Assembly (NCBI GenBank): GCA_963753345.1
Contig: CAVWBU010000041.1
Location: 128,001 to 192,000, forward strand
Direction: 5' to 3'
DNA: 64,000 bases
DNA from: an uncultured Fibrobacterota bacterium
GTDB taxonomy: Bacteria > Fibrobacterota > Chitinivibrionia > Chitinivibrionales > FEN-1185
The notes under the pieces were generated by a model, which did no database searches, had not been told where the DNA came from, and worked only from the letters and a program-made list of their open reading frames with translations. Both the position numbers and the translations under genes were made by a program. Each line of letters starts with the position of its first letter. Positions within the stretch are counted from its first letter, which is position 1. This document shows positions 1 through 64,000 of the stretch, one piece after another.

Positions 1-152
1 TTAGGGGCGACTGGAGGCCGTGCCAGAGCACGGTGCCGCCCGGACCCGGCCCTGTGGGCCATAGGGCCGTGGCGGCCGGAGGCCGAAGGCCGAGACCAGA
101 AGGAGAACCGACCCCCAGTAGAGCCATGCGGCTCTACTGGGGGAAACGCCTA
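1..152 (-). repeat. Structured repeat family A, copy A1 (truncated by window edge)
   Basis: Reverse complement reads GGCGTT-TCCCCCAGTAGAGCC..GGCTCTACTGGGGG-TCGG..CTCCTTC..GGTCTCGGCCTTCGGCCTC..CCGTGCTCTGGCACGG-CCTCCAGTC..CCTAA, matching the other A copies. Confidence 0.85.
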
Positions 153-177
153 AATTCCAACACGGAATTATTATTTA

Positions 178-831
178 TCAACCAAACATCTCGCCCTCAA
201 CCATCGCGCACAGGCAATGGTACACGGGCTGGTGGAGCTGCTGCACCTTGTACGTAACCTCTTCGGGAACGCACACAAGGACGTCGCAGCCGAGGTCTTT
301 CACTTTGCCGCCGCTCTTGCCGGTAAGGCACACCACGCCAAGCCCGAATATCTTTGCCACCATGATGGCGCGGACCACGTTTTTTGAACTGCCCGACGTG
401 GTGAGAGCCAAAAGCACGTCCCCTTTCCTGCCGTAGCCGAAGACCTGCTGCGCGAAAATCATCTCCGCGTCCTCGTCGTTCGCGATGGCGGTGAGGAGCG
501 GCGAATGCGCCGACAGGGAAACGGCGGGAAGCTGGCGCTGGAGGTGCCTCAGGAGAAACTGCTTGTCATTGAGCGACGACTGGCTTGCCTTGATTCTTTC
601 ACAATCCGCGGTCGTCAGCTTGCGTTTGAGCGCGAATTTGTTCATCAACTCGCCCACGATGTGGTCGGCGTCGGCCGCGCTGCCGCCGTTGCCGCATGCG
701 AGCACCTTGCCGCCGTTCTTGAAGCAGGCGACGAGCAGGTCGAACGCCCGTACAATATCGCCTTCGAACGGCTCAAGCGCCGGATAGGAAGTGAGGCATT
801 CGTCAAGATACTGCTTTGCGGATGATTTCAT
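178..831 (-). CDS. gmhA: Phosphoheptose (sedoheptulose-7-phosphate) isomerase, SIS domain
   Basis: Motifs CGNGGSAADADHIVGEL, TAIAND, IFAQQV, TSGSSKNV, QQLH. Start placed at the ATG of MKSSAK (831); the ORF track extends to 852. Confidence 0.9.
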   Translation of the reverse strand: MKSSAKQYLDECLTSYPALEPFEGDIVRAFDLLVACFKNGGKVLACGNGGSAADADHIVGELMNKFALKRKLTTADCERIKASQSSLNDKQFLLRHLQRQLPAVSLSAHSPLLTAIANDEDAEMIFAQQVFGYGRKGDVLLALTTSGSSKNVVRAIMVAKIFGLGVVCLTGKSGGKVKDLGCDVLVCVPEEVTYKVQQLHQPVYHCLCAMVEGEMFG

Positions 832-867
832 GGGGTACTGCTTTCCAAACAAGAATAAGTAATTGAG

Positions 868-1005
868 TTGGGCGTTACCCCGCTACGCGGGGTCGGCCCT
901 CCTTACGGTCTCGGCCTTCGGCCTCGGGCTGCCTACCACAAAGGCCCTGCGGGCCGTGGTCAGGCAGCACCGCGCTCCAGCGCGGCCTTCAGTCCTGCCT
1001 AACGC
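868..1005 (+). repeat. Structured repeat family A, copy A2
   Basis: TTGGGCGTT-ACCCCGCTACGCGGGGT-CGG..GGTCTCGGCCTTCGGCCTCG..GGCCCTGCGGGCC..CCGCGCTCCAGCGCGG..CAGTCCTGCCTAACGC. Confidence 0.9.
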
Positions 1006-1046
1006 AAAAGACACAACCTGCAATAATCTACCGCTCTTTCGCTCTT

Positions 1047-1078
1047 AACTGTCAACTGCCAACCGTCAACTGTCAACT
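1047..1078. repeat. Heptamer tandem repeat, ~4.5 x AACTGTC
   Basis: aactgtc aactgcc aaccgtc aactgtc aact, directly after the ilvD stop codon. Confidence 0.8.
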
Positions 1079-1079
1079 T

Positions 1080-2916
1080 CTATTCTCTAGGCAATTCGCG
1101 CACCGCCCCCCTGTCGGCCGAGGTGGTGAACAGCGCGTACGCCCTGAGCGCCTCGGAAACCACGCGCCTGCGTTTCGGCTTGAACGCGTTTTTCCCTTTT
1201 TTCAATTCGGCCTTCCTGCGCTTGGCGAGCTCTGCCGCGGAGAGTTTCACGTTGACTTTCCGGCCGGGTATGTCGACCTCGATGATGTCGCCGTTTTTGA
1301 GCAGGCCCACGTCGCCGCCCGCGGCGGCTTCGGGAGAAACATGGCCTATTGACAAACCGGACGATCCCCCGGAGAACCTGCCGTCGGTGAGCAGGGCGCA
1401 GGTGTCGCTCAGATGCATGGACCGCAGATACGACGTGGGATACAGCATTTCCTGCATGCCGGGCCCGCCCTTGGGGCCTTCGTGGATGATGACTACAACG
1501 TCGCCGGCCTTCACCTTGTGCCCGAGGATGCCTTCCGCGGCCTGGTCCTGCGAATGGAACACCTTTGCCGGACCGTGAAAAGCGGAACATGGACGCCGCC
1601 ACGCCGGCGGCTTTCACCACGCAGCCTTTCCGGGCGATATTGCCGAAGAGCACGGCAAGCCCGCCGTCTTTGCTGTAGGGAGTTTTTGCCGACCGGATGC
1701 AGCCTTTCTGCCGGTCTTTGTCGAGTTCCGGATACATCGTGTCCTGGGAGCCGAGCGCGAGGTTGCGCTGGCCGCCGCCGGGCGCGCTGCGGCAATTCTC
1801 GATGGCAAAGGGCAGCACCCGCGGGTCGAGAATGTCGTTCTGCCGGATCACTTCGCCGAGGCTGGCTCCGGCCGCGTGCGGCACGGCGCCGTCGACAAGG
1901 CCGGCGCGGGCAAGCTCGCCCATGATCCCCATGATGCCGCCCGCGCGGTTGACGTCCTCGACATGGAAATGGGAACTCGGCGCCACCTTGCACAGCACCG
2001 GGATCTTCCTCGAGAGCGCGTCGATGTCCTTCATGGTGAAGGCGACGCCCGCGGCATGCGCGATGGCCAGCAGGTGCAGCACGGTATTGGTCGAGCCGCC
2101 CATGGCGATGTCGAGGCTCATGGCGTTGACAAAAGCCTTTCGCGTCGCAATGGAGCGCGGCAGCACCGAGTCGTCGCCCGTTTCGTAATACGCATTTGTC
2201 ATTTCGACGATGCGGCGCGCCGCGTTTTCAAAGAGGCGCAGCCTGTTGGTGTGCGTCGCCACAACGGTACCGTTGCCGGGCAGTGCAATGCCGAGGGCCT
2301 CGTTGAGGCAGTTCATGGAATTGGCGGTAAAGAGCCCGGAGCACGACCCGCACGACGGGCATGCGGCAAACTCGATGTCGCGGATGTCCGCGTCCGGCAC
2401 CGCGCTGTCGGCCGACATCACCATGGCGTCGATCAGGTCGTACTTTCTTCCCTTCCACGTGCCGGCCTCCATGGGCCCGCCCGAGACGAAAATCGCCGGC
2501 ACGTTAAGCCGCATCGCGGCCATCATCATGCCGGGGGTTATCTTGTCGCAGTTGGAAATGCAGATCATGGCGTCGGCCATGTGGGCGTTCATCATGTATT
2601 CGACGCTGTCGGCGATGAGCTCGCGCGACGGCAGCGAGTACAGCATCCCGTCGTGGCCCATGGCGATGCCGTCGTCGATGGCGATGGTGTCGAACTCGGC
2701 CGCGAAACACCCCTGCGCCTCGATGATCGCCTTGATGCGCTGCCCGATGTCGTGGAGATGCACGTGCCCCGGCACGAACTGCGTGAAGGAATTGACAATT
2801 GCAATTATCGGCTTCCCGAACTGCTCCTCTTTCATGCCGTTGGCCCGCCAGAGGCTCCGGGCCCCGGCCATGCGGCGGCCGGCCGTGGTTGTCGCGCTGC
2901 GCAAGGTATGCGTCAT
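1080..2916 (-). CDS. ilvD: Dihydroxy-acid dehydratase; split by one extra base at ~1580 (likely sequencing indel)
   Basis: N-terminal part has [42 protein letters not shown]-terminal part (1080..1562) has [16 protein letters not shown] and TDGRFSGG. Removing one T from a TTTT run gives [10 protein letters not shown] and joins the frames. Confidence 0.95.
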
Positions 2917-3022
2917 GCCTGTTCCTTTCCGTGAATCGGCGATTGGCGGAACGATGTCTGCCTCATAAAATCGTTGAAAATCGGCCCGGCATCAAGAAAA
3001 TTCGGCTGGGGCCGGCGCGCCG

Positions 3023-3985
3023 CTACCGTTGTTCCAGGCTGTCAAGAAGCCGGCGGTATTGCCGCGCCCTGGGACTGTCGGAGAAATCGATCTGGTCGGG
3101 AGAAAACACCTTGTCGATGCGGTAGAACGGCGTGAACGTGCCGTGCGGACGCGCGGTGGGCCTGCCGCATGAGTCCGCGAAGCAGAAATCGCGCGGCATA
3201 AGCACCGGGGAACTTGCGGGAACAAACTGGTCGGCGGTGAAATCGAGGATGTACTCCACGCCGTCGACCACCACCAGGTCGAAGCTGTGGAACGCGGTCA
3301 TGAACAGGCCCTGGGCCCGGTAACAGGTGATGCCGCGTTTTGTAAAGTACTTCGCGACGATCGTGGAAAAGGGGACGCACGCCCCCTCGTCCTTCGGGTC
3401 TATTCTTGATTTGTAAAGTTCGAACACCTCGCGCGCCGGACCGCCATAGCGCAGGCAGAAGCTTGCGCGGTCGGTCGAAACGGCGGCCGGAAAAATTCTT
3501 TTTCCGGCCTGGCGCGGCTGAAGGACCCTTGCGCAGGTGGAATCGGCAAGGACGCCGCAGAAGCCCCGGAAATAGTCGTTGCGCACGCCGCACCCCGCCG
3601 GCCCCTCGGTAAGAACGGTGTCCCTGCCCTTTAGCTTCGCGAGCAGCGGAACCACGCGGCATTCCACGCGGTTTCCCTTCACCACGCGCTCTTTCTTTCC
3701 CGCAGAGTCGATCCACAGAAAGCTGAAGCGGTTGCGCGAGGCCACCGGAGCGAAATTCACCTTCTTAAACCCGCTGCCGCAGTCCGCGTAAACGTTGTAC
3801 GCCGACGCCCCGGCGACAGATCCCCACGAAAGCGTGACCATGTCTTCACCGAACTGCGCGGCAACCGGAAACCGGCATTGCGCCGTATCGTTTCCCCCGC
3901 AACAGGCAGCCGCGGCGGCCAGAAGGCAAAGCAGGGTTCTCAACAATCGGCAAAACATCCGAACAAAATAATAGAAGGGCTGCAC
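3023..3985 (-). CDS. Secreted hypothetical protein: Fn3-like N-terminus plus transglutaminase/papain-like C-terminus
   Basis: Hydrophobic leader; LSWGSVAGASAYNVY (Fn3-like); ACVPFS...FHSF...YILDFTADQF resembles a Cys-His-Asp triad. Start uncertain (3985 or 3958). Confidence 0.55.
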   Translation of the reverse strand: MQPFYYFVRMFCRLLRTLLCLLAAAAACCGGNDTAQCRFPVAAQFGEDMVTLSWGSVAGASAYNVYADCGSGFKKVNFAPVASRNRFSFLWIDSAGKKERVVKGNRVECRVVPLLAKLKGRDTVLTEGPAGCGVRNDYFRGFCGVLADSTCARVLQPRQAGKRIFPAAVSTDRASFCLRYGGPAREVFELYKSRIDPKDEGACVPFSTIVAKYFTKRGITCYRAQGLFMTAFHSFDLVVVDGVEYILDFTADQFVPASSPVLMPRDFCFADSCGRPTARPHGTFTPFYRIDKVFSPDQIDFSDSPRARQYRRLLDSLEQR

Positions 3986-4063
3986 GACAGGATGCCGCGA
4001 CTGTGTACCGTGCGTAAGAGCCGACGCCCATTGCGGTTCGGAAACAGGGAAACGTTTTTGATG

Positions 4064-4459
4064 CTATTGAGAAGCTTCCTGCACCTGCTGCCCGCCCTCG
4101 TCAACGGCCTCGTCTTCCGCACCCGAATCATCGGCATCGGGGACGTCGGCGCCGGCGCTATCGGCGGGTTTTTGGGCAGTAACGGGAGGGGGCGGGAGCC
4201 TGTCGCGGATTTCCTTGAGAATCCGGATAATGAGGTCGTTCTGCTTCACTATTCTGTCCGACATGTTGCCGCCGGATTCCCGCTTGAACCGGTCGTTGCG
4301 GTGCCGCGGATGCTGGCCGCCGTTGAATCCGGTGGCAGGGCTGTAGTTATAGCTCGTGCTGGGACTGTAATTCGGCATTTTCTCGGGATACTTGGGCTGG
4401 CCCATTTTCCTGTTGCCCATGTTGGACATGGCGGCTCTCTGGGAATCGTCGGTAATCAT
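4064..4459 (-). CDS. Small hypothetical protein with a short coiled-coil and an acidic low-complexity tail
   Basis: Fills the gap between miaA and the 3023 gene on the same strand, with an AAAGGAG RBS upstream; amphipathic SDRIVKQNDLIIRILKEIRDRL. Confidence 0.6.
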   Translation of the reverse strand: MITDDSQRAAMSNMGNRKMGQPKYPEKMPNYSPSTSYNYSPATGFNGGQHPRHRNDRFKRESGGNMSDRIVKQNDLIIRILKEIRDRLPPPPVTAQKPADSAGADVPDADDSGAEDEAVDEGGQQVQEASQ

Positions 4460-4685
4460 GCCACGGTCTCCTTTCGTTCAAGCATCTTCGCTGCCGGCAG
4501 GGTGTTGCAGCGAACCGTCCATGCGTTGTCGGGCACGCTTGGGAAAGCCTGTCCTGCCCGCGCTGGCGCGCGGGCACTCCGCGACATGCAGCGTCGCGGT
4601 GGAACTCTTCAGAGGAGATTATACCACGGCCGGAGCTTTGTTTCCAGTAAAAAAAAACGAGGGCTGCGCACTGTGGGACGTGCGC

Positions 4686-5633
4686 TCAGGGGTTGAGGAA
4701 CCTCCCCACAATGCCCGCCGCTTCGTCGCAGGCGCGCTCGCCCGCCGCAATTTCCCTCTCTTTCTCCTGATGGCGGAACCAGGTGATCTGCCGCTTCGCG
4801 TAGTTGCGGGTGTCCTGTTTTACCTTCTCAACGGTCTCGTCCAGGGTCGCCTCGCGCTTTTCAAATGCGAAGAACTCCCGGTAGCCCACGCACAGCATGC
4901 CCGGCGACTTTTCGTTGTACCCCCGCCGAACGAGCGAGTGGAATTCGTCAAGCAGTCCCCTCTTCATCATGTCGTCGACTCGGGCGTCGATCCTGCGATA
5001 CAGCGCTTCCCGGCCAAGGGAAAGGAGCATGACGTCGAACTCCAGGTCGCCGGGAGGGACCGCGAGCTTTTTAAGCCGTGAAAGCGGTTGTCCCGCGGCG
5101 TGGAACACCTCGAGCGCGCGGATGTTCCGCTGGAGGTTTGAAGCGTGGCTGGCCGCCGCCGTGGCCGGATCAACGGCCGCGAGCTCATCGAACACCGCCT
5201 GCCTGCCCTGCGTTTGCGCCATGGCACGGTACTTCGCGCGGACCCTGGGGTCCTCGGCAACCTGCGGTCCCAGGCCGCGGCTGAGCGCCTGAAAGTACAG
5301 ACCGCTCCCGCCGCACACTAAAACGCATTTGCCAAGTTCTGCCCTCTCACGAATGATCCGCCCCGCCTCGCGGCCGAATTCATGCGCCGAGTACCGCACG
5401 TCCGGGTCGATGATGTCGATCATCCAGTGGCGAACGCGCGCCATGTCGGCGGCCGGGGGCTTTGCGGTGCCGATGTCCATACAGCGGTAGATCTGCCGCG
5501 AATCGCACGAGAGCATCTCAAGCCCGAGCCGTTCGCATACCGCAAGTGCGATCGACGACTTGCCCGACGCGGTGGGTCCGAGCAGAACGGGAACCTTGAG
5601 TTTATCGGGAGCGGCCAATTTGACATACTCCAA
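4686..5633 (-). CDS. miaA: tRNA dimethylallyltransferase
   Basis: GPTASGKS, DSRQIYRCMDIGTAKP, GGSGLY, RALEV, TRNYAKRQITWFR. Confidence 0.95.
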   Translation of the reverse strand: MEYVKLAAPDKLKVPVLLGPTASGKSSIALAVCERLGLEMLSCDSRQIYRCMDIGTAKPPAADMARVRHWMIDIIDPDVRYSAHEFGREAGRIIRERAELGKCVLVCGGSGLYFQALSRGLGPQVAEDPRVRAKYRAMAQTQGRQAVFDELAAVDPATAAASHASNLQRNIRALEVFHAAGQPLSRLKKLAVPPGDLEFDVMLLSLGREALYRRIDARVDDMMKRGLLDEFHSLVRRGYNEKSPGMLCVGYREFFAFEKREATLDETVEKVKQDTRNYAKRQITWFRHQEKEREIAAGERACDEAAGIVGRFLNP

Positions 5634-5666
5634 TACAACGGGTATTTTTACTGCTCATCTTCTGGT

Positions 5667-6847
5667 ATGCGGGAGAAAAACATCGCCCCAACGCAGTCAT
5701 CAAGGCGCCGGCATCTGTTCGCACCGCGGCGGCGGCCGCGGCCTGTATCATTGCAATCGTGTGTTTCGGCGCGCTTGTCGCGCGCAAACCGGGTTTGCTC
5801 GGCACCGTGCTTCACTGGCCGCGTTCGGCCCTGCTTCATCCCGGCCCGGACGCTGGAAAAAATACAACACAGCCCGGCCGCCTCCCCATTGAATCGGCGA
5901 TACGGAAACGGCTTGCAGAACTCGAAGTGCGGCCCGGCGACATCGTCGCGCAGGTATCCCCGCAGGACCGCTCGCTTTCGCTCAAGGCCGCGGTGCCGAA
6001 AGGCAAACCGTTCGAGTGGATCGTGCGGCAGCTGTCAACCGCCGCGGAAGGCACGCCGTACCGGGTGTCGGACTGCGTCGTTGACGAAAAGAAATCATCG
6101 TGCACCATCACCTTCTCGTCTCCCTCGAAGCGCGACCCGGCGGTGACGCTCGCCGTCTCGACCGCCGAAAAGTTCCTCACCGGCACGGCCGATATGGCTG
6201 TGGTCGTGGAAGACCTCGAGGATACGGCGTACCCGATTGCCGTGTCGGTGCTTTCGTTTTCCGAACCGCTCACCATATCCCTGGCGCCCGCGGGAAAGAA
6301 AGCGTCGCTCATCGCGCAGCTCGCCGAACAGTACAAAAAGGAAGTGGTGGTCCGGCTTCCCCTGGAACCGCCCGGAAAAGTGCCGGCCGAATTCCAGAAG
6401 TCCGTCATCATGATCCATTACCCGGAACGGACCATACGCGGCCTTGTCGGCGACGCCGCGCGGCGTTTCCCTGATGTCAAGGGGTTCTCCAACCTCTGGG
6501 GCTCACGGGCGCTCGAAGACACCCGGGTGATGACCTTTGTGCTGGAAGAGGCGCGGAACCGGGGCGCGTACTTTGTCGAAACGAACCCGGCAAAGAACTC
6601 GATAGCGGGCGCCGTGGCGGAGCGGTTGGGCGTTCCGTACGAGAGCCTGTCGCTGCGGCTCGAAAAAACCTCGGCGCCGGATATTGTCGCGGAAATCAAG
6701 CGGCAGTCAGCCGCCGCCCAGGCAAGGGGCTCGCTCGTGCTGCGCTGCGCCGGCAGCCGCGCCCTGGCCGACGCGCTCAAGGCCGCGCTGCCCTACCTCC
6801 GGCAGAGCGGCATCAGGCTCGTTCGTGCTTCCGAAATAGTCAAGTAA
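5667..6847 (+). CDS. Divergent polysaccharide deacetylase family (YibQ-like) protein with an N-terminal membrane anchor
   Basis: C-terminal VVVEDL...LPLEP...VKGFSNLWGS...YFVET...LVRASEI pattern. ATG at 5667 joins the long frame (AGEKHRPN..AAACIIAIVCF) if one G is restored; the ORF track begins at 5759. Confidence 0.7.
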
Positions 6848-6897
6848 GCGCCCGCCCCGTTAAAAAAGTATATTGAAATCAGGAAAGGAGCCTTCCC

Positions 6898-7611
6898 ATG
6901 GCAACGCTTGGAGTGAACATCGACCACATCGCCACCATTCGACAGGCCCGCGGCGGCAAGGACCCGGATCCGGTCCAGGCCGCGGCCATCGCCGAGCTCG
7001 CGGGCGCGCACGGCATCACCGCGCACCTGCGCGAGGACCGGCGGCACATGCAGGACAGGGACATTTACCTGCTCAAGCAATCGGTCTCCACCAGACTCAA
7101 TCTGGAAATGGCCGCTACACCCGAGATCGTCAAGATCGCGGTCGACGTGCTTCCCTGGATGGTGACGCTGGTTCCTGAAAGGCGCGAAGAGCGCACCACC
7201 GAAGGCGGCCTGTCGCTCCAGGGAAAAGAGCGCGACCTTGCGAAGACGCTTGAGTCGTTTCGCAACAACAATATTCTGGTGAGCCTTTTCATCGACCCGG
7301 AAATCCACCAGATCAAGGCGGCAAGCAAGACCGGCGCCACACACGTGGAGCTGCACACCGGTTACTACGCAAACGCAAAGGGACAACAGGCGCAATCCGA
7401 CGAGCTTGCGCGCCTGCGCGACGCGGCAATGGTCGCGGTGAAGCTCGGGCTCCACGTGAATGCCGGGCACGGGCTCACCTACCAGAACGTGACCGCAGTG
7501 GCCGACATCGACGGCGTCGAGGAACTCAACATAGGCCACAGCATCGTGGCGCGCGCATCACTGGTAGGACTTGACCGGGCCGTGAGAGACATGCTTACGC
7601 TGATTGAGTAG
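6898..7611 (+). CDS. pdxJ: Pyridoxine 5'-phosphate synthase
   Basis: [55 protein letters not shown]. Confidence 0.97.
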
Positions 7612-7617
7612 GCGATG

Positions 7618-7699
7618 AATTGTAGATTGTGGAATGTAGATTGTAGATTTTAATTGACGGATGCAAGGTGTTCACAATCCGCATTCTGCAATCCACAAT
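7618..7699. repeat. Inverted pair of heptamer tandem repeats
   Basis: Left arm aattgta gattgtg gaatgta gattgta gatt; right arm aatccgc attctgc aatccac aat. Lies between convergent genes. Confidence 0.8.
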
Positions 7700-7760
7700 A
7701 GAGAATTAAAAAAAATAATAAAGAGTTGGTAGGAGTTGCATTGATTTAGGTGGAACTCCC

Positions 7761-9068
7761 TCACCCCGCCTTCACTTTCCCCTTCACCTTCACCTTTGCG
7801 CTTGCCTTCGGAATAACCTCTTGCTTTTCGCTTATCCCCGCGGCTCTCGGAGGCTTTATATACTTGATCTCGGTCGGCAGTCCCATGTTGTCAAGAAGCC
7901 CGATAAACGGGTCCGGATCGAGCTCCTCTACGTTCACCATGGTCTTCGGGTTCCACGTTCCGTTCGCGACAAGCATGGCCGCAGCAGCGACAGGAACGCC
8001 CGCCGTATAGGAGATAGCCTGCGATTCGACTTCCTCGTAGCACTTCTTGTGGTCGCAGATGTTATAAATGAAGATTTCCTTTTCCTTGCCGTCCTTTTTG
8101 CCTTTTGTAAGGTTGCCGATGCAGGTCTTTCCGGTGTACACCTGCGCCAGCGTGCTCGGGTCGGGAAGGCAAGCCTTCACCACTTTTAGCGGAACGGTCA
8201 CGAGGCCCTCGGCCGTGGTCACGGGCTGGTGCGACAGCAGCCCGATGTTCTTGAGCACGGTGAATACGTTGATGTAGTGGTCGGAAAATCCCATCCAGAA
8301 GCGGATGCTGTTCGCGTCGATGTTCTTTGAAAGCGAATGAAGCTCGTCGTGACCGTTGAGGTACACGGTCTGTTTCCCCACAACGGGAAACGTGTAGACC
8401 ATTTTCTCGTCGTGGATGGGCTTGCACACCCACTTGCGGTCGATCCAGGTCCACACCTTGATGAATTCCCTGAAGTTAATCTCCGGGTCGAAGTTGGTGG
8501 CAAAGTACTTGCCGTGCGACCCGGCGTTGACGTCCATGATGTCGATGGTGTCGATGGTGTCGAAATGGTGTTTGACTGCCAGGGCGCAGTAGGCGTTCAC
8601 CACGCCGGGGTCGAACCCCACGCCGAGGATCGCGTTGATGCCGCGCTGCGTGCAGCGGTCCCTGCGCTTCCATTCGTAGTTGGCGTACCACGGCGGGTCT
8701 TCGCACACGCGGTCGGGCTCTTCGTGGATGGCGGTGTCCATGTAGCTCACGCCGGCCTGGATGCACGCCTCCAGCACCGACATGTTGACAAACGCGGACC
8801 CGAGGTTGAGCACGATCTGCGAATTGGTCTCCTTGATGAGCTTGACCGTTGCCGAAACGTCGAGGGCGTTGATCTGGCGGGAAAACAGCTTGCCCGACCT
8901 GTTCTTGATGTTGTTCTTCCGCATCACGCTGTCGATGATCGCGTCGCACTTGTACTGCGTGCGCGACGCGACGCAGATGTCGCCCAGAACGTCGTTGTGC
9001 TGCGCGCACTTGTGCGCGGCCACGTGCGCCACGGCGCCCGCCCCAATGATCAATACGTTTCGTTTCAT
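7761..9068 (-). CDS. Carboxynorspermidine synthase (saccharopine dehydrogenase family)
   Basis: IIGAGAVAHVAAHKCAQ, GVGFDPGV, ATNFDPEIN, SQAISYTAGVP; directly downstream of nspC. Confidence 0.9.
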   Translation of the reverse strand: MKRNVLIIGAGAVAHVAAHKCAQHNDVLGDICVASRTQYKCDAIIDSVMRKNNIKNRSGKLFSRQINALDVSATVKLIKETNSQIVLNLGSAFVNMSVLEACIQAGVSYMDTAIHEEPDRVCEDPPWYANYEWKRRDRCTQRGINAILGVGFDPGVVNAYCALAVKHHFDTIDTIDIMDVNAGSHGKYFATNFDPEINFREFIKVWTWIDRKWVCKPIHDEKMVYTFPVVGKQTVYLNGHDELHSLSKNIDANSIRFWMGFSDHYINVFTVLKNIGLLSHQPVTTAEGLVTVPLKVVKACLPDPSTLAQVYTGKTCIGNLTKGKKDGKEKEIFIYNICDHKKCYEEVESQAISYTAGVPVAAAAMLVANGTWNPKTMVNVEELDPDPFIGLLDNMGLPTEIKYIKPPRAAGISEKQEVIPKASAKVKVKGKVKAG

Positions 9069-9083
9069 GGTACTGCGCCCTTC

Positions 9084-10187
9084 TCAGGATAAGTTGTTCT
9101 TGAAATCGTTGAACGAAAACCGTTTTATCACGTCGATGGACCCGTCGAGCCTCCTCACTGCGATCGACGGCATGGAAAGCCCGTTGAACCAGTTCTTCTT
9201 CACCATGGAGTAGCCCGCAGCGTCCGCGAACCGGACGACGCTGCCCGCGCGCAGCGGCCTTTTGAACCGGAACGTCCCGAACACGTCGCCCGCAAGGCAC
9301 GACCTGCCGGCGATTGTGTATTTGTACCGGCCGGTGTCCGAATTGTCAATCTTCGCCGGTATGCGGTAGATGAGCAGGTCGAGCATGTGCGCCTCCATCG
9401 ATGCATCGACGATGGCAATGTTCGCCCCGTTGCGGACAATGTCGACCACCGTGGTCACAAGCTCGGCGGACCGGGTTATCGCGCTCTCGCCCGGTTCAAG
9501 ATACACCTGGACGCCGTGGCGCGCCGCAAACGCGCGGAGCCTTTTGCAGAATGTGTCGAGCGGGTATCCCTCTTTGGTGAAATACAGGCCACCGCCGAGA
9601 CTCACCCACTCCATTTTATCAAGGAGCTTCCCGTACCCGCGCGTGATGCGGTCGAGCGAGGCGCAGAAACTTCCGACGCTGTCGTTTTCGCAGTTGAAAT
9701 GGAACATGAGACCGCTCACGAGATGCGACACCGACGCAAGATCCTTCTTGTCAACAACACCGAGCCTCGAATGCCGGCGGGCGGGGTCTGCGAGGTCGTA
9801 GTGCGAGAAGCTGAACCCGGGGTTAACCCTCAGGCCTATCTTTTTTCCGCGGACAAGAGGGTAAAACCGCCTAAGCTGGGACGCGGAATTGAAGATGATT
9901 TTGTCGGCGTATTTCTTGACTGAAGAGATGTCCTCCTTGGTGTATCCGACGCAATAGGCGTGGGTTTCCTTTCCGAAGGTCTCGCGGCCGAGCCTCGCCT
10001 CGAACAGCGAACTGCTCGTCGTCCCGTCCATGTACTTCCTCATGAGAGGAAACACCGACCACGCCGAAAAACACTTGAGCGCAAGGAGGATTTTTGCGCC
10101 CGATTCCTCGCGTACGCGCTCGATCTTTTTCAGATTGCGGAGCAGTTTCCGTTCGTCAATAAGATAGTATGGAGTCTTGAGAATCAT
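9084..10187 (-). CDS. nspC: Carboxynorspermidine decarboxylase
   Basis: TPYYLIDE, LLALKCF, SSLFEARLG, LRVNP, SRLGV, LEPGE, CLAGDVFG, YSMVKKNWFNG. Start placed at MILKTP. Confidence 0.93.
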   Translation of the reverse strand: MILKTPYYLIDERKLLRNLKKIERVREESGAKILLALKCFSAWSVFPLMRKYMDGTTSSSLFEARLGRETFGKETHAYCVGYTKEDISSVKKYADKIIFNSASQLRRFYPLVRGKKIGLRVNPGFSFSHYDLADPARRHSRLGVVDKKDLASVSHLVSGLMFHFNCENDSVGSFCASLDRITRGYGKLLDKMEWVSLGGGLYFTKEGYPLDTFCKRLRAFAARHGVQVYLEPGESAITRSAELVTTVVDIVRNGANIAIVDASMEAHMLDLLIYRIPAKIDNSDTGRYKYTIAGRSCLAGDVFGTFRFKRPLRAGSVVRFADAAGYSMVKKNWFNGLSMPSIAVRRLDGSIDVIKRFSFNDFKNNLS

Positions 10188-10479
10188 GACCGCCCGGTGG
10201 TTGCAGGAAACAAAACACTTCAATTTGATTGTACATAAATTAACATGAAACGGGAAAAAATAAAAGACTTTTTAGCGGCAGTCTTCTGCTTTGCGGACGC
10301 CGCCATGCGCACGGGAGAACGCCATTGTGCAGAAGATTTGTTGTGAGAAAACAGGTGCCCCCGCAGACCCGGATGGCTCTTTACTTTTCCTTTCAATCGT
10401 GGTACTATTTTAGTGAGCCAATATCATGGTGCATATCCTGCAATCCGAGGCAACCATCAACCATATTTCGGGAGGTGTC

Positions 10480-10902
10480 ATGAAGAATATGCTGCTACCG
10501 GGCCTCGCGCTGATACTCTTTTTATCCTTTGCCGTTTTCGCCCAGAGTGATTCTTCCGCGTCGGCGGACAGCGTTTCAAAAATTCCGAAGGTCTGCAAAC
10601 TCGACAGCATCGCATTTGGAACAGGCGTTGAACAGCGCACGCCGCAGGGCGTTGCCAATGAATTCGGGCCCTCGCCTGCAAAGGTATTCTGCTGGACCAA
10701 AATTTCCATCAATGCCGCTCCCGTGAACATCAAGCATGTCTGGTACAATGGCGACGAGAAAGTGCTCGAGGTGCCGCTCAGGTTGCGGTACGCGTCCGGG
10801 CGCCTCTGGAGCTACAAGACGGTCACGCCGGGACAATGGAAGGTGGACGTGATCGGAGAGAACGGGGAGGTGATCGGGACGGGGAGTTTTTCGGCCAAGT
10901 AG
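10480..10902 (+). CDS. Secreted DUF2914-like Ig-fold protein
   Basis: GGAGG RBS, signal peptide, VFCWTKI...IKHVWY...RLWSYK...PGQWKVDV pattern. Confidence 0.75.
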   Translation: MKNMLLPGLALILFLSFAVFAQSDSSASADSVSKIPKVCKLDSIAFGTGVEQRTPQGVANEFGPSPAKVFCWTKISINAAPVNIKHVWYNGDEKVLEVPLRLRYASGRLWSYKTVTPGQWKVDVIGENGEVIGTGSFSAK

Positions 10903-11245
10903 GATGCGTCCCGATAACGTTGCGCTATCCGTCCGCAACGCCGTGGGTTTGTGCATCGGCGCCCGCGATGCCGTGACCAAACGAGGTATGGTATTCGCCG
11001 GAACATTCCCGCCCCGGCTACCGACAATGGCCAAAGCGTTCTTCGGCTCTTCTCTCCTGCCAACGGTTATCCGGCAAATCGCATACCTCTCAACAACCCA
11101 AGCAATAGCTTCCCCAACCGAATAGTATTTTCTTTTTTCATGAAGTGCATGAATTGTGATCTACGTCACATCCAGGTTTAGGGCTGCGTTTTATTTTTAT
11201 GCAAGTAACTATTTGTCATCTCACTTTTCCGGGAGATCGGGTATT

Positions 11246-14200
11246 ATGATTCTCAAAAGTCGTCTGTTCCATTCCGTTGTCGCATACGCCGCCCTTGCCC
11301 TGCTCACCTGCACCAGCCAGGAAAACCCATTCAAGCCGCAGGACGCAAGAATCAATCTTGTCGTCGAGAACTCATCTCACCATATTGACACCCTCACCGT
11401 AACCGACACCGTTGGAAACCGGGTGCGGATCGGCATGAGCGCCTATCTTCCCTCTTACATCAGCCTTGTGACGGTCACCGTTACCAGGGGAACCACCGAA
11501 ACGGACACGACCACTACCTTTAACAACGCCTTCGCCTGGACCGATACCCAGTGGATCGATCTTGCCTTCAATTCCGCCGGCACGAAAACCGTAACGGTTG
11601 ATGTTTCCCTGCAAGGCGCTCCGAACAAAACATACACCGCGACCATCACCATTGTCGGCAAGACCGTCAATCACAAGCCATTGCTCAGTGTTTCCGGCGT
11701 GCGGAACATCGTGAGCGCCCAAGCCTGTTCCCTTTCGCTTTCCGCAACAGACCCGGATTCCGGCCAGACGCTTACCTATGCAATGATCAAGGGTCCGCAG
11801 GGTGCGACCCTCACCGGCACCGTTTTCAGGTGGACCGCTCCGGCAGCATTTACGGGCATAGACACGGTACTATTCACCGCCACCGACAACGGCACTCCGG
11901 CAATGTCCGACACGCAGAAGGTGATTATAACAGTCAGCTCGCAGATAATTGCACCTGCCCAGGTCCAGGGCGTTGTGACTGTATCAAAAGTTAACGGCTA
12001 TTTCGTCCTCTCGTGGAACAAGGTTTCCAACGCGGATTCGTATAACATATTCCGCTCTGCAGATACCGTTGCCGCAGACTTCCAGAAGGTCGGCAGCACA
12101 TCGGATTCGCTGTTTGGCGATTCCGTCAAGACAGGCAATTACTACTATTATGTGGTAACTGTCAACACAGCAGGAACATCTCCGGCGTCGGCGATGATCT
12201 TTTCCGGTTCGATTAAGACACCGCCGGTCATCATGGTGCCAACTGTCGACACCACGGTGTCCCAGGGCAAGACCCTCAGCTTCATCGTGACAATCATTGC
12301 TTCCGCTCAGGACACGGTAGTGCTGGGCGCAACGGATATTTCAGGCGCAAAACCGCCGGATTCCGCGACATTCACTCCGAAGACCGGACTTTTCACCTGG
12401 ACCCCCACGTTTGGTGAATTGGGATTGTATAGAATCGTTTTCACCGCAACCGACGGGAATCTGGTTGTCAAAGACACGGTGAAGATTACCGTAATCAAGA
12501 CCGACCGTCCTCCGGTGGTGCAGGCGCAATCGATAAACACGGGCACAAACCAGGCAATTACGGTTTCCCTGGTTGCAAGCGATCCGGACAACGATCCCAT
12601 CACGCAATGGCAGGTGACCCAGAAACCGTCCAATGGAACGGCGACGCTTGCCGACTCCACAAAAGGCAGCGTGGTGTACACGCCGAATGCCGGTTTTGCC
12701 GGCGTGGACACATTCGCGGTAAAGGCCTTCGACGGCACTTTGTGGAGCGCTGGCGTCGGCGAACGTGATTGTCACCGTAAGTTCGATCAAGGTTGCCCCA
12801 AAAATCCAAACGCAGCCCCGGCCGGACACTACCGTAAGTCAAGGAGGATCGGTCGCGTTCACCGTCGGGATAAACAACGCCTCTCCGACGCCCACGTTTA
12901 TCTGGTATCAGGGGACAAAGGGAAGCGGGACGGTAAAAGATTCAAGCACCAATCCGTTATACCAGAAGACAGGCGTGACCGCCGCAGACTCGGGAAATTA
13001 TTACGTGATTGTGGTGAATTCCTCCGGCGCCGATACGTCGGCATACGCGCACCTGAACGTGAATGTGCCGCCATCCGCGCCGACGCTGTCGTCGCCGGCA
13101 AATAGCGCAACGGGAATAGCCGTGAGTCCCACGCTGACGTGGAATGCCGTAACCGGCGCAGTCACCTACCGGGTCCAGGTTTCAACGGCATCCGATTTTT
13201 CAACCGGCATTGTTGTTGATGATTCAACATTGACGGCCGCGTCGAAAGCACTGAGCTCCCTTACCAACAGCACGCTGTACTTCTGGCGGGTGAATGCCAA
13301 GAATGCTGGCGGCTCAAGCGCATGGTCTACAGCCTTTAGCTTTACTACAATTGTCGCAGCGTCCGGAGTACCGGTACTTTCAGCACCTGCCAATGGCGCC
13401 ACCGGCATTGCGGTAAACCCGACGCTGACATGGGGCGCAGTGACCGGCGCCATCACCTACCGGGTCCAGGTTTCAACGGCATCCGACTTTTCAACCGGCA
13501 TTGTTGTTGATGATTCAACGTTGACAACAGCGTCGAAAGCCCTGAGCTCCCTTGCGAACAGCACGCTGTACTTCTGGCGGGTGAATGCAAAGAATTCGGG
13601 CGGAACGAGTGCATGGTCTACGGCATTTAGCTTTACTACAATTGTTGCTGCGCCTGCAGTGCCCGTGCTTTCGGCTCCGGTAAACAATGCCACCGGAGTT
13701 GCCGTAAATCAGACATTATCGTGGGCCGCCGTGAGCGGCGCCGCCACCTACCGGGTCCAGGTTTCAACCGCATCCGACTTTTCAACCGGCATTGTTGTTG
13801 ATGATTCAACCTTGACGGCCGCATCAAAAGCCCTGAACTCCCTCACGAATAGCACCGTGTACTACTGGCGCGTGAATGCCAAGAATGCCGGCGGAACGAG
13901 CGCATGGTCTACGGCATTTTCATTTACCACTGTTGTTGCAGTATCCGGTGTGCCTGTTAATATGAACCCGGCCAACAGCGCCACCGGGGTGGCGGTAAAT
14001 CCGACCCTTACGTGGAGCGCCGTGACGGGCGCGGTCACCTACCGGGTCCAGGTTTCAACAGCATCCGATTTCTCAACCGGAATTGTTGTTGATGATTCCA
14101 CGTTGACAACAGCGTCGAAAGCCCTGAGCTCCCTCGCGAATAGCACCGTGTACTACTGGCATGTGAATGCCAAGAATGCCGGCGGAACGAGCGCATGGTC

Positions 14201-15849
14201 AACGGCGTCCAGCTTTACCACAATTGTCGCTCCGCCGGGAGTGCCTGTACTTTCGGCCCCGGCAAATAATGCGACAGGTATTACAGTGAGTCCGACATTG
14301 ACATGGAATGCCGTGACCGGCGCGGCCACCTACCGGGTCCAGGTTTCAACCGCGTCCGATTTCTCAACCGGCATTGTTGTTGATGATTCCACGTTGACGG
14401 CCGCGTCAAAGGCCGTCGGCACGCTGTCCAATGCAACGAAATATTATTGGCGTGTCAATGCAAAGAACGCGGGCGGCACAAGTTCATGGGCTTCTTCCAG
14501 TTTTACGACAATCGTGAAATTCGCCCTTTCAATAACGGCAACAAACGGGACCGTGACGCCAAACCCCGCCGGGTCTCCGTATGATTCGGGAACGGCCGTA
14601 TCACTGACGCCGGCTTCGGCCACCGGTTATCAGTTCACGGGGTGGAGCGGTGATTTGACCGGCACGGCAAACCCGGGATCAATTACGATGAACAGCGCAA
14701 AGAGTATAACCGCAAATTTTGCGAAAATCACCTATCAGCTAACGGTAAGCCCTGGAGCCGGCGGGTCAATCACAGCGCCTTCGACGCCGACGGTGACCGT
14801 AAATTATGGCGATCAGACAACCATTACGGCGACACCGAGCACGGGGTATAAGTTTGTGAACTGGACCGTCACTGCGGGAACAGGGGCAACAATTGCCAGT
14901 CCGACGTCCGCATCAACCACGGTATCCCTTACCTCAGGGCCTGCAACGGTGACGGCGAATTTCCAGGCATTGGCGTGTTCGTGGACAGGGGTGAACGATT
15001 TTAGCATTACACATAATACGCCCTTTTCAATTGCCACTTGCGGGGACACGGTGGATGTGGGACTCCAGAAAAATGGAGTTTCTCAATCACGGATAATGGA
15101 ACAACGTGGCCGGCTAATGGAGGAGCTTTTGGACCGCGCTCATTCTATGTAATTGCTCTTTCCCAGTATGGAAATCTTACTCTTGCAGGAACAGATGGCT
15201 TAACTACCCTCCAGGAGGCATTTATTCTACAACAGACAATGGAAACAATGGGAACATTGGAATCCGATACCTTCGTAGTCCTGCTCGTCAACACATTTTA
15301 CAATAATGGATACCATTTATGCAGGGACCAGCATTGGTATCCTTTTTTCCACCGTAACGGGCAAGACTGGGCTATCGGAACAAGCTTCCACCACTTTGAC
15401 GGGAAGTGTAAGCGCCATCATGGTTGTCGGTACGGGTATTTACGCAACGTCAAATGGAACACTCTATTATCGTCTGCTTAGTGGATATACATGGTCATCT
15501 GTCTCAGGCGCACCAAGCGGTATTATATCATTGTTCATGTGTGGAGGTACGCTGTTTGCCGGGACAAACTCAGGCATTTACATGCACGACAATAGCACCG
15601 GCAACTGGATCGCTGCAGCAAATTCCGGGCTCGCCACCGGCGTGTTAGTTATGCCGTAAGCGGAAACGAAATTTTTGCCGGAACTGGTCAAATGGAGTAT
15701 TCTGTCTCAACTGACAATGGTGCACATTGGATTGCGGTAAATGGAGGACTGCCGTCCGGCGGATCAACGGCGCGGCCGGAATTGCGTCAAACAGCAAATC
15801 GGTCTTTATAATTTCAGACCAGGCTGTCTACGAATCGCCGCTTCCATAA
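11246..15849 (+). CDS. Large surface lipoprotein: cadherin/Ig-like domains, five Fn3-like repeats, InlB-B-like repeats and a C-terminal beta-propeller-like region; several frameshifts
   Basis: Lipobox-like LLTC; ATDPDSGQTLTY and DPDNDP Ig motifs. Frame change at ~12750, several more at ~15050-15800. Reconstructed end is VYESPLP* (TAA 15847-15849). Confidence 0.75.
13068..14515 (+). repeat. Five intragenic 291-bp (97-aa) Fn3-like tandem repeats
   Basis: TACCGGGTCCAGGTTTCAAC recurs at 13167, 13458, 13749, 14040 and 14331; YRVQVSTASDFSTGIVVDDSTLT is identical in all five. Confidence 0.95.
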
Positions 15850-15931
15850 AGAGAAGGCCGAGAAACCGATGCAATTTCTCCAATTGTGGATTAGCGCCCC
15901 GAATACCTCAACTTTTGCGGTATGAAACAAT

Positions 15932-15976
15932 AAAGAAAATCCCCGATTCTCTTCACGAGAACCGGGGATTTTTTTT
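15932..15976. terminator. Bidirectional intrinsic terminator
   Basis: AAAATCCCCGATTCTC-TTCAC-GAGAACCGGGGATTTT with A and T tracts, between convergent genes. Confidence 0.8.
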
Positions 15977-16024
15977 ACAAATCTTCAAACTACATCCGGT
16001 CTTTTTTCTCCGACGCTCGCAGCC

Positions 16025-17550
16025 TCAATACCCTACCGCAAGCTCCAGCCACGAAACACTGCCATGCTCTATATATGAAGACCAATTCGCATAATCATCG
16101 TACGGAAATCCGTAACATTTTCTGTCAAATGCACGCCTGTGCAAAAAATATGAATAGAAATTGCATGGGGTAGCTTTATAATGATAGTTCCAATCCGCCT
16201 GTTGTGCGGTTGTCAACCCGATCACATGCCTGTTGCGAGGCGGCGGAAGGCTGCGGTCCAAGATCAGCATTATATGGGTTGGCCCATAACTGCCCCAGTA
16301 ATTGACATATGTTCCGCCAGCGCCGAATCCGCCGGAGTTGTGTCTCCGCCGGGATTGGGGATCCGGTACGGGGCCTTGACTGTTGCAAGGTGCGTAAATT
16401 CCCCGGGCACCTCATTCTTAAATTCATCAAAAAACGACTGGCGCGTCTGGTAATAGACATGAGGGACTTCACCGCGACAGGTGTCAAAACCATCCGTGCA
16501 GTGCAGCCGGTATGCGATCGGAATCCGAAGGCGTCGACACGTGTGGTATTGCCATGAAACCATAGTCCGCGCCGACCGTTTGTATGCTCTTCAAAATCCC
16601 AAACATGGTTCGAGTCCTGGCCGGTAACCGCCGGAGGTCGCCGGCTTATACCCAACCATTATGTAAAGCCTGCCCGACGCACTGGTAGTGAAATCAACCG
16701 TATTTTGATCGCTGAGCCGAAATGGAACACCGCCATCCCCTATGGCCAAGTAAATCATGCTGTCCGGAATCAGGCCATTCGTCCTGTTGATGACCGTATA
16801 CCAAATTGTCCGGCCTCCTTCTTCACATGGGCCGTGTCCCAGAACGCGTCGGTGTCGCCGTTGAAGGTGTGATTTTTTGTCAACACGAAATCGAATTTGC
16901 CCTGCCAGCGTCTGTATCGGCGTTACGCCGAGCGTATAGCCGGGCTCGGTGGCATGCAGCGTGTCCACCACGGCCGCGAGTTTTTCCAACCGGGTCTGGA
17001 ATTCGGGCGCGTTTTGAACAACAGCGCCTGCCGAACGGCGCGACGCGGCTGGAGCATCAAAACGGGCGAACGCCGTTGATGGTCACGCGGAGCATATAGA
17101 ACTGGGACGAAATGCCGCGCGTGTCAACCGACACCGGAATAATTGCCCTTGGACAGGGGTCTGTTCATCACGTCTCCCTACAAACCGGCCTGCAGATCGT
17201 ACATGCCCATTTTCACCTGAGCATTGTCCTGCGGCAGGCTGAAAAGCACTTGCCCGCCAATATATATCGGCTTCGAAAAGGCATCAGCCCTCATCATTTT
17301 GTCCTCTGTGTAAACGTTGAACGTTACAGTCCCCGTTCCCAGCTTGTACTGACCGTTGGCATCGGTTGTGGTATAGTATGGGTCATTGCCCCAAGCATCG
17401 CTAAATCTTGTCTGGCCCAGTCTGACCAGAGTGTTGGTCAAAGGTTTGCCGTTCTCGATCCGTGACTTTTCCGCAGAGGTTGACAGTCTGGGAAAAAACC
17501 GTTCCGGCAAGAAACGCCACTACCAGAAAACTAAAAGCTGCTTTTTTCAT
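16025..17550 (-). pseudogene. GH64-like beta-1,3-glucanase paralog 4; heavily frameshifted (pseudogene or sequencing errors)
   Basis: Fragments GKPLTNTLVRLGQT, EKLAAVVDTLHATEPGY, DFEEHTN..GNTTRVD and CYGFPYDDYANWSSYIEH fall in several frames, collinear with the intact paralogs. Confidence 0.8.
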
Positions 17551-17638
17551 TTCTCTCCCCCTTTTTTTTAAAGTAAAGAGGCTGCCTCACACTTTAAAGA
17601 AATATAAAGCAGCCCCCTAGAGTACTAATTAAAAAATT

Positions 17639-19172
17639 CTAATATCCTACAGCAAGGATAAGCCACGACACATTGCCATGCTCTATATACGACGACCAAT
17701 TATTGTAATCATCGAACGGAAAAGCATAACATTTGCTGTCATATGCGCGGCGATGCAAAAAATTCGCATAAAAATCACATGGCGTGGCCTTGTAGAAGTT
17801 ATTTCCATCGGCCTGCTGAGCTGTTGTCATTTCAAGAACATGTCTATGAGCATTACCTTCGGTTTTGGGCCCACCAAGATTACTCAAATATCCTGGATTT
17901 ACAGGAGCGCCGAAAGCTTGCAGGTATTTATCGGAGTAGTGTGCATATGTTCCGTTGGATGCCAACGCTGTGCCGGGATAGCCGGGATGCGGAATCTTCA
18001 TGAGAGTGCTAAGTTGGGCAAGGTCGGTAAATTCCTGAGGTACTTCATTCATAAACTCATCGAAAAACGACTGGCGCGACTGGTAAAGACATGAGGGAAT
18101 TCACCGCGGCAGGTATCAAAGCCATCCGTGCAATGCAACCGGTATGCTATGGGAGTACCAAAAGCGTCTACACGGGTGGTATTGCCATGAAACCAGCCGC
18201 CGCCGTTCGTGTGCTCTTCGAAATCCCAAACCTGGTTCGCCGGCCTGTAGCCCGGTGGTAGCCGGCTTGTACCCAACCATTATGTAAAGCCTGCCCGATG
18301 CGCTGGTCGCTGAAATCAACCGTATTTTGATCGCTCAGCCGAAACGGAACACCGCCATCCCCTATTGCCAGGTAAATCATGCTGTCCGGAAACTGGCCAT
18401 TCGTCCTGTTGAGAACCGTGTACCAAAAGTGTCCGGCCTGTTTCTTTACATTGGCCGTATCCCAGAACGCGTCGGTGTCGCCATTGAAGGTGTGATTCTT
18501 TGTCAACGTAAAATCGACCTGTCCCGCCAGCGTCTGAATCGTCGTCACGCCGAGCGTATAGCCGGGTTCAGTGGCATGCAGCGTGTCGACCACAGCCGCG
18601 AGCTTTTCCAGGCGCGCCTGGAATTCGGAAGCGTTCCGGGAGACAGAGGCGGTTGCACCGCGCGCCTGCGGCTGCAGAAGCATCGCGGTGGATGTGCCGT
18701 TTATGCTTACGCGGAGCATGTAGAACTGGGACGAAATGCCGCGCGTGTCAATCGATGCGGAGTAATTTCCGGTTGACTTGGTGCAGTTCAACACATTTTC
18801 CACGAACCGTCCTGCAAGGTCGTAGAGGCTCATCTTCACCGACGCGTTGTCCTGAGGCACGCTAAACAGCACTTTTCCGCCGACATACATCGGCTTCGAA
18901 AACGCATCCCCGCTCAGCAGCGTGCTCTGCGGGATGACGTTTACGGTACACGTCCCCGATCCCAACTGGTAATGGCCGTTGGCGTCGGTCGTGGTGTAGT
19001 ACGGTTCATTGCCGTACGCATCGGTAAACCTTGTCTGGCCCAGCCTGACCAGCGTGTTGGTCAAAGGCTTTCCGCCCTGATCAGTTACGATTCCGCAGAG
19101 GTTGACGGTCTGGGAAAACACTGATCCGGCGACAAACGCCAGCAGCAGACCTGCCAATGATACTTTTCGCAT
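17639..19172 (-). CDS. GH64-like beta-1,3-glucanase paralog 3; about three frameshifts (~18310, ~18258, ~18087)
   Basis: Signal peptide MRKVSLAGLLL; nested N-terminal module; WDFEEHTN..GNTTRVD; CYAFPFDD. Confidence 0.8.
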
Positions 19173-19285
19173 TTCTCCCTCCCCTTTTTTAGTGATAGGA
19201 ACTTTCGAAAAACAGGAAAAGGTTGTCGCGTCTTTCCAAAAAGGAAAAACGCGGCAACCCGGTATTGTTCGATGAAAAAGGACCC

Positions 19286-20854
19286 TTACCAGCCTATTGC
19301 AATGGCAAACCACTGGACGCCGCTGACGCCGCCCACAATTCCCGAGTACTTGTTACAATCGTCATCATAGGGGAATCCATATTCCATACCTTGCTCGGAC
19401 CGCAAATGGACCCACTTGGAAAAGTAGTTGCAGGGGGCATCCTGGTAAAACTTTGATGAGTCACACCATTGTGTCGATGCAAGAGTGCCGACATGCCTGT
19501 TCATGTTGCCGCCCCAGGTTGCGCTGTTGCCATAAGGCCCTGCACACGCAAAAATGTTCCAAGCGGTCGTTTTGGCAGGCACACCCGTATTATGAGCAAT
19601 ACACGAGTCCTGATAACGGTCGAAATAGCTCACGTAAGGCCCACCAGTGTTAAAAAGGGTGGGGCCTGTCCGTTCTATCATGTGGGGCGCATAAATATTG
19701 GCGAAGTCTGCCGTGGCGAGCTTCGTGAATTCCTTTGGCACCTCGTTTATAAACTCGTCAAACTTCGCTTTGCGCGGTTGGAAAAACATCTCGTACAGGT
19801 CACCGCGATCCGTATTTTTGCCTGTGGCAAAATGGATTCTAAACATTATCGGTAGTCTCCATCCGTCTACCCGGGTTAGGTTGTTGCCGTTAATAGTTCC
19901 GTCCCCGACGGCTTCTTCGACCCACTCCATGTATCTTGAGTTGGAGTCGTTGGGGGCGATAAAGATGTAGAATCTCCCTCCGCCGCTAACCGTGACGGTG
20001 CGCTGTTTGTCAAGCCTGGTTTTTGCTCCATTTTGGCTTAGGGCCCAATAGATCTGGCTGTCCGGCCAGACGCCGTTGGTCCTGTTCAGGACAACGTAGG
20101 TAACTCCTCCAGTCGCCACCGGGTACCCGCTCCCCCAGAAGGCATTCGTGTCGCCGTTCCACGTGGTATTCTTTGTCAATTTGAAATCGAATTGTCCGGA
20201 CAGCGCGGTTATCGGCGTGTCCGCGATGGCGTAGCCCGGCATAGTTGCACGAATGGTGTCCACCACTGCGGCAAGCTTCTCAAGCCGGGTCTGGAATTCG
20301 GGAGTATTCTCTACAACCGCACCACCTGCGTTGTGCATGGCTGGCTGCAACTTCAGTACGGTCGCCGCGCCGTTGATGGTTACGCGGAGCAGATAGAACT
20401 GCGAGGAAATGCCGCGCGTGTCCACCGACACCGAGTAATTGCCCTTTCCGAGGTTCCTGTTGAACACATCGCGCACAAACCTGCCTCCCATGTCGTACAG
20501 GCCCATTCTCACCAAGCCGCTACTCTGCGGCAGGCTGAACAGCACTTTCCCGCCCACGTACGCAGGCTTCGCAAATGCGTCGGCCCGCATGACCGTGGCC
20601 GGAATTATGGTATTTGTGATGCAGTTCCCCGTTCCCAATTGGTAATGTCCGGTTGCATCGGTTGATACTAGGTACGGCGCCTGGGCGTAATATCCATTGT
20701 CATACGTTGCCTGGCCCAACCTGACAACGGCATTGATGATCGGCTTTCCTGTCGCCCCATCAGTGACCAATCCGCAAAGGCCAACCGCCGCCTGTGCAAA
20801 AGCAAAACCAGTACAAACCGCCACCATCAAACACATCACTGCTGCTTTTTTCAT
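19286..20854 (-). CDS. GH64-like beta-1,3-glucanase paralog 2 (intact)
   Basis: Signal peptide; EWVEE..NNLTRVD; APCNYFSKWVH..EYGFPYDD, typical of the GH64 C-terminus. Confidence 0.85.
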   Translation of the reverse strand: MKKAAVMCLMVAVCTGFAFAQAAVGLCGLVTDGATGKPIINAVVRLGQATYDNGYYAQAPYLVSTDATGHYQLGTGNCITNTIIPATVMRADAFAKPAYVGGKVLFSLPQSSGLVRMGLYDMGGRFVRDVFNRNLGKGNYSVSVDTRGISSQFYLLRVTINGAATVLKLQPAMHNAGGAVVENTPEFQTRLEKLAAVVDTIRATMPGYAIADTPITALSGQFDFKLTKNTTWNGDTNAFWGSGYPVATGGVTYVVLNRTNGVWPDSQIYWALSQNGAKTRLDKQRTVTVSGGGRFYIFIAPNDSNSRYMEWVEEAVGDGTINGNNLTRVDGWRLPIMFRIHFATGKNTDRGDLYEMFFQPRKAKFDEFINEVPKEFTKLATADFANIYAPHMIERTGPTLFNTGGPYVSYFDRYQDSCIAHNTGVPAKTTAWNIFACAGPYGNSATWGGNMNRHVGTLASTQWCDSSKFYQDAPCNYFSKWVHLRSEQGMEYGFPYDDDCNKYSGIVGGVSGVQWFAIAIGW

Positions 20855-20973
20855 TTTCACCTTTCCCCCTTTTTGGTTTTTTAAAACTTCAGGCCAGCCG
20901 CAAGAGGCTGCCTCGCACTGCCGGTTCTCCGGGAAAGCGAGGTAACCTCGTTATTTCCGAACGCTTGATCCGC

Positions 20974-22527
20974 TTACCACCCTATAGCGATGGCCAACCA
21001 TTGGATATTGGATTGGCCCAAATACGCAGCATGGCCGCCGTCGTCGTCGTAAGGAAATCCGTAGCATTTGTTGTACAACGACCTGCGGTGGCACCAATAT
21101 GAAAAATAGTTGCACGGCGGCGCCTTGTAGTAGTTAGTGTCGTTGTACCAGTTCGCATTATTCGTGCCTTTCGGAAGCGTTCCGACGTGCCTGTTGACGG
21201 CGGCGGAATAATCAGGCGAGGCGCCCATTCCCGGCCCCGCACAGGCAAAAATGTTTACGGTAGACGATACGGCTTGCCCCGGGTTATCGGCGACAACCGA
21301 ATCCTCATACTTGGTGAAGTAATCCACATAGGGGCCGCCAGTGCCGAAAATGTTGACAGGCGAAGTATGGGGCGCCCAGATGTTGGCAAAATCATGGGTG
21401 GCAAGGCCGGTAAATTCCTTCGGCACCTCGTTCTTGAACTCGTCAAACTTTGCCTGGCGTGATTGATAGAATATTTCATAGGCATCGCCGAGTGCATTAT
21501 CCTGACCGTTAGAGCTATGAACCCGGAAGGTTATCGGGAGCCTCCACCCATCCACCCGGGTGGTATTACCAGCCCACGTACCGTTGTAATTGATTTCGAC
21601 GAAATCAAAATATCTGTTTCCAGAATCATTGGGAGCAACCCAAATGTAGAATCTTCCATTGCCGTTGGGGATCTGTAGCGTGGGGTTCGTGGCAATGGAG
21701 GTTTTTGCTCCGTTCTGCTGAATGCTCCAGAAAATCTTGCTGTCCGGGAACGCGCCGTTGGTCCTGTTCAGGATCACGTACGAGGCATTCGTCGGATAGG
21801 TGCTCGTGTTCCCCCAGAAGGCGGCCGTATCGCCGTTATACGTGGTGGTCTTTGTCAGTGTGAAGTCGTACTCCCCCGACAACGCCTGTATCGGCGTCAC
21901 GCCGATCGAGTAGAAAGGCTGGGTTGCATGCAGTGTGTCCACCACGGCCGCGAATTTTTCCAGCTTGGTCTGGAATGCGGGAACGTTTTGAGCAACGTTT
22001 ACGCCTTGAACGCGGGAAAGCGGCTGAAGCTTGAAAACGGATGACACGCCGTTGACGGTGAGGCGCAGCAGATAGAACTGGGACGAAAAAGTGCGGGTAT
22101 CTATCCGCACCCCGTAATTGCCCTTTGACAAACGACTGTTCATGATCTCTTTGACAAACCGTCCGGCCAGGTCATAGACGCCCATTTTCACCTGAAAATT
22201 GTCCTGCGGCAGACTGAAAAGGACCTGCCCGCCGATATAGCACGGCATCGAAAACGCACTTGATCTCACCACTCCATCTTCTTTAAAAACAGGAGTGCAA
22301 CCTCCACCCAGTCCCAGTAGGTAATACCCTAAACTGTTGGTTTTGGTGATGATCGCATTTTGCCCAAAACCGTTATCATAGGTCGTCTGGCCCAACCTTA
22401 CTATCGTGTTGGTCAGGGGGACTCCCTTATCGTCCTTGACATAACCGCAGATACTCACCGTCGTCTGGGAAAAAATAGACCCCGCGAACAACCCCACCAT
22501 CAAACACATCACTGCTGCTCTTTTCAT
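20974..22527 (-). CDS. GH64-like beta-1,3-glucanase paralog 1 (intact)
   Basis: GGAGG RBS, MKRAAVMCL signal peptide; FDFVEIN..GNTTRVD; AAVNRH; CYGFPYDD. Confidence 0.85.
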   Translation of the reverse strand: MKRAAVMCLMVGLFAGSIFSQTTVSICGYVKDDKGVPLTNTIVRLGQTTYDNGFGQNAIITKTNSLGYYLLGLGGGCTPVFKEDGVVRSSAFSMPCYIGGQVLFSLPQDNFQVKMGVYDLAGRFVKEIMNSRLSKGNYGVRIDTRTFSSQFYLLRLTVNGVSSVFKLQPLSRVQGVNVAQNVPAFQTKLEKFAAVVDTLHATQPFYSIGVTPIQALSGEYDFTLTKTTTYNGDTAAFWGNTSTYPTNASYVILNRTNGAFPDSKIFWSIQQNGAKTSIATNPTLQIPNGNGRFYIWVAPNDSGNRYFDFVEINYNGTWAGNTTRVDGWRLPITFRVHSSNGQDNALGDAYEIFYQSRQAKFDEFKNEVPKEFTGLATHDFANIWAPHTSPVNIFGTGGPYVDYFTKYEDSVVADNPGQAVSSTVNIFACAGPGMGASPDYSAAVNRHVGTLPKGTNNANWYNDTNYYKAPPCNYFSYWCHRRSLYNKCYGFPYDDDGGHAAYLGQSNIQWLAIAIGW

Positions 22528-22583
22528 TTTTATCCTCCCCCTTCTGATTGAGATGAACAAAACTCTTTGCCAATGTGAATCCG

Positions 22584-23591
22584 CTACTTTACCGCCACGG
22601 TCTTCTGAGCAAGCAACTGCCTTCCGCTCCTGAGCACCGCAACGTAAACTCCTTTGGAAACACCGGCCAGGGTCATGGCGCCGGAAACCCCTTTCACTTC
22701 CGATTGAGCAACCAGCTGTCCGGAACAACGGTACAGCCCGAGCCACGCACGGCTCGAATGCGTGCCGCTTATTGAATATCTCAGGACATTGTCCCTGCCT
22801 TTTTCTATCGCATCGCCATTGACGCTCAAAAGCTTTATGGATGGCTTCCATTCCACGGCGCTCCCCTGGTCGTTGAAATAGCCGAATTCGATGACGTAAT
22901 CCGGCCCTATGCCGTTGGCGTAGGTGCATTGGTCAAGGCTGGCCAGATCGTCGTACGCATAGCTGTAGGCCCATGGGCACGCATCCTTGAACAGCTTTGA
23001 GTACGAGGTGGCGTGGCACGTTTGAGGCGTGCTGTAAGCTCCGGTACAGCAGAATGAATCTGCACGGAATTTCGAACACGCGCTGAGACATTGGACCACG
23101 TCCCCGTTGGTGCCTTTCACCTGCAATTCCGGCGGACAGTTTGGAAGAAGGTCCTTGGTGCAACCCACCGTATCGCACATGTATGCGGTAGTGGTCGTTG
23201 TGAACGTGCCCTGGATCGGAAACATCCTCACAGGAAGATTGTATCCGTCGACGAGGCTAACATCGTACCAGTCATCGTTGCCGCCTGCACCCAAGGTCCA
23301 TTCGGCAAGCGAAAGCGCTCCCATGTTTGTGGTGCCGGGATAGGTGCCGGAACAGCGCGCGGAAGCCCAGCCCATTGCGTGTTCGATGACAATGCTGTCG
23401 CCGGGATTCATCGTCTGATTGGCGTAATTGGAAAGCTCCAGCGTGAAGGACTTGTTCAGATGGTTCATGATGATAATATGACGAACGGTCTGGCCGGCTG
23501 CATTCTTGTGCGGCCAACCTGTTGCGTCCTGAGAGAATCCTGTACCGGCAAGAACCCCGCACAAGAAAATGCACCCGAAAATCTTTCGCAT
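22584..23591 (-). CDS. Secreted thaumatin-like protein with a C-terminal CTD-like domain
   Basis: SLAEWTL, DWYDVSLVDGYNLP, CPPELQV, CLSAC, YSKLFKDACPWAYSYAYDD (thaumatin family); tail LYRCSGQLV..GVYVAVL. Confidence 0.92.
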   Translation of the reverse strand: MRKIFGCIFLCGVLAGTGFSQDATGWPHKNAAGQTVRHIIIMNHLNKSFTLELSNYANQTMNPGDSIVIEHAMGWASARCSGTYPGTTNMGALSLAEWTLGAGGNDDWYDVSLVDGYNLPVRMFPIQGTFTTTTTAYMCDTVGCTKDLLPNCPPELQVKGTNGDVVQCLSACSKFRADSFCCTGAYSTPQTCHATSYSKLFKDACPWAYSYAYDDLASLDQCTYANGIGPDYVIEFGYFNDQGSAVEWKPSIKLLSVNGDAIEKGRDNVLRYSISGTHSSRAWLGLYRCSGQLVAQSEVKGVSGAMTLAGVSKGVYVAVLRSGRQLLAQKTVAVK

Positions 23592-24013
23592 TTTTCCTCC
23601 GGTTCGGGAATGCCCCTCATTTTGTTTTGGACTTTGAGCGCTTGACAGAACCGAACTTCGCCTCTTGGCGACTGCGCTTTCACCTGCAGTCGGTGCGCCT
23701 CACCGGACCTCTTGGACTTAATCGCTAAAGCAACCATATATTGACAACCATCCTTGCGTCTTCCTGGAGAACGCACAAACCTCGATATAATCGGCCCGCT
23801 CCGGAAGGTTGCCAGTAATGTAAAATTTAACTTAATTTTTGGGAAAAAACCTGAAAAAACGCAAAACCGATTATAAATTGTATACACGGCGGATACGGAA
23901 TTGCGGTCTGCGTCCGGGAAAGGCTTCCTGCGGACGATGCCATTCCTTGCTCCGGCTCACGCAGCCCCGGACCAGCAAAGGTCTTTCGGGCAGAGCGAAG
24001 CAGCGGCGGACCG

Positions 24014-24634
24014 CTATTTCCCTTTTGCCTTGTCAATGTCGGTCTGCCGCATGCCGGGGACGGTTCGCGACTCGACAAGAAACGTCCGGAGGCTCGCCTG
24101 GTCCACCAGAAGCAGCGGGAATTCGTTTCTGACGATCACGTTGTACGTGGAGTCCGCATAGGTCTGCTGTCCCACGATCCTCCAGTTGTCAAAAAGGCTG
24201 CCCTCGGCCTGGCTCGACTGCTCTTCCTTCGCCGCCTTCTTTTCCGGCCTGTAAACATACCCTTCGCGCTCGGGATTCGATTCGTACACGAAGGTGAGAT
24301 TATCCGACGGCTCGAACGCGACCTTCACCCTGTCAGCCTCGGCCTCCACGGCGATGCAGGGCGTCTGGCGCTTGAAATACACCCGCTTGATGTACTGGTC
24401 CTCCACCTTCTTGAGCGAATGCGTCTGGTCGATGTCCTTGTTGACGTTCTTTGCCTCCTGTTCGAACAGGATGTCGTCCGATATGTAAAGCTGGAGGCGC
24501 TTGATGTCGGCATAGGTAAGATTGTACTCCCTGATAAGCGCCCTGGTGAGCGGCACGCGCGAGGCGCAGCCCGAGAAGAGGACCGCGGCCGAGAGAATCG
24601 CCGTTTGCAGACAGTATCTTTTTGAGGACCTCAT
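24014..24634 (-). CDS. Hypothetical lipoprotein
   Basis: Lipobox LFSGC after a hydrophobic leader; start at MRSSKRY. Confidence 0.7.
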   Translation of the reverse strand: MRSSKRYCLQTAILSAAVLFSGCASRVPLTRALIREYNLTYADIKRLQLYISDDILFEQEAKNVNKDIDQTHSLKKVEDQYIKRVYFKRQTPCIAVEAEADRVKVAFEPSDNLTFVYESNPEREGYVYRPEKKAAKEEQSSQAEGSLFDNWRIVGQQTYADSTYNVIVRNEFPLLLVDQASLRTFLVESRTVPGMRQTDIDKAKGK

Positions 24635-24671
24635 CCGTCGCCCCCGTTTCTCATGACGTCGTATGGCGGCG

Positions 24672-25280
24672 CTACTTTGCCGCCGGTTTCTTTTGAGCCT
24701 TTTTCTTGATTCCCGCTGCCTTCCCCGTGGAATCGGCGGCCTCATCTGGTTTTTTCATTGCGCAGTCCGCGACAGCCAGGATGCTTCCCCTGTCCACGAA
24801 AATCCGCACCGAAACGTCCCAGCCAACGCCCTGTTTGAAGTCTTCTTTTTTGGTAACGTCCTTTTCAGCCCGCTTCACGCAGTCGGGAAGCAGTTTCTGG
24901 TCTATCTTCAGCTTTGCAAGCGCGTTCCTCATCTTGGTATTGACCTGGGAAATCGCCTGCTTCTGCGCCTCGGCATTGGCGGCCATCACGTCCTTGTTCA
25001 CCGAATGACCGTTGCCGACAATCGAATCCGTCCTGACCTGGTCCTCCTGATAAACGAGCTCCTTTTCCACAAAGCCCCAGGTTCCGTCGGTGGCGATAAG
25101 CACGAACTTGCCGCCGCTTACCGGTACGGTGAAATCCCTTTCGAAGCTCGGTTGTTTTCCGCTCTGCAGCACCCAGGTGTTGTCTTCCTTGAGCACGATC
25201 TTGATGCCGTCGAGCGTGGTGAGGATCATCTCCTTTGCAAAGAGCGCGCCGCACAGGAGCGAAAGAAAACAAAACGACAT
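24672..25280 (-). CDS. Secreted hypothetical protein (DUF3157-like repeats)
   Basis: Signal peptide ending ALFA; two DG/GG-K-x-V-L..D-x-TW units. Start uncertain. Confidence 0.55.
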   Translation of the reverse strand: MSFCFLSLLCGALFAKEMILTTLDGIKIVLKEDNTWVLQSGKQPSFERDFTVPVSGGKFVLIATDGTWGFVEKELVYQEDQVRTDSIVGNGHSVNKDVMAANAEAQKQAISQVNTKMRNALAKLKIDQKLLPDCVKRAEKDVTKKEDFKQGVGWDVSVRIFVDRGSILAVADCAMKKPDEAADSTGKAAGIKKKAQKKPAAK

Positions 25281-25446
25281 GACTGCGATCCGGAATTTGA
25301 AACACCCCGCAGTCCCGCGGGACGAGGAATCTTCCATCCCTATGGAAGGAAAACATACTTGTAGTCGCTCGCCAACACCGGAGCAAGCTCCGGAGAATGC
25401 GCTCGCTGTGGGATCCACCATGCACCTCCTTCGGTTGTTTGTCACT

Positions 25447-27559
25447 TCATCTCGGCGCCGCGTCGGGCAGGCCGCCGTCCACCGGAATGGTCGCGCCGGT
25501 GGTGGGCGTCTGGCGCGTCACGAAAAACAGCACCGCGCGGGCGACATGCTCGGCGGTCACCTTCGCCTTGAGCAGGTTTCTCTGGCGGTAATATTCCTCG
25601 AGCCCCTGTTCGTCGAGCCCGCGCGCCTTCATGCGGTCGGGCCCCACCTGCTGCCACAGGCCGGACTTTGTTGACCCATGCGAAAACACCGCGTCGGGCG
25701 ATACCATGTTCACGCGCACGCCCATGCCGGCGAATTCGAGGCTTGCGATGCGTGCGAGCTGGTGGGCCGCGGCCTTGGTCGCGCTGTATGCACCGAACTT
25801 CGCGCCCGGCGCGAACACGTTCTTGGTGGAGATCAGCACGATGTCGCCGCCCGTGTTCTGCAGCTTGAAAAGCCTGCCCGCCTCGGCAAGGACCGTGAGC
25901 GTGCCGTCGACATTGACGCGCTCGATTTTTCTGAAGGACTCCAGGTCCATGTCGACCAGCGGCGACACATGCGCAATTCCGGCATTGGCGATAACGATGT
26001 CAAGGCCGCCAAAAGCTTCCGCCGCTTTTTCGAATGCTGCCGCCACCGACAGCGGGTCGGTTACATCGAGTGCCGCGCCGGTCACCTTTCTTCCATACCT
26101 GGTTTTCAATTCCTGAACCATCGAATCAAGCCGCTCACCCGCAAGGTCGGTGACCAGCACGTTGCATCCCTTTTCGAGCAGCGCCTCGCAGATGCCCGAT
26201 CCTATGGCGCCGGCCGAGCCCGTGACAAGCGCCGAAGCGCCGCGCAGCGGAAGTCGGCCGCTGTCGGCCACTTTTGCCGTCTGGAAAGGCCGAAACTCCA
26301 TGGCCGCAAGGTGGGACTCGGAAAGCCCTTTGTAAACGCCTCCTGTTTCGTAAATCATCTTCTTGACCGACAGCGCCTGCGCCGTGATGTCGGACGCAAC
26401 GGCCGCTGCGTCCGCATCGCGTCCCGCACACACCGCGCCCAGGCCCGGAACAAGGACCACTCTGGGCAGAAGATCGGGGGCATACATCCCCTGACCTGAA
26501 TGCGCCTTTGCATTCTTCTTAACATATGCGCCATACCGCTCCGCGAAGGAGGCGACATCGCCGCTGAGTTTTGCGCGGAGCGCGTCCATGTCGCTCAAAT
26601 CCGGTTCGTCAACCGACAGAGGATACGACTTGGTGCGCACGCAGTAATCCGGGGTGAGGGGCGGCGACACGAGAAACTGCCGCGCTTCCTTGCTGAAGAG
26701 GAGCCCAAGCACGTCTGTGTTGATAAGCGGGGAAAGCGTCACAAACGTGTGCGGCGAGTCCGGGTTGCCCGAGGCAGGCGACAAAAGGCCTCGCAGCACG
26801 GGTGCAAGTTTCGTGTACTTCTTCCGCGCGCTTTCCACCGCGGATTCGGCGGCCGGTGCGATGGTGCGGATGCGGGACTTTTTCAGATACTCCTCGGCCC
26901 GGCTGACCGCCTCGATGGCGGCGTCGTACGCCTGCTTCGGACCGGCACCCCACGTGATAAGCCCGTGGTGCGACACCACGACGCCGCGCAGGCCTTTATT
27001 TTTTTTCACCGCGGCGGCGACCGCGCGGCCGAGGTCGAGGCCCGCATTGACATGAGGCAGGACCGCCGCGGTTTTTCCCAGCGCCGATTGCGCGATTGCT
27101 TCCCCGTCTTCCCTGTTGGTAAGCGCCAGGATCGCGGACGGGTGCGTGTGCACGATGCAGGGCTTGTCGACAAACGCGTGCATGAGCGTCTCGACCGAGG
27201 CAACCGATTCAGAAGGCTTGACAAGATGCGTTCGGAACTCGTTTGCCATTGTCTCGTCGTCAAGGGCCCGGACTTTCTCCAGTTTCCGTATGGCGGCGAG
27301 GTCGAGGCACACGAACCCCGACGAGTCTAATTGAGTCAAGCGGAACTCCCGAGGCCTTTACAAACAGTGCGTCCATGGCGCCGGTGAGGGTCTTGACCGT
27401 CGTCTTGATTGATGTGTTCCCGCCACCGTGCAGGGCGAGGTCCGGTTCGCTTCCGACAAGCCGCGTGGCATAGGAGAGAAGCGCAACGCTGTTTCCGCAT
27501 TCCGCAGCGTGCTTTTTGACGAATGCCTTTGCCGAAGAATCGGACCATTTGTTTTTCAT
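25447..27559 (-). CDS. Bifunctional class II aldolase / short-chain dehydrogenase; frameshift at ~27330
   Basis: HGGGNTSIK, VKASG, SVETLMH, HTHP, HHGLITWG; SDR motifs TGSAGAIG, NAGI, YSATK. One extra base joins ORFs 27260..27559 and 25447..27339. Confidence 0.88.
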
Positions 27560-27592
27560 GCGAATTCCAGTCCGTACTTGATTACAATGATC

Positions 27593-27681
27593 TCTCGCAA
27601 AGATCGCAAAGAAAATTTCAGTGTTTCATCGCTTAAAACTCATCTGGCGCTCTTCTTTGCGTCCTTTGCGTCTTTGCGAGA
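27593..27681. repeat. Inverted CGCAAAG / CTTTGCG repeat element
   Basis: TCTCGCAAAGATCGCAAAGA ... TCTTTGCGTCCTTTGCGTCTTTGCGAGA, inside an operon spacer. Confidence 0.8.
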
Positions 27682-27701
27682 ACTTTTCTATATCCATCTT
27701 C

Positions 27702-28415
27702 TCAATTTCCGTGAAGAACGCTCGTCATCACCGCGAAATTCTCCCTCACCGCCTTTTTCTCAAACACGGCGCTGCCGCTCACCACGATATCGGGCCCCAT
27801 GGCGGCCACTTCTGCGATGTTCTCCTTTGTCACCCCGCCGTCGATGCAGAGAAGAACCTGGCGGCCCGCCTTTGCAGCAAGCTCGCGCACCTGAGCGGCC
27901 CGGCGCCCCGTGTCGGGAAGCAATTTCTGACCGCCAAAACCCGGGTTTATGGCAAGCAACACCACCATATCCACGTCATCGAGGAGCGGCTCCAAGACTG
28001 CGAGCGGCGTTCCGGGATTGAGGGCTATGCCGCGCGCAATCCCGCGGGTCGCATCGTTTGCGTTTTTCTGGCTCGCTATTGACTGCAGGGCGTACCGCAC
28101 ATGCGTGCATGATTCCACATGCACCGTGATGATGTCCGCGCCTGCCGCGGCATACTGCGGAAGAGTTTCCGCGGGATTCTGTATCATCAAGTGAACGTCC
28201 TTGAGCATCGCGGTCTTCACCGCCTTTACAAACGCGGGCCCCACCGTGAGCTGCGGCGCGAAATGCCCGTCCATAACGTCGAAATGGAGCAGCCGGCAGC
28301 CGCACTGCTCGAGCAGCGCAATGTCGTCTCCCAGCGCCATGAGGTCGGCGCTTGTCGCGCCCACGCTCAGCGCGGGCGCGTGTTCCTTGACAAGCCGGCA
28401 AACAGGAGCGCTCAT
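27702..28415 (-). CDS. rpe: Ribulose-phosphate 3-epimerase family (LsrE-like)
   Basis: [48 protein letters not shown]; its ATG overlaps the reconstructed lsrF TGA (ATGA). Confidence 0.88.
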
Positions 28416-29303
28416 GCCTTGTGCTTCTTGAGGTTCGCGTGCGCGAGATACAGCTCGAACGCCTGCTCGGGTTGCATGTTGTCGTGCACCACCTTGCGCA
28501 CGGCCTTGATCATGGCGATTGGCGCCTCGGACTGGAAGATGTTGCGGCCCATGTCCACGCCCGGCCGCGCCCTGCGCTATGGCGTCGTGCGCCATTTTGA
28601 GCGCGTCGAGCTCGGGCAGCTTCTTGCCGCCCGCGATCACGATGGGCACCGGGCAGGCGCTCGTGACGGTGTCGAACTCGGGCACGAAATAGGTCTTTAC
28701 AAATGCGGCGCCCAGCTCGGCGCACATGCGCGTGGCCAGCCGGATGTACTTTGCGTCGCGCACCATGTCCTTGCCCACCGCGGTCACGCCCAGCACCGGC
28801 ATGCCCACCCTGTTGCCCGCGTTGACGAGGTTGGTGAGGTTCATCACCGACTGCGTCTCGTTTTCCCCGCCCACAAACACCTGGGTCGCGACCGCGCACG
28901 CGTTCACGCGCACCGCGTCCTCAATGTCCATGGCGATGTGCTCGTTTGACAATTCCTTGAGGATGCTGGGCCCGCCGCTGGCGCGCAGCACGGTCGCCTT
29001 GTCAAGCGACGGCGGGATCACGGAGCGCAGGATCCCGCGCGTGAGCATGAGCGCGTCGGCGAACGGCGCGAGCGGCAGGATGGTGATGTCGGGACGCTCA
29101 AGCCCGGTGGTGGGCCCCTGGAAATACCCGTGGTCGAACGCGAGCATCACGGTTTTGCCCGATTCGCAGTTGAAAATCCGGCCGAGCCGGTTCTTCATTC
29201 CCCAGTCGTAATTGTTGGAACCTTTGAGGAAAAAGACCTCGCTCTTCTGGGGCACGTCGGTGTAGAAATTCTTTTCGGCTTTTGAGACGTCTGCTTCGGG
29301 CAT
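28412..29303 (-). CDS. lsrF: LsrF-family thiolase/aldolase; frameshift at ~28561
   Basis: [41 protein letters not shown]. Removing one G gives [11 protein letters not shown] and a stop at 28412. Confidence 0.9.
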
Positions 29304-29417
29304 GGGGCACTCCTTTGGGCATTTTGTTCGGGATGTGGTGGGCGAACCATTAAAAATAATTAGTACGGTATGGACGGGGAGGAAAAGAGATTCAAAGAGA
29401 TCCAACGAGGTCAAATG

Positions 29418-29582
29418 CTGGGCGTTACCCCAAGTGGAGGCGCAAGGCCGTTTGCCTCCACTTGGGGTCGGCCGTCCTTCCGGTCTCGGCCTTCGGCCTC
29501 GGGCCGCCTCGGCCCTAGGCCGCAAAGCGGCCGGGTCCGGGCGGCATCCCGCTATGGCGGGACCTCCAGTCCTGCCTAACGC
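29418..29582 (+). repeat. Structured repeat family A, copy A3
   Basis: GGGCGTT-ACCCCAAGTGGAGGC..GCCTCCACTTGGGGT-CGG..TCCCGCTATGGCGGGA..CCTAACGC; the conserved tail extends to ~29647. Confidence 0.9.
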
Positions 29583-29678
29583 GCGGCAGAGGAATACCCT
29601 TAAGTCAATTACTTCTTCTCACGCCAATCGGTATCTACAATAAATCAAGCAAGGACTCCTCTTTGAATTTGAAACTAT

Positions 29679-29795
29679 TGAAGAACCCCGCCCCATGTGG
29701 CGGGGATTCTTCCATAGCTAAGGAAACAGAACAACAAATATTCGCCCGCTAACCCCCGCGCCAAGTCGCGGGGAATGCGCGGGCTGTGCTATTCA
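29679..29795. mobile_element. 117-bp MITE-like element with TGAA...TTCA ends and an ACTAT target-site duplication
   Basis: ACTAT at 29674-29678 and 29796-29800; internal hairpins CCCCGCC..GGCGGGG and CCCCGCG..CGCGGGG. Confidence 0.7.
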
Positions 29796-29809
29796 ACTAT
29801 TTCTTTCTC

Positions 29810-29959
29810 GGTGCCCCCGCAGCCGAAGCTTCTTTCTCGCAGCCACATTTCTTGGGGGCTACCCACGAGGGGGTAGCGGAGGACCGGCGTGCGAAATAAA
29901 ACGTTCAGAGATTTGACGGCGCACGCCGGGCCGGAGCGAGGGGGAGGCCTCCCCCCATG
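29810..29959 (+). repeat. Structured repeat family B, copy B1
   Basis: GGTGCCCCC-33nt-TTGGGGGCTACC-CACGAGGGGGTAGCG..hairpin..GCCGGAGCGAGGGGGG-AGGCCT-CCCCCCATG. Confidence 0.88.
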
Positions 29960-30040
29960 TAAATTGCTGATTGCCGATATTTTCCCCGGATTATTTTTAT
30001 GATACAACAATTTCAAGTCTCACCAATAGCTGGAGCCTCC

Positions 30041-30563
30041 ATGCCTTTCTACGAATTCTTCTGCCCTGACTGCAACACGATTTTCACCTTCTTTTCGCGC
30101 CGTGTCAATACCGAAACAATCCCGGACTGCCCCTCGTGCAAAAAGAGAAAGCTTGATCGAAGGATCTCCCTGTTTGCCGTTGCCGGAAAAACAAAAAAGA
30201 ATGCAAGCGAAGACTCCGGCGACAAGGGCGAAGACGACCTTCCCGTCGACGAGGCAAGGATGACCAAGGCAATGGAGGCGCTTGCAGGAGAAGCCGAGCA
30301 CCTCAAGCGAGGACGACCCGCGCCAGGCCGCGAACCTCATGCGGAAGTTCTCCGACATGACAGGCCTTAAGTACACCGACAAAATGAACGAGGCGCTGAA
30401 CCGCCTGGAAACCGGAGAAGACCCTGAGGCCATTGAAGCGGAGATGGGCGACGCATTCGAAAACGAAGACCCGTTTATTCTGCCGGAGAAACAGGAAGGC
30501 GCGAAGAGTACAATATCAAAGAAGAAGCCGCTGAAAAGGGATGAGACAGTGTACGAGCTATAA
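30041..30563 (+). CDS. FmdB-family zinc-ribbon protein; frameshift at ~30305
   Basis: MPFYEFFCPDC...CPSC; C-terminal DDPRQAANLMRK..ALNRLETGEDPE lies in the adjacent frame. Confidence 0.85.
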
Positions 30564-30594
30564 TACAATGTTCGAAGATACGTCAGTCTTGGCG

Positions 30595-30725
30595 TTGGGC
30601 GCCTGCCCTGGGCACCGGTTCTCCTCCGAGCTCGGCTATTCGCCTCGTTGCCGGTCCACCCTATGCCTGGCGGCCGGGTCGGCCGGCAATCCCGCTTTGG
30701 CGGGACTCTCCGTCGCCCCTGGCGC
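30595..30725 (+). repeat. Structured repeat family A, copy A4 (compensatory closing stem)
   Basis: Closing stem is GCGCC...GGCGC instead of GCGTT...AACGC; CTCGGCTATTCGCCTCG and TCCCGCTTTGGCGGGA are conserved. Confidence 0.85.
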
Positions 30726-30818
30726 AAGAAACTGCCTCCTTCGTTTTAGTGTAATCAGTACTTGTCCTATTGTGAAGGCAGTTCTTCCCACAAATGCATC
30801 TGTCTTTATTGCGCCACC

Positions 30819-32528
30819 TCACCTCATCACCGTGAACCCCTTCACCATCTCCCCTTTGTCCAAAATCGCCTTTGCAAAGTACCGCCCCGTGGCGTGCTTT
30901 GGCTGCCAGATTGCCTGATCCGCTTTCACGGATAAGGTCTCCAGCAGTTGACCTCCCAGGTCGTAAATTGCGAGCGACGATGTGCCGGAAGGAAGCAAAA
31001 AACAAACTTCCCTGGAAGAAAGCTGACGGATAGCGATGTCAACGTGCCGGGAATTGACTGAACGCGAGAGCTGATTGATCGTCTTGTTCGGATGGTCTTT
31101 GCTGTTGACAAAGATATTGAATGTCAACGTATCCTTGTTTCCGAAATCGTCGGCAACGAGAAATTCCGCGTGGTCCATATAGACGGAATCGGTTGTTGGG
31201 GTCCAGGAGATGGTTCCGCCGGGAGAGACCGTCATGCCGGCAGGGGCCTTGAGGGGCGAGTAGCCGTGGTTGAGGGAATCACCGGAGACAGGGATTTTGA
31301 AGGTAAAGGGGACGGATTTGTAGGCATAGCGGTCGTTGACAAGGTACATAAGAAAGGAAAAGCACGTGTCGTCGGTGTTGGGACAGGACCTGCCGATAAC
31401 AAGCAGGTCCCCGTTCGACGTGGCCGCGCCCCCCACCGCCTCCATGGAGCGCGATGGGCCGGTCGCCAGTGACCAGACACTGTCTCCGTTCGGCTTGACA
31501 TTAAGCAAGTAGAAGTTGTTCTGGGGAACAACGGCGTTGCAATGTGCGCTGCCCAGAATCATGAAATTGCCGTCCGACAGCGGAGCGATGGCATTGATGC
31601 CCTGGGCGAACATCACCAGTCCGCCGAAGGTTCTGAGCCACAGGCTTTCGCCGTGTGCGTTTGCATCGACTTTAAAAAGGTACATCTCGGTCCCTCCGGA
31701 GAAGGGGCTAAAACTCCCGCCGACCAGAAAACTCGTGCCTCCGGCCGGCACGATTGCGCATGCCCTGTCGTTACCGGGGCCTCCGTACGTTCTTGACCAT
31801 GGCGAATTTCCATTGGCGTCGGTTGCCATCAAAAAGGCGTCGAGCCCTCCCGCACCGGCGGAAGAACCGGACGCTGCCACTATGAAACTTCCGTCGCCGC
31901 CCGCGGGCGCGGCGCATACGTCCCCGTCGTAGCTTCCTTGAAATGTCTTTGTCCAAAGGGTGTCTCCGGCGGGAGTTATTCTCAGCAGATAAAGGTCGTA
32001 TTGGCCCGTGATGCTGGAATACCGCGGCCCTGCCACGAGAAACGTGCCGTCTGCGGCGGCCTGTATTGAGGTCGCCCACGCATTGCTCTCCGTGCCGGGC
32101 ATCTCCATTCCCTGATACGTCCTTGTCCACAGCGTATCCCCGGAAGGCGTCACCTTGAAGAGGTATATGTTTCGAACAGCCTGACCGTGCGAATCTGTGG
32201 AGCCAGCAACAACGATGTTGCCGTCCTGCGCGGGTGCCATGCCGCCCGCGGTCTCGTTCCCGCTGCTGCCATAGGTTCTGGTCCACAGCGCATCGCCGCT
32301 GGGCGTGATCTTCTGCAGGCAGATGTCGGTTGTGGGAACGCCGGGCGAAACCCTCGATTCGGCAAGCATGAAATTGCCGTCGGCCGTGGCCATAATGGCG
32401 CGGACAACATCAGAATGCCCGAGGCGAAGATCCCTTTTCCAATAGGTCTGCCCCATGCCGGCGCCGGCCATTATTGCCACCGTAAGAGCGCCGACCGCCA
32501 TTCTCACTACAAACGTCCTTGTATCCAT
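30819..32528 (-). CDS. Secreted beta-propeller repeat protein with an Ig-like domain and a C-terminal CTD-like domain
   Basis: Repeats of the form YLxKxxxxGDxLWTRTYG; APAGMTVS..TISWTP; tail IYDLGGQLL..GRYFAK. Start at MDTRTF. Confidence 0.8.
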   Translation of the reverse strand: MDTRTFVVRMAVGALTVAIMAGAGMGQTYWKRDLRLGHSDVVRAIMATADGNFMLAESRVSPGVPTTDICLQKITPSGDALWTRTYGSSGNETAGGMAPAQDGNIVVAGSTDSHGQAVRNIYLFKVTPSGDTLWTRTYQGMEMPGTESNAWATSIQAAADGTFLVAGPRYSSITGQYDLYLLRITPAGDTLWTKTFQGSYDGDVCAAPAGGDGSFIVAASGSSAGAGGLDAFLMATDANGNSPWSRTYGGPGNDRACAIVPAGGTSFLVGGSFSPFSGGTEMYLFKVDANAHGESLWLRTFGGLVMFAQGINAIAPLSDGNFMILGSAHCNAVVPQNNFYLLNVKPNGDSVWSLATGPSRSMEAVGGAATSNGDLLVIGRSCPNTDDTCFSFLMYLVNDRYAYKSVPFTFKIPVSGDSLNHGYSPLKAPAGMTVSPGGTISWTPTTDSVYMDHAEFLVADDFGNKDTLTFNIFVNSKDHPNKTINQLSRSVNSRHVDIAIRQLSSREVCFLLPSGTSSLAIYDLGGQLLETLSVKADQAIWQPKHATGRYFAKAILDKGEMVKGFTVMR

Positions 32529-32651
32529 TGTCAATCCCCCGTTCTTGCAACTTTCCCATCTTCTTTCTTTCTCCGCCGGCATCGCTGAAGGCGGATAGCA
32601 AAGCAACAAAGTAGTTGACCGAAGAACCTTGTGATTCATTTTTTCGCTCGA

Positions 32652-32687
32652 CCTCACCCCCGGCCCCTCTCCCACAGGGAGAGGGGG
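32652..32687 (+). repeat. REP-like palindrome (CCTCACCCC..CCCTCTCC..GGAGAGGG class), copy 1
   Basis: CCTCACCCCCGGCCCCTCTCCCACAGGGAGAGGGG; a second copy lies at 46619-46668. Confidence 0.75.
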
Positions 32688-32755
32688 ACTGCCATTCCAC
32701 ATTTTTTGAATTTGTCAATGTTCCAGCGACTTTGTTGATTCCACAACTCTCCTCG

Positions 32756-32882
32756 GGTGCCCCCACACAGGTGCATGGTTCTGCCTCTGCCTCCTCTTGG
32801 GGAGCACCCAGGAGGGGGTAGCGCAGGACACCGCAGGCCGAAGGCCGAGGAGGCCGGAGCGAGGGGGATACTTCCCCCCATG
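32756..32882 (+). repeat. Structured repeat family B, copy B2
   Basis: GGTGCCCCC-32nt-TTGGGGAGCACC-CAGGAGGGGGTAGCG..GGCCGAAGGCC..GCCGGAGCGAGGGGGATACTTCCCCCCATG. Confidence 0.88.
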
Positions 32883-32898
32883 AATATTCTTGACAGAA

Positions 32899-32929
32899 GA
32901 TTGCTTCGTCTCCGGCTCCTCCCAATGAC
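32899..32929 (+). repeat. REP-like element of the GATTGCTTCG...CAATGAC class
   Basis: GATTGCTTCGTCTCCGGCTCCTCCCAATGAC; recognised from recalled similarity to a widespread repeat class, single copy here. Confidence 0.5.
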
Positions 32930-33041
32930 ACTCTTCTCATTCTGCAATTAACAAGGCCGGCGCTGGAACCTGGAACTTTTCCATCCCGCCGGCCCTGAAC
33001 TAACACCACCCTACTCTACTGCAAACGCCATGCAGCGCGAG

Positions 33042-35145
33042 CTACCTCACATACCGCATGGTAATCATCTGGCGGGTCTGGCCTACCTGGAGCACGGCAA
33101 GATAGATGCCCGCCGACAGCCTGCGGCCGTTGTCGTCGGTGGCGTCCCAGCGCGCAACATAGTTACCGCCCATGGTCGCTTCGTTCACCAGCGTGCGGAC
33201 CAGCTTTCCCCGCGCGTCGAAGATCTTGATGGTCATCTGCTGCGGAACGGCAAGCGCCGGCACGCCATACCGGATCTGGGTCGCAGACGTAAACGGGTTG
33301 GGCAGGTTCGCTTGCAGCGTGACCCTGGTCGGGAGGCGCGCCGTCTTGTCAAGCATGTTCCTGTTCGCCGTGGGCTCGGTTACCAGGGCCGCGGTGTACT
33401 TGGTGATGATGGCGTATCGTATGCCAAGGTACTTCACCGCATTCACGAGCTCAGGCAGTTCACCGTAGATGCTGATTTCGTCAAGAAGGTAGTCGATCTT
33501 TGCCGACGCCCACATGCGCGGCACAAAGGGATGGTTCCCCGCGGGAGAAGGAAACGCAAGCGTCTGTTTGAGGATAAGCGAATCCGTGCCGCGCCTGCCG
33601 CGGAAGGTGATCGGATACTGTCCCGACGTGCGGTATCTGCCGAGCACCGAAAGCTGGGAGCCGGCGTACAGGCTGGGCAGCGGATTCGGGTACAGGTCGT
33701 ACGCAGAGATCCCGCCGCAGTCGATCGACAGGTCCCTGAGGACCGGGAACGAAATCTTGTTCATAAAGCTCTGCATGATGACGCTGATGCTGTCGTCGGC
33801 AAGGATCATGGTGGCAAAGCCGCTGTTCTGTTTCGCAAGAAGCGTGAGGAAGTCGGTGCCGACCTGGTCGCCGATGCCGAAGGTGAAAATCTCGACGCCC
33901 GTGGTGTTGTGTTTCGTCACCGTGTCGATAATGCTCGCGGGCGTGGAGCTGACGGGCCACGTGGGCTGGCCGTCGGTGAGGAACACGATGGCGTTCACCA
34001 TGGCGGCGTTCCAGCTGCTCTGCAGCGCGGTTTTCAGGGCGTCCTCGATGTCGGTGAGGCCCGCCTCGGAAAGCTGGTTGACAAACACATGCGCGGCCGC
34101 CTTGCCCGCGGAGTCGGCCGGCACAAGGTCGGGCGCGTAGGGTTTCACCGCGGTGGAAAACGCGACGATGTTGAAATAGTCGCCTGGATTGAGTTTGTCA
34201 ATCATGGCGTTGAGCGAGGCGCGCAGCTGGATGATCCTGGTGCCCGCCATCGAACTCGATATGTCGGCGACCAGCACGACGTTCTTGGCTATCGCCTTGG
34301 CGGTGTCGGGCGGCGTCACCCACAGAAGGAAATAGGGGTTGTCGCCCAGCGTGTCGAAGAACTGCATGGTATCGGGGTTCACCACGTAGGTGAGACGGTT
34401 CATGGAGAAGTCGGTGAGCGCGAGCGTGTACACCAGCTTCAGGTCTTTCTGGGAATATGCGTTCTCGTCCCCGAACGTCGCGGTATAATGGTTGTCGGTG
34501 AGCTTTGGTGATTGCAAGCTGAGGCGTGCCGCCATGCGACGGCGAAACCAGGGACAGGATCTGGTTCTGCGCGGTCAGATCAAAGGTAAGCGAGGCGCGG
34601 GTCACCGGTTTCGGAGAAAGGTTGACCGTCTTCATGAAGAACATGTACTGGACCTGCGCTGCATCGTAGGGCAGGAGCTCCGCGTAGGTTACTTCGATGC
34701 GTCGCTCGCACATGAGGTTGCCCACGGCCGCTATGGGATACACCGAGAGCTTGAATATGTTGTTCCCCATGTCCTGGAGGAGCGCAGGATCAATGGAGCG
34801 GCTCACAATCTGGTTATATATCTGCTGCGCGGTATCAGAGGACATGACTTTTGCGACCACGCGCTGGCCGTTTATCCAGAGCGCCAGCTCGGTGACGACC
34901 GCGTTCTCCGGGAGCGGGAACACGAAAACGCCTTCCATCGTCTGGTTTGTTTCGTTCTTGAACGTCTGATCAACGTGGGTCACGGCGATCTGGTCGGTCA
35001 CCTTCACGCTCACATCGTAGTTCTCCAGCCACAGCGGCACACCCGAATCGTTCGAGAATGCCCGGCGGGCATACAAAGCACCCACCGCGGACGCGGAGCC
35101 GGCACACACCAGCACGGCCATCAGCACGCATAAAAGTTTTTTCAT
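33042..35145 (-). CDS. Secreted VIT + VWA domain protein with a C-terminal FlgD/CTD-like domain; frameshift at ~34505
   Basis: VIT (QTFKN..EGVFVFPLP), MIDAS DISSSM and FLTDG, RMWASAKI, PNPF..IFDARGKLVRTL..WDATD..GIY. Confidence 0.88.
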
Positions 35146-35210
35146 CGGTCCCTCCCTGGGGAAAGTGATTTCGAAGGTGATAAAAGTTGACCCTTCCCTT
35201 TGCTGTATCT

Positions 35211-35239
35211 AATATACCGCCATATTTCGGCATGTGCAA
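35211..35239 (-). promoter_or_regulatory. Putative sigma70-type promoter of the VIT/VWA gene
   Basis: TTGCAC-17 bp-TATATT about 65 bp upstream of the ATG. Confidence 0.55.
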
Positions 35240-35310
35240 GGGGGAGTGAAAGAAAGTGTTTTCTGGCAGAAAACTTTGGGGGTTGGAGAGGAAGAAATCA
35301 AGGAAAAAAC

Positions 35311-35453
35311 TTGGGCGTTCCCCTCGCTGTGCTCGGGGTCGGTCTCCTTCCGGGCTCGGCTATTCGCCTCGTTGCCGCCTGCCACAAGGGCCCTTCGGGC
35401 CGTGGTCAGGCGGCAATCCCGCTATGGCGGGACCGCTCCAGTCCCCCTAACGC
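35311..35453 (+). repeat. Structured repeat family A, copy A5
   Basis: TTGGGCGTT-CCCC..GGGG-TCGG..GGCCCTTCGGGCC..TCCCGCTATGGCGGGA..CCTAACGC; tail ACGCCAATCGGTATC..CAATAAATCA is shared with A3. Confidence 0.9.
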
Positions 35454-35589
35454 GCGGCAAAGGAGATTTATTCAGTCACTTTTCTTTTCTGACGCCAATC
35501 GGTATCCGCAATAAATCACTCAGGGTTTCTTATTCGCATATTCAACTTCTCAACTCCTCAACTACTAAACCTCTCAACCAATCTCCGTG

Positions 35590-35738
35590 GGTGCCCCCAC
35601 ACAGGTGTTTGATTTTCGCAACTGCTTCCACTTGGGGTGCACCCTGGAGGGGGTAGCGGAGGACCGGCCGCATTGTTGTAGGCTTGGACAATTGGATACC
35701 GCGGCCGGGCCGGAGCGAGGGGGAAACTTCCCCCCATG
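35590..35738 (+). repeat. Structured repeat family B, copy B3
   Basis: GGTGCCCCC-33nt-TTGGGGTGCACC-CTGGAGGGGGTAGCGGAGGACCGG..CCGGGCCGGAGCGAGGGGGAAACTTCCCCCCATG. Confidence 0.88.
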
Positions 35739-35766
35739 TAAAGTCTTCTTCTTGTAAACCCGGGGA

Positions 35767-37543
35767 TTATCTTACCAGCAGAATTGACTTGCAAACATTT
35801 GACCCATCGGAGAACAAACACCTCGCATATACAATTCCCGACGCGCCGGCATGGCGCGCGACAAGGCTTGTTTGGTTTCCGACAGGCAGGGTTTCGAGCA
35901 TCTGTCCGGCAACATCGTACAGCGAAATGCGCGTGAGCCTGTTGCGCCCAGCCTGCCGGACGAAAAACACCAGGGAGCCGTTGACGAACCTGTGGGTTAT
36001 TGAACCGTTTTCATTGCCGGGGAAAGCAAGCGGACCGCTTGCCACCGTAGCCATGTTGTAGTACAGGATGCTCAGAATGTCGGTCCCCGCCTTTATGGTG
36101 AGCATGTCGGGATTTGAGTAATTGAGCGCCCAGGCGTGGGTTGCGACAAAGGGATAATCCACCCGCATGCACCTGAACACAGGGCACGAAAGGTCTCTTT
36201 CGCAAAGCTCGCACTGCGCCGACACCTGCACCGAGCTGGAACTCAGAGAAAGGGAAATCACGCCGGATTTGAGCCGCAGTGAATCCACCATGCACTGGGA
36301 ATCGGGCGGCAGTGAGCCGATGGTGTACTTCCCATCGCTCTTCAGATTGTAGTTCGTGCCGTTTCTTGTAAGGGTGATCGTCACGTCAGTGTAGCTTCCG
36401 TCAATGTCGCTCAGCACGATGGAATAGACGGAAGTCCCGTTTCCGTTATAGATGAACGGCGATCGGTTGACCGAATCCTTGAGCGCGGACGGAACCGTCG
36501 CGGCGATGCTCGAAGGATTGAGACGGTACGTGGCCGCGGTCCTGTTCCACTGGTTGTCGAGCAATTCCACGCCGGACCCGTCCCACCGGTTGATGAAATT
36601 TGCGAACCGGTAGTCGGCCGTGCCGATGGGACGGTAGACCCACGTGGTCCCGACCCGGTCCACAAACGTCCCCTGCCTGCCCGCGGCGCCGCGCGGGGAG
36701 ATAAAGGTTATGGCCTGGGTGACGGGCGCGTTGTCGTAAGTGTACTTTGCGCCGAGAAACTTGTAAATGGCGCCGCTTGACGTTCCGGCAAAGCCGCCAT
36801 TGACGCACAGCACGGTGTCGGTAACGCCCGTGCCCAAATCATAATTGGTCTCGGCCCATGCGCCGGGGCCGATGCGGAAATACCGCAGGAGCCCGTTCGA
36901 TCCCAGGAGCCATACCGCGGTGTCGGTCTGGGCGGTTGAATCGTGCGCGCCCTGTATCCGGAACACTTCCTCGCCCGCCAGAAGGTTTGCCGGCTTGAGC
37001 GTGTCCGCGTGGAGCACGGCGAGCGTTGTCGTGGAGAGGCTGACGGCCAGGATGTTCTTCTGGCTGGTCTTGACAAGAAGCTTAACGCTGTCGCCGCCGT
37101 ACACCGGGTTTTTCACAAGGTATACCGGCGAGTTCGCGGAAAGCGTGATGCCGCTCAGCGTTATTGCCGCGGGATCGAAGTAGTCGAGGAAGCAGCTCGT
37201 GCACAGCGGCTTGGGCTGCGGGCACTGGTACTGGGTCTTCATGAGGTACAGGCCGCCTGTGCCGGAAGTAAACACCGCCACCGCCGACGCGGCCGGGCCG
37301 CAGATGTCGTACTGCGCGGGCTTGAGTCCGAGCTCCGCACATCGTGTCGGGAATGGTTATGGTGACGCTGTCGTACGTCGCCTTGCCCCAGTTCCTGTTT
37401 GCAAACGCAGGATGCAGGTACACGTACCCGTTGCTGTCCGGATCGCATTGCGGGAAAGCGGACGCGGCAAGCAAGAGCACTCCAACGGCTGCGCATGCGC
37501 AATGCAGCAGAAGGACTCTCTTTTGTGTACTTGCCCGCCTCAT
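35767..37543 (-). CDS. Secreted Cys-containing hypothetical protein with a C-terminal CTD-like domain; frameshift at ~37340
   Basis: Signal peptide (..LLLAASAFP) in ORF 37082..37567 continues in ORF 35767..37281; tail ISLYDVAGQML..GIVYAR. Start uncertain (37543 or 37567). Confidence 0.65.
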
Positions 37544-37595
37544 TTCAGATACTCCTGAGTTGGCCATGATGAATGCCGTTTGCCGTCACCATACG

Positions 37596-40352
37596 CTACG
37601 GATAAAAGATCAGAACGGATTTTGTTTCCTTGTTGCCCCCGGTTCCGCCTTCCACGCCGCCAATGACGTAGATGAGATCATTCCACGAAGCTGCGGCGCA
37701 GCCGTACCGCGAGTTGGGCAGGTTCTGGCGGACCGTCCACGTATTGAGAACCGGATCGAATTCTTCCACCGACGTGAGGGCCGTGTCGCCCTGATCTGTT
37801 GAAAAAAGCCCGCCGATCGCGTAAATCTTGCCCTTTGCGGTTGCAGCGGCAAACGACAACCGAGCCGTTGTGAGAGGCGTGGCGGTACCAATGCTGTTGG
37901 TTGACGGATCGTACACTTCAACGCTTTTAAGCGGCGCGCAGTCGCTCTGGTTTGAAGATCCTCCAAGACCTCCGATGATGTAAATCTTACCGTTAAGCGC
38001 AACTGCCTGAGGATCGCTGCGTGCCACGTTCAGCGAACATTTCGGCGTCAGGGTTCCGGTCGCCGGGTCCCATGCGTCTATCTGCGAGGAGACCACAAAA
38101 CTCTGACCCGAATACACCAGGCCGCCAATCAGGTACACGGTATCGCCCATGGCGCACGCTGCGGCGTCGTAGCGGTATGCCGGCATCTGGCCTGCCGAAC
38201 CCCACATGCCGCTGGAAATTCCAAACGAATCAACGGACTGAAAATATTCCCGCCCGTTGGTTCCTCCGAACGAATAAATCGCATTTTTTGCGGGTGCAAT
38301 CGCCGCATAAAAGCGGGCGCTGGGAAGAGGCGTAGCAAGCGTCCAGGTTCCGTTTCCGCCGGCTGCATTATATGTTTCCACGGTGCTGTACGAGGTGATG
38401 GTGGCGCCGATTCCGGTGTTGAGGCTCGCCTCGCCTCCCATGGCATAGATAATGCCGTTGACCGCCACCGCAGACAAAAGTCTGCGCGCCTTTGACAAAG
38501 AATCAATGTACGACCAGACATTGACGGGCGTTACGGTCACATTCCACGCAATCGTGTCGGCGCCGCCGAAGCCGTCGGTCACCTGGATCACAATGTGTTT
38601 TCTTCCGGTGTCGGCGACCGCGGGCGTCCAGGACAGCGTGGAGTCGGCAATTGACAGGCCGGAAATCTGGGAAAGTTGGTTGAATCTCAGGGTGTCCTTG
38701 TTGACGTCTGCGACTGCAAGTTTCTGGACGTACGCCGCGCCCACATTTGCCGATTTCTGGATCGCGGCCGTGTCGGTGAGAAAACGCGGAGGCGTGTTTA
38801 TTATTCCCCCGGAACCCATGCCGCCGGGAAGCGAAGGAAAAATCGCATACACGATAACATTGTATTTTTTGATTCCGTTTTTCCATGTTGCGATGGTGTA
38901 CACGGTGTCGGCAACGGAGGGAATGGTTGCGATGGAAGAGAAGATGTCCGTTCCGCCGCCGATGGAATCGGCCGCATAGAGCTGGTACTGTGAAAACGCG
39001 GGGTCGGTTGATTTGTGCCAGATTACCGTCACCGTGCTGTCGGTGGATTTTACGGCAATGACGTTTACCGGAGCGGGCTGGATGTGGACCGCCAAGCTGT
39101 CCCTCCATGTCATGCCGCGGTCGTCAAGGGCATAAACATAAACTTCCTTCACGCCGGCATTGTTCCAAATCCAGGAAAGCGTATCGCTTCCCCGCAATGC
39201 ATCAACGGCCGATTTCTTCATGAACGTCGAATCCGGGGCCTTTGCAAACCAGAAAAGGGTGTCGGTCCGGGTTATGGCGCTCTGGAACGTGGCGGCGATT
39301 TTCACCGTGTCGCCTGCGCTGGCCGTGACAATAGTCGGGCTCACCCTTGACAGTTGTATAACGGGACGCACGTACGACGGCGGCACGGTGTGGATGGAAT
39401 CTTGCAACGAAAACGCGCTCGGATTCGTTCCGTTGTCGAGGGCTTTAACCGCATAAAAATAGTTGTGTTCGGAAGCATCGAGCACGTTCCGGTACACGGA
39501 GTCGACGAAAAACGTGTCTTTCACCGTGTCAAGCGCTGTATAGCCGGCGGAGACGGAGTCCTTTCTGCCGACAATATACCCGTAAAGATCCGAGACACGC
39601 ACGCTGGTCCACGATAGCTTGACAACGCCGGAAACCGTGTCTGCGACAAGTGAAAGTCCGACGGGCGCCGGCGGGTCGCCCGCGGGATCGAGGGACAGGA
39701 CCTTGTCCGGGAGCACGGTTGTCTGCCCCGACGCCACGTTCACCGGTGAATCGATGCCCGTGAGGTAGCCTTGCGCGGAGAAATAAACCTTGTAATTGGT
39801 ATCCTCCGGAACATTCGAAATAACGTATCCTCCGGTGTCGTTGGCTATTGCCATGAATGATGTGCCGGGAATAAAGCAGAACACCGGCGCTGTGGAGGAG
39901 CTTCCAAGGGTGACTTTCCCGGCGATGTTGCCGGGAGCCTTCATGGTGATCTGGCCCAGCTTGATCTGGTAAATCTCGGAATAATTTTTGGGGATGTCGT
40001 TCTTGATATCGGAGACGAATGCCACCAGCGCCTTGCCATTTGCTTTGCAAATGAGATTGTAAGTGCCGCCCCTGAACTGGGAATCGATGAAAACGGAGAA
40101 ATTGCCGTGAGCATCGCTGGTATCGGTACCGCGAAGAGTTGCCGTGGAATCGGCCGCGCCCGTGGAATCTGAAATGAGGGTATCGAGCTTGACAATTGCA
40201 CCCGAGACTTCGTGTCCGCTTTGGTCGACAAGCACGCCCACCACTTCGGAACCCGATCCGCCGACGTTGGCGACGGGCTGCTTTGTGCAATACAATACCA
40301 CGGCCGCAAGGCTGCACAGGAGTACCGCTACCAAAACACGTGAGCGCGTCAT
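37596..40352 (-). CDS. Lipoprotein with carboxypeptidase-regulatory-like, Fn3, Ig and six Kelch repeats
   Basis: VLYC lipobox-like site followed by GGSGSE; IPGTSF motif; repeated IYAxGG...SVExYDP...W Kelch units. Confidence 0.85.
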   Translation of the reverse strand: MTRSRVLVAVLLCSLAAVVLYCTKQPVANVGGSGSEVVGVLVDQSGHEVSGAIVKLDTLISDSTGAADSTATLRGTDTSDAHGNFSVFIDSQFRGGTYNLICKANGKALVAFVSDIKNDIPKNYSEIYQIKLGQITMKAPGNIAGKVTLGSSSTAPVFCFIPGTSFMAIANDTGGYVISNVPEDTNYKVYFSAQGYLTGIDSPVNVASGQTTVLPDKVLSLDPAGDPPAPVGLSLVADTVSGVVKLSWTSVRVSDLYGYIVGRKDSVSAGYTALDTVKDTFFVDSVYRNVLDASEHNYFYAVKALDNGTNPSAFSLQDSIHTVPPSYVRPVIQLSRVSPTIVTASAGDTVKIAATFQSAITRTDTLFWFAKAPDSTFMKKSAVDALRGSDTLSWIWNNAGVKEVYVYALDDRGMTWRDSLAVHIQPAPVNVIAVKSTDSTVTVIWHKSTDPAFSQYQLYAADSIGGGTDIFSSIATIPSVADTVYTIATWKNGIKKYNVIVYAIFPSLPGGMGSGGIINTPPRFLTDTAAIQKSANVGAAYVQKLAVADVNKDTLRFNQLSQISGLSIADSTLSWTPAVADTGRKHIVIQVTDGFGGADTIAWNVTVTPVNVWSYIDSLSKARRLLSAVAVNGIIYAMGGEASLNTGIGATITSYSTVETYNAAGGNGTWTLATPLPSARFYAAIAPAKNAIYSFGGTNGREYFQSVDSFGISSGMWGSAGQMPAYRYDAAACAMGDTVYLIGGLVYSGQSFVVSSQIDAWDPATGTLTPKCSLNVARSDPQAVALNGKIYIIGGLGGSSNQSDCAPLKSVEVYDPSTNSIGTATPLTTARLSFAAATAKGKIYAIGGLFSTDQGDTALTSVEEFDPVLNTWTVRQNLPNSRYGCAAASWNDLIYVIGGVEGGTGGNKETKSVLIFYP

Positions 40353-40359
40353 ATCGTTC

Positions 40360-41196
40360 TTACTGCGGCTTTGGTACGACGACCGGATTGGACATTGGAA
40401 AAACATGGAAATTTATATGGTACACCCTGTCGATGTCCTTGTCGGAACGGACGATTTCGAGAATCTCCCGCCTGAACCGCTTGAGCCGCTCCTCGATCTG
40501 CGCGTACCCTTCAGCCGAGCAGCTGAACGTGAGCGACGACATGCTCCGGCGCTCGCGCGGATACCGGTCGATTGCCTGGCGCGCGAGCTCGGTGGTCGAA
40601 ATCAGAAAGTTGGTAATCGCCAGGGATTTTGCATCGTATCCCGTGGTGATGATATCGTCGACCAGCCGGTAGTACCCGCGTTCGTTTTTCTTGACAAATC
40701 CCATCTCTTCGAGCAGCGCCACCGCTTTTTTCGCTTCGGCCGGCGTGATGGCGGGCGACACCTTCTTCGCAAGCTCGGCGAAATTGCCGTCGAACCTGTA
40801 GAAGTTGAGCACCTCGCGCACCGCGGTGTAATACCACTTGCTGTAGAACTCGTAGTGCTGCGCGTCGGTGACTTTTACCTTCGACTTCTTCGACGCGAGG
40901 ATCTTTTCAAAATAATACTTCTTCTGGTCGTGGTTCTTTGCCTGGTCGAACATGACCAGCAGTTCGAAATACTCGGTCTCCGCGTGCTTCATCTTGAAAA
41001 GCTGCGCAAACTTAAATATAAATTCCGACGAGATGTTCCGCTTTCTCTGAACAACGTTGATGAAGAACCCTGCCGAACTGAACCCCACTTTCTGGGCCAT
41101 GTAGCGGTACGAAAAGAAAGAAAATTCCTTCTTCCTGTCTTCATACAGATCGTTGAGCAGTTTCCGGTAGTCGATGTACTCGTAAATGTCTATCAT
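40360..41196 (-). CDS. TIGR02147 / DUF4423 family protein (Fibrobacterota paralogous family, N-terminal HTH-like region)
   Basis: IYEYIDYRKLL, FSYRYMAQKVGFSS, YFELLVMF, WYYTAVRE, AIDRYPRERR, VYHINFHVFP. Confidence 0.9.
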   Translation of the reverse strand: MIDIYEYIDYRKLLNDLYEDRKKEFSFFSYRYMAQKVGFSSAGFFINVVQRKRNISSEFIFKFAQLFKMKHAETEYFELLVMFDQAKNHDQKKYYFEKILASKKSKVKVTDAQHYEFYSKWYYTAVREVLNFYRFDGNFAELAKKVSPAITPAEAKKAVALLEEMGFVKKNERGYYRLVDDIITTGYDAKSLAITNFLISTTELARQAIDRYPRERRSMSSLTFSCSAEGYAQIEERLKRFRREILEIVRSDKDIDRVYHINFHVFPMSNPVVVPKPQ

Positions 41197-41241
41197 GACG
41201 TACTCTAATCCTTCCAGAGGTCGGGTCGGCCTCTGATGCAA

Positions 41242-41270
41242 AATATACAGTAAACAAAAACCCTATTCAA
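41242..41270 (-). promoter_or_regulatory. Putative sigma70-type promoter of the TIGR02147 operon
   Basis: TTGAAT-17 bp-TATATT about 45 bp upstream of the ATG. Confidence 0.55.
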
Positions 41271-41444
41271 GTGATTTCGACAGAAAGCGTTTTCCTGTAG
41301 AAAACTTTGTCTGAGAGCAATCTTTGTAACTGGTTGTTTTATATGATGATTCAACCTAACTCGGCGATGCACGTTCTGCCATGATCTGGTTCATGAATGC
41401 CGGTAATTCGATCGCGGGAATTCTGGAAGAATCTTCAAATTGAC

Positions 41445-41479
41445 AAATAAAAAAGCCCCGCGCTCTTGCGCAGGGCCTT
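41445..41479 (-). terminator. Intrinsic terminator
   Basis: Minus strand GGCCCTGCGC-AAGA-GCGCGGGGCT-TTTTTATTT after the 41538 gene. Confidence 0.75.
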
Positions 41480-41537
41480 GCAAAACACCGCTTTCGAATC
41501 AAGCCCCGGCCTGGGGAACCCAAGCCGGATGTTGTTT

Positions 41538-43154
41538 CTACTTTGCCAACTTCTTTGCCAACTTCTTGGCAGCAGGAGTGGCAGTCGCCGGCAAGGTCCA
41601 GTAGATGTTATCCATTACCACAGTCTCTCCGGCAACATAGGGCGCCAGGTTAACTCCAAGGAAATAGTCAACATTACTCAAGTCGCATGTCGCGGCCCAC
41701 GCGGACAACGGTATGGCAATGTCGTGCCACACACCGTCAGCTGCATAACCATAGGTTGAAGCGTTCACCCATGTCTGACCAGTATGGGCAAGATTTTCCA
41801 CCAGCAGGGCCACGTCTTGCGCGGAGCTGCTCTTTATCGACACGTGAAGCGTGCAGGCCGCATACGCCGTCATGTCCATGCTCGATAAAGTGCCGCTTCC
41901 GGCAGCAGTGACTGCCGCCCATCCAAATCCTCCCCACGTAGCACCTGATCCCGTGACCGCAACCGCTGGCGTCACGCCGTCTTCTCCCATTGAGTCGGTT
42001 TGATCAATCGTAACGCCGCCACCCGCACCCGTCCACGGGATGAGCTGGAGAATGAGATTGGGACTTAAGGTAGTGGCATCGGTGTAATGCGAGCCCAGGA
42101 GTCCGAATGCCGGCACCTGCGTCGAATACCAGTTCACCGTGCCGCTCTTGGTTTCGTTCATCACGGGGTCGACGTATGAAACCGTAACCATGTCGCTGTC
42201 CTTGACTCCGACCGCTGTTGCAGTCGCGGCGCCAAGGGTGAAACCGACCGTGCCGGTGAATATCGAGGGTGTGGCGGCCATCGCGGTAAGAGTGATGGCG
42301 ACAGTGTCACCCGCCTTGGCACTGCTTACATCCACAACGAGCGTCGCTGCGGAGGTGTGGTCGTTCGTGAGGGAAATTGCTATTTGGTCCGCTGTTCCGT
42401 GGTAGTCGGCGGAGTCGAACGCAAATACGACCGAGGTCGCCAGCCACTGGGCGGAAGCGGAAGTCACGACACTGGGAGTCACCAGACTGGAGTACGTTAC
42501 AGTGACTGAGTCGGTGTTTTTTACGTGGACCGTGTCTTTGCTTGTTATGGCGGTGCTTGCGGTGAAGTACACACTGCCGGTGTACTGACCATAGACGCCG
42601 GAATTCGTAAGCGTCACCGGGAACGGCGTAGGATAAGAAGTGCTCATGACATTGACCGTGGCAGTCTGGCTGGAGATGTTTGGATCGGTAAGCGTAATCA
42701 TCATCGGCGTCGTGATGCCCTGGTACGAAGGATGGTCAAGAGCGACGGTCATTGCCCCGGCTTTCCAGATAATGGTCTGCGTCCGGGTCCCAGCGGGCTT
42801 GGCATCCTTGTACGTAACCGTTACTATGCAGTTCTGATTCACCTGGATCGTGGTGCCCGCTGCAGATGCGGCGGTGGAGAATCCGAGTGCTGCTTTGTAA
42901 ACGCCGCTCTTTCCCGTGAGCAGGACGTTTATGCCAACAGGATCGGCGGTGCTGGTCACCTTGACGGTCTGTGTGTCGGCGCCAAGATCCGCGTCCTTGA
43001 GGGTGATGGTGTCAACACCAGCCGTGCCCATGACCAGAGTGTCATTCATAATGATCTTGCCTTCCGTCCCTTTTGGCTCTGTTCCGCAGCCCGTGGAAAG
43101 GAGAGCGGCAAGTATTGCACTCGCGCCAAGAACTGAAAACAGTACTTTTTTCAT
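41538..43154 (-). CDS. Lipoprotein with three Ig-like repeats and a C-terminal CBM-like (galactose-binding fold) domain
   Basis: Lipobox LSTGC; three repeats ending VTVxYxD-like; WGGFGW...WHDIAIPLSAW...DNIYW; tail AKKLAKKLAK. Confidence 0.7.
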   Translation of the reverse strand: MKKVLFSVLGASAILAALLSTGCGTEPKGTEGKIIMNDTLVMGTAGVDTITLKDADLGADTQTVKVTSTADPVGINVLLTGKSGVYKAALGFSTAASAAGTTIQVNQNCIVTVTYKDAKPAGTRTQTIIWKAGAMTVALDHPSYQGITTPMMITLTDPNISSQTATVNVMSTSYPTPFPVTLTNSGVYGQYTGSVYFTASTAITSKDTVHVKNTDSVTVTYSSLVTPSVVTSASAQWLATSVVFAFDSADYHGTADQIAISLTNDHTSAATLVVDVSSAKAGDTVAITLTAMAATPSIFTGTVGFTLGAATATAVGVKDSDMVTVSYVDPVMNETKSGTVNWYSTQVPAFGLLGSHYTDATTLSPNLILQLIPWTGAGGGVTIDQTDSMGEDGVTPAVAVTGSGATWGGFGWAAVTAAGSGTLSSMDMTAYAACTLHVSIKSSSAQDVALLVENLAHTGQTWVNASTYGYAADGVWHDIAIPLSAWAATCDLSNVDYFLGVNLAPYVAGETVVMDNIYWTLPATATPAAKKLAKKLAK

Positions 43155-43866
43155 CTTTTCTTCCCCTTGATTAAGAATGTTATTGTTTGACGGTTAAAAA
43201 ACCAAAAGTGTAATCACGTGATACCAGCGCGGGCTTTTACCTCCCACCACCCCCTTCTTCCAACAGTTTCCCCCGGCAGAAGCTGTAATCTGGGCTTGAT
43301 TGTTTGATCAATATATTTTGTTTGGTACAAAGAATGAAATCGGAATTTTTGAGGACCCCTCTTCGTCGCAGCACGTTTTAAGCCCACCTCCGGAGAATCC
43401 ATTCCACTACGTTTTAGCAGGTTTCTAATATATGTAGGTTAAGTTGGCTTAAGCAAGAAGAAAAAACTTCCTTTCCGGAAGGTCGCCCTGGTCGCGATTA
43501 TTGCGGGCTGCGCCGAACCTCAGCCTCCTTGAACGAGTGTCCGGTTGATATTCAATCCGTTCCGTCCCCGCTAAAAACCCGGCAATCGCCGTATACAGCT
43601 TGTATACACTTTTTCCCCAGCGGCAGCGGATCCGATTTCAGAAGATTCCCTTCCCCGTGGCCGGTCTCAAAGGTACCGCCAAAAAAAAAATAGAACCTGT
43701 CGTATATTTCCTTCAAGTATGCGATTTTTTTTGTATATTATAAGTTGGTGTATCGGGGGGCATACTTTTATCCCTAATTATGAAGGAGGGCTATGAAGTA
43801 ATCCACCGCACGCTTTGTGATGTTCCGCAGGAAAATAATCATACTTATTCCAGGAGGTTTGTTTCT

Positions 43867-46206
43867 ATGAGAAGTGCAAAGAAAATTTATGCGGTCGCGG
43901 CGGCTCTCATGGCGTGCGCCACCGTATTCGGTCAGAGCGGCGACTTTCAGACCAAAGGCCAGGTGATGTCGGGCAACCAGCCGGTCGCAATGGCCACCGT
44001 CACCTACCTCAATATGGCACAACGTCTGTCCTGGGATTTCTCGCTGACAGACGGCACGTTCGGCGGCGCCACGGTGTCGGCAAAGAACCCGCTTCCGCAG
44101 GACGCGACGGTTTTCCTTCCCTCAGAAGGGAACATTGCCATCGACGTCTTCGAGATGAGCGGGAAACTCGCGGGTACGGTGAGCGGCAAACTTGACAAAG
44201 GCACCTACACCCTGCGACCCCTTGCGGGAAAGCTTGCCCAGTCGATGTACATGCTCCGGATCAGGGCGGGCAACACCGTAACGTATCAGAAGATGCTCAA
44301 CGCGGGATTCAACAACGCGGGCTACACCATCTCCCTGTCGACAAAAAGAGAGCCGCTGGTGATGGCGAAGAAGCTTGCCGCCATCGACTCGATCCGCGTG
44401 GGAAAAACCGGCTACACGCCGGTGGTGGTCCCCATCTCCGCATACACCGACAATGTGGGTATCGTAACGCTGACCCCCGTGGACATTGAAGGCGAGGTCA
44501 ACACGGAATTCGCGAAGCTAACCCAACTCCAGAAATACGGCCAGCTTTGCATGCCGCCATTTACCAGTGTGGGCACGGCTGCAGCGGCGAGCAACTTCTG
44601 CGGCAGTATCTTTGGCGGCGGCGGCTGTTTTAACGGCGGGAACACGCCCTCTTCATGCGCCGACCTGTTTGACGGTTACCAGACAGCAGCGATGGGGAAT
44701 TCGTTAAAAATCCCGCTCCTGATGTCGTACGACGCGGTTCACGGCGCCAGCGCTGTTCCGCAGGTGACCTTTTTCCCGCACAATCTGGGTATGGGCGCAA
44801 TCCAGGACACGCTGCTGTTGCAGAAGGCCTTCCGCGTGTGTGCGCTTGAAGTCCGCGGTTCCGGAGCAAACTGGGGCTTTGGACCCTGCATTGCGGTGAT
44901 CCGCGACGACAGATGGGGACGCTCGTACGAAGGGTTCTGCGAAACGCCTGAGCGCACCCAGATCATGGCACGTCATGCAGTACTCGGGTGCCAGCTTACC
45001 GACATGTCCAACCCCATGTCCTATCTTGCCACATGCAAACACTTTGCGGGTGACGGCAACACCGTAAACGGTGTGAACCAGGGTGAGACTGTTGGGCCCG
45101 ATGCAACGGCCCGTGCAATCAATCTGCCTGGATATGCTTCCGCGGTTGCCGCAGGTGTCGGATGCATCATGCCCTCATTTTCAAGCTGGTGCGACGGCAC
45201 TCCGATGCATCAGAACAAGACTCTCTTGACCGGTTGGCTCAAGTCGACCACAGCCGGCCCGGGATTCCAAGGGTTTGTCGTCGGCGACTGGGAAGCAGGC
45301 TGGCCTCTTCCCACCTGCATGGATGCAGGTCTCGACGTGCCAATGGCGCCGGGCACTAACATTGGAATAATAGCTACTAACGATCCCACCAATAACAATA
45401 ATTTTACGAAATTGGATGCTTTGGGCGGGACCTATCCGGCGCGGATCGATGACGCGGTAAAGCGTGTGCTTCGCGTAAAATACTGGATGAACCTGTTCGA
45501 CCCGAAGAATTACATGACCGACCGGAGGCTCACGGCACTTGTCGGATGCGCAGCGCACCGGGACGTGGCCCGCGCATGCGTGAGGGCCTCGTGCGTTCTT
45601 CTCAAGAACGCCGGTCCTGTCATTCCGATTCCCAAGACCGCGAATGTCGCGATATTGGGCCAGGCTGGAAACGATGTCGGTATCCAGTGCGGCGGATGGA
45701 CCGTGAGCTGGCAGGGCCAGCAGGGTGCGATACCCGGCGGCGGCGGCACCACAATCTTGCAGGGTGTCCAGTCGCTCTGCACGGGCACGGTGACCAGTTC
45801 TGGGACTTCCGATTATAATATTGTAGTCCTCAGCGAAAATCCCTATGCGGAAACGAGTTTCCCCAACGTCGCCATAACCGGCAATGACGCGACCGGCACG
45901 AACGCATCAGTCATTACGCAGGCCGCCGCGGCGCATGCCGCCGGGAAAAAGGTCATCGGCATTCTCATTGCCGGAAGGGCGCTTGACATATCGGGAATCC
46001 TTCCCAGCTGCGACGCGTTTATCTGGGCCTGCCTGCCCGGCTCCGAAGGCGGACTCGGCATAGCGCAACTGCTGTTTAAGGACCAGGGATACGCATTCTC
46101 CGGCAAGCTGCAGGTTACGTGGCCCAACAACTCGACCAATGAACCCATCAACGCCGGAGACGGACAAACCGGTTTGTTCGCCTACGGCTTCGGACTCACC
46201 GACTAG
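43867..46206 (+). CDS. Secreted GH3 beta-glucosidase/exo-glucanase with the nested N-terminal module
   Basis: DAVHG, FPHNLGMGA, RWGRSYE, KHFAGDG, GFVVGDW (nucleophile), CGGWTVSWQG, ENPYAE, LPGSEG, FAYGFGL; GGAGG RBS. Confidence 0.93.
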   Translation: MRSAKKIYAVAAALMACATVFGQSGDFQTKGQVMSGNQPVAMATVTYLNMAQRLSWDFSLTDGTFGGATVSAKNPLPQDATVFLPSEGNIAIDVFEMSGKLAGTVSGKLDKGTYTLRPLAGKLAQSMYMLRIRAGNTVTYQKMLNAGFNNAGYTISLSTKREPLVMAKKLAAIDSIRVGKTGYTPVVVPISAYTDNVGIVTLTPVDIEGEVNTEFAKLTQLQKYGQLCMPPFTSVGTAAAASNFCGSIFGGGGCFNGGNTPSSCADLFDGYQTAAMGNSLKIPLLMSYDAVHGASAVPQVTFFPHNLGMGAIQDTLLLQKAFRVCALEVRGSGANWGFGPCIAVIRDDRWGRSYEGFCETPERTQIMARHAVLGCQLTDMSNPMSYLATCKHFAGDGNTVNGVNQGETVGPDATARAINLPGYASAVAAGVGCIMPSFSSWCDGTPMHQNKTLLTGWLKSTTAGPGFQGFVVGDWEAGWPLPTCMDAGLDVPMAPGTNIGIIATNDPTNNNNFTKLDALGGTYPARIDDAVKRVLRVKYWMNLFDPKNYMTDRRLTALVGCAAHRDVARACVRASCVLLKNAGPVIPIPKTANVAILGQAGNDVGIQCGGWTVSWQGQQGAIPGGGGTTILQGVQSLCTGTVTSSGTSDYNIVVLSENPYAETSFPNVAITGNDATGTNASVITQAAAAHAAGKKVIGILIAGRALDISGILPSCDAFIWACLPGSEGGLGIAQLLFKDQGYAFSGKLQVTWPNNSTNEPINAGDGQTGLFAYGFGLTD

Positions 46207-46233
46207 CGTTGTCCGATTTTCCCGCCCTTTCTC

Positions 46234-46270
46234 GCAGCCGCGGAATCCTCTCCGCGGCTGTTTTTTATTT
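46234..46270 (+). terminator. Intrinsic terminator of the GH3 gene
   Basis: CAGCCGCGGA-ATCCTC-TCCGCGGCTG-TTTTTTATTT. Confidence 0.85.
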
Positions 46271-46284
46271 ATAGGTCATGTTTT

Positions 46285-46440
46285 GGTGGGGGAAGTGTCC
46301 CCCTAGGGTGCAGCCTCCTCGGAAAGGTCTTGATTCGTCTGGTTTGTTAACCTTTCCTGCTGAGTCTGCACCCATACCCCCTCGTGGGTAGCCCCCAAGG
46401 AAGTTTAGCGGCGAGAAAAATGCCTCGGTTGGGGGGCACC
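46285..46440 (-). repeat. Structured repeat family B, copy B4
   Basis: Reverse complement GGTGCCCCC-33nt-TTGGGGGCTACCCACGAGGGGGTA..GGGTGCAG..CTGCACCC..AGGGGGACACTTCCCCC. Confidence 0.85.
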
Positions 46441-46447
46441 GAGAAAA

Positions 46448-46668
46448 ATTGTAGATTGCGGAATGCGGATTTTGGATTGAAAAAAGAAAGCAAGAAGTTC
46501 ATTGCGATCGAATCTCCCGAACTCGCACTTAAAGCATTTTGCTCTTCAGCCACATCGTGGCGCAATATTTATAGCCCGGGGCAACGCCCCGGGAATACAA
46601 AAATATCAATGCACAATTCCCCTCTCCACCTGTGGAGAGGGGTGGCCGCGACAGCGGACGGGGTGAGG
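46448..46668. repeat. Cluster of short repeats between B4 and A6
   Basis: Heptamers aattgta gattgcg gaatgcg gattttg (46448-46479, like those at 7618); CCCGGGGC-AAC-GCCCCGGG palindrome (46575-46593); REP of the CCTCACCCC class on the minus strand (46619-46668). Confidence 0.75.
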
Positions 46669-46731
46669 CGACTGTGCACCGCGGGCTTGGCGTAAAAAGA
46701 AGTAATTGACAGAATAGATTCCCTCTGCCGC

Positions 46732-46870
46732 GCGTTAGGTGGACCGGAGGGTGCGCTGGAGCGCATTGCCGTATGACAGCGGCCCGAAGGGCCATCGCGG
46801 CAGGCGGCAACGAGGCCGAATGGCCGAGCCCGGAGGGAGACCGGCCCGAGCGTGGCGAGGGCAACGCCCA
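46732..46870 (-). repeat. Structured repeat family A, copy A6
   Basis: Reverse complement GGGCGTT-GCCC..GGGC-CGG..GGCCCTTCGGGCC..TGCGCTCCAGCGCA..CCTAACGC, then the GCGGCAGAGG..GTCAATTACTTCTT..ACGCCAA tail. Confidence 0.88.
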
Positions 46871-46904
46871 GATTTTTCTTTAGTATTGAATGAAAAGTCT
46901 GTTG

Positions 46905-49900
46905 TTATTGCTGAGCGAGCGCATTTAATCCATTGTTCGCATCGACATTGTTCGGGTCGATCCGCAGCGCTTCCCGATATGCCTCTTCCGACAGCCGGCG
47001 TTCATTTACGCTGCGATAGAGCTCACCCAGGATGCACCAAGCAAAGACATTGCGGGGCTGCAGCTCCACGACCCGGGAAAACTCCATGATCGCAGCGGTG
47101 TCTTGACCTTTTGCGAACAGCGCCATGCCGCGTATGTTATGGCTTCGCGCATGGTTGGGCGCCAGCCGCACCGCCGTATCACACAAGGCAATCGCTTTGC
47201 CGTATGCCTGGGTCTGCATCAGGAATGTGGCGTAATTGTCAAGCGCCGCCAGGCTCCAGGGCGCCCTGGCAACCGCTGTCTGGGCGACCGCGATGGCCTG
47301 GGAAGTTTGACCGCTGCGCTGGAGCGTCCACGAAAGCAGTATCCAGCCGGCGGCCGTGCTCGAGTCCCCGGCGATCATAGCATTGGCAATGACATTGACA
47401 AACGTCGTTGTATCTGCATTGAGCAGGCGCTGAGCCTCCGACAGGTCATTTTCCTCTTCTTCCAACAGCACCTGGTTGCGCGGCACGAACCGGAGCCCTT
47501 TTGAGCAGATCGAAAGCTTCTGCCAGGTGTCTTCCTCGCCGATCGATTGCAGCACGCATGACGTAGCCTCGTCCGCGATGCGCTGGTCGGCAAGCCACCT
47601 GTTTTTCTGCTCAACGGAGAATCCGCTCCAATCGATATGATCATACAGCGAAGCGCTGCGAACCGTGTTTGTAAAAAGCTTGAAGAACGGCCGCAGCGCC
47701 AGCGGCTTCTGATCGATATTGAATTCGATATACGGCTTGTTGTTGGTGTTGCTGTGATAGGTCGTGAGGTACCTGGCAAGATCGGTCCGGTCGGCGATGT
47801 AACAGCTCAGCACATCATGGCTGGTGCGGAAGCGCAGAAAATCGGAGGCGGCCCGAACGGTATCCGCGGCAAGGATCCTGTCGATGTTCGCGGGAGAAAA
47901 GAGGATCTCCTGACGCGAACCGATAAGATAAAAAAAGATATAGGGGCGCGTTACGGGAAACCAGAGCGTTGCGTGGGGGAAGGCGGCCCAAAACGTCCCC
48001 AGGATGCTGTTGAAAGTGCTTTCGGAAATATCCGCCAGGGGCAGCTTGGTCACGAAAAGGCCCCGGGGATTAAGGCGGCTTGAGCAATTTTGGAAATGTT
48101 CTTTTGTAAAGAGCGGCGCGCAGCCGGAATGCGAAGGCAGGTTGGCGTCGTTGATGATCACGTCGTACATCCGGTTTGTCACATGCATATAGTTGAACGC
48201 ATCCATGCTGATAAGCGACAGCGCGGTGTCCTTCCGGTCTCCCAGATTGATATGACGGAAATACCGGGACGCGAGATCGATGAGTTCGGGAGCGATTTCC
48301 ACGCAATCAATTTTTTGCAGGTGATATTGGGAAAGGCACTTCACGGTTTCGCCCGAGCCGAATCCGACCGACAATACCCGGTTCGCACAGGGATGCAGCA
48401 GGACTCCCATATTGCCGAGGATCTGCTGCGCCGAACGGTGGATATCGTCGCCGGCAATGCGTATGCCGTCGGACGTAAGCTCCATCGCGCCGTCCATGGG
48501 CCGCCGTGTGACCGATACGGTTGCGGTAATGCCTTCCCGCACCGCAACAGTTTGCAGACCGGGAATCGCGACAATGCTCTTTACAAATAGATCCGAGGGC
48601 ATCACAATGCCGCAGGCGACAATTGACAGCGAGAGAACGGCAAAAACAATCCGCCCTATGCGGTTGCGGGGCGCGCAGAACACCTGGATACCTGCTGCGC
48701 CGAGAGCAACTCCCAGCAGCCCCAGACCGGTGATCGACCACTGCGCTCCAACCATGGGGATCAGCAGGAACCCGGTGACGATACCGCCGCAAATCGCGCC
48801 GAACGTATTGATGCCGTACACCGAGCCGGTGGTGCGGCCCGCTCCCGGCCCTCGTGTATTCCAGGCCGAAAGCGCCAGAGGAAAGCCGATGCCCATGATG
48901 ATTGCCGGAGGCAGAAACAGGACAAAAGAGAAAAGCAGCGGCCGGGCCAGCACCCAGATGTCGACCAGCGGAAGAAGGACGACGTTTGAAAGATTGAACA
49001 GCGGTCGGAGCCAGCCGACAAGCCAGGGCATAAAAAAGATGCCGCAGATTCCCAGAAACGCCAGGCAGAGCGCGGCACCCAGCGCAGGATTGCGCAGCCG
49101 ACGCGACAGAAAACTGCCGATCCATGCGCCGATGACGTTTCCCAACAGATAAATGGTCAAAACCGCCGAGAAGACATAGGTGAAACCGCCCAGCGGGATA
49201 ACGATGCTTCGCATCCAGACAAGTTCGTAGCCGATGCTGATGCAGCCGCTGGCAAAAAACATCGAGCCGAGCAGCCAACGGCGGCCGTCCGCCGCCGCAG
49301 GGTTGCTCACCGCCTTATGGGCAAGCGCCGGGGCGCCTGCCTGCGGCGAGGCTTCGCTTGCACGCGACAGCAGCCATCCGGTAAGGGCGACCAGCACATT
49401 GACAAATGCGGCGACATACAGCGTGGGTATCACGCCGATTGTCCGCATAAGCACGAACCCGGCCAGAAAACATCCCGCTGCGGCGCCCAGGGTGTTTATC
49501 GCGTAAAGCCGGCCCACGCGGCTGCCGATCTGATCCTCCAGCGTGGTGACGAATCGTCCCAAGAGCGGCAGCGTGCTGCCCATGAGCATGGTCGGCACCA
49601 ACAGAATGGCCGACGACAGGAGCACCTGCACAACAAGCGTGGCCTGCGGCAGCGACTGGAGCCTAACGAAGAGAAATCGGTAGACGCCGTCGGCGGCACC
49701 GAGCGCAACGGGAAGGGCGACGGTGGCCGACGCGACACCGATTTCAAGCAGGGCATAAAGCCATAGCGGCCTCGCGACACGGTCGGCCCTTCGCGACATG
49801 ACAAGCGCCCCCAGCGCCAGCCCCCCCATAAACACCGAAACAACGACGCTCGACGCATAGACCGTATTGCCTAAAGTCAATTTAATGAGCCTGAACCAGA

Positions 49901-50024
49901 CCACTTCATCGATAAGGGAGCACATGCCCGAGCAGAAAAAAATGAGCATGACCCACCGGATACTCGCATCAACAGAGAGCAGGGACGGTTGGTGATCTTT
50001 AAGGGGCAAACCGTTTGCTGTCAT
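46905..50024 (-). CDS. Fused membrane (MFS-like) / spermidine synthase-like SAM-binding protein with C-terminal TPRs
   Basis: FFCSGMCSLIDEVVW, LYAINTLGA, duplicated membrane halves, VGFGSGET, VEIAPE, YDVIIND, TPR-like tail. Confidence 0.85.
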   Translation of the reverse strand: MTANGLPLKDHQPSLLSVDASIRWVMLIFFCSGMCSLIDEVVWFRLIKLTLGNTVYASSVVVSVFMGGLALGALVMSRRADRVARPLWLYALLEIGVASATVALPVALGAADGVYRFLFVRLQSLPQATLVVQVLLSSAILLVPTMLMGSTLPLLGRFVTTLEDQIGSRVGRLYAINTLGAAAGCFLAGFVLMRTIGVIPTLYVAAFVNVLVALTGWLLSRASEASPQAGAPALAHKAVSNPAAADGRRWLLGSMFFASGCISIGYELVWMRSIVIPLGGFTYVFSAVLTIYLLGNVIGAWIGSFLSRRLRNPALGAALCLAFLGICGIFFMPWLVGWLRPLFNLSNVVLLPLVDIWVLARPLLFSFVLFLPPAIIMGIGFPLALSAWNTRGPGAGRTTGSVYGINTFGAICGGIVTGFLLIPMVGAQWSITGLGLLGVALGAAGIQVFCAPRNRIGRIVFAVLSLSIVACGIVMPSDLFVKSIVAIPGLQTVAVREGITATVSVTRRPMDGAMELTSDGIRIAGDDIHRSAQQILGNMGVLLHPCANRVLSVGFGSGETVKCLSQYHLQKIDCVEIAPELIDLASRYFRHINLGDRKDTALSLISMDAFNYMHVTNRMYDVIINDANLPSHSGCAPLFTKEHFQNCSSRLNPRGLFVTKLPLADISESTFNSILGTFWAAFPHATLWFPVTRPYIFFYLIGSRQEILFSPANIDRILAADTVRAASDFLRFRTSHDVLSCYIADRTDLARYLTTYHSNTNNKPYIEFNIDQKPLALRPFFKLFTNTVRSASLYDHIDWSGFSVEQKNRWLADQRIADEATSCVLQSIGEEDTWQKLSICSKGLRFVPRNQVLLEEEENDLSEAQRLLNADTTTFVNVIANAMIAGDSSTAAGWILLSWTLQRSGQTSQAIAVAQTAVARAPWSLAALDNYATFLMQTQAYGKAIALCDTAVRLAPNHARSHNIRGMALFAKGQDTAAIMEFSRVVELQPRNVFAWCILGELYRSVNERRLSEEAYREALRIDPNNVDANNGLNALAQQ

Positions 50025-50078
50025 GGTCGGGCTTTCAAAATGGGAAGCGTCGCGGGCCGGCTTGGTGAAGATGTCGCA

Positions 50079-51203
50079 TCAATCGGCGGCAATTTTCGCC
50101 GCATCGACTTCAATTTCGAAAAGCAGGTTGTCCCTGCACACTTCACTGTGCGTTGTGATCCACGGCAGTGCGGGCAAGGCGGAAGACGCGAGGTAGTGCG
50201 AGAAATCCTCGGCGAAGCCGGGCTGTTTTACATAGGCAATTGCGCGGATCACATTTGACCACGACATCTGCCGGGAGCCAAGCAGCGCCTCCACCACCTT
50301 CATGGTGTGGCGTATCTGCGCACCGATATCGCCTTCGTAAACCGTTTTTCCCTGTTCATCTATGCTTGCGGTGCCCGAGACGATAAGGCGCCGCTCCCGC
50401 GGTGTTGCAATTTCCACGGCCCGCGAAAATGCGCTGCCATACTTGAGGGCCTGGTTCTGGAGCGGAGATATCACGGCTTCCACGCGGGAGTCCGCATGTT
50501 TGAATACGATTGCTTCCGCGCCTGCCACGAGTGCGGCCTCATGGGGGTTCTTCCCGCCTATGCCCGTGCTTGCCGGAAGGACCTTGTCAAAAACGCCGCG
50601 CTCCCGGTAGAAACGGGTTCTTGCCGCGTTGAACGCATCGTACCACTCAAGCAGGTTGTTGTTGTAGAACCATGTGCGCGCGATATTGGTCATGTCCATT
50701 CCCGCGGCGTTAAGGGCCGCTTCGAGCGCCTCCAGGGTCATCTGGGCCTGCCGGCCGGGCATCATCGTCGGAGCATTGGCGTGAATGCCGCCAAGCAGGC
50801 AGTAGCGGCCGAAGGCATCTTCGTAAAGCCGGCCCACAGGCCATGCCCCGAGCATTATTGTTTCGGGATGGACGCCCGCGCCCGTAACGCAGCGCACTGT
50901 TGCGCCCGCGAACGGGCCGCCGCCGCAGGCGGCGCCTTCGACCCAGGTCACGGGAAGGCCGTGCGGCGGCAATGCGGTTTCGAGAGCACGCGCGAATCCG
51001 CTGTATGCCCCGCAGGAACCGAACACGTCGCATTTGACGAATGAAGCGTTGTTCTCTTTGAGCAGATCAACAAGCCGGCCGGCAAACGAGGTCCCGTCTT
51101 CGCCGGCAGCAGGCAGCAGGGTAGTATAACTATTTTTTACGTCGCCGCTGCCGAAAGCAACCGACCGGCCGCCTTCCTCGCGGGCATGAACGCTATCGAT
51201 CAT
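50079..51203 (-). CDS. Tandem Rid/YjgF-fold protein, FkbO/Hyg5 chorismatase-like
   Basis: RTWFY, YDAFNAAR, PASTGIG, SPLQ..YGSAFSRA, VSGTASID, CRDNLLFEIE. Start placed at MIDSVH (ORF track 51236). Confidence 0.75.
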   Translation of the reverse strand: MIDSVHAREEGGRSVAFGSGDVKNSYTTLLPAAGEDGTSFAGRLVDLLKENNASFVKCDVFGSCGAYSGFARALETALPPHGLPVTWVEGAACGGGPFAGATVRCVTGAGVHPETIMLGAWPVGRLYEDAFGRYCLLGGIHANAPTMMPGRQAQMTLEALEAALNAAGMDMTNIARTWFYNNNLLEWYDAFNAARTRFYRERGVFDKVLPASTGIGGKNPHEAALVAGAEAIVFKHADSRVEAVISPLQNQALKYGSAFSRAVEIATPRERRLIVSGTASIDEQGKTVYEGDIGAQIRHTMKVVEALLGSRQMSWSNVIRAIAYVKQPGFAEDFSHYLASSALPALPWITTHSEVCRDNLLFEIEVDAAKIAAD

Positions 51204-51242
51204 GGCTGGTTTCCCGACACCCAAAATACCCGCCAAGGCGTG

Positions 51243-53189
51243 CTAATATTGCAGCGCTTCCTGCTTGGCGATTGTTTTCCTGTTGTTGCGCACCGTTTCA
51301 AGGTTTTTCTTCGTGACGCTGTCCGGATGAAGTTTATATGCCGTCTTCAGTTCTTCCACGGCCTTGCCGACTTCGCCTTTGTCAAGAAGACACTTGGCGT
51401 AATTGGTGTGCGCCTCGTAGTGGTCTTCGTCGTCGATCTTGAGATTGATGGCCGCCCTGAATTCCTCTTCCGCCTCTTCCTTCTTTCCTTTTTGAAACAA
51501 AAGCGCGCCGAGATTGTTGTGCGCGAAATAATTCTTCGGATTGTACTTGATCGCCACCCGCCAGGCGGGGATCGCGCGCTCGAAGTCGCCGGCGAGATGA
51601 AAGGCCTCCGCGATCCGATGGTACGAATACGCGTCGAGGTAGTCTTCACGGATCTTGAGAATTGCGTCGGCGGAGGCATTGACAAATTCCGGAATGTTGG
51701 CGGCACGGTCGTTGCCGGAGAAATTCTCGAGCACCACGGCCGGGCTTGCGTTGCCCTGTTCGTTGATATGCGTGAGAAAGAGCTGGGTGTACGGGCCGTT
51801 TACCTTTGAGGAAAACACCAGCCACCTGCTGTTGGGCGACCAGCTGTGCCACGAATTAAGGATGGACATGTTACAAGCAAGCTCGCGCGCCTCGCCGCCC
51901 TCCGCCGGTATGATGTACAGCTTGGCGTCGGGCTGGAGGAATATGTAATTCCGCGCCTTGCAGAAGGCGATCCATTTTCCGTCGGGAGAATATTTCGCAA
52001 AATAATTGCTCATGCCGTTGTTTGATGCGCCTTTGATCGGCTCGGGAACGCCGCCTTTGCCGTTGTTGAACGGCACGCGGACCAGATCGTATTTGATCAA
52101 CGGTCCCTCGTTCGCGATGAAAGAGTCGGCGTCGGGACCGTTCACCAGGGCGCGGCGCTGGCGGTTGAACACATCGAGGTTGTAGGACTTGTTCCGCACG
52201 AACACCAGGTACTTGCCGTCCGGGCTCCACGTTGCGTTGGTCTGCACGTACTTCCTGTCGTTCGCGCCCGGCAGGACAAACATCGCCTTGGTCTGCCGGT
52301 CGTATATAGAAACCATTCCCTTGACAAAAAAGAACAACTGCGAGAACATGAGGTTGGGACGGTACACGGCGATCGCCTGGTCCTTCACCGTGCCCGCCAC
52401 GAACCTCCCGTCGGGCGACACCTGGTTCAGCAGCCCGAAGGTGGGCTCTTTGTCTTCTCCCGGCATTTTGTAGTTGGACCAGCTTATGATTTTCGACCTG
52501 TCGAGCACGATGTCCTGTTTGACCGGCATGATGGCGTAGGCGCCCTTGTCGTTGCCGCAATCCGCTTCCATTCCCATGGTCTTTGCGTCCCTGGAAAACG
52601 AATGGCAGTTACCGCACACCGGCAGCTTCTGCAGCACGATTTTGGGCCGTTCTTCGGACGAGATTGCGCCGAACCGCCACCGGATGTTGGTGGGGTCCTT
52701 CACCGCCTCCATGAACGGCAGGTTCACTTCGCGGTAGAAAATGGGGGCCTTCACGGAATCGGGCGAAACGGAAAACACCACCTGTCCTCCGGAGAGCGTC
52801 TTCTTCCAGTGCGCCGAGTTGACGCCGCGGAATTCCACGACCACCTGTTTTCCGACCGCGCGCTGTTTGATCTGTTCCCAGCTTTCCTGCGGCACTTTCC
52901 ACGTCTTCTTTTCCGACGAAAACGTGAGCATGTCCCGGTCATTCTGGAATTTGAACGCGATGTGCCATTTGTCCGCGCTCCGCCTTGCATCCTGCCACCT
53001 GAATACCGGGGCCGCGATATCGGGCGGGAACACGGCGCCTTTGAAGGGATACTCAATGGTAATGCCGCTTTTCGCCGCCTCTTGATCGGCGCGCAGCTGC
53101 TGCGTCCGGTAATACACGACTCCGATGAACAGCGCAAGAACGGCAAGCGCCGTAATCAGAATGGAAAGGTAGCGTTGGGAAAGACTCAT
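51243..53189 (-). CDS. Membrane-anchored TolB-like beta-propeller protein with CxxCH and TPRs
   Basis: N-terminal TM; YPFKGAVFPPDIAAP; VCGNCHSF; SPDG repeats; SWHSWSPNSRWLVFSS; NIPEF; TPRs. Confidence 0.8.
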   Translation of the reverse strand: MSLSQRYLSILITALAVLALFIGVVYYRTQQLRADQEAAKSGITIEYPFKGAVFPPDIAAPVFRWQDARRSADKWHIAFKFQNDRDMLTFSSEKKTWKVPQESWEQIKQRAVGKQVVVEFRGVNSAHWKKTLSGGQVVFSVSPDSVKAPIFYREVNLPFMEAVKDPTNIRWRFGAISSEERPKIVLQKLPVCGNCHSFSRDAKTMGMEADCGNDKGAYAIMPVKQDIVLDRSKIISWSNYKMPGEDKEPTFGLLNQVSPDGRFVAGTVKDQAIAVYRPNLMFSQLFFFVKGMVSIYDRQTKAMFVLPGANDRKYVQTNATWSPDGKYLVFVRNKSYNLDVFNRQRRALVNGPDADSFIANEGPLIKYDLVRVPFNNGKGGVPEPIKGASNNGMSNYFAKYSPDGKWIAFCKARNYIFLQPDAKLYIIPAEGGEARELACNMSILNSWHSWSPNSRWLVFSSKVNGPYTQLFLTHINEQGNASPAVVLENFSGNDRAANIPEFVNASADAILKIREDYLDAYSYHRIAEAFHLAGDFERAIPAWRVAIKYNPKNYFAHNNLGALLFQKGKKEEAEEEFRAAINLKIDDEDHYEAHTNYAKCLLDKGEVGKAVEELKTAYKLHPDSVTKKNLETVRNNRKTIAKQEALQY

Positions 53190-53386
53190 GTGACCCCTCC
53201 TGCGCCGGACGGTAGAAAACTATCCCGGCGCGACGAACCGTAACCCTCAAATATACTTCTTCCCTATTTATTACGGCCAGGCAAGGCAAAAAATGCCGGC
53301 CCGATTGTCCCTATTCCCAAATGTATTTTTAGGTTCCGGGGCTCCATAGCGGCTTCCGCAGATTCCCCGGCAACAAGGAACGCTGC

Positions 53387-53980
53387 ATGGCACGATTCGC
53401 ACTCGCCTTCGCATACTACGTCTATAACACCATTGTCACCCGCGTTCCTGCATATGGGGTGCGGCACTGGTATTTGCGGACCGTGTTCGGCGTCCGCCTC
53501 GGCCCGGGAAGTTCCATCCACATGGGATGTTTCGTTACCGGCGGGAACATCACCATCGGAAAGAACAGCGTCGTCAACCGCAACTGTTTCCTTGACGGAC
53601 GCGCAGGCATCGACATCGGCGACAACGCGAGCATTTCCGCCGAGACGTGCATTATCACGCTCGGCCACGATCCCCGGTCTCCTGATTTCTCCACCACAGG
53701 CGAAAAAGTCGTGATCGGCGATTACGCGTGGATCGGCATGCGCGCGCTCATTCTGCCGGGCGTGCGGCTGGGCAGGGGCTGCATCGCGGGCGCCGGCAGC
53801 GTGGTAACCAAGAGCTTTGACGATTTCTCCATTGTCGCAGGCAATCCGGCAAAAAAAATCGGCCAGAGGCCCACGGACCTGCGGTACGACCCCCGATATT
53901 TCCCGTACTTCAACACAGACCTTGCGCCGCAACGGGCGGAGACCCAGCCCCGCCGCGCCGGTCCTCGGCTCCCGCCGTGA
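53387..53980 (+). CDS. Hexapeptide-repeat O-acyltransferase
   Basis: IGKNSVV, IGDNASI, IGDYAWIG..LPGV..GAGSVVTK..VAGNPA. Confidence 0.9.
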   Translation: MARFALAFAYYVYNTIVTRVPAYGVRHWYLRTVFGVRLGPGSSIHMGCFVTGGNITIGKNSVVNRNCFLDGRAGIDIGDNASISAETCIITLGHDPRSPDFSTTGEKVVIGDYAWIGMRALILPGVRLGRGCIAGAGSVVTKSFDDFSIVAGNPAKKIGQRPTDLRYDPRYFPYFNTDLAPQRAETQPRRAGPRLPP

Positions 53981-55215
53981 AGAAGCTCCTCGTTATTTCC
54001 CGCTTCTGTCCAAGCGACGCCGCCCGTTACGCGGGAAGCAAGACGCACAATTACTACCTGAAACGGCTGGCGCTGGACTTCGAGGTCAAGCTTATCTCGT
54101 TCACCGCGCCCAACGAGTGCCCTTCGTTCGACCTCAAGGATTACGGCATCGACCACGACGTTTCGCTCGTGGACGGCGGCCCGAAGAACATCCCCCTGTT
54201 TCTTCTTTACAACTGGTGGAACGCGCCGAACTATTTCGGAAAGACCCTCGGCCTCATCAACGGCTACCTCCGGCACATCCTTGTCAAAAAGCTCCTTGCG
54301 CTGCGCGACCGGAAGTACTTTCCCGACATTGTCCTGCTGGAATGGACGCAGATCCTTTTAATGGTGCGGGAGATCAGGAAGGTGTATCCGGCGGCCCTCT
54401 ACGTTGCCTCGGAGCACGACGTGACGTTTCTGCGCCTGAGGCGCCAACTTGCGGCGGCCCGCGGCTTTGCATGGATACGGGAGAAGCTCCGGTGCGAGAG
54501 TTGTGCCAGGGCGGAACTCGCATCCCTGCGGCTGGTGGACGTCATCGCGCCCCACAGCGCGGCCGACGGGAACCTCCTGGTCGCAAACGGTCTGCCCGCC
54601 TCGAACATCCGCACGATCGCCCCGTATGTCGCCGATTTCTCGACAGTCAATTACCGCCCTGCCGGCAGGCAGATCCTGTTCTACGGCGCGATGGACCGCG
54701 AAGACAATTACAAGGGGGTGATCTGGTTCATGGAGCGCGTTTTTTTCCCGCTCTTGCCCTTTTCCTACACGCTGTGCATCCTTGGGGGCTGCCCGCACCG
54801 GTCGCTTGACAAATACAGGTCCGAGCGCGTGGTTATCACGGGGTTCGTTGCCGACCTGCGGCCGTATTTCTCCCAAAGCCTGTGCATGGCGGCGCCCCTG
54901 CTCCTCGGCGCGGGGATCAAGGTGAAGGTGATCGAAGCCATGAGCGCCGGGCTTCCGGTGCTGGCAAACCGGGTCGCCATCGAAGGCATTCCGGCCGTGC
55001 ACGGCGTTCATTATCTCCATTGCGAACAACCGGGCGACTACAAGGAGGCGCTCGACGCCATCGCCGAGGGCCGCATCGACGGTGCGGCCCTTTCGAAGAA
55101 CGCCAGGGAGCTGGTCGCCGCGGCATTCAACAGGGACGCCAGCTACGCCTCGTACAGGGATTTCATCCTGTCAAGGTTCGAACAAACAGCTTCACCAAGG
55201 ACGGTGCGGCCGTGA
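53977..55215 (+). CDS. GT4-family glycosyltransferase
   Basis: [35 protein letters not shown]; overlaps both neighbours by GTGA. Confidence 0.88.
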
Positions 55216-56246
55216 TCATCAGGTCCAAGGCCCCGCTCAGGCTGGGGTTCGCAGGCGGCGGCACCGACGTGAGCCCGTATTGCGATGACTATGGCGGCTA
55301 CATCCTCAACGCCACCATCGACATGTATGCCTACTGCACCATTGAAGCGACCGACACCGGCACCGTGTGCTTCCGCGCCGAGGACCGCAACGAACGCGCC
55401 GAGTTTTCCAGTATCCCGCGCCTCGACCTCAACGGCACACTCGACCTTCACAAAGGAGTGTACAACAGGATCGTGGAGGACTACAACGGCGGCAGGCCGC
55501 TCTCCTTTGTCATGACCACCTACTCCGATGCGCCCGCGGGCAGCGGTCTCGGGTCGTCGTCCACCGTGGTCGTCGCCATGGTCGCCGCGTTCGTGGAATG
55601 GCTCAATCTTCCCCTCGGCGAATACGACATGGCCTCCCTCGCCTACCGGATCGAGCGCCTCGACCTCGGGCTGGCGGGCGGCAGGCAGGACCAGTATGCC
55701 GCCACCTTCGGCGGCTTCAATTTCATGGAGTTCTACAGGGACGACCGCGTCGTGGTCAACCCGCTGAGGATAAAGGACGCAACGGTGAATGAGATCGAAA
55801 GCTCCCTGGTGCTCTACTATTCCGGCGCGTCAAGGGAATCGGCCGCCATCATCGGCGAGCAGATCGACAACGCCCGCGCGGGGAGCAAGGCCGCGGTGTC
55901 GGCCATGCACCGCGTGAAGAGCAACGCGCTTGCCATGAAGGAAAACCTTCTGCGCGGCAACATCGCGGAATTCGCGCGCTGTCTGACCGCCTCGTGGGAA
56001 TCGAAGAAAGGCATGGCGTCCTCGATTTCCAACGCGGCGATCGAGGAAGTGCTGGCATTCGCAAAAAACAACGGCGCGACCGCGGGCAAGGTCTCGGGCG
56101 CAGGCGGCGGCGGCTACCTCATGTTCATGGCCGACCCGGCGAACCGGCTCGCGCTCGCCAGGGCGCTCTCCGGCCTCGGCGGAAAGGTCGTGAGCGTGCA
56201 TTTCGAGCGCAGCGGCGTGCAGTCGTGGATTGCGGAGCGTGTCTGA
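55212..56246 (+). CDS. hddA: D-glycero-alpha-D-manno-heptose 7-phosphate kinase (GHMP family)
   Basis: [51 protein letters not shown] start at 55212. Confidence 0.9.
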
Positions 56247-56247
56247 C

Positions 56248-56946
56248 ATGGACGCGCTCGTGCTTGCCGGCGGATTCGGCACCCGGCTCCGGCCCCTTGT
56301 TTCCGGCGTTCCCAAGCCCATGGCGCCCGTGCACGGAAAACCGTTTCTCCATTACCTTGCGGCCTATCTGCACCGCAACAACGTTGCGCGGATCGTTTTC
56401 TGCGCGGGCTACCTGCACGAGGCGATCGAACGCTATTTCGGCAACAGGTATCTGGGCATGGACATCGGCTACTCGGTCGAGCGCGAACCGCTCGGCACGG
56501 GAGGAGCTTTTGTCAACGCATTGCCGCTCGTATCGGGCGACTGCTGTCTCCTTCTCAATGGCGATTCCTTTTTCAACGTTCCGGTCGCCGACCTTCTCGA
56601 CGCGCACCGCCGGCGTAAAGCGGACCTCACCATCGCGCTTGTCAAAAGGCACACCGGCGGACGCTTCGGGTCGGTGCGGATGCGGGAAGACCGCATTGTT
56701 TCATTCAAAGAAAAAAGGAGCACCGGCCCGGGGCTGGTGAACGGCGGCGTGTATGTGGTGCGAAGGTCCGTTTTTGACAAAACAGACCTTCCGCGAGCGT
56801 TCTCGCTGGAAAAGGATTTCCTCGAACAATACTGCAATCGCCTCCTGTTCACGGGCGTCGCGGGAGACGGCTACTTCGTTGACATCGGCGTTCCGGAAGA
56901 CTACCGGCGCGCCCAGCGGGAGTACCAACACCTTGCGACGGCGTGA
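56248..56946 (+). CDS. hddC: Heptose-1-phosphate guanylyltransferase-like nucleotidyltransferase
   Basis: LAGGFGTRL, PKPMAP, EPLGTGG, NGDS, NGGVY, FSLEKD, FVDIGVPEDY; follows hddA. Confidence 0.82.
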   Translation: MDALVLAGGFGTRLRPLVSGVPKPMAPVHGKPFLHYLAAYLHRNNVARIVFCAGYLHEAIERYFGNRYLGMDIGYSVEREPLGTGGAFVNALPLVSGDCCLLLNGDSFFNVPVADLLDAHRRRKADLTIALVKRHTGGRFGSVRMREDRIVSFKEKRSTGPGLVNGGVYVVRRSVFDKTDLPRAFSLEKDFLEQYCNRLLFTGVAGDGYFVDIGVPEDYRRAQREYQHLATA

Positions 56947-57953
56947 ACAACGGCGGGAAAACGTTCGCCGCGCCCGGAGATGATGCAATGACTTCTCCCC
57001 TTGTCTCGGTCGTGGTGCTCAACTGGAACGGCGCGTTCCTTCTCGCAGAATGCATCGATTCGCTCAAGCGTCTGTCCTACGCGCCCGTCGAAATCATCGT
57101 TGTCGACAACGGCTCCACCGACGGTTCGCTGGCGCTTTTGGAAAGCATTTCCGGTATATCGCTTGTCAAGAACAGCGCCAATTTGGGGTTCGCCGCGGGC
57201 ATGAACGCCGGCTTTGCGATTGCCCGCGGCGCCTATGTTGCGGCGCTCAACAACGACGTCACGGTCGCGCCGGACTGGCTCAACGACGCCGTTGACATAA
57301 TGGAACGCGATCCGTCGGTCGGCATCGTAAGCTCTCGGCAGATGAACTACGCCGACCGGGACATCATCGACTCGCTGTACTGCTACCTCCACAAGAGCCT
57401 CATCTTCTTCCAGGAGGGGTTCCGTGACCGGTTTCGGCCAGGCACCGCGCATGCCGCGCCCTCGCGCGTGCTCGGCGTGAGCGGGGCATCAACCTTGTAC
57501 CGGAAACGATTGCTCGACGACATGAAGGGGTTCGACGAGACGTTCGGCTCCTACCATGAGGAATCGGACCTATGCATGAAGGCATTCTGTGCCGGATGGA
57601 AATGCGTCTATGTCCCGACGTCGGTAGCGTATCACCGCAGGAGCGAAAGCTTCGGCCGGATCAGGGGCGCAATGTTCTACTACCAGACGCGCAACCGTCT
57701 CTGGTTCATCTACAAATATTCTCCGCTTTCCGCGGTTCTCACGAACCTCGGCTGGATCCTGTTCACGGAACTGCGAATCCTCCGCGTGGTGCTGTTCCGC
57801 GAGCGCGTGTTCCTCTCCTATTGCAAGGGCATCGCCGACGGGTTCGCCGGCATGCCCCGCCTCAGATACGCCCGGCGCGAAAACATGAAGAAGCTCGCGC
57901 AGCGTTACGCCGAATACCGGCTGTTGGTGAAGCGAAAAGCCATTCCGCTTTAA
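56943..57953 (+). CDS. GT2-family glycosyltransferase
   Basis: VVLNWNG, VVDNGSTDGS, NLGFAAG, LNND, GFDE..YHEESDL. Start is 56943 (GTG) or 56988 (ATG). Confidence 0.9.
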   Translation: MNNGGKTFAAPGDDAMTSPLVSVVVLNWNGAFLLAECIDSLKRLSYAPVEIIVVDNGSTDGSLALLESISGISLVKNSANLGFAAGMNAGFAIARGAYVAALNNDVTVAPDWLNDAVDIMERDPSVGIVSSRQMNYADRDIIDSLYCYLHKSLIFFQEGFRDRFRPGTAHAAPSRVLGVSGASTLYRKRLLDDMKGFDETFGSYHEESDLCMKAFCAGWKCVYVPTSVAYHRRSESFGRIRGAMFYYQTRNRLWFIYKYSPLSAVLTNLGWILFTELRILRVVLFRERVFLSYCKGIADGFAGMPRLRYARRENMKKLAQRYAEYRLLVKRKAIPL

Positions 57954-57964
57954 ACAGCCGCCCC

Positions 57965-58090
57965 AAGTAAACGACCACCGCCATAGGCGGTGGCTTTTTT
58001 TTGAAGCGGCCCATAGGTCGCGAAAAAAAACGGCACCTGTGCCGTTACGTAGCCGTCCAGCTCCCCCGCCACAGGCGGGGGTTTCTCTTA
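57965..58090. mobile_element. Putative non-autonomous IS200/IS605-type element (PATE-like)
   Basis: Two related terminal hairpins, CCACCGCC-ATA-GGCGGTGG and CCCCCGCC-ACA-GGCGGGGG, around a central AACGGCAC-CT-GTGCCGTT; no ORF and no TSD. Confidence 0.5.
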
Positions 58091-58205
58091 AAATCACGGC
58101 CGTAGGTGCAGCTACAAATCTTCATTCATGGTAGCTGGAAATGAAACGGGCGCGCAGTCGTTACGACGCGCGCCCGCAGCGCTATTGGCCCGCCGTAAAA
58201 ATCGG

Positions 58206-59793
58206 TTAAAAAGAATACCCGGGCATAAGAACGCCTTTCGCGACCAGCGCCTGCGCGGTACTCAGGACCACCTGGTCGGTTGAGGCATACAGGGTGTCTC
58301 CCGCATCCATGATCTCCGACTACGCCCGCGATGGTCGCGGAGTCGAGACCGCTGTAGCGAATGTCAACCCAGTTGAGGTTGTGCAGGTTTGCCAGCGACG
58401 GCGCACTCTTGATCGAGGAGCAGTAGTTTACGTTCAAATGCGTGAGCGACGTGAGCTGGGAAAGGTCGGTAACCGCGGAATCGAGCCCGCGGCAGCCGTT
58501 CAGGTTGAGGTACGCGAGCTTGGTGAGCCCTGCGATGGGGGCCAGCGACGTGATTTGCATGTTGTTGTGCGCGTCCAACCATTGGAGATTGGTGAGCGAC
58601 GAGAGCGTGGAAATGTCGGCGATGCCGCCGCAGTTGTTAATCTCAAGCCTGGTGAGATTGGCGAGCCCTGCGATGGCCGAAATGCTCGTGATGGCGTCGC
58701 CGTGCAGCGAGAGACACTGGAGGTTCGAAAGTCCCGCGACTGCGGAAATGTCGGAAAGGGTCTGCGAAAAAATGCTGAAGGTGTCGAGGGTTGTCATTCC
58801 CGTCAGGAACGCCAGCGTGGTGGTCGCGCAACCGTCGATGGTGAACGTCTTGATGCTCGACAGTCCGGAAAGCACGATGGTGTCGAGGTTTCCTGCAGCG
58901 CCGAGCGTAAGACTTTTAAGCCCGGGAAGCGTGGTGAGCCTGAGGGCAAGCAGCTGACCAAGATTAGAAAAATCAAGAGTGTCGATCACATCCATATTGG
59001 AAAGTGTGACCGATTTCACCGAGTCGGACATGCTGAAATCGATCATGTGCACTTTCGGCAGATTCGACAGCACGATCGACGGCAGCGCGTTGTTGGCGAT
59101 AAGGATGGTCTGAAGAACGGGAAGCCCGGAAAGTGCGGACACGCTCGTGGCCTTCATGCCGGCAATGCGGATCCACTTAAGCTTGGTGAGTGCGGAACAG
59201 GCCGAGTAGTCTTGAATATTGTTGGCCCAGCCGAGATCGAGCCAGGTGAGGTTCTTGAGGGTCGAAATGACCGAAATGTCGGTGACCCCGTTTGCGCTGT
59301 GGAGGCTGAGGCTGTCGAGCTTGGTCAGGTTTGCAAGCGAAGAAATGTCCGTGATTTGCCAGCAGCCCTCGAGGTCCAGGGTCATAAGATTTGGAAGGTG
59401 CGAAATGGGCGTAATGTCCTTTATCCCGAAGCAGTTGAAACAGAAGAGCTGGTTAAGGCTGTCGAGACCGGCCAGAGGCGAAAGATCGGTGACATTGTAA
59501 CAGCTGTTGATGCTGAGGTAATTGAGCTTGGTCAGATGGGACAACGGCGTGAGATCGGAAAACTGGTTCGAATCGAGCCAGAGCTTTTCGAGCGAAGTGC
59601 TGTTCTGCAGGAACGACAGGTCGTTCAGCCCCGCCCGTGCAAAATAACCGTAGACCTGCGTACCGACGCCGACCGTGTCGAAAATGAACGTTGAATCCCG
59701 TTCAACCTTGGTGGTCTGCGTGCATCCCATAAACTGGGTCGTCGCAGACATGAGTGGCACCAACAGAGCGAAGGTGACAAGGAGTTTTTTCAT
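58206..59793 (-). CDS. Internalin-like leucine-rich-repeat lipoprotein; probable frameshift at ~58315
   Basis: FMGC lipobox-like site; many ITDISSLANLTKLxxLxL repeats. Reconstructed C-terminus DAGDTLYAS..LVAKGV..YSF* ends at 58206; the ORF track reads to 58126. Confidence 0.85.
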
Positions 59794-59986
59794 TAAACCC
59801 TCCTAAGGAGATTAAGGTAAAATGGTACCTGCGAAACAGATGATTTCTCCGAGAAAAATCCCATAAATAATAAACAAATATATGTGCCACAGATCAGAAC
59901 AGGCAAGAGAAAAATTGATCCCGGCCGCAAGCAGTGCAGACAATTTGGTAGTATATTATAAGCTGTTTTGGAAGGGAGGGAGACCA

Positions 59987-61081
59987 GTGCGACCGCCGTG
60001 TCTGTTTTTGTCAATACTTCTTGCAGGCGCTTCGCTTTCCTGGCCTCAGGACAGCCTGTGGGCCCTTGTCTGGTCGGATGAATTCAACGCACATTTTCTT
60101 GATACCGCCTCGTGGAGCTACGACGTCGGCACCGGCGACAACGGATGGGGCAACAACGAACTCCAGTATTATACGCCGGGCAACAACCTCCTTTTTAACG
60201 ACACGTGCCTTGTCATCGAATTGCGCAAGGAAATCATGGGCGGGGCTCAGTATACATCCGCAAGGATCAACACCCGCAAAAAAGTGGAATTCATGTACGG
60301 AAAGATCCAGGCGCGGATCAAGGCCCCGTATTCACAGGCCGTATGGCCTTCATTCTGGACCCTGGGCACCGACTTCGAACAGGTCGGCTGGCCGGCCTGC
60401 GGTGAAACGGATATTTTCGAAATGGCCTGCGGCGAATATTATCCCGACAACCGGGGTGACAATACCAATTTCGCTGTTGTCCACTTCAATGACGCGGGCG
60501 GGTTTCCCGTGGAAAAGAAAGGATATGTTTCCCTCCCGACCAAAATGGCGGATGACTTCCACGTGTTCACGCTTGTCTGGGACCCGGATTCGGTCTGGTT
60601 CTTCTTCGATTCCGCCCTAGCGCCCTATTTCAAGGCTGAAATATCGGATGCGGGCATGGACGCGTTCCGGCAGCCGCACAGCCTTGTGATCGACATGGCG
60701 CTGGGAGGAACCGGTTTCGCCGGATTGCCCGACGGCTCCACCGTGCTCCCCCAGCGGCTCTATGTGGACTGGGTGAGGTGGTATCAGAAGAAAACCGGCG
60801 TGCTGGGTGAGGCCGGTCGGGGAAAGGCGGATGCTCCGCAGATTTTGCGTCTCACGTCCCGCGGGATCGTGGTGAACCTCACGCGACCGCAGGATGCTTT
60901 TGTCAAGATATACCGTTGCGATGGAAAGCTCGCGGCCGATTTGACAAGCGCTGTCCGCTGTATGAGTCCCGGCACCCACTTCGTTCCGACGGCCGGCCTG
61001 CGGCTCCGCAGCGGGACCTACCTTGTTCGATCCGGCGACGGCGGCAGGGCTGCAACGGCAAGGGTTTCGCTGATCCCCTGA
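59987..61081 (+). CDS. Secreted GH16 laminarinase-type beta-1,3-glucanase with a C-terminal CTD-like domain
   Basis: LVWSDEF, WGNNELQYY, YTSAR, WPACGETDIFE (ExDxxE), DDFHVF, VDWVR; GGAGG RBS before GTG 59987. Confidence 0.92.
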   Translation: MRPPCLFLSILLAGASLSWPQDSLWALVWSDEFNAHFLDTASWSYDVGTGDNGWGNNELQYYTPGNNLLFNDTCLVIELRKEIMGGAQYTSARINTRKKVEFMYGKIQARIKAPYSQAVWPSFWTLGTDFEQVGWPACGETDIFEMACGEYYPDNRGDNTNFAVVHFNDAGGFPVEKKGYVSLPTKMADDFHVFTLVWDPDSVWFFFDSALAPYFKAEISDAGMDAFRQPHSLVIDMALGGTGFAGLPDGSTVLPQRLYVDWVRWYQKKTGVLGEAGRGKADAPQILRLTSRGIVVNLTRPQDAFVKIYRCDGKLAADLTSAVRCMSPGTHFVPTAGLRLRSGTYLVRSGDGGRAATARVSLIP

Positions 61082-61129
61082 TAAGGGCGCTATCCGGTCC
61101 CGCGCTTCACTGACCTCCACAGCCCGCCG

Positions 61130-61164
61130 AAAAAGAAAGGCCCGCAAAACGGCGGGCCTTTCTT
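61130..61164. terminator. Bidirectional intrinsic terminator
   Basis: AAGAAAGGCCCGC-AAAACG-GCGGGCCTTTCTT between the convergent GH16 and GH3 genes. Confidence 0.8.
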
Positions 61165-61192
61165 AACATCCGCGAATCGGAAAATTTCAGGC

Positions 61193-63643
61193 CTAATACG
61201 TGAGTCCGAACCCGTACGGGAACAGCGGCGCCCCGCCGCTTCCGGTAAAATCACCGTAGGGCTGGCCGCTCGGACCGTAGGGCGAACCGACCGGAGCATT
61301 GGCGTTTATGGGATTCTGCGCAAGGGTGGCGGGCCATGTGTGAGAGAGTTTGCCCGTCGGCTTCTCGCCGTTTACGGAAAAGAGAATATCGGCAATACCC
61401 TCGCCTTCGGGTCCGGGCAGCCAGGCAGCCACCCATGCGGGAACCTTTGCAATATCGGGCGTTATGATAAGGGGACGGCCAGAATAAAGCACCACAACAA
61501 CCGGTTTTCCCGACGCCACGCACTGGGTGATCAAGTCCTTATGTGCCTGAATAAGTGTGGAAGGCTGTGTTGGGATGTCGCCGCCGCCTTCGGCATACGG
61601 CACCTCGCCCACGCAGACCACGATAACATTGGCGGTTGCGGGAATATTTGTTGCGTCCGCCGAATAGGTGGCGGTCGGGCACACTGCCTGAATAGCTCCC
61701 CGCAGGGTTGTTCCGGTAGGAGGCGTCCTCTTCGGGTTATCGTCCCATCCGCTCGGCCAGTCCATGCACCAGCCGCCGCACTGCATGTACATGTCGTCGG
61801 CAAACTCTCCGACAATATGGACGCTGGCCGTCGTGCTGATGGGGAGCGGTTTTGTCCCGTTGAACACGGAATCCTTGAGCAGGACGATGGACCTTCGCAC
61901 GCATTCGCGCGCGACCGCCGTGTGTGCGGGACACTTGATAAGAGGGAGATACGCGCGATTGGAAAGTGAGTTCTGCATCAGGTTGAGGCGCAGCTTGACG
62001 CGCAGGATGCGCTTGCACGCATCGTCGAGGCGCCCTGCAGCAGCACCCTGCACGGCGGTGTTCACCCCGCCGGGGCCTGCATTGTCGGGTTCCATGATGT
62101 TGTCAAGGCCGTCGTTGAAGCTGCCCACGATGTCTCCGCCGGATGCGTCCCAGTCGCCCACGACAAAGCCGTCGAATTTCCATGCGGTCTTGAGCGTGTC
62201 GGTAAGGAAGGGCTTGTTAAAATGCATGTAAACTCCCTGCCATTGGCACATGCCCGCCATGGTAGTTGCAAGGCCGTTTTGAATGGCGACCTTGAACGGC
62301 GGCAGGTGGATGCTGCACAAAATGTTTTCGGCATTCGCGCCCGAGGCCGTTGCGCAGTTGCCGGCATTGACGCCGCCCACCGCGCCGCCGCCTCCCGCAA
62401 AATGCTTGGCGGTTGCGGCCACCACGCAGGGTGCGGAAAGATCGGTGCCCTGGAAACCGCGAATCGCGCCCTTTACCATGGGAACCGTGCCGTCGGGAGA
62501 TTCATCCCAACCCTCGTAGTAACGTCCCCAGACAATGTTTCGCGGAACATCCACCACCGGCGCAAACGCCCAGTTGATTCCCATGCCGCGCAGCTCGATC
62601 GCGGTGATCCTTTCTTCCATTTCGGAAAGAAGCGGGTTGCGCGTGCATCCCATGCCGATATTATGGGGGAACATGGTGCCGGTCGGCGGAGAAATGAATC
62701 CGTGCACCGCATCAATGCCAACCATCTTCGGGGTGCCCTGGGATGCTATGGTGCCGGTTTGCCAGCTGTCCGACAGGTTGGCATTGTCCAGACACCCGGG
62801 ACCGCCGTTGCCGACGCCGTAGAATACGGTTCCCCAGGTGTTGGCAGTGTTGTACTGAATGCCCTGTGTTACCTGATTGGCTTTCCATTGAACGGTTTTG
62901 CCGTTCATTATCGAATCGATCTCACCTTCAATATCACGAGTGGCAATGGCAATGTCTCCCACACTTCCGGTGTACGCGTCAATGGGCTTCAATGCGGCGA
63001 AATAGTTGGTCTTTCCGGCCCGAATCGTGTCGATGCTCGCCAGTTTTTTCGGCGCCGGAGTATTCCACGTATTGTGGTCAATTGCGGTCATCGCGGTTCT
63101 GCCGAAGGTTCCTGAGTAAACGAGCGCCTTTGATTCGGCGGTGCGGCCGTTGGACACGCGCACCACGCAGGTCTGGTGCGCAACGCCCTGCTTCACGAGC
63201 GAAAACGGACTGAGCTGGTAGCTGCCTTTTGTCAATTGCCCGCTGAAGACCGTCTGGATCCTGCGGCCGTCGAGCGAAAAGAGGTCGACCGAGATCTTCT
63301 GCAGCTCCGGAACGTGAAACCGGATCATGTCGCCCTGGGCGGCGAGATCAAACGAGGAGCCGAGGATGGCGCTGCCGGCCTTCGGTCCGTTGATGACGCC
63401 CTGGGCGCAGTTGTACATTTGAAGATTCTTGACGTCCCAGTCGGTCGGCGCGATAAGATAGAAGGTGCCGTCGGTGCACGTGTATGCATAGACCAGCCTG
63501 TTGTTGATGTTCGTGTACATCACCATGGCATCGCCCACGGGATTGCCCGCACCGTCAACCACTCTGCCGGTCACCGCGGCGAAAAGCATTTGTGACGGAA
63601 ACAACACCCCTGCGAGAAACAGGAAGCAAAGACGCCTTACCAT
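61193..63643 (-). CDS. Secreted GH3 beta-glucosidase/exo-glucanase with the nested N-terminal module
   Basis: DAVHG, FPHNIGMG, WGRYYE, KHFAG, GFVVGDW, CGGW, GEVPYAEG, WLPGPEG, FPYGFGLTY. Confidence 0.93.
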   Translation of the reverse strand: MVRRLCFLFLAGVLFPSQMLFAAVTGRVVDGAGNPVGDAMVMYTNINNRLVYAYTCTDGTFYLIAPTDWDVKNLQMYNCAQGVINGPKAGSAILGSSFDLAAQGDMIRFHVPELQKISVDLFSLDGRRIQTVFSGQLTKGSYQLSPFSLVKQGVAHQTCVVRVSNGRTAESKALVYSGTFGRTAMTAIDHNTWNTPAPKKLASIDTIRAGKTNYFAALKPIDAYTGSVGDIAIATRDIEGEIDSIMNGKTVQWKANQVTQGIQYNTANTWGTVFYGVGNGGPGCLDNANLSDSWQTGTIASQGTPKMVGIDAVHGFISPPTGTMFPHNIGMGCTRNPLLSEMEERITAIELRGMGINWAFAPVVDVPRNIVWGRYYEGWDESPDGTVPMVKGAIRGFQGTDLSAPCVVAATAKHFAGGGGAVGGVNAGNCATASGANAENILCSIHLPPFKVAIQNGLATTMAGMCQWQGVYMHFNKPFLTDTLKTAWKFDGFVVGDWDASGGDIVGSFNDGLDNIMEPDNAGPGGVNTAVQGAAAGRLDDACKRILRVKLRLNLMQNSLSNRAYLPLIKCPAHTAVARECVRRSIVLLKDSVFNGTKPLPISTTASVHIVGEFADDMYMQCGGWCMDWPSGWDDNPKRTPPTGTTLRGAIQAVCPTATYSADATNIPATANVIVVCVGEVPYAEGGGDIPTQPSTLIQAHKDLITQCVASGKPVVVVLYSGRPLIITPDIAKVPAWVAAWLPGPEGEGIADILFSVNGEKPTGKLSHTWPATLAQNPINANAPVGSPYGPSGQPYGDFTGSGGAPLFPYGFGLTY

Positions 63644-63703
63644 ACTTCCCCCTGCCTGTTGAAGTGAGAAAGAAAAATCAAATTGTCCTCTGTCTCAGCG
63701 GAT

Positions 63704-63916
63704 TTATGTAGTTAAAATATGAGAAGGGAGCGGGTTCGTCCATATAATATAAGGAAAAAAAAAGGTTTTGCTGTGCTTATGTTCGTGGCCGGCGCTTTGT
63801 CCGCCGCACAAATTTATCACCTTGATCCGAGGCTTGTTTCTTGCATTGTTACCATCAACGTCGAACAGAGGGGCGATCTTGCGAAGGTCGGAGATTTTGA
63901 CGAAGCGGCCGCACAT
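63704..63916 (-). pseudogene. Truncated SOS-response-associated peptidase (SRAP/YedK) remnant
   Basis: Begins MCGRF..L..I..LF, the SRAP N-terminus with catalytic Cys2, then decays into AT-rich sequence after ~40 aa. Confidence 0.55.
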
Positions 63917-64000
63917 GGGGAGAAACTTTTCTCACGCATCAATTGATGGATGATTGAGTAGTCAGATTCATCGCTGAACAATCTTTTCATTTCCTTACGA

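Follow-up and report, generated by a model that had tools for sequence, protein, structure and literature searches.

Family A, a multi-hairpin interspersed repeat with a conserved fold dispersed among housekeeping genes of an uncultured bacterium

Results

Six copies of family A in the window

The window, that is, the whole 64-kb stretch of DNA analyzed here, contains exactly six matches to R1, a covariance model built on 44 copies of a repeat designated family A. A preliminary description had placed six copies here, and the R1 boundaries agree with its coordinates to 2 nt or less; a repeat search of the window independently ties the copies together (direct repeat D20, inverted repeats I1-I7). 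The neighboring genes are housekeeping genes (ilvD-like, rpe/DeoC, GH3 and VWA by Pfam).

The first core (1..151, minus strand, 103.7 bits, model positions 1-138) has its 3' end cut by the window start, and in the genome it extends to C41:127988 (nhmmer match C41:127988-128161). Its A-rich leader (~152-177, minus strand) adjoins the stop codon, at 178, of a SIS-domain gene (178-852, minus strand, Pfam SIS_2). The second core (870..1005, plus strand, 133.8 bits), the top-scoring copy of the genome, sits in the gap between the start of this gene and a dihydroxy-acid dehydratase gene (Pfam), whose end faces it; it has a short first hairpin and lacks the conserved 3' extension. The third core (29420..29582, plus strand, 110.9 bits) has a long first hairpin and is followed by a 3' extension (29583..29660, plus strand) made of a small hairpin, a GTCAA motif, and then GCCAA with a short conserved tail. 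This extension is repeated directly at 35446-35547 (D13) and inverted at 46687-46739 (I5), and the conservation profile agrees. Downstream, in the same orientation, lies a second kind of block, B (29795..29975, plus strand; D15/D16, B seed alignment and nhmmer). The orthologous site of this third copy is filled in genomes G005 and G002 with other hairpin alleles, and gave no match in G004 and G003.

The fourth core (30597..30725, plus strand, R1 75.2 bits and alignment) starts ~33 nt past the stop codon of a zinc-ribbon gene and has a very short first hairpin; its closing stem is GCGCC/GGCGC, the compensated form of GCGTT/AACGC that had been reported for it. A solo B block of the same composite system, with no A core upstream, is found at 32740..32900 (plus strand, D15/D16). 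The fifth core (35313..35453, plus strand, 120.7 bits) begins a composite that continues with the 3' extension and a short tract of TCAAC-containing 8-nt units (35454..35579, plus strand; D13, sequence and genome-wide grammar) and with a B block (35580..35755, plus strand, D15/D16), which ends ~12 nt from the stop codon (35767) of a convergent gene (35767-37281, minus strand). The orthologous spacer in G004 measures ~220 nt as against 644 nt, and holds no R1 match. The sixth core (46732..46869, minus strand, 109.0 bits) lies ~35 nt past the stop codon of a TPR/spermine-synthase-domain gene (46905-50024, minus strand, Pfam), and its 3' extension occupies 46687..46731 (minus strand; I3 and I5, sequence).

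The core belongs to a directional composite

The composite has a fixed order: A-rich leader, core, 3' extension, a tract of 8-nt tandem units (NNNTCAAC)n, and B, which is a second folded block. The A-rich leader that precedes the core is conserved, and many copies run ~55-75 nt past the 3' end noted earlier; leader, 3' continuation and membership in the larger composite had all been missed. B lies 3' of 173 of the 361 near-full-length cores, always in the same orientation, and was never found upstream or inverted, so that about half of the cores are without B. Arrays of the TCAAC octamer lie 3' of 93 cores, with one in the opposite orientation and two upstream.

Core doublets are tail-to-tail in 24 cases (48 of 361 copies, gaps of 86-183 nt), direct in two and head-to-head in none. 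The terminal inverted repeats are weak: 5' TTGGGCG and 3' GCGCCAA, which closes the extension, correspond to each other as inverted sequences only when shifted by 1 nt. The GCGCCAA motif is found in 161 of 354 copies examined, and the doublet spacing of ~108 nt is compatible with it as the 3' boundary.

Fold and covariation of the core

The core comprises 141 model positions, with 38 pairs distributed over 8 helix segments and with 3 branch points, and on either strand it forms a 5-bp closing stem enclosing four well-supported hairpins, together with a tentative fifth small hairpin. The two strands of the closing stem, separated by ~130 nt, covary even as the interior is reshuffled; the two variable pairs of the stem, in 127 aligned copies, are UA in 73, CG in 42 and other in 12, and UA in 81, CG in 35 and other in 11. 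An extra long-range pair (132-513) is TA in 59 copies and CG in 51, with 5 exceptions. The length of hairpin 1 ranges from ~11 to more than 45 nt with pairing kept throughout, the last hairpin occurs as several compensated alleles, and the linkers are conserved; on a first hairpin that varies but stays paired, on the last hairpin and on the linkers, the alignment of copies confirms the preliminary description. The unpaired linkers rank among the most conserved positions of the core. Hairpin 1 also carries a conserved TC/TC mismatch. The copies are GC-rich (65-83%). A small AT-rich palindromic element is nested within four A copies, and other small modules are nested in the core hairpins of many copies.

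In the 127 model-aligned copies, paired cells amount to 88.4% versus 74.4% in shuffles, a value reached by none of 500 shuffles, and the covariation score is 0.297 versus 0.116 shuffled and at most 0.060 when the partners are slid. A structure-blind MAFFT alignment of 44 copies gives 84.7% versus 74.3% paired cells and a covariation of 0.240 versus 0.100. Among 98 nearest-neighbor pairs of copies, two-sided pair changes number 151 versus 25.8 expected, and 116 stayed canonical. Divergence is similar at paired and unpaired positions (8.9% vs 10.0%). Between nearest-neighbor copies, differences at two or more pairs affect 63 helices; only 16 isolated double changes keep pairing, and 35 isolated single changes either disrupt a pair or re-form one. 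For the most part the compensatory changes are exchanges of entire hairpin alleles among copies and not double mutations in place, and because of this exchange the covariation cells are not independent events. Alternative alleles of equal shape nonetheless argue for a constraint on shape. The earlier proposal that selection maintains the structure is thus supported in part: paired changes preserve the fold, also at the long-range closing stem and at the extra long-range pair, but the proposal is tempered by the predominance of whole-allele swaps.

Copy number and genomic placement

The window's genome (G000) has 405 nhmmer matches, of which 361 are near full length (175 on the plus and 186 on the minus strand), dispersed over all contigs in both orientations among housekeeping genes. 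Family A makes up ~1.44% of the genome DNA, or 2.4% counting B, and only 4 of the 361 near-full copies lie inside called genes. With crude gene calls, an A copy is present in 334 of the 1427 spacers of at least 150 nt.

Convergent spacers are enriched twofold (104 of 340 copies vs 398 of 2771 spacers), and divergent spacers hold 59 of 340 copies versus a baseline of 400 of 2771 spacers. The distances to genes are short: solo A copies behind a co-oriented gene lie at a median of 16.5 nt from the stop codon, and the B end faces a convergent gene in 105 of 166 composites and in 66 of 84 solo B blocks, with a median of 19 nt to the stop codon. Between co-directional genes solo A copies show no orientation preference (45 one way vs 46 the other), and solo B blocks are strongly oriented (40 vs 6). 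Relative to GC skew the orientations divide 181 vs 132, the complement strand being the G-rich strand in 181 of 313 copies.

Distribution and turnover

Of the five other species in the genus, family A saturates four. The fifth, whose genome is 99% complete, gave no match, and neither did two other genera of the family. Three other families of the order have 1-4 weak matches per genome and a fourth has one marginal match; the rest of the phylum sample gave none. The distant copies retain the same termini and loop motifs. The median distance of a copy to its nearest copy is 8%.

In the sister species G001, with ~90% DNA identity to G000, 29 copies were found in 21 loci, 22 of them with a G000 copy within 500 nt and 7 without. 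At the 16 sites common to both genomes the median identity is 0.79 between orthologues, 0.91 to the best paralogue and 0.93 to the best non-orthologous copy, and the orthologue is the closest copy at only one site. Orthologues are 79% alike but have 91-93% matches elsewhere, and therefore whole hairpin modules are shuffled between copies. Third codon positions near the common sites are 0.807 identical, and orthologous copies diverge at about the synonymous rate. Three comparisons of filled G001 sites with G000 revealed no target-site duplication and no clean empty site; the G000 sites held other repeat debris or a rearranged mini-copy. Family A multiplied to hundreds of copies in a single lineage within one genus, starting from an element that occurs at low copy number throughout the order, and its copies are continually overwritten by parts of others, whole hairpin modules moving between sites.

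Searches for enzymes, known families and transcription signals

The RAYT profile PF01797 gave 0 matches at E <= 0.001 in G000 (94% complete) and 8 in G002. One sub-threshold Y1-like ORF in G000 scored 18.3 bits versus a cut-off of 23, and its 3.2-kb locus (L173) contains no R1 match. Neither RVT_1 nor the TnpB domain was matched, and with crude ORF calls no protein family in the genome has more than five members at 70% identity or above, as would a multi-copy transposase; the largest protein clusters of G000 are fragments or duplicated small contigs. Spreading by a RAYT, reverse transcriptase, TnpB or multi-copy IS transposase of G000 was consequently rejected, none being found in this 94% complete genome. 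An origin from tRNA or tmRNA was also discarded, as ARAGORN finds 0 such genes in the window.

Rfam 15 gave 0 matches at the gathering threshold in the 64-kb window, and the best sub-threshold score for two copies with their flanks was 27.4 bits versus a threshold of 50 (E = 0.019), so that the Rfam check leaves family A without a matching family. Small GIY-YIG genes are present in G000, and GIY-YIG genes also in G003, which is without family A. Over five genomes a strong R1 match occurs at only one of six GIY-YIG loci, and a different 111-nt hairpin array surrounds one of the two small G000 genes (at L173), which has no A copy nearby.

Terminator-like sites in a 7.3-kb stretch numbered 9 versus 8.3 in shuffles, and none was called at any copy. 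The promoter scan found none at family-A copies, and no promoter-like sequence is conserved on either side of the core; upstream conservation is confined to the A-rich tract. On the complement strand a T-rich tract follows the fold, starting ~5 nt past the closing stem.

Which strand is read

GNA triloops and tandem G-A motifs are extra-stable in DNA. Three-base loops that read T-N-C on the given strand account for 45 of 93 in hairpin 3 and, at the hairpin 4 tip, for 52 of 80, that is, 97 C-GNA-G triloops on the complement strand among 173 three-base loops of two hairpins. The triloops proposed earlier for the opposite strand are therefore frequent, but other three-base loops, such as ACA (19), also occur. 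The TC/TC mismatch is a tandem G-A on the complement strand, where it renders hairpin 1 more stable (-11.3 vs -7.7 kcal/mol, n=78); the tandem G-A motif is found also in one hairpin 5 allele. The count of G-U (G-T) versus A-C, a check proposed in the preliminary description, is flat (123 vs 118). The earlier hint at a single-stranded DNA substrate fits the triloops and the stability of hairpin 1, but finds no echo in this count; the strand tests disagree or come out flat.

Discussion

Family A and known bacterial repeats

The best reading is that family A is an unusually elaborate, complex-fold version of a known bacterial repeat kind. Like the REP, BIME and REPIN sequences of Enterobacteria and Pseudomonas, it consists of hundreds of GC-rich, hairpin-forming extragenic copies joined with other short motifs in mosaic units, forms inverted doublets, and is enriched at gene ends in either orientation to transcription. 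However, a REP is a single imperfect palindrome of about 20-40 nt, whereas the family-A unit folds over 141 positions into several hairpins that a long-range stem encloses, and its loops and junctions are conserved. Furthermore, REPINs are paired with RAYTs, and in G000 no RAYT was above the cut-off, the sub-threshold Y1-like ORF not being flanked by family A. The view that family A matches no described REP family is accordingly half sustained: it fails the defining features of REP, BIME and BOX, but behaves like them.

BOX elements of Streptococcus pneumoniae and S. suis have the structure boxA - boxB(n) - boxC (Croucher et al. 2011, PMC3049150). Like the family-A composite, they are directional, a variable tandem array being flanked, always in the same order, by a large folded module at each end; they have extensive predicted structure, are intergenic, and show past proliferation, little current transposition and no proven mobilising enzyme. 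The likeness noted here is one of architecture, and the phylum is unrelated; the tandem unit is ~45 nt in BOX and 8 nt in the family-A composite. The A core closes on itself and does not pair with the module at the opposite end, and roughly half of the cores have no B. MITEs such as Correia, ERIC/IRU, RUP and Nezha, some of them named in PMC3049150, are also non-coding, folded, intergenic, 100-250 bp long and present in many copies. Family A differs in lacking clear terminal inverted repeats, target-site duplication or a matching insertion sequence, in being GC-rich, and in having several hairpins that covary independently.

The NTS/SRM repeats, which are read by Ssn GIY-YIG single-strand nucleases and modulate transformation in Neisseria (Chenal et al. 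2025, PMC11893778), are oriented hairpin repeats found by hundreds around ordinary genes and acting as single-stranded DNA, and small GIY-YIG genes also occur in the family-A genome; however, the NTS described there is a single hairpin of ~30 bp, and family A is multi-hairpin and not associated with GIY-YIG genes. Integron attC sites likewise conserve structure above sequence, are read as a folded single strand and lie just behind genes, but family A is dispersed among housekeeping genes in both orientations and not in cassette arrays.

Interpretations of the fold

We give about half of our confidence to the interpretation in which family A is the principal folded module of an interspersed repeat that is modular, non-coding and of the REP/BIME/BOX kind. 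Its shape would be kept because the agent that copies, converts or tolerates it reads a folded single strand, more probably the complement strand, as exposed single-stranded DNA or as read-through transcript. Once transcribed, the element would be a stable block of structure at gene ends in either orientation, as REP is. Several observations count against this interpretation: no mobilising enzyme was found in the 94% complete genome and no target-site duplication or clean empty site in the three comparisons above, the terminal inverted repeats are weak, and a GC content of 65-83% is unlike that of typical MITEs. The conservation of loops and junctions, together with the closing stem and the extra covarying pair, both long-range, is more typical of a functional RNA than of known DNA repeats, and the position of the B end against convergent stop codons hints that the composite has a role at the level of the transcript. 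The strand tests are flat or disagreeing, and the GC-skew orientation is only 181 vs 132.

A possible but clearly less probable explanation is a host-selected cis-acting RNA module that, transcribed at gene ends or between cistrons, alone or joined to the extension, octamer tract and B block, protects the 3' ends of mRNAs, attenuates read-through or terminates it, or insulates neighboring transcription units, and that has spread by its usefulness. It would fit unit ends very near stop codons (the medians of 16.5 nt for solo A and 19 nt for the B end), the twofold enrichment in convergent spacers, the complement-strand T-rich tract after the fold, the 40 vs 6 orientation of solo B between co-directional genes, and the conserved loops, long-range stem and tertiary-like pair; moreover, classical terminator-like sites are no commoner than in shuffles, and therefore another 3'-end device may be needed. 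Against it, solo A copies have no orientation preference (45 vs 46), and 59 of 340 copies occupy divergent, promoter-side spacers at baseline frequency. The T-tract begins ~5 nt past the closing stem, with no terminator-like site called at any copy. Finally, the element is dispensable, since there is no match in one congener, whose genome is 99% complete, or in two further genera of the family, and orthologous copies evolve at about the synonymous rate.

It is unlikely that the core is a new class of structured nucleic-acid element in which the fold itself is active, either as the single-stranded DNA substrate of a non-RAYT copying or conversion enzyme or as a catalytic or protein-recruiting RNA. 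If true, this would explain hundreds of module-exchanging copies without transposase, reverse transcriptase or clear terminal repeats.

Quite unlikely is a host function as single-stranded DNA, in which the folded complement strand would be recognized by a DNA enzyme, an Ssn-type nuclease or a replication, repair or nucleoid protein, as with the Neisseria NTS. The complement-strand C-GNA-G triloops (97/173), the conserved tandem G-A motif of hairpin 1 and one hairpin 5 allele, and the coincidence of the complement strand with the G-rich strand, seen in 181 of 313 copies, are in line with it; a system in which a small GIY-YIG nuclease reads hairpin repeats by the hundred has been described (PMC11893778), and small GIY-YIG genes exist in this genome. 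However, G003 has GIY-YIG genes but no family A, the L173 gene is wrapped by the different 111-nt array and a strong A match is seen at only one of six such loci, the element is five times the length of the ~30-bp NTS motif, the strand bias is weak, and the G-T versus A-C count is flat.

Independently transcribed small RNAs, or a ribozyme-like RNA acting in trans or on itself, with all or some of the copies as its genes, we regard as improbable. A multi-helix junction with invariant unpaired nucleotides and covarying stems, and termini and loop motifs conserved across the order, are what such an RNA might display, and it would be new because no known family matches. However, no promoter-like sequence is conserved on either side and the promoter scan found none at the copies, ~360 copies diverge at the neutral rate between species, nested insertions interrupt the hairpins of many copies, and one congener is without family A.

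Least credible of all is an absence of selection on structure, with intra-strand template switching at quasi-palindromes and gene conversion producing the paired changes as a DNA-repair by-product on a selfish repeat: whole-helix swaps (63 helices with at least two differing pairs vs 16 isolated compensated pairs), frequent conversion between copies and similar paired and unpaired divergence (8.9% vs 10.0%) agree with it, but switching within a hairpin cannot explain a closing stem covarying over ~130 nt or the 132-513 pair, TC/TC-type mismatches are conserved and not corrected, and unpaired linkers are among the most conserved positions.

Returning to the REP/BIME/BOX-kind repeat, its interest lies in the fold. 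The usual bacterial interspersed repeats are simple palindromes, and in family A a multi-hairpin fold of 141 positions, with conserved loops, is maintained throughout an order of uncultured bacteria. The comparison of sister species catches hairpin-module exchange outpacing point changes. For annotation, family A explains a large share of long intergenic spacers (by crude gene calls, 403 of the 1427 contain A or B), and it explains assembly breaks in these genomes. It provides a natural experiment on whether structure in repeats is preserved by selection, by conversion or by both, and on how a repeat spreads without a recognizable transposase.

Copies in the window and in the genome

The preliminary description had placed six related copies of family A in the window, and reading and alignment agree with it at each place; the repeat search linked the same copies independently (direct repeat D20, inverted repeats I1-I7). 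A covariance model of the core, R1 (141 positions and 38 pairs, trained on 44 copies, of which the window supplied five and the rest of the genome 39), gives exactly six window matches, at 1-151(-), truncated by the start of the window and extending beyond it in the genome, 870-1005(+), 29420-29582(+), 30597-30725(+), 35313-35453(+) and 46732-46869(-), hereafter copies 1 to 6. Their neighbours, according to Pfam, are ordinary metabolism and envelope genes. Links D1-D11, D14 and D17-D19 correspond to tandem repeats of two other regions: five 291-nt repeats at 13095-14558, within a long ORF at 12765-15152, and four diverged paralogous units of ~1.65 kb on the minus strand at 16000-22900. The zinc-ribbon gene at 29999-30564(+) appears as two ORFs, 29999-30370 and 30282-30563, that overlap in different frames, and may represent either a frameshift or two small genes.

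Using an nhmmer profile made from the six window copies, we found 405 matches in the window's own genome, G000 (4.52 Mb, 55 contigs, 55.9% G+C), amounting to 1.44% of it; 361 are near full length, with 175 on the plus strand and 186 on the minus strand. Only four of these 361 fall within called genes, the calls being crude and ORF-based (3162 genes, 78% coverage). Twelve sequencing runs from six studies contain the stretch, with no RNA run among those listed. Over window 28500-47500, contigs from four DNA runs end at every repeat, the repeats have 10-50 times the depth of unique sequence, and neither an A copy nor an empty site is spanned by any contig. A degenerate core motif of 21 nt gave at least 118 single matches in unrelated GC-rich taxa, a pattern that is uninformative.

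Fold and covariation

On the given strand, that on which the core is described, the fold consists of a 5-bp closing stem, a variable hairpin 1 (11 to more than 45 nt) followed by a conserved CU-rich stretch, hairpin 3 (4 bp, 3- to 5-nt loop), a three-tier hairpin 4, and hairpin 5 (5-6 bp, 4-nt loop) followed by a conserved CU-rich 3' linker. Two candidates seen by eye, hairpin 2 (CGG/CCG) and a GGY/RCC long-range helix, received no clean support and were kept out of the model. In 127 model-aligned copies, which are related to one another and whose alignment was fitted to R1, 88.4% of cells are paired vs 74.4% in shuffles (reached by 0 of 500), the covariation score is 0.297 vs 0.116 when shuffled and at most 0.060 in slid controls, and 29 of the 38 pairs show change on both sides. 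A structure-blind MAFFT alignment of 44 copies, likewise related, gave 84.7% vs 74.3% paired cells and a score of 0.240 vs 0.100, with slid controls at or below 0.090.

The closing stem occurs, as had been proposed, in two compensated states, UA/UA and CG/CG, and its state goes with the type of hairpin 1 and not with the interior modules. Furthermore, an additional long-range pair between a loop position of the CU-rich stretch and the 3' linker (TA 59, CG 51, exceptions 5) covaries across different backgrounds. Over 331 copies, mutual information mostly reflects subfamily linkage and is unusable alone.

Copies of A are mosaics built from a small number of alleles per hairpin. Among 98 nearest-neighbour pairs of copies (median divergence 7.8%), paired positions differ at 8.9% and unpaired positions at 10.0%; 151 base pairs are changed on both sides vs 25.8 expected, and 116 of these are canonical in both copies. 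Helices differing at two or more pairs number 63, and those with exactly one differing pair comprise 16 compensated doubles, 12 other doubles, 35 singles involving a non-canonical pair and 9 wobble singles. Most of the signal therefore comes from whole hairpin alleles travelling as units, beside a smaller excess of isolated compensated changes; the original interpretation of compensatory changes as maintained structure holds in part.

Smaller modules are nested in the cores or lie beside them. A mini-hairpin of ~29 nt recurs at one fixed position in many A cores and at other positions in some (in genome loci L001:19111-19288(-), L004:14154-14344(-) and L014:5588-5778(+), for example), and acts like a tiny module of its own, mobile or convertible; a ~40-nt hairpin is found either as hairpin 1 or within hairpin 4. 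In four cores (C47:110517-110744, C28:66892-67124, C31:13519-13756 and C47:69238-69495) the inside of hairpin 4 is substituted by an AT-rich palindromic element of ~115 nt with inverted, MITE-like ends, whose junctions are identical across cores otherwise carrying different alleles. In front of some cores stands a short piece (7-24 nt) of another core's 5' end, together with a leader. A palindromic 'mini' form (5' end, hairpin, inverted 5' end) gave 43 pattern matches vs 24 in shuffles, and was rejected as a class with one real case only (C26:231388).

Organization of the composite element

Anchored profiles reveal that the core has a sharp 5' edge, T-G-G-G-C-G, with ~10-15 nt of conserved A-rich sequence ahead of it; at the 3' side conservation runs past the end first assigned to the element. 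Many copies continue beyond the closing stem with a small hairpin, followed by the motifs GTCAA (216 of 354 copies) and GCGCCAA (161 of 354). Past this extension come tandem 8-nt units with TCAAC, at 35540-35580(+) in the window, and then a second folded repeat family, block B (~160 nt), found in the window at 29795-29975, 32740-32900 and 35580-35755, all on the plus strand. Genome-wide there are 176 TCAAC arrays and 289 B matches (265 at 40 bits or more), B accounting for 0.94% of the genome. The order is strict: 173 of 361 cores have B within 500 nt downstream, always in the same orientation, and none has it upstream, while arrays of at least three octamers lie downstream of 93 cores, with one in the opposite orientation and two upstream. 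Cores also form 24 tail-to-tail pairs and no head-to-head pairs; the tail-to-tail gaps cluster at ~105-112 nt, which fits a unit end ~54 nt past the core. A small hairpin repeat, CCCCTCTCC-loop-GGAGAGGGG, recurs downstream of A extensions, at window 46620-46680(-) and in several 3' flanks.

Strand of the fold

The comparison of G-U with A-C that had been suggested as a strand test is flat and favours neither strand (123 G-T vs 118 A-C cells); misalignment of subfamilies in two helices partly confounds it. Single-sequence folding of both strands with both parameter sets gave z from -0.7 to -3.9 with similar energies, and no discrimination. The complement is more stable as RNA by 1.5 to 5.8 kcal/mol in four of four copies. 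The opposite-strand G-N-A triloops of the preliminary description account for 97 of 173 three-base loops, the remainder being other loops. A TC/TC double mismatch, read on the complement as tandem G-A, is conserved in hairpin 1 and in one hairpin 5 allele; hairpin 1 is the more stable on the complement, at -11.3 vs -7.7 kcal/mol (n=78). Both G-N-A triloops and tandem G-A are especially stable in DNA. The complement falls on the strand locally richer in G for 181 of 313 copies.

Position relative to genes

Of the 340 scorable A copies, 104 lie in convergent spacers, 59 in divergent spacers and 177 in spacers between co-directional genes, against a baseline of 398, 400 and 1973 among 2771 spacers; the 177 co-directional copies are divided 108 to 69 by orientation. 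We consider the main rival explanation, a host-selected RNA role at gene ends, possible though improbable. Solo B between co-directional genes is biased in orientation (40 vs 6). The end of B lies a median of 19 nt from the stop codon of a convergent gene, which its terminal hairpin, G5-N-C5, abuts. The octamer units are G-poor and C/U-rich on the given strand, a composition reminiscent of Rho loading sites. Solo A cores between co-directional genes are evenly split between the two orientations (45 vs 46). Where solo A follows a co-oriented gene, the median distance from that gene to its 5' end is 16.5 nt; where it faces a divergent start, the median is 107 nt. Neither promoter-like nor terminator-like sites were called at A copies in window 28900-36200, and reading A as a terminator was rejected because no terminator-like site was called at any copy there. 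Classical intrinsic-terminator-like sites in the same segment number 9 vs 8.3 in shuffles, with no enrichment, and the organism may use other 3'-end signals.

Distribution and turnover between species

The genome sets are samples of their groups, so that a negative result below means 'not found' and not 'absent'. Within the genus, all 78 scored candidates from G001, G002, G004 and G005 match R1, and none of 78 does in G003, a genome 99% complete. No match was found in two other genera of the family (G006 and G007). In three other families of the order, six genomes (G018, G022, G016, G033, G081 and G135) have one to four weak matches each, and the one genome sampled of a fourth family, G013, has a single marginal hit (E 5.5e-4). 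Distant copies retain the termini and the loop and linker motifs, and their neighbours are ordinary (a lipid A acyltransferase, a ThiI-like gene and a NUDIX gene). Outside the order no R1 match was found in 79 genomes from ten families; over the whole phylum sample, matches occur in 10 of 151 genomes.

At the site of copy 3, G000, G005 and G002 each have a copy but carry different hairpin alleles, and R1 finds no match in G004 or G003; in G004 the spacer of copy 5 is ~220 nt long and likewise unmatched by R1. The sister species G001 is ~90% identical to G000, with conserved gene order. For 29 G001 copies, spread over 21 loci, a G000 copy lies within 500 nt in 22 cases and not in the other seven. 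Three of these seven sites, aligned to G000, revealed neither a clean empty site nor a duplication; in G000 the first has an unrelated AT-rich palindrome, the second inverted octamer arrays that lack both A and B, and the third a rearranged mini-copy.

At 18 sites shared by the two species, orthologous cores have a median identity of 79% (range 69-94%); neighbouring codon positions 1, 2 and 3 are 95.1%, 96.4% and 80.7% identical. At 16 of the 18 the best G000 paralogue is 91% identical and the best non-orthologous G000 match to the G001 copy 93%, and the orthologue is the closest copy at only one of the 16. Paralogues being closer than orthologues, both species share one pool of variants and positions have been overwritten since the split, which, on these sequence comparisons, suggests gene conversion among dispersed copies, or replacement of one by another. 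In G000 a copy differs from its nearest neighbour by a median of 8%, and near-identical partners exist for only 12 of 331 distinct copies, in some cases on small contigs that are duplicated; there is no recent burst of family A in this genome.

Candidate mobilising enzymes

PF01797 (Y1/RAYT) has no match in G000 at E <= 0.001, and matches elsewhere in the genus number eight in G002, two in G004 and two in G005. At least six identical 144-aa Y1 transposase genes of an IS200-like element are present in G002 and not in G000. One G000 ORF, at 18.3 bits for PF01797, is below the cut-off and adjoins a GIY-YIG gene. At this locus (L173, G000:C27:259555-262773) four copies of a 111-nt hairpin array surround a 101-aa GIY-YIG ORF; the sub-threshold Y1-transposase ORF and a type I restriction S-subunit gene are next to it, and no A copy occurs there. 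GIY-YIG genes are found in all five genomes searched, G003 included. We found no RVT_1 domain in G000 or G005, no TnpB domain in the five genomes searched, and no multi-copy protein family in G000.

Discussion

Family A is a real, abundant, structure-constrained and interspersed mosaic repeat. We give about an even chance to its being a non-autonomous DNA element, whose modules would be spread and homogenised by recombination and whose fold would be read single-stranded by a putative partner. It behaves like REP/BIME sequences, and the likeness to BOX is even closer, for in both family A and BOX two folded end modules surround a tandem array; BOX elements are described, in PMC3049150, as having such flanking modules and as having spread in the past and being now dormant. 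Family A fails the defining features of REP-RAYT systems and most of those of MITEs, and it is unlike the NTS/SRM hairpins, which PMC11893778 presents as 30-bp hairpins of Ssn nucleases. A tRNA origin was rejected, as ARAGORN found none in the window.

No Rfam family matches, so that the novelty made to depend on this point stands as far as Rfam is concerned, and listings of the literature on Chitinivibrionales and on Fibrobacteres/Fibrobacterota repeats yielded no description of a family-A-like repeat. What is unusual in family A is the combination of a complex fold with a measured turnover of modules; otherwise it belongs to a known kind of repeat.

Follow-up and report, generated by a model that had tools for sequence, protein, structure and literature searches.

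BIMEs of Escherichia coli are built in mosaic fashion from a small set of repeat modules with characteristic linkers; they are intergenic, have no target-site duplication (TSD) and form inverted doublets. Their REP unit is a single imperfect palindrome of 20-40 nt. In BOX elements, the internal boxB unit is about 45 nt long. In Streptococcus pneumoniae and S. suis, BOX elements have the structure boxA-(boxB)n-boxC, and boxE and boxF forms are also known. The end modules of the S. suis BOX are 115 and 133 nt, pneumococcal repeats are nested into one another, and the terminal inverted repeats (TIRs) of BOX are cited as similar to ISSpn2, according to PMC3049150.

The repeat that we describe here, from a Chitinivibrionales genome, has its closest analogues in the BOX elements of pneumococci and the BIMEs of E. 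coli. Its two modules, A and B, form the fixed ends of a single non-coding composite repeat. As BOX is portrayed in PMC3049150, the two families share two different structured end modules of similar size in a fixed order with a variable tandem array between them, an intergenic location, a copy number of roughly a hundred or above, a predicted RNA fold, nesting with other small repeats, and no encoded enzyme. In the composite, too, the end modules keep their order and orientation around a variable number of tandem internal units. Its internal unit is 8 nt long as compared to ~45 nt for boxB, it has no convincing TIR, its A core forms a closed domain of several helices, which is larger and is also common alone (220 solo copies), and its host belongs to another phylum. 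We know of no sequence relationship between the composite and BOX. Like BIMEs and REPINs, the composite is an intergenic mosaic of modules and linkers for which no TSD was found, it occurs in A+/A- doublets, and it shows effects of orientation and position with respect to genes. Unlike a REP, A and B measure 160-200 nt and contain several helices. A full-text literature search on repeats in Chitinivibrionales found nothing related. Composite modular repeats of the BOX/BIME type thus exist in Fibrobacterota too, here with unusually large and well folded end modules.

A and B modules in the window

The window is the whole 64-kb stretch of DNA analysed. Profile HMMs seeded from its own six A and four B copies, and then run on the whole assembly with nhmmer, placed 6 A and 4 B copies in it where an earlier note on this DNA had seen them (Table 1). 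All four A-then-B pairs of that note were recovered to within a few bases. Their contents differ from pair to pair as it described: a MITE, a gene plus a REP, 8-mers, and two hairpins with short repeats. The TSD of the MITE could be read directly from the sequence, and the inward tail common to the A copies at 29413, 35305 and 46681 (A3, A5 and A6) was confirmed as a hairpin at HMM positions ~165-199. The B of composite 2 ends in a GC hairpin followed by a T-rich trailer. The linker of composite 3 carries a REP-like hairpin (~46613-46682), a small hairpin (46575-46593) and short periodic AATCC-type repeats.

Table 1. Repeat modules, nested elements and the enclosed gene in the 64-kb window
Feature	Position	Strand	Evidence
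A with tail, extending past the window start	1..157 (157 to -55)	-	nhmmer HMM 4-196, 170 bits
Solo A core lacking both tail and B	863..1016	+	nhmmer HMM 3-159, 121 bits
A core and tail hairpin (A3), 5' half of composite 1	29413..29629	+	nhmmer HMM 3-195, 168 bits
Nested 117-nt MITE, composite 1 linker	29679..29795	+	5-bp duplication ACTAT at 29674-29678 and 29796-29800
B, 3' half of composite 1	29801..29965	+	nhmmer HMM 2-166, 149 bits
Solo A core without tail (A4)	30586..30752	+	nhmmer HMM 6-182, 97 bits
Secreted repeat protein gene, 627 aa, He_PIG Ig-like domain match	30819..32702	-	sequence
REP-like GC hairpin ~60 nt upstream of B2	32650..32690	+	sequence
B without proximal A, preceded by REP-like hairpin (solo B, B2)	32747..32888	+	nhmmer HMM 2-166, 112 bits
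A core and tail, 5' half of composite 2 (canonical form)	35305..35507	+	nhmmer HMM 2-197, 178 bits
Tandem array of 8-mers, composite 2 linker, unit TCAACTTC, 4.6 copies	35542..35578	+	TRF, period 8
B, 3' half of composite 2	35580..35743	+	nhmmer HMM 1-165, 152 bits
B of composite 3	46281..46449	-	nhmmer HMM 2-164, 131 bits
Long linker of composite 3	46450..46680	-	sequence
A core and tail of composite 3	46681..46877	-	nhmmer HMM 2-199, 164 bits

No downstream B partner was found for the A at the window start. GTCAACT-type heptamers follow the solo A core at 863..1016. The small hairpin of composite 3 resembles hairpins beside a Y1 transposase gene of a congener, G004.

A and B form one composite repeat throughout the genome

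The whole assembly contains 419 A and 277 B matches. A same-strand A lies at most 300 nt upstream of 199 of the 277 B copies, and the other arrangements within that distance total three (B-to-A on the same strand, 1; A+/B-, 0; A-/B+, 2). The gap from A to B has a median of 78 nt (44-210 nt from the 5th to the 95th percentile) and a mode of 50-100 nt. Because order, strand and short gap are fixed genome-wide, A, linker and B constitute one composite repeat of ~420 nt. The pairing is far beyond chance (199 versus 3) and relative orientation is not random, so that the suggestion in the earlier note that A and B are the ends of one non-autonomous element is borne out. There are 199 composites, 220 solo A and 78 solo B copies, and together they make up ~2.9% of the 4.5-Mb assembly. 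In four DNA sequencing runs, word depth was ~120-900 in the densest repeat bins versus ~2-20 on unique flanks; these runs consist of short Logan contigs that break in repeats and whose joints connect different copies, so they are uninformative on empty sites.

The tail hairpin was found in 258 of the 419 A matches and predicts B, which follows 182 of the 258 tailed A copies but 16 of 142 core-only ones. The full element runs from an A-rich leader through the multi-helix A core, the tail hairpin, the variable 8-mer run and B to a GC hairpin and a T-rich trailer. We consider it likely that A is the 5' and B the 3' module of a single ~420-nt intergenic repeat resembling BOX and BIMEs, which spread in an ancestor, has since been inherited with exchange of modules between copies, and carries no gene cargo.

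Linker content and gene-sized brackets

The 45 linkers listed show the tail, a spacer and YTCAACNN repeats in arrays of 2 to ~8 units. At least two YTYAAC motifs occur in 58% of the 199 A-B linkers as compared to 1% of 277 control flanks. Small repeats are nested in the linker as well, and with other non-coding DNA as the reference they are enriched there: blastn located 11 of the 15 copies of the REP-like hairpin inside A-B linkers (0.3 expected) and 6 of the 48 genome loci of the 117-nt MITE (0.9 expected), although the queries were linker-embedded copies and may inflate these enrichments somewhat. The MITE is a classic one with TIRs and a 5-bp TSD, and has many copies in the congeners G002, G004 and G005. 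In all three inspected linkers with a REP-like hairpin, among the 45 listed, the hairpin stands directly after the tail. An alignment shows that the hairpin-spacer-B layout of B2 recurs on another contig, C16, and other solo B copies also carry the REP-like hairpin. Three things would account for the variable content between A and B: the 8-mer array slips, an optional hairpin module occupies one fixed linker position, and a small MITE, with terminal bases similar to the 8-mer unit, has inserted secondarily.

The earlier note had raised the further idea of a cassette or insertion platform that captures genes and small elements; A and B would then serve as recombination ends. Such a platform would fit the fixed order and strand of A and B, the small repeats enriched in the linker and the clean 5-bp duplication of a MITE within it. 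It would also fit the four brackets of 1.5-2 kb, each of which encloses a gene on the opposite strand. However, the A copies of these four brackets have no tail, which normally accompanies B, the median A-B gap is far below gene size, and the fixed position of the REP-like hairpin is that of an optional module and not of a random capture. Brackets of 300-3000 nt are at chance level as well (9 seen versus 5.85 +/- 2.34 expected by label shuffling, P = 0.135). Eleven brackets have gaps of 300-6000 nt, and ORFs of at least 100 aa occur in eight of them. A domain scan of 15 ORF translations, two of them small ORFs outside the window bracket (29999-30563), matched a restriction-modification methylase, BrkB, a CDP-alcohol phosphatidyltransferase and secreted proteins, which are unrelated, ordinary genes. 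The scan found no transposase, recombinase or other mobilising enzyme in any bracket, in line with the earlier note, which saw none encoded in the window. No homology was detected between the two 600-aa proteins that might have passed for cargo, that of the window (30819-32702) and that of the C16 bracket (E = 0.32). Thus a catalogue of the supposed cargo yields enriched small nested repeats on the one hand and unrelated genes at chance level on the other, and with usual gaps of 44-210 nt we regard the capture of genes by such a platform as very unlikely.

The same holds within the window. Although the earlier note gave all four B copies an A partner, and the pairs are present, the A at 30586 and the B at 32747 are separated by 1995 nt. 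Since a tail-less A is rarely followed by B and wide gaps are no commoner than chance, this pairing is most likely coincidental. The gene at 30819..32702 is an ordinary gene and not cargo. Gene-sized cargo would in such cases be the chance neighbourhood of one solo A and one solo B. For annotation of these genomes, an A followed by a B within ~300 nt should be taken as one element, and genes between a distant A and B should not be taken as cargo. An integron-like cassette platform finds no support either, with gene-sized brackets at chance level and unrelated genes inside them.

Ends, target sites and mobilising enzymes

We compared the 40-nt flanks of 157 composites for a TSD and detected none. 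The longest shared word averaged 5.25 in true pairs and 5.22 in mismatched pairs (p = 0.40), a comparison that is blind to duplications shorter than ~4 bp and to decayed ones. There is no convincing TIR either (left end versus the reverse complement of the right, 13.2; direct, 12.3; shuffled, 10.4), and in a consensus of 93 copies the two ends share just an A-run and TTGG as inverted similarity. The composite is like a MITE in being non-coding, high-copy, intergenic and non-autonomous, but differs in having no excess of direct repeats in its flanks. Complementarity between flanks was not in excess within a copy (-9.56 kcal/mol for the same copy versus -9.48 for different copies). Because the A-rich leader is present on solo A and the T-rich trailer on solo B, both are parts of the modules; a split A/T target site was rejected on the same grounds.

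With GC hairpins close to both ends and no TSD or convincing TIR, the composite could be a single-stranded DNA element moved by a HUH (Y1) transposase, similar to REPIN-RAYT or to a PATE of the IS200/IS605 type, the enzyme having been lost here. Twenty-nine convergent A+/A- pairs ~55 nt apart recall REPIN doublets, and composites are biased to the C-rich strand (81 versus 41; 36 versus 17 in convergent or divergent settings). Y1_Tnp genes also occur in congeners that bear the repeat, G002 (8 matches), G004 (2) and G005 (2, weak), and the repeat-free G003 has none. However, Y1_Tnp (PF01797) had no match in this genome (G000, 94% complete) or in the congener G001, and neither a TnpB-type domain nor a RAYT was found in G000. 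No A or B was found within ~1.5 kb of the six Y1 loci fetched from G002, G004 and G005, even at E<=1. The Y1 gene of G002 lies within a 553-bp IS200-like unit, and that of G004 has different hairpins, of much smaller size, on its flanks. The modules themselves are multi-helix domains of 160-200 nt and not palindromes of 20-40 nt. We therefore think that a Y1 origin is quite improbable.

Among other domains, DDE_Tnp_1 had 7 matches and rve 1 match in the genome, and RVT_1 was not found in it. IS110 was rejected as the mobiliser; G000 has just one copy of it, which lies at a contig end. With its protein as the query, nothing was found in G001, G003 and G004, and G002 has only relatives with 26% identity. 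Neither a mobilising enzyme nor a mechanism was found, and it is the distribution of the copies that suggests that the composite was mobile.

Age, mosaicism and orthologous sites

Median pairwise identity is 0.73 for A and 0.72 for B, and nearest-neighbour identity is 0.87 and 0.89, respectively (213 A and 236 B copies). The copies are thus old, and nearest neighbours at ~87% show no sign of recent transposition in this genome. They are also mosaic. In 142 composites there was no joint information between A and B variants (maximum MI 0.22 versus permuted maxima of 0.16-0.20), and linkage within modules fades over ~50-100 nt.

The family is present in four of five congeners (G001, G002, G004 and G005) with no match in G003, and composites with the same A-to-B arrangement occur in G001, G002 and G004. 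Four composites are common to orthologous sites in G001 or G002. At the orthologous site in G001, the flanks are 89% identical and the element region is 65% identical (364 of 560 aligned columns) and its B belongs to another subtype; the gap between flank and element identity points to module exchange between copies. At the site of composite 1, G002 and G005 have the A core but no B. The intergenic site orthologous to that of composite 2 in G004 and the place orthologous to that of composite 3 in G005 contain no element. The loci of G002 and G004 around the orthologue of the gene next to composite 3 gave no A or B match, and over the seven loci of this comparison (L059-L065) the count is 0 of 7. 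The presence/absence differences that the earlier note had asked about exist between species, with two window composites absent in G004 or G005 and others shared.

We propose that the intergenic spread of the composite took place in the ancestor from which this Chitinivibrionales genus descends, by a mechanism that would have involved neither target duplication nor a gene inside the element, and that the copies were afterwards mostly inherited. Modules would have been exchanged between copies, probably by gene conversion between short conserved segments. Gene conversion would explain both the mosaic copies and an orthologous copy that has diverged far more than its flanks; it is suggested by the mosaicism and by this one strongly diverged pair, for which re-insertion at a hotspot would look similar. 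With copies that are old and yet retain their folds, and that can diverge at an orthologous site well beyond their flanks, the family offers a useful natural system for studying the persistence of repeats.

Orientation, folding and the possibility of structured RNAs

Between co-directional genes, antisense copies outnumber sense copies 79:26 for composites and 31:8 for solo B, as compared to 55:47 for solo A; these counts use crude gene calls from ORFs and codon usage (3097 genes, 77% coding), some of which are mis-called. This bias suggests that the B end, read on its own strand, acts as a polar signal, so that units bearing B would be found mostly antisense between co-directional genes.

A forms five helices in a domain of ~160 nt plus the tail hairpin. 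For B, three helices are predicted, and its alignment shows a variable hairpin as well. In A, 94.7% of the cells at paired positions can pair, as compared to 33-50% for slid partners, and compensatory change occurs in 9 of 23 pairs; in B, 98.2% can pair versus 56-77%. No covariation between A and B, as long-range pairing would give, rose above permutation. Folds kept in hundreds of old copies could point to a host function, which lies outside our favoured explanation of ancestral spread and module exchange.

In another reading, each composite would be its own transcription unit, making a structured RNA of ~420 nt from the strand called plus, from the A-rich leader to the B hairpin and a U-rich trailer. 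In agreement with this are the fixed order and strand of A and B, the folds kept in old copies with compensatory changes, the B hairpin and T-rich trailer retained even in solo B, and the mostly antisense position of the units, as separate transcription units could have. However, solo A and solo B are common, and upstream of the composites no promoter-like motif is shared, only an A-rich tract. The T-rich tract starts ~9 nt after the B hairpin, and a scan of 29300-36000 for sigma-70-type promoters and for terminators found no site recurring at element ends and no terminator at the window B ends. Rfam 15 had no match over the window at the gathering score (one chance-level match at E<=1, with 23 bits against a gathering score of 60 bits), and ARAGORN found no tRNA-like or tmRNA-like gene. 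We consider independent RNA genes to be unlikely. A broader proposal, which we likewise hold to be improbable, is that ~200 paralogous structured RNAs of ~420 nt are independently transcribed, selected in shape and shuffled by gene conversion, with the 8-mer tract docking a protein that draws in the MITE. If true, this would be a genome-wide RNA or protein-binding punctuation system of a kind not described in bacteria.

The choice of strand bears on these RNA readings. In RNAalifold the plus strand had G-U cells well above A-C cells, but the method itself favours G-U. When the count was restricted to pairs with at least 60% Watson-Crick cells, G-U still exceeded A-C on the plus strand (A, 211:123; B, 236:79), in favour of RNA genes. 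Single-sequence folding instead prefers opposite strands, minus for A and plus for B, which speaks against them: the plus strand was more stable in 40 of 213 A and 175 of 236 B copies, as G content alone predicts. Folding of the whole composite gave a z-score of -3.5 for both strands and so does not separate them. For A, the restricted count and per-copy folding disagree on the strand.

Pairing of A and B

The sequence of 29300-36000, 46100-47100 and 1-1300, together with a repeat search, gave two GC-rich repeats, A and B, which are unrelated to each other. HMMs were built from alignments of the window's own six A and four B copies and searched over the whole source assembly (G000; 4,516,072 bases in 55 contigs, the window being C41:128001-192000). 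HMM placement recovered all four A...B pairs that the earlier note had claimed in the window, and its account of their contents (MITE with duplication, gene with REP-like hairpin, 8-mers, hairpins with periodic repeats) was accurate.

A and B modules in the window and the sequences between paired copies
Feature	Position	Strand	Basis or context
A (A3)	29413-29629	+	HMM match
A (A4)	30586-30752	+	HMM match
A (A5)	35305-35507	+	HMM match
A (A6)	46877-46681	-	HMM match
A	863-1016	+	HMM match
A	157 to beyond window start	-	HMM match
B	29801-29965	+	HMM match
B (B2)	32747-32888	+	HMM match
B	35580-35743	+	HMM match
B (B4)	46449-46281	-	HMM match
MITE, 117 nt, 5-bp duplication	29679-29795		first A-B pair
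Gene + REP-like hairpin	gene 30819-32702 (-)		between A4 and B2
8-mer array	35542-35578		in linker of 35305-35743 composite
Two small hairpins + short periodic repeats	46450-46680		A6-B4 linker

At E<=1e-3 the assembly contained 419 A and 277 B matches. The nearest upstream A was on the same strand for 239 of the 277 B and within 300 nt for 199 of those; in this nearest-upstream-A tally 133 gaps were of 50-100 nt. The median A-B gap is 78 nt. The other three A/B arrangements within 300 nt served as an internal control for non-specific clustering of such repeats: against 199 A-to-B pairs there were one same-strand B-then-A, no A+/B- and two A-/B+ pairs. A and B form a single element. The units of the assembly, 199 composites (A, linker and B), 220 solo A and 78 solo B, occupy 131,933 bases (2.9%) in all, and composites have a median length of 424 nt (5th-95th percentiles 317-541). 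The "inward tail" noticed on A3, A5 and A6 proved to be a real hairpin module at the B-facing end of A and is predictive of B, which follows 182 of 258 tailed A versus 16 of 142 core-only A.

A third fixed arrangement was also observed, in which A+ is followed by A-, tail to tail, about 50-65 nt apart with a conserved spacer of another kind between them. Within 300 nt there are 29 such pairs in G000 (e.g. C16:179669-180076), and they are present in the congener G004 too (L056-L058). In many A copies an insert of roughly 100 nt interrupts the module at HMM position 90-109 (e.g. C24:76580-76831, C35:68042-68316). It looks like an optional extra hairpin, visible too in alignment rows L042 and L045.

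Linker content and gene-sized brackets

The 45 linkers inspected had a common order of tail hairpin, spacer of about 25 nt, run of YTCAACNN 8-mers, and then B. The 110 nt preceding B contained at least two YTYAAC motifs in 58% of the 199 composites, as compared to 1% of 277 flanks downstream of B and 1% of 143 stretches downstream of core-only A. Some linkers also hold GTCAAC-type heptamers or AATCC-type repeats, and in all three of the inspected linkers bearing the REP-like hairpin it immediately follows the tail. By blastn, 11 of the 15 genomic copies of this hairpin lay within A-B linkers versus 0.3 expected from linker length, and 6 of the 48 copies of the MITE versus 0.9, enrichments which may be somewhat inflated by the use of linker-embedded copies as queries. 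The linker, judged by its grammar and these enrichments, is thus variable in content and a preferred location of small repeats. The MITE has terminal inverted repeats and a duplication of ACTAT, occurs at 48 loci in G000, and has numerous copies in G002, G004 and G005. Its ends, read outward, are similar to the 8-mer unit of the linker, and this likeness may explain its presence there.

The platform proposed in the earlier note stands in this respect only. Same-strand solo A and solo B were neighbours at 300-3000 nt in 9 cases, versus 5.85 +/- 2.34 expected when unit labels were shuffled over unit positions (P = 0.135). There were 11 brackets with gaps of 300-6000 nt, of which 10 were fetched, the remaining one being the window's own; ORFs of at least 100 aa were present in 8 of the 10. 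A Pfam scan on 15 ORF translations, three of them from the window, matched a restriction-modification methylase, an EEP-family nuclease or phosphatase, BrkB, a CDP-alcohol phosphatidyltransferase, carbohydrate-binding or Ig-like secreted proteins, and a zinc-ribbon protein; six had no match. The search for a transposase or recombinase inside brackets, which had been proposed as a check, gave none among these 15 translations. The secreted-protein gene listed as variable cargo in the earlier note encodes a 627-aa protein which is not homologous to the 607-aa protein encoded in the bracket most like it, on C16 (E = 0.32). In both brackets a REP-like hairpin precedes B by about 60 nt, a layout shared by other solo B. 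The tail is absent from the A copy in four of the 1.5-2 kb brackets. With the bracket number near chance and the contents unrelated, gene-sized cargo between A and B is unsupported.

Folds, age and mosaicism

The fold of A was paired in 94.7% of cells versus 33-50% with slid partners (23 copies). Compensatory change occurred in 9 of 23 pairs, with 1 of 500 shuffles as high, and the covariation score was 0.287 versus 0.151 (0 of 500 shuffles; 23 copies). For B, 98.2% of cells were paired versus 56-77% when slid (24 copies); two-sided change was confined to 1 of 19 pairs, one helix consists mainly of U-G pairs, and the long hairpin has a wholly different sequence between B subtypes. Rfam gave no match for the window repeats.

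Copies of both modules are old. Pairwise identity has a median of 0.73 among A and 0.72 among B, rising to 0.87 and 0.89 between nearest neighbours. A neighbour at 0.97 identity or more exists for only seven A and seven B, and we suspect that some of these cases reflect redundant small contigs. A variants and B variants of the same composite are independent (maximum MI 0.22 vs. permuted maximum 0.16-0.20; 142 composites), and linkage inside a module weakens over about 50-100 nt.

Distribution and orthologous sites

The family was found in four of the five congeners (G001-G005), with dozens to hundreds of copies each, and composites in G001, G002 and G004 have equal order and spacing. No A or B was found in G003, of the same genus and 99% complete, which makes it a natural comparison for identifying the enzyme responsible. 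Elsewhere in the order only weak B-like matches were seen, in 28 of 81 genomes at E<=1e-5 (best outside the genus, 1.8e-15).

Four composites are common to G000 and G001 or G002. At the G001 site identity is 89% in the flanks and only 65% in the element region (364 of 560 aligned columns), the linker is unrelated to that of G000, and B is of another subtype. At one G002 site B is better conserved than the flanks, and A lacks tail and linker. The search for empty orthologous sites suggested in the earlier note was successful for two composites. That at 35305-35743 is missing from the G004 spacer (221 nt vs. 644 nt in the window), and that at 46281-46877 from the convergent-gene spacer of G005 (269 nt). 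For the latter site, loci around the orthologue of the first gene in G002 and G004, where the second gene was not found, had no A or B, and overall none of the seven loci fetched did. At the 29413 site, G002 and G005 have an A core with a quite different first hairpin and no B, and G004 has another small repeat instead. Shared and empty sites therefore show that composites have been inherited over long times and have also turned over. Exchange between copies is the most likely explanation of the replacement of single modules.

Position and orientation

Position and orientation were counted with our rough gene calls, and only for units flanked on either side, no more than 1500 nt away, by a gene of 300 nt or longer; 188 of 199 composites, 203 of 220 solo A and 72 of 78 solo B qualified. 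Composites occur preferentially in convergent-gene spacers (48 of 188 vs. 432 of 2875 gene pairs genome-wide) and prefer the C-rich strand, 81 to 41 with repeats masked. Between co-directional genes, composites were antisense 79 to 26 and solo B 31 to 8; solo A was unbiased (55 to 47). Because the antisense bias goes with B, we infer that B may have a polar effect, acting as a polar element when transcribed in its own sense.

Ends and candidate enzymes

Direct sequence shared by the two 40-nt flanks of a composite scored 5.25 versus 5.22 between copies (p = 0.40), giving no sign of target duplication, and flank complementarity was -9.56 kcal/mol within a composite versus -9.48 between different copies (157 copies in both tests). 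Terminal inverted similarity of the composite is an A-run plus TTGG and nothing more. The A-rich leader belongs to A, and B carries the T-rich trailer, solo copies included.

No Y1_Tnp, TnpB-type domain or RVT_1 was found in G000 (94% complete). Its other matches were seven DDE_Tnp_1, one rve, and one IS110-family gene at a contig end, which was not found in G001, G003 or G004 and has only distant relatives in G002. Y1_Tnp matches numbered eight in G002, two in G004 and two, weak, in G005, with none in G001 or the repeat-free G003; no A or B lay within about 1.5 kb of the Y1_Tnp genes at the six loci fetched.

The G004 Y1_Tnp gene is flanked by hairpins far smaller than A or B and encodes a RAYT-like transposase of 152 aa (L071, G004:C33). 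The A6-B4 linker holds a small CCCGGGGC...GCCCCGGG hairpin of the same type (46575-46593, minus strand), pointing to a distinct REP-RAYT system within this genus. In G002 a 144-aa Y1 transposase reading frame is repeated, almost unchanged, at least six times, a gene that G000 lacks; at two loci of G002:C5 (L070 and L073) it lies within a common, 100% identical IS200-like unit of 553 bp.

Comparison with known systems

BIMEs are built on a mosaic principle, and the A/B composite is like them in this respect. It differs from the known systems in its internal unit of 8 nt, in the size and fold of A, and in having neither TIRs nor a linked enzyme. PMC3049150 gives end modules of 115 and 133 nt for S. 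suis BOX forms and describes pneumococcal repeats inserted into one another. Contributed here are genome-wide pairing statistics, a chance test of gene-sized brackets, the linker grammar, mosaicism and orthologous-site comparisons.

Other observations in the window

The gene at 33042-35145 (minus strand) is broken into two overlapping ORFs, 33042-34535 and 34198-35145. At base 34508 one base is missing in contigs of runs X2 and X5, while X1 and X3 match the window; either the population carries a frameshift variant here or the assembly is in error. Two tandem arrays, one of five copies of a 291-nt unit (13095-14558) and one of four paralogous units, each about 1.62-1.68 kb long, with 60-90% identity (16000-22550), probably correspond to a repeat protein and a family of tandem genes.
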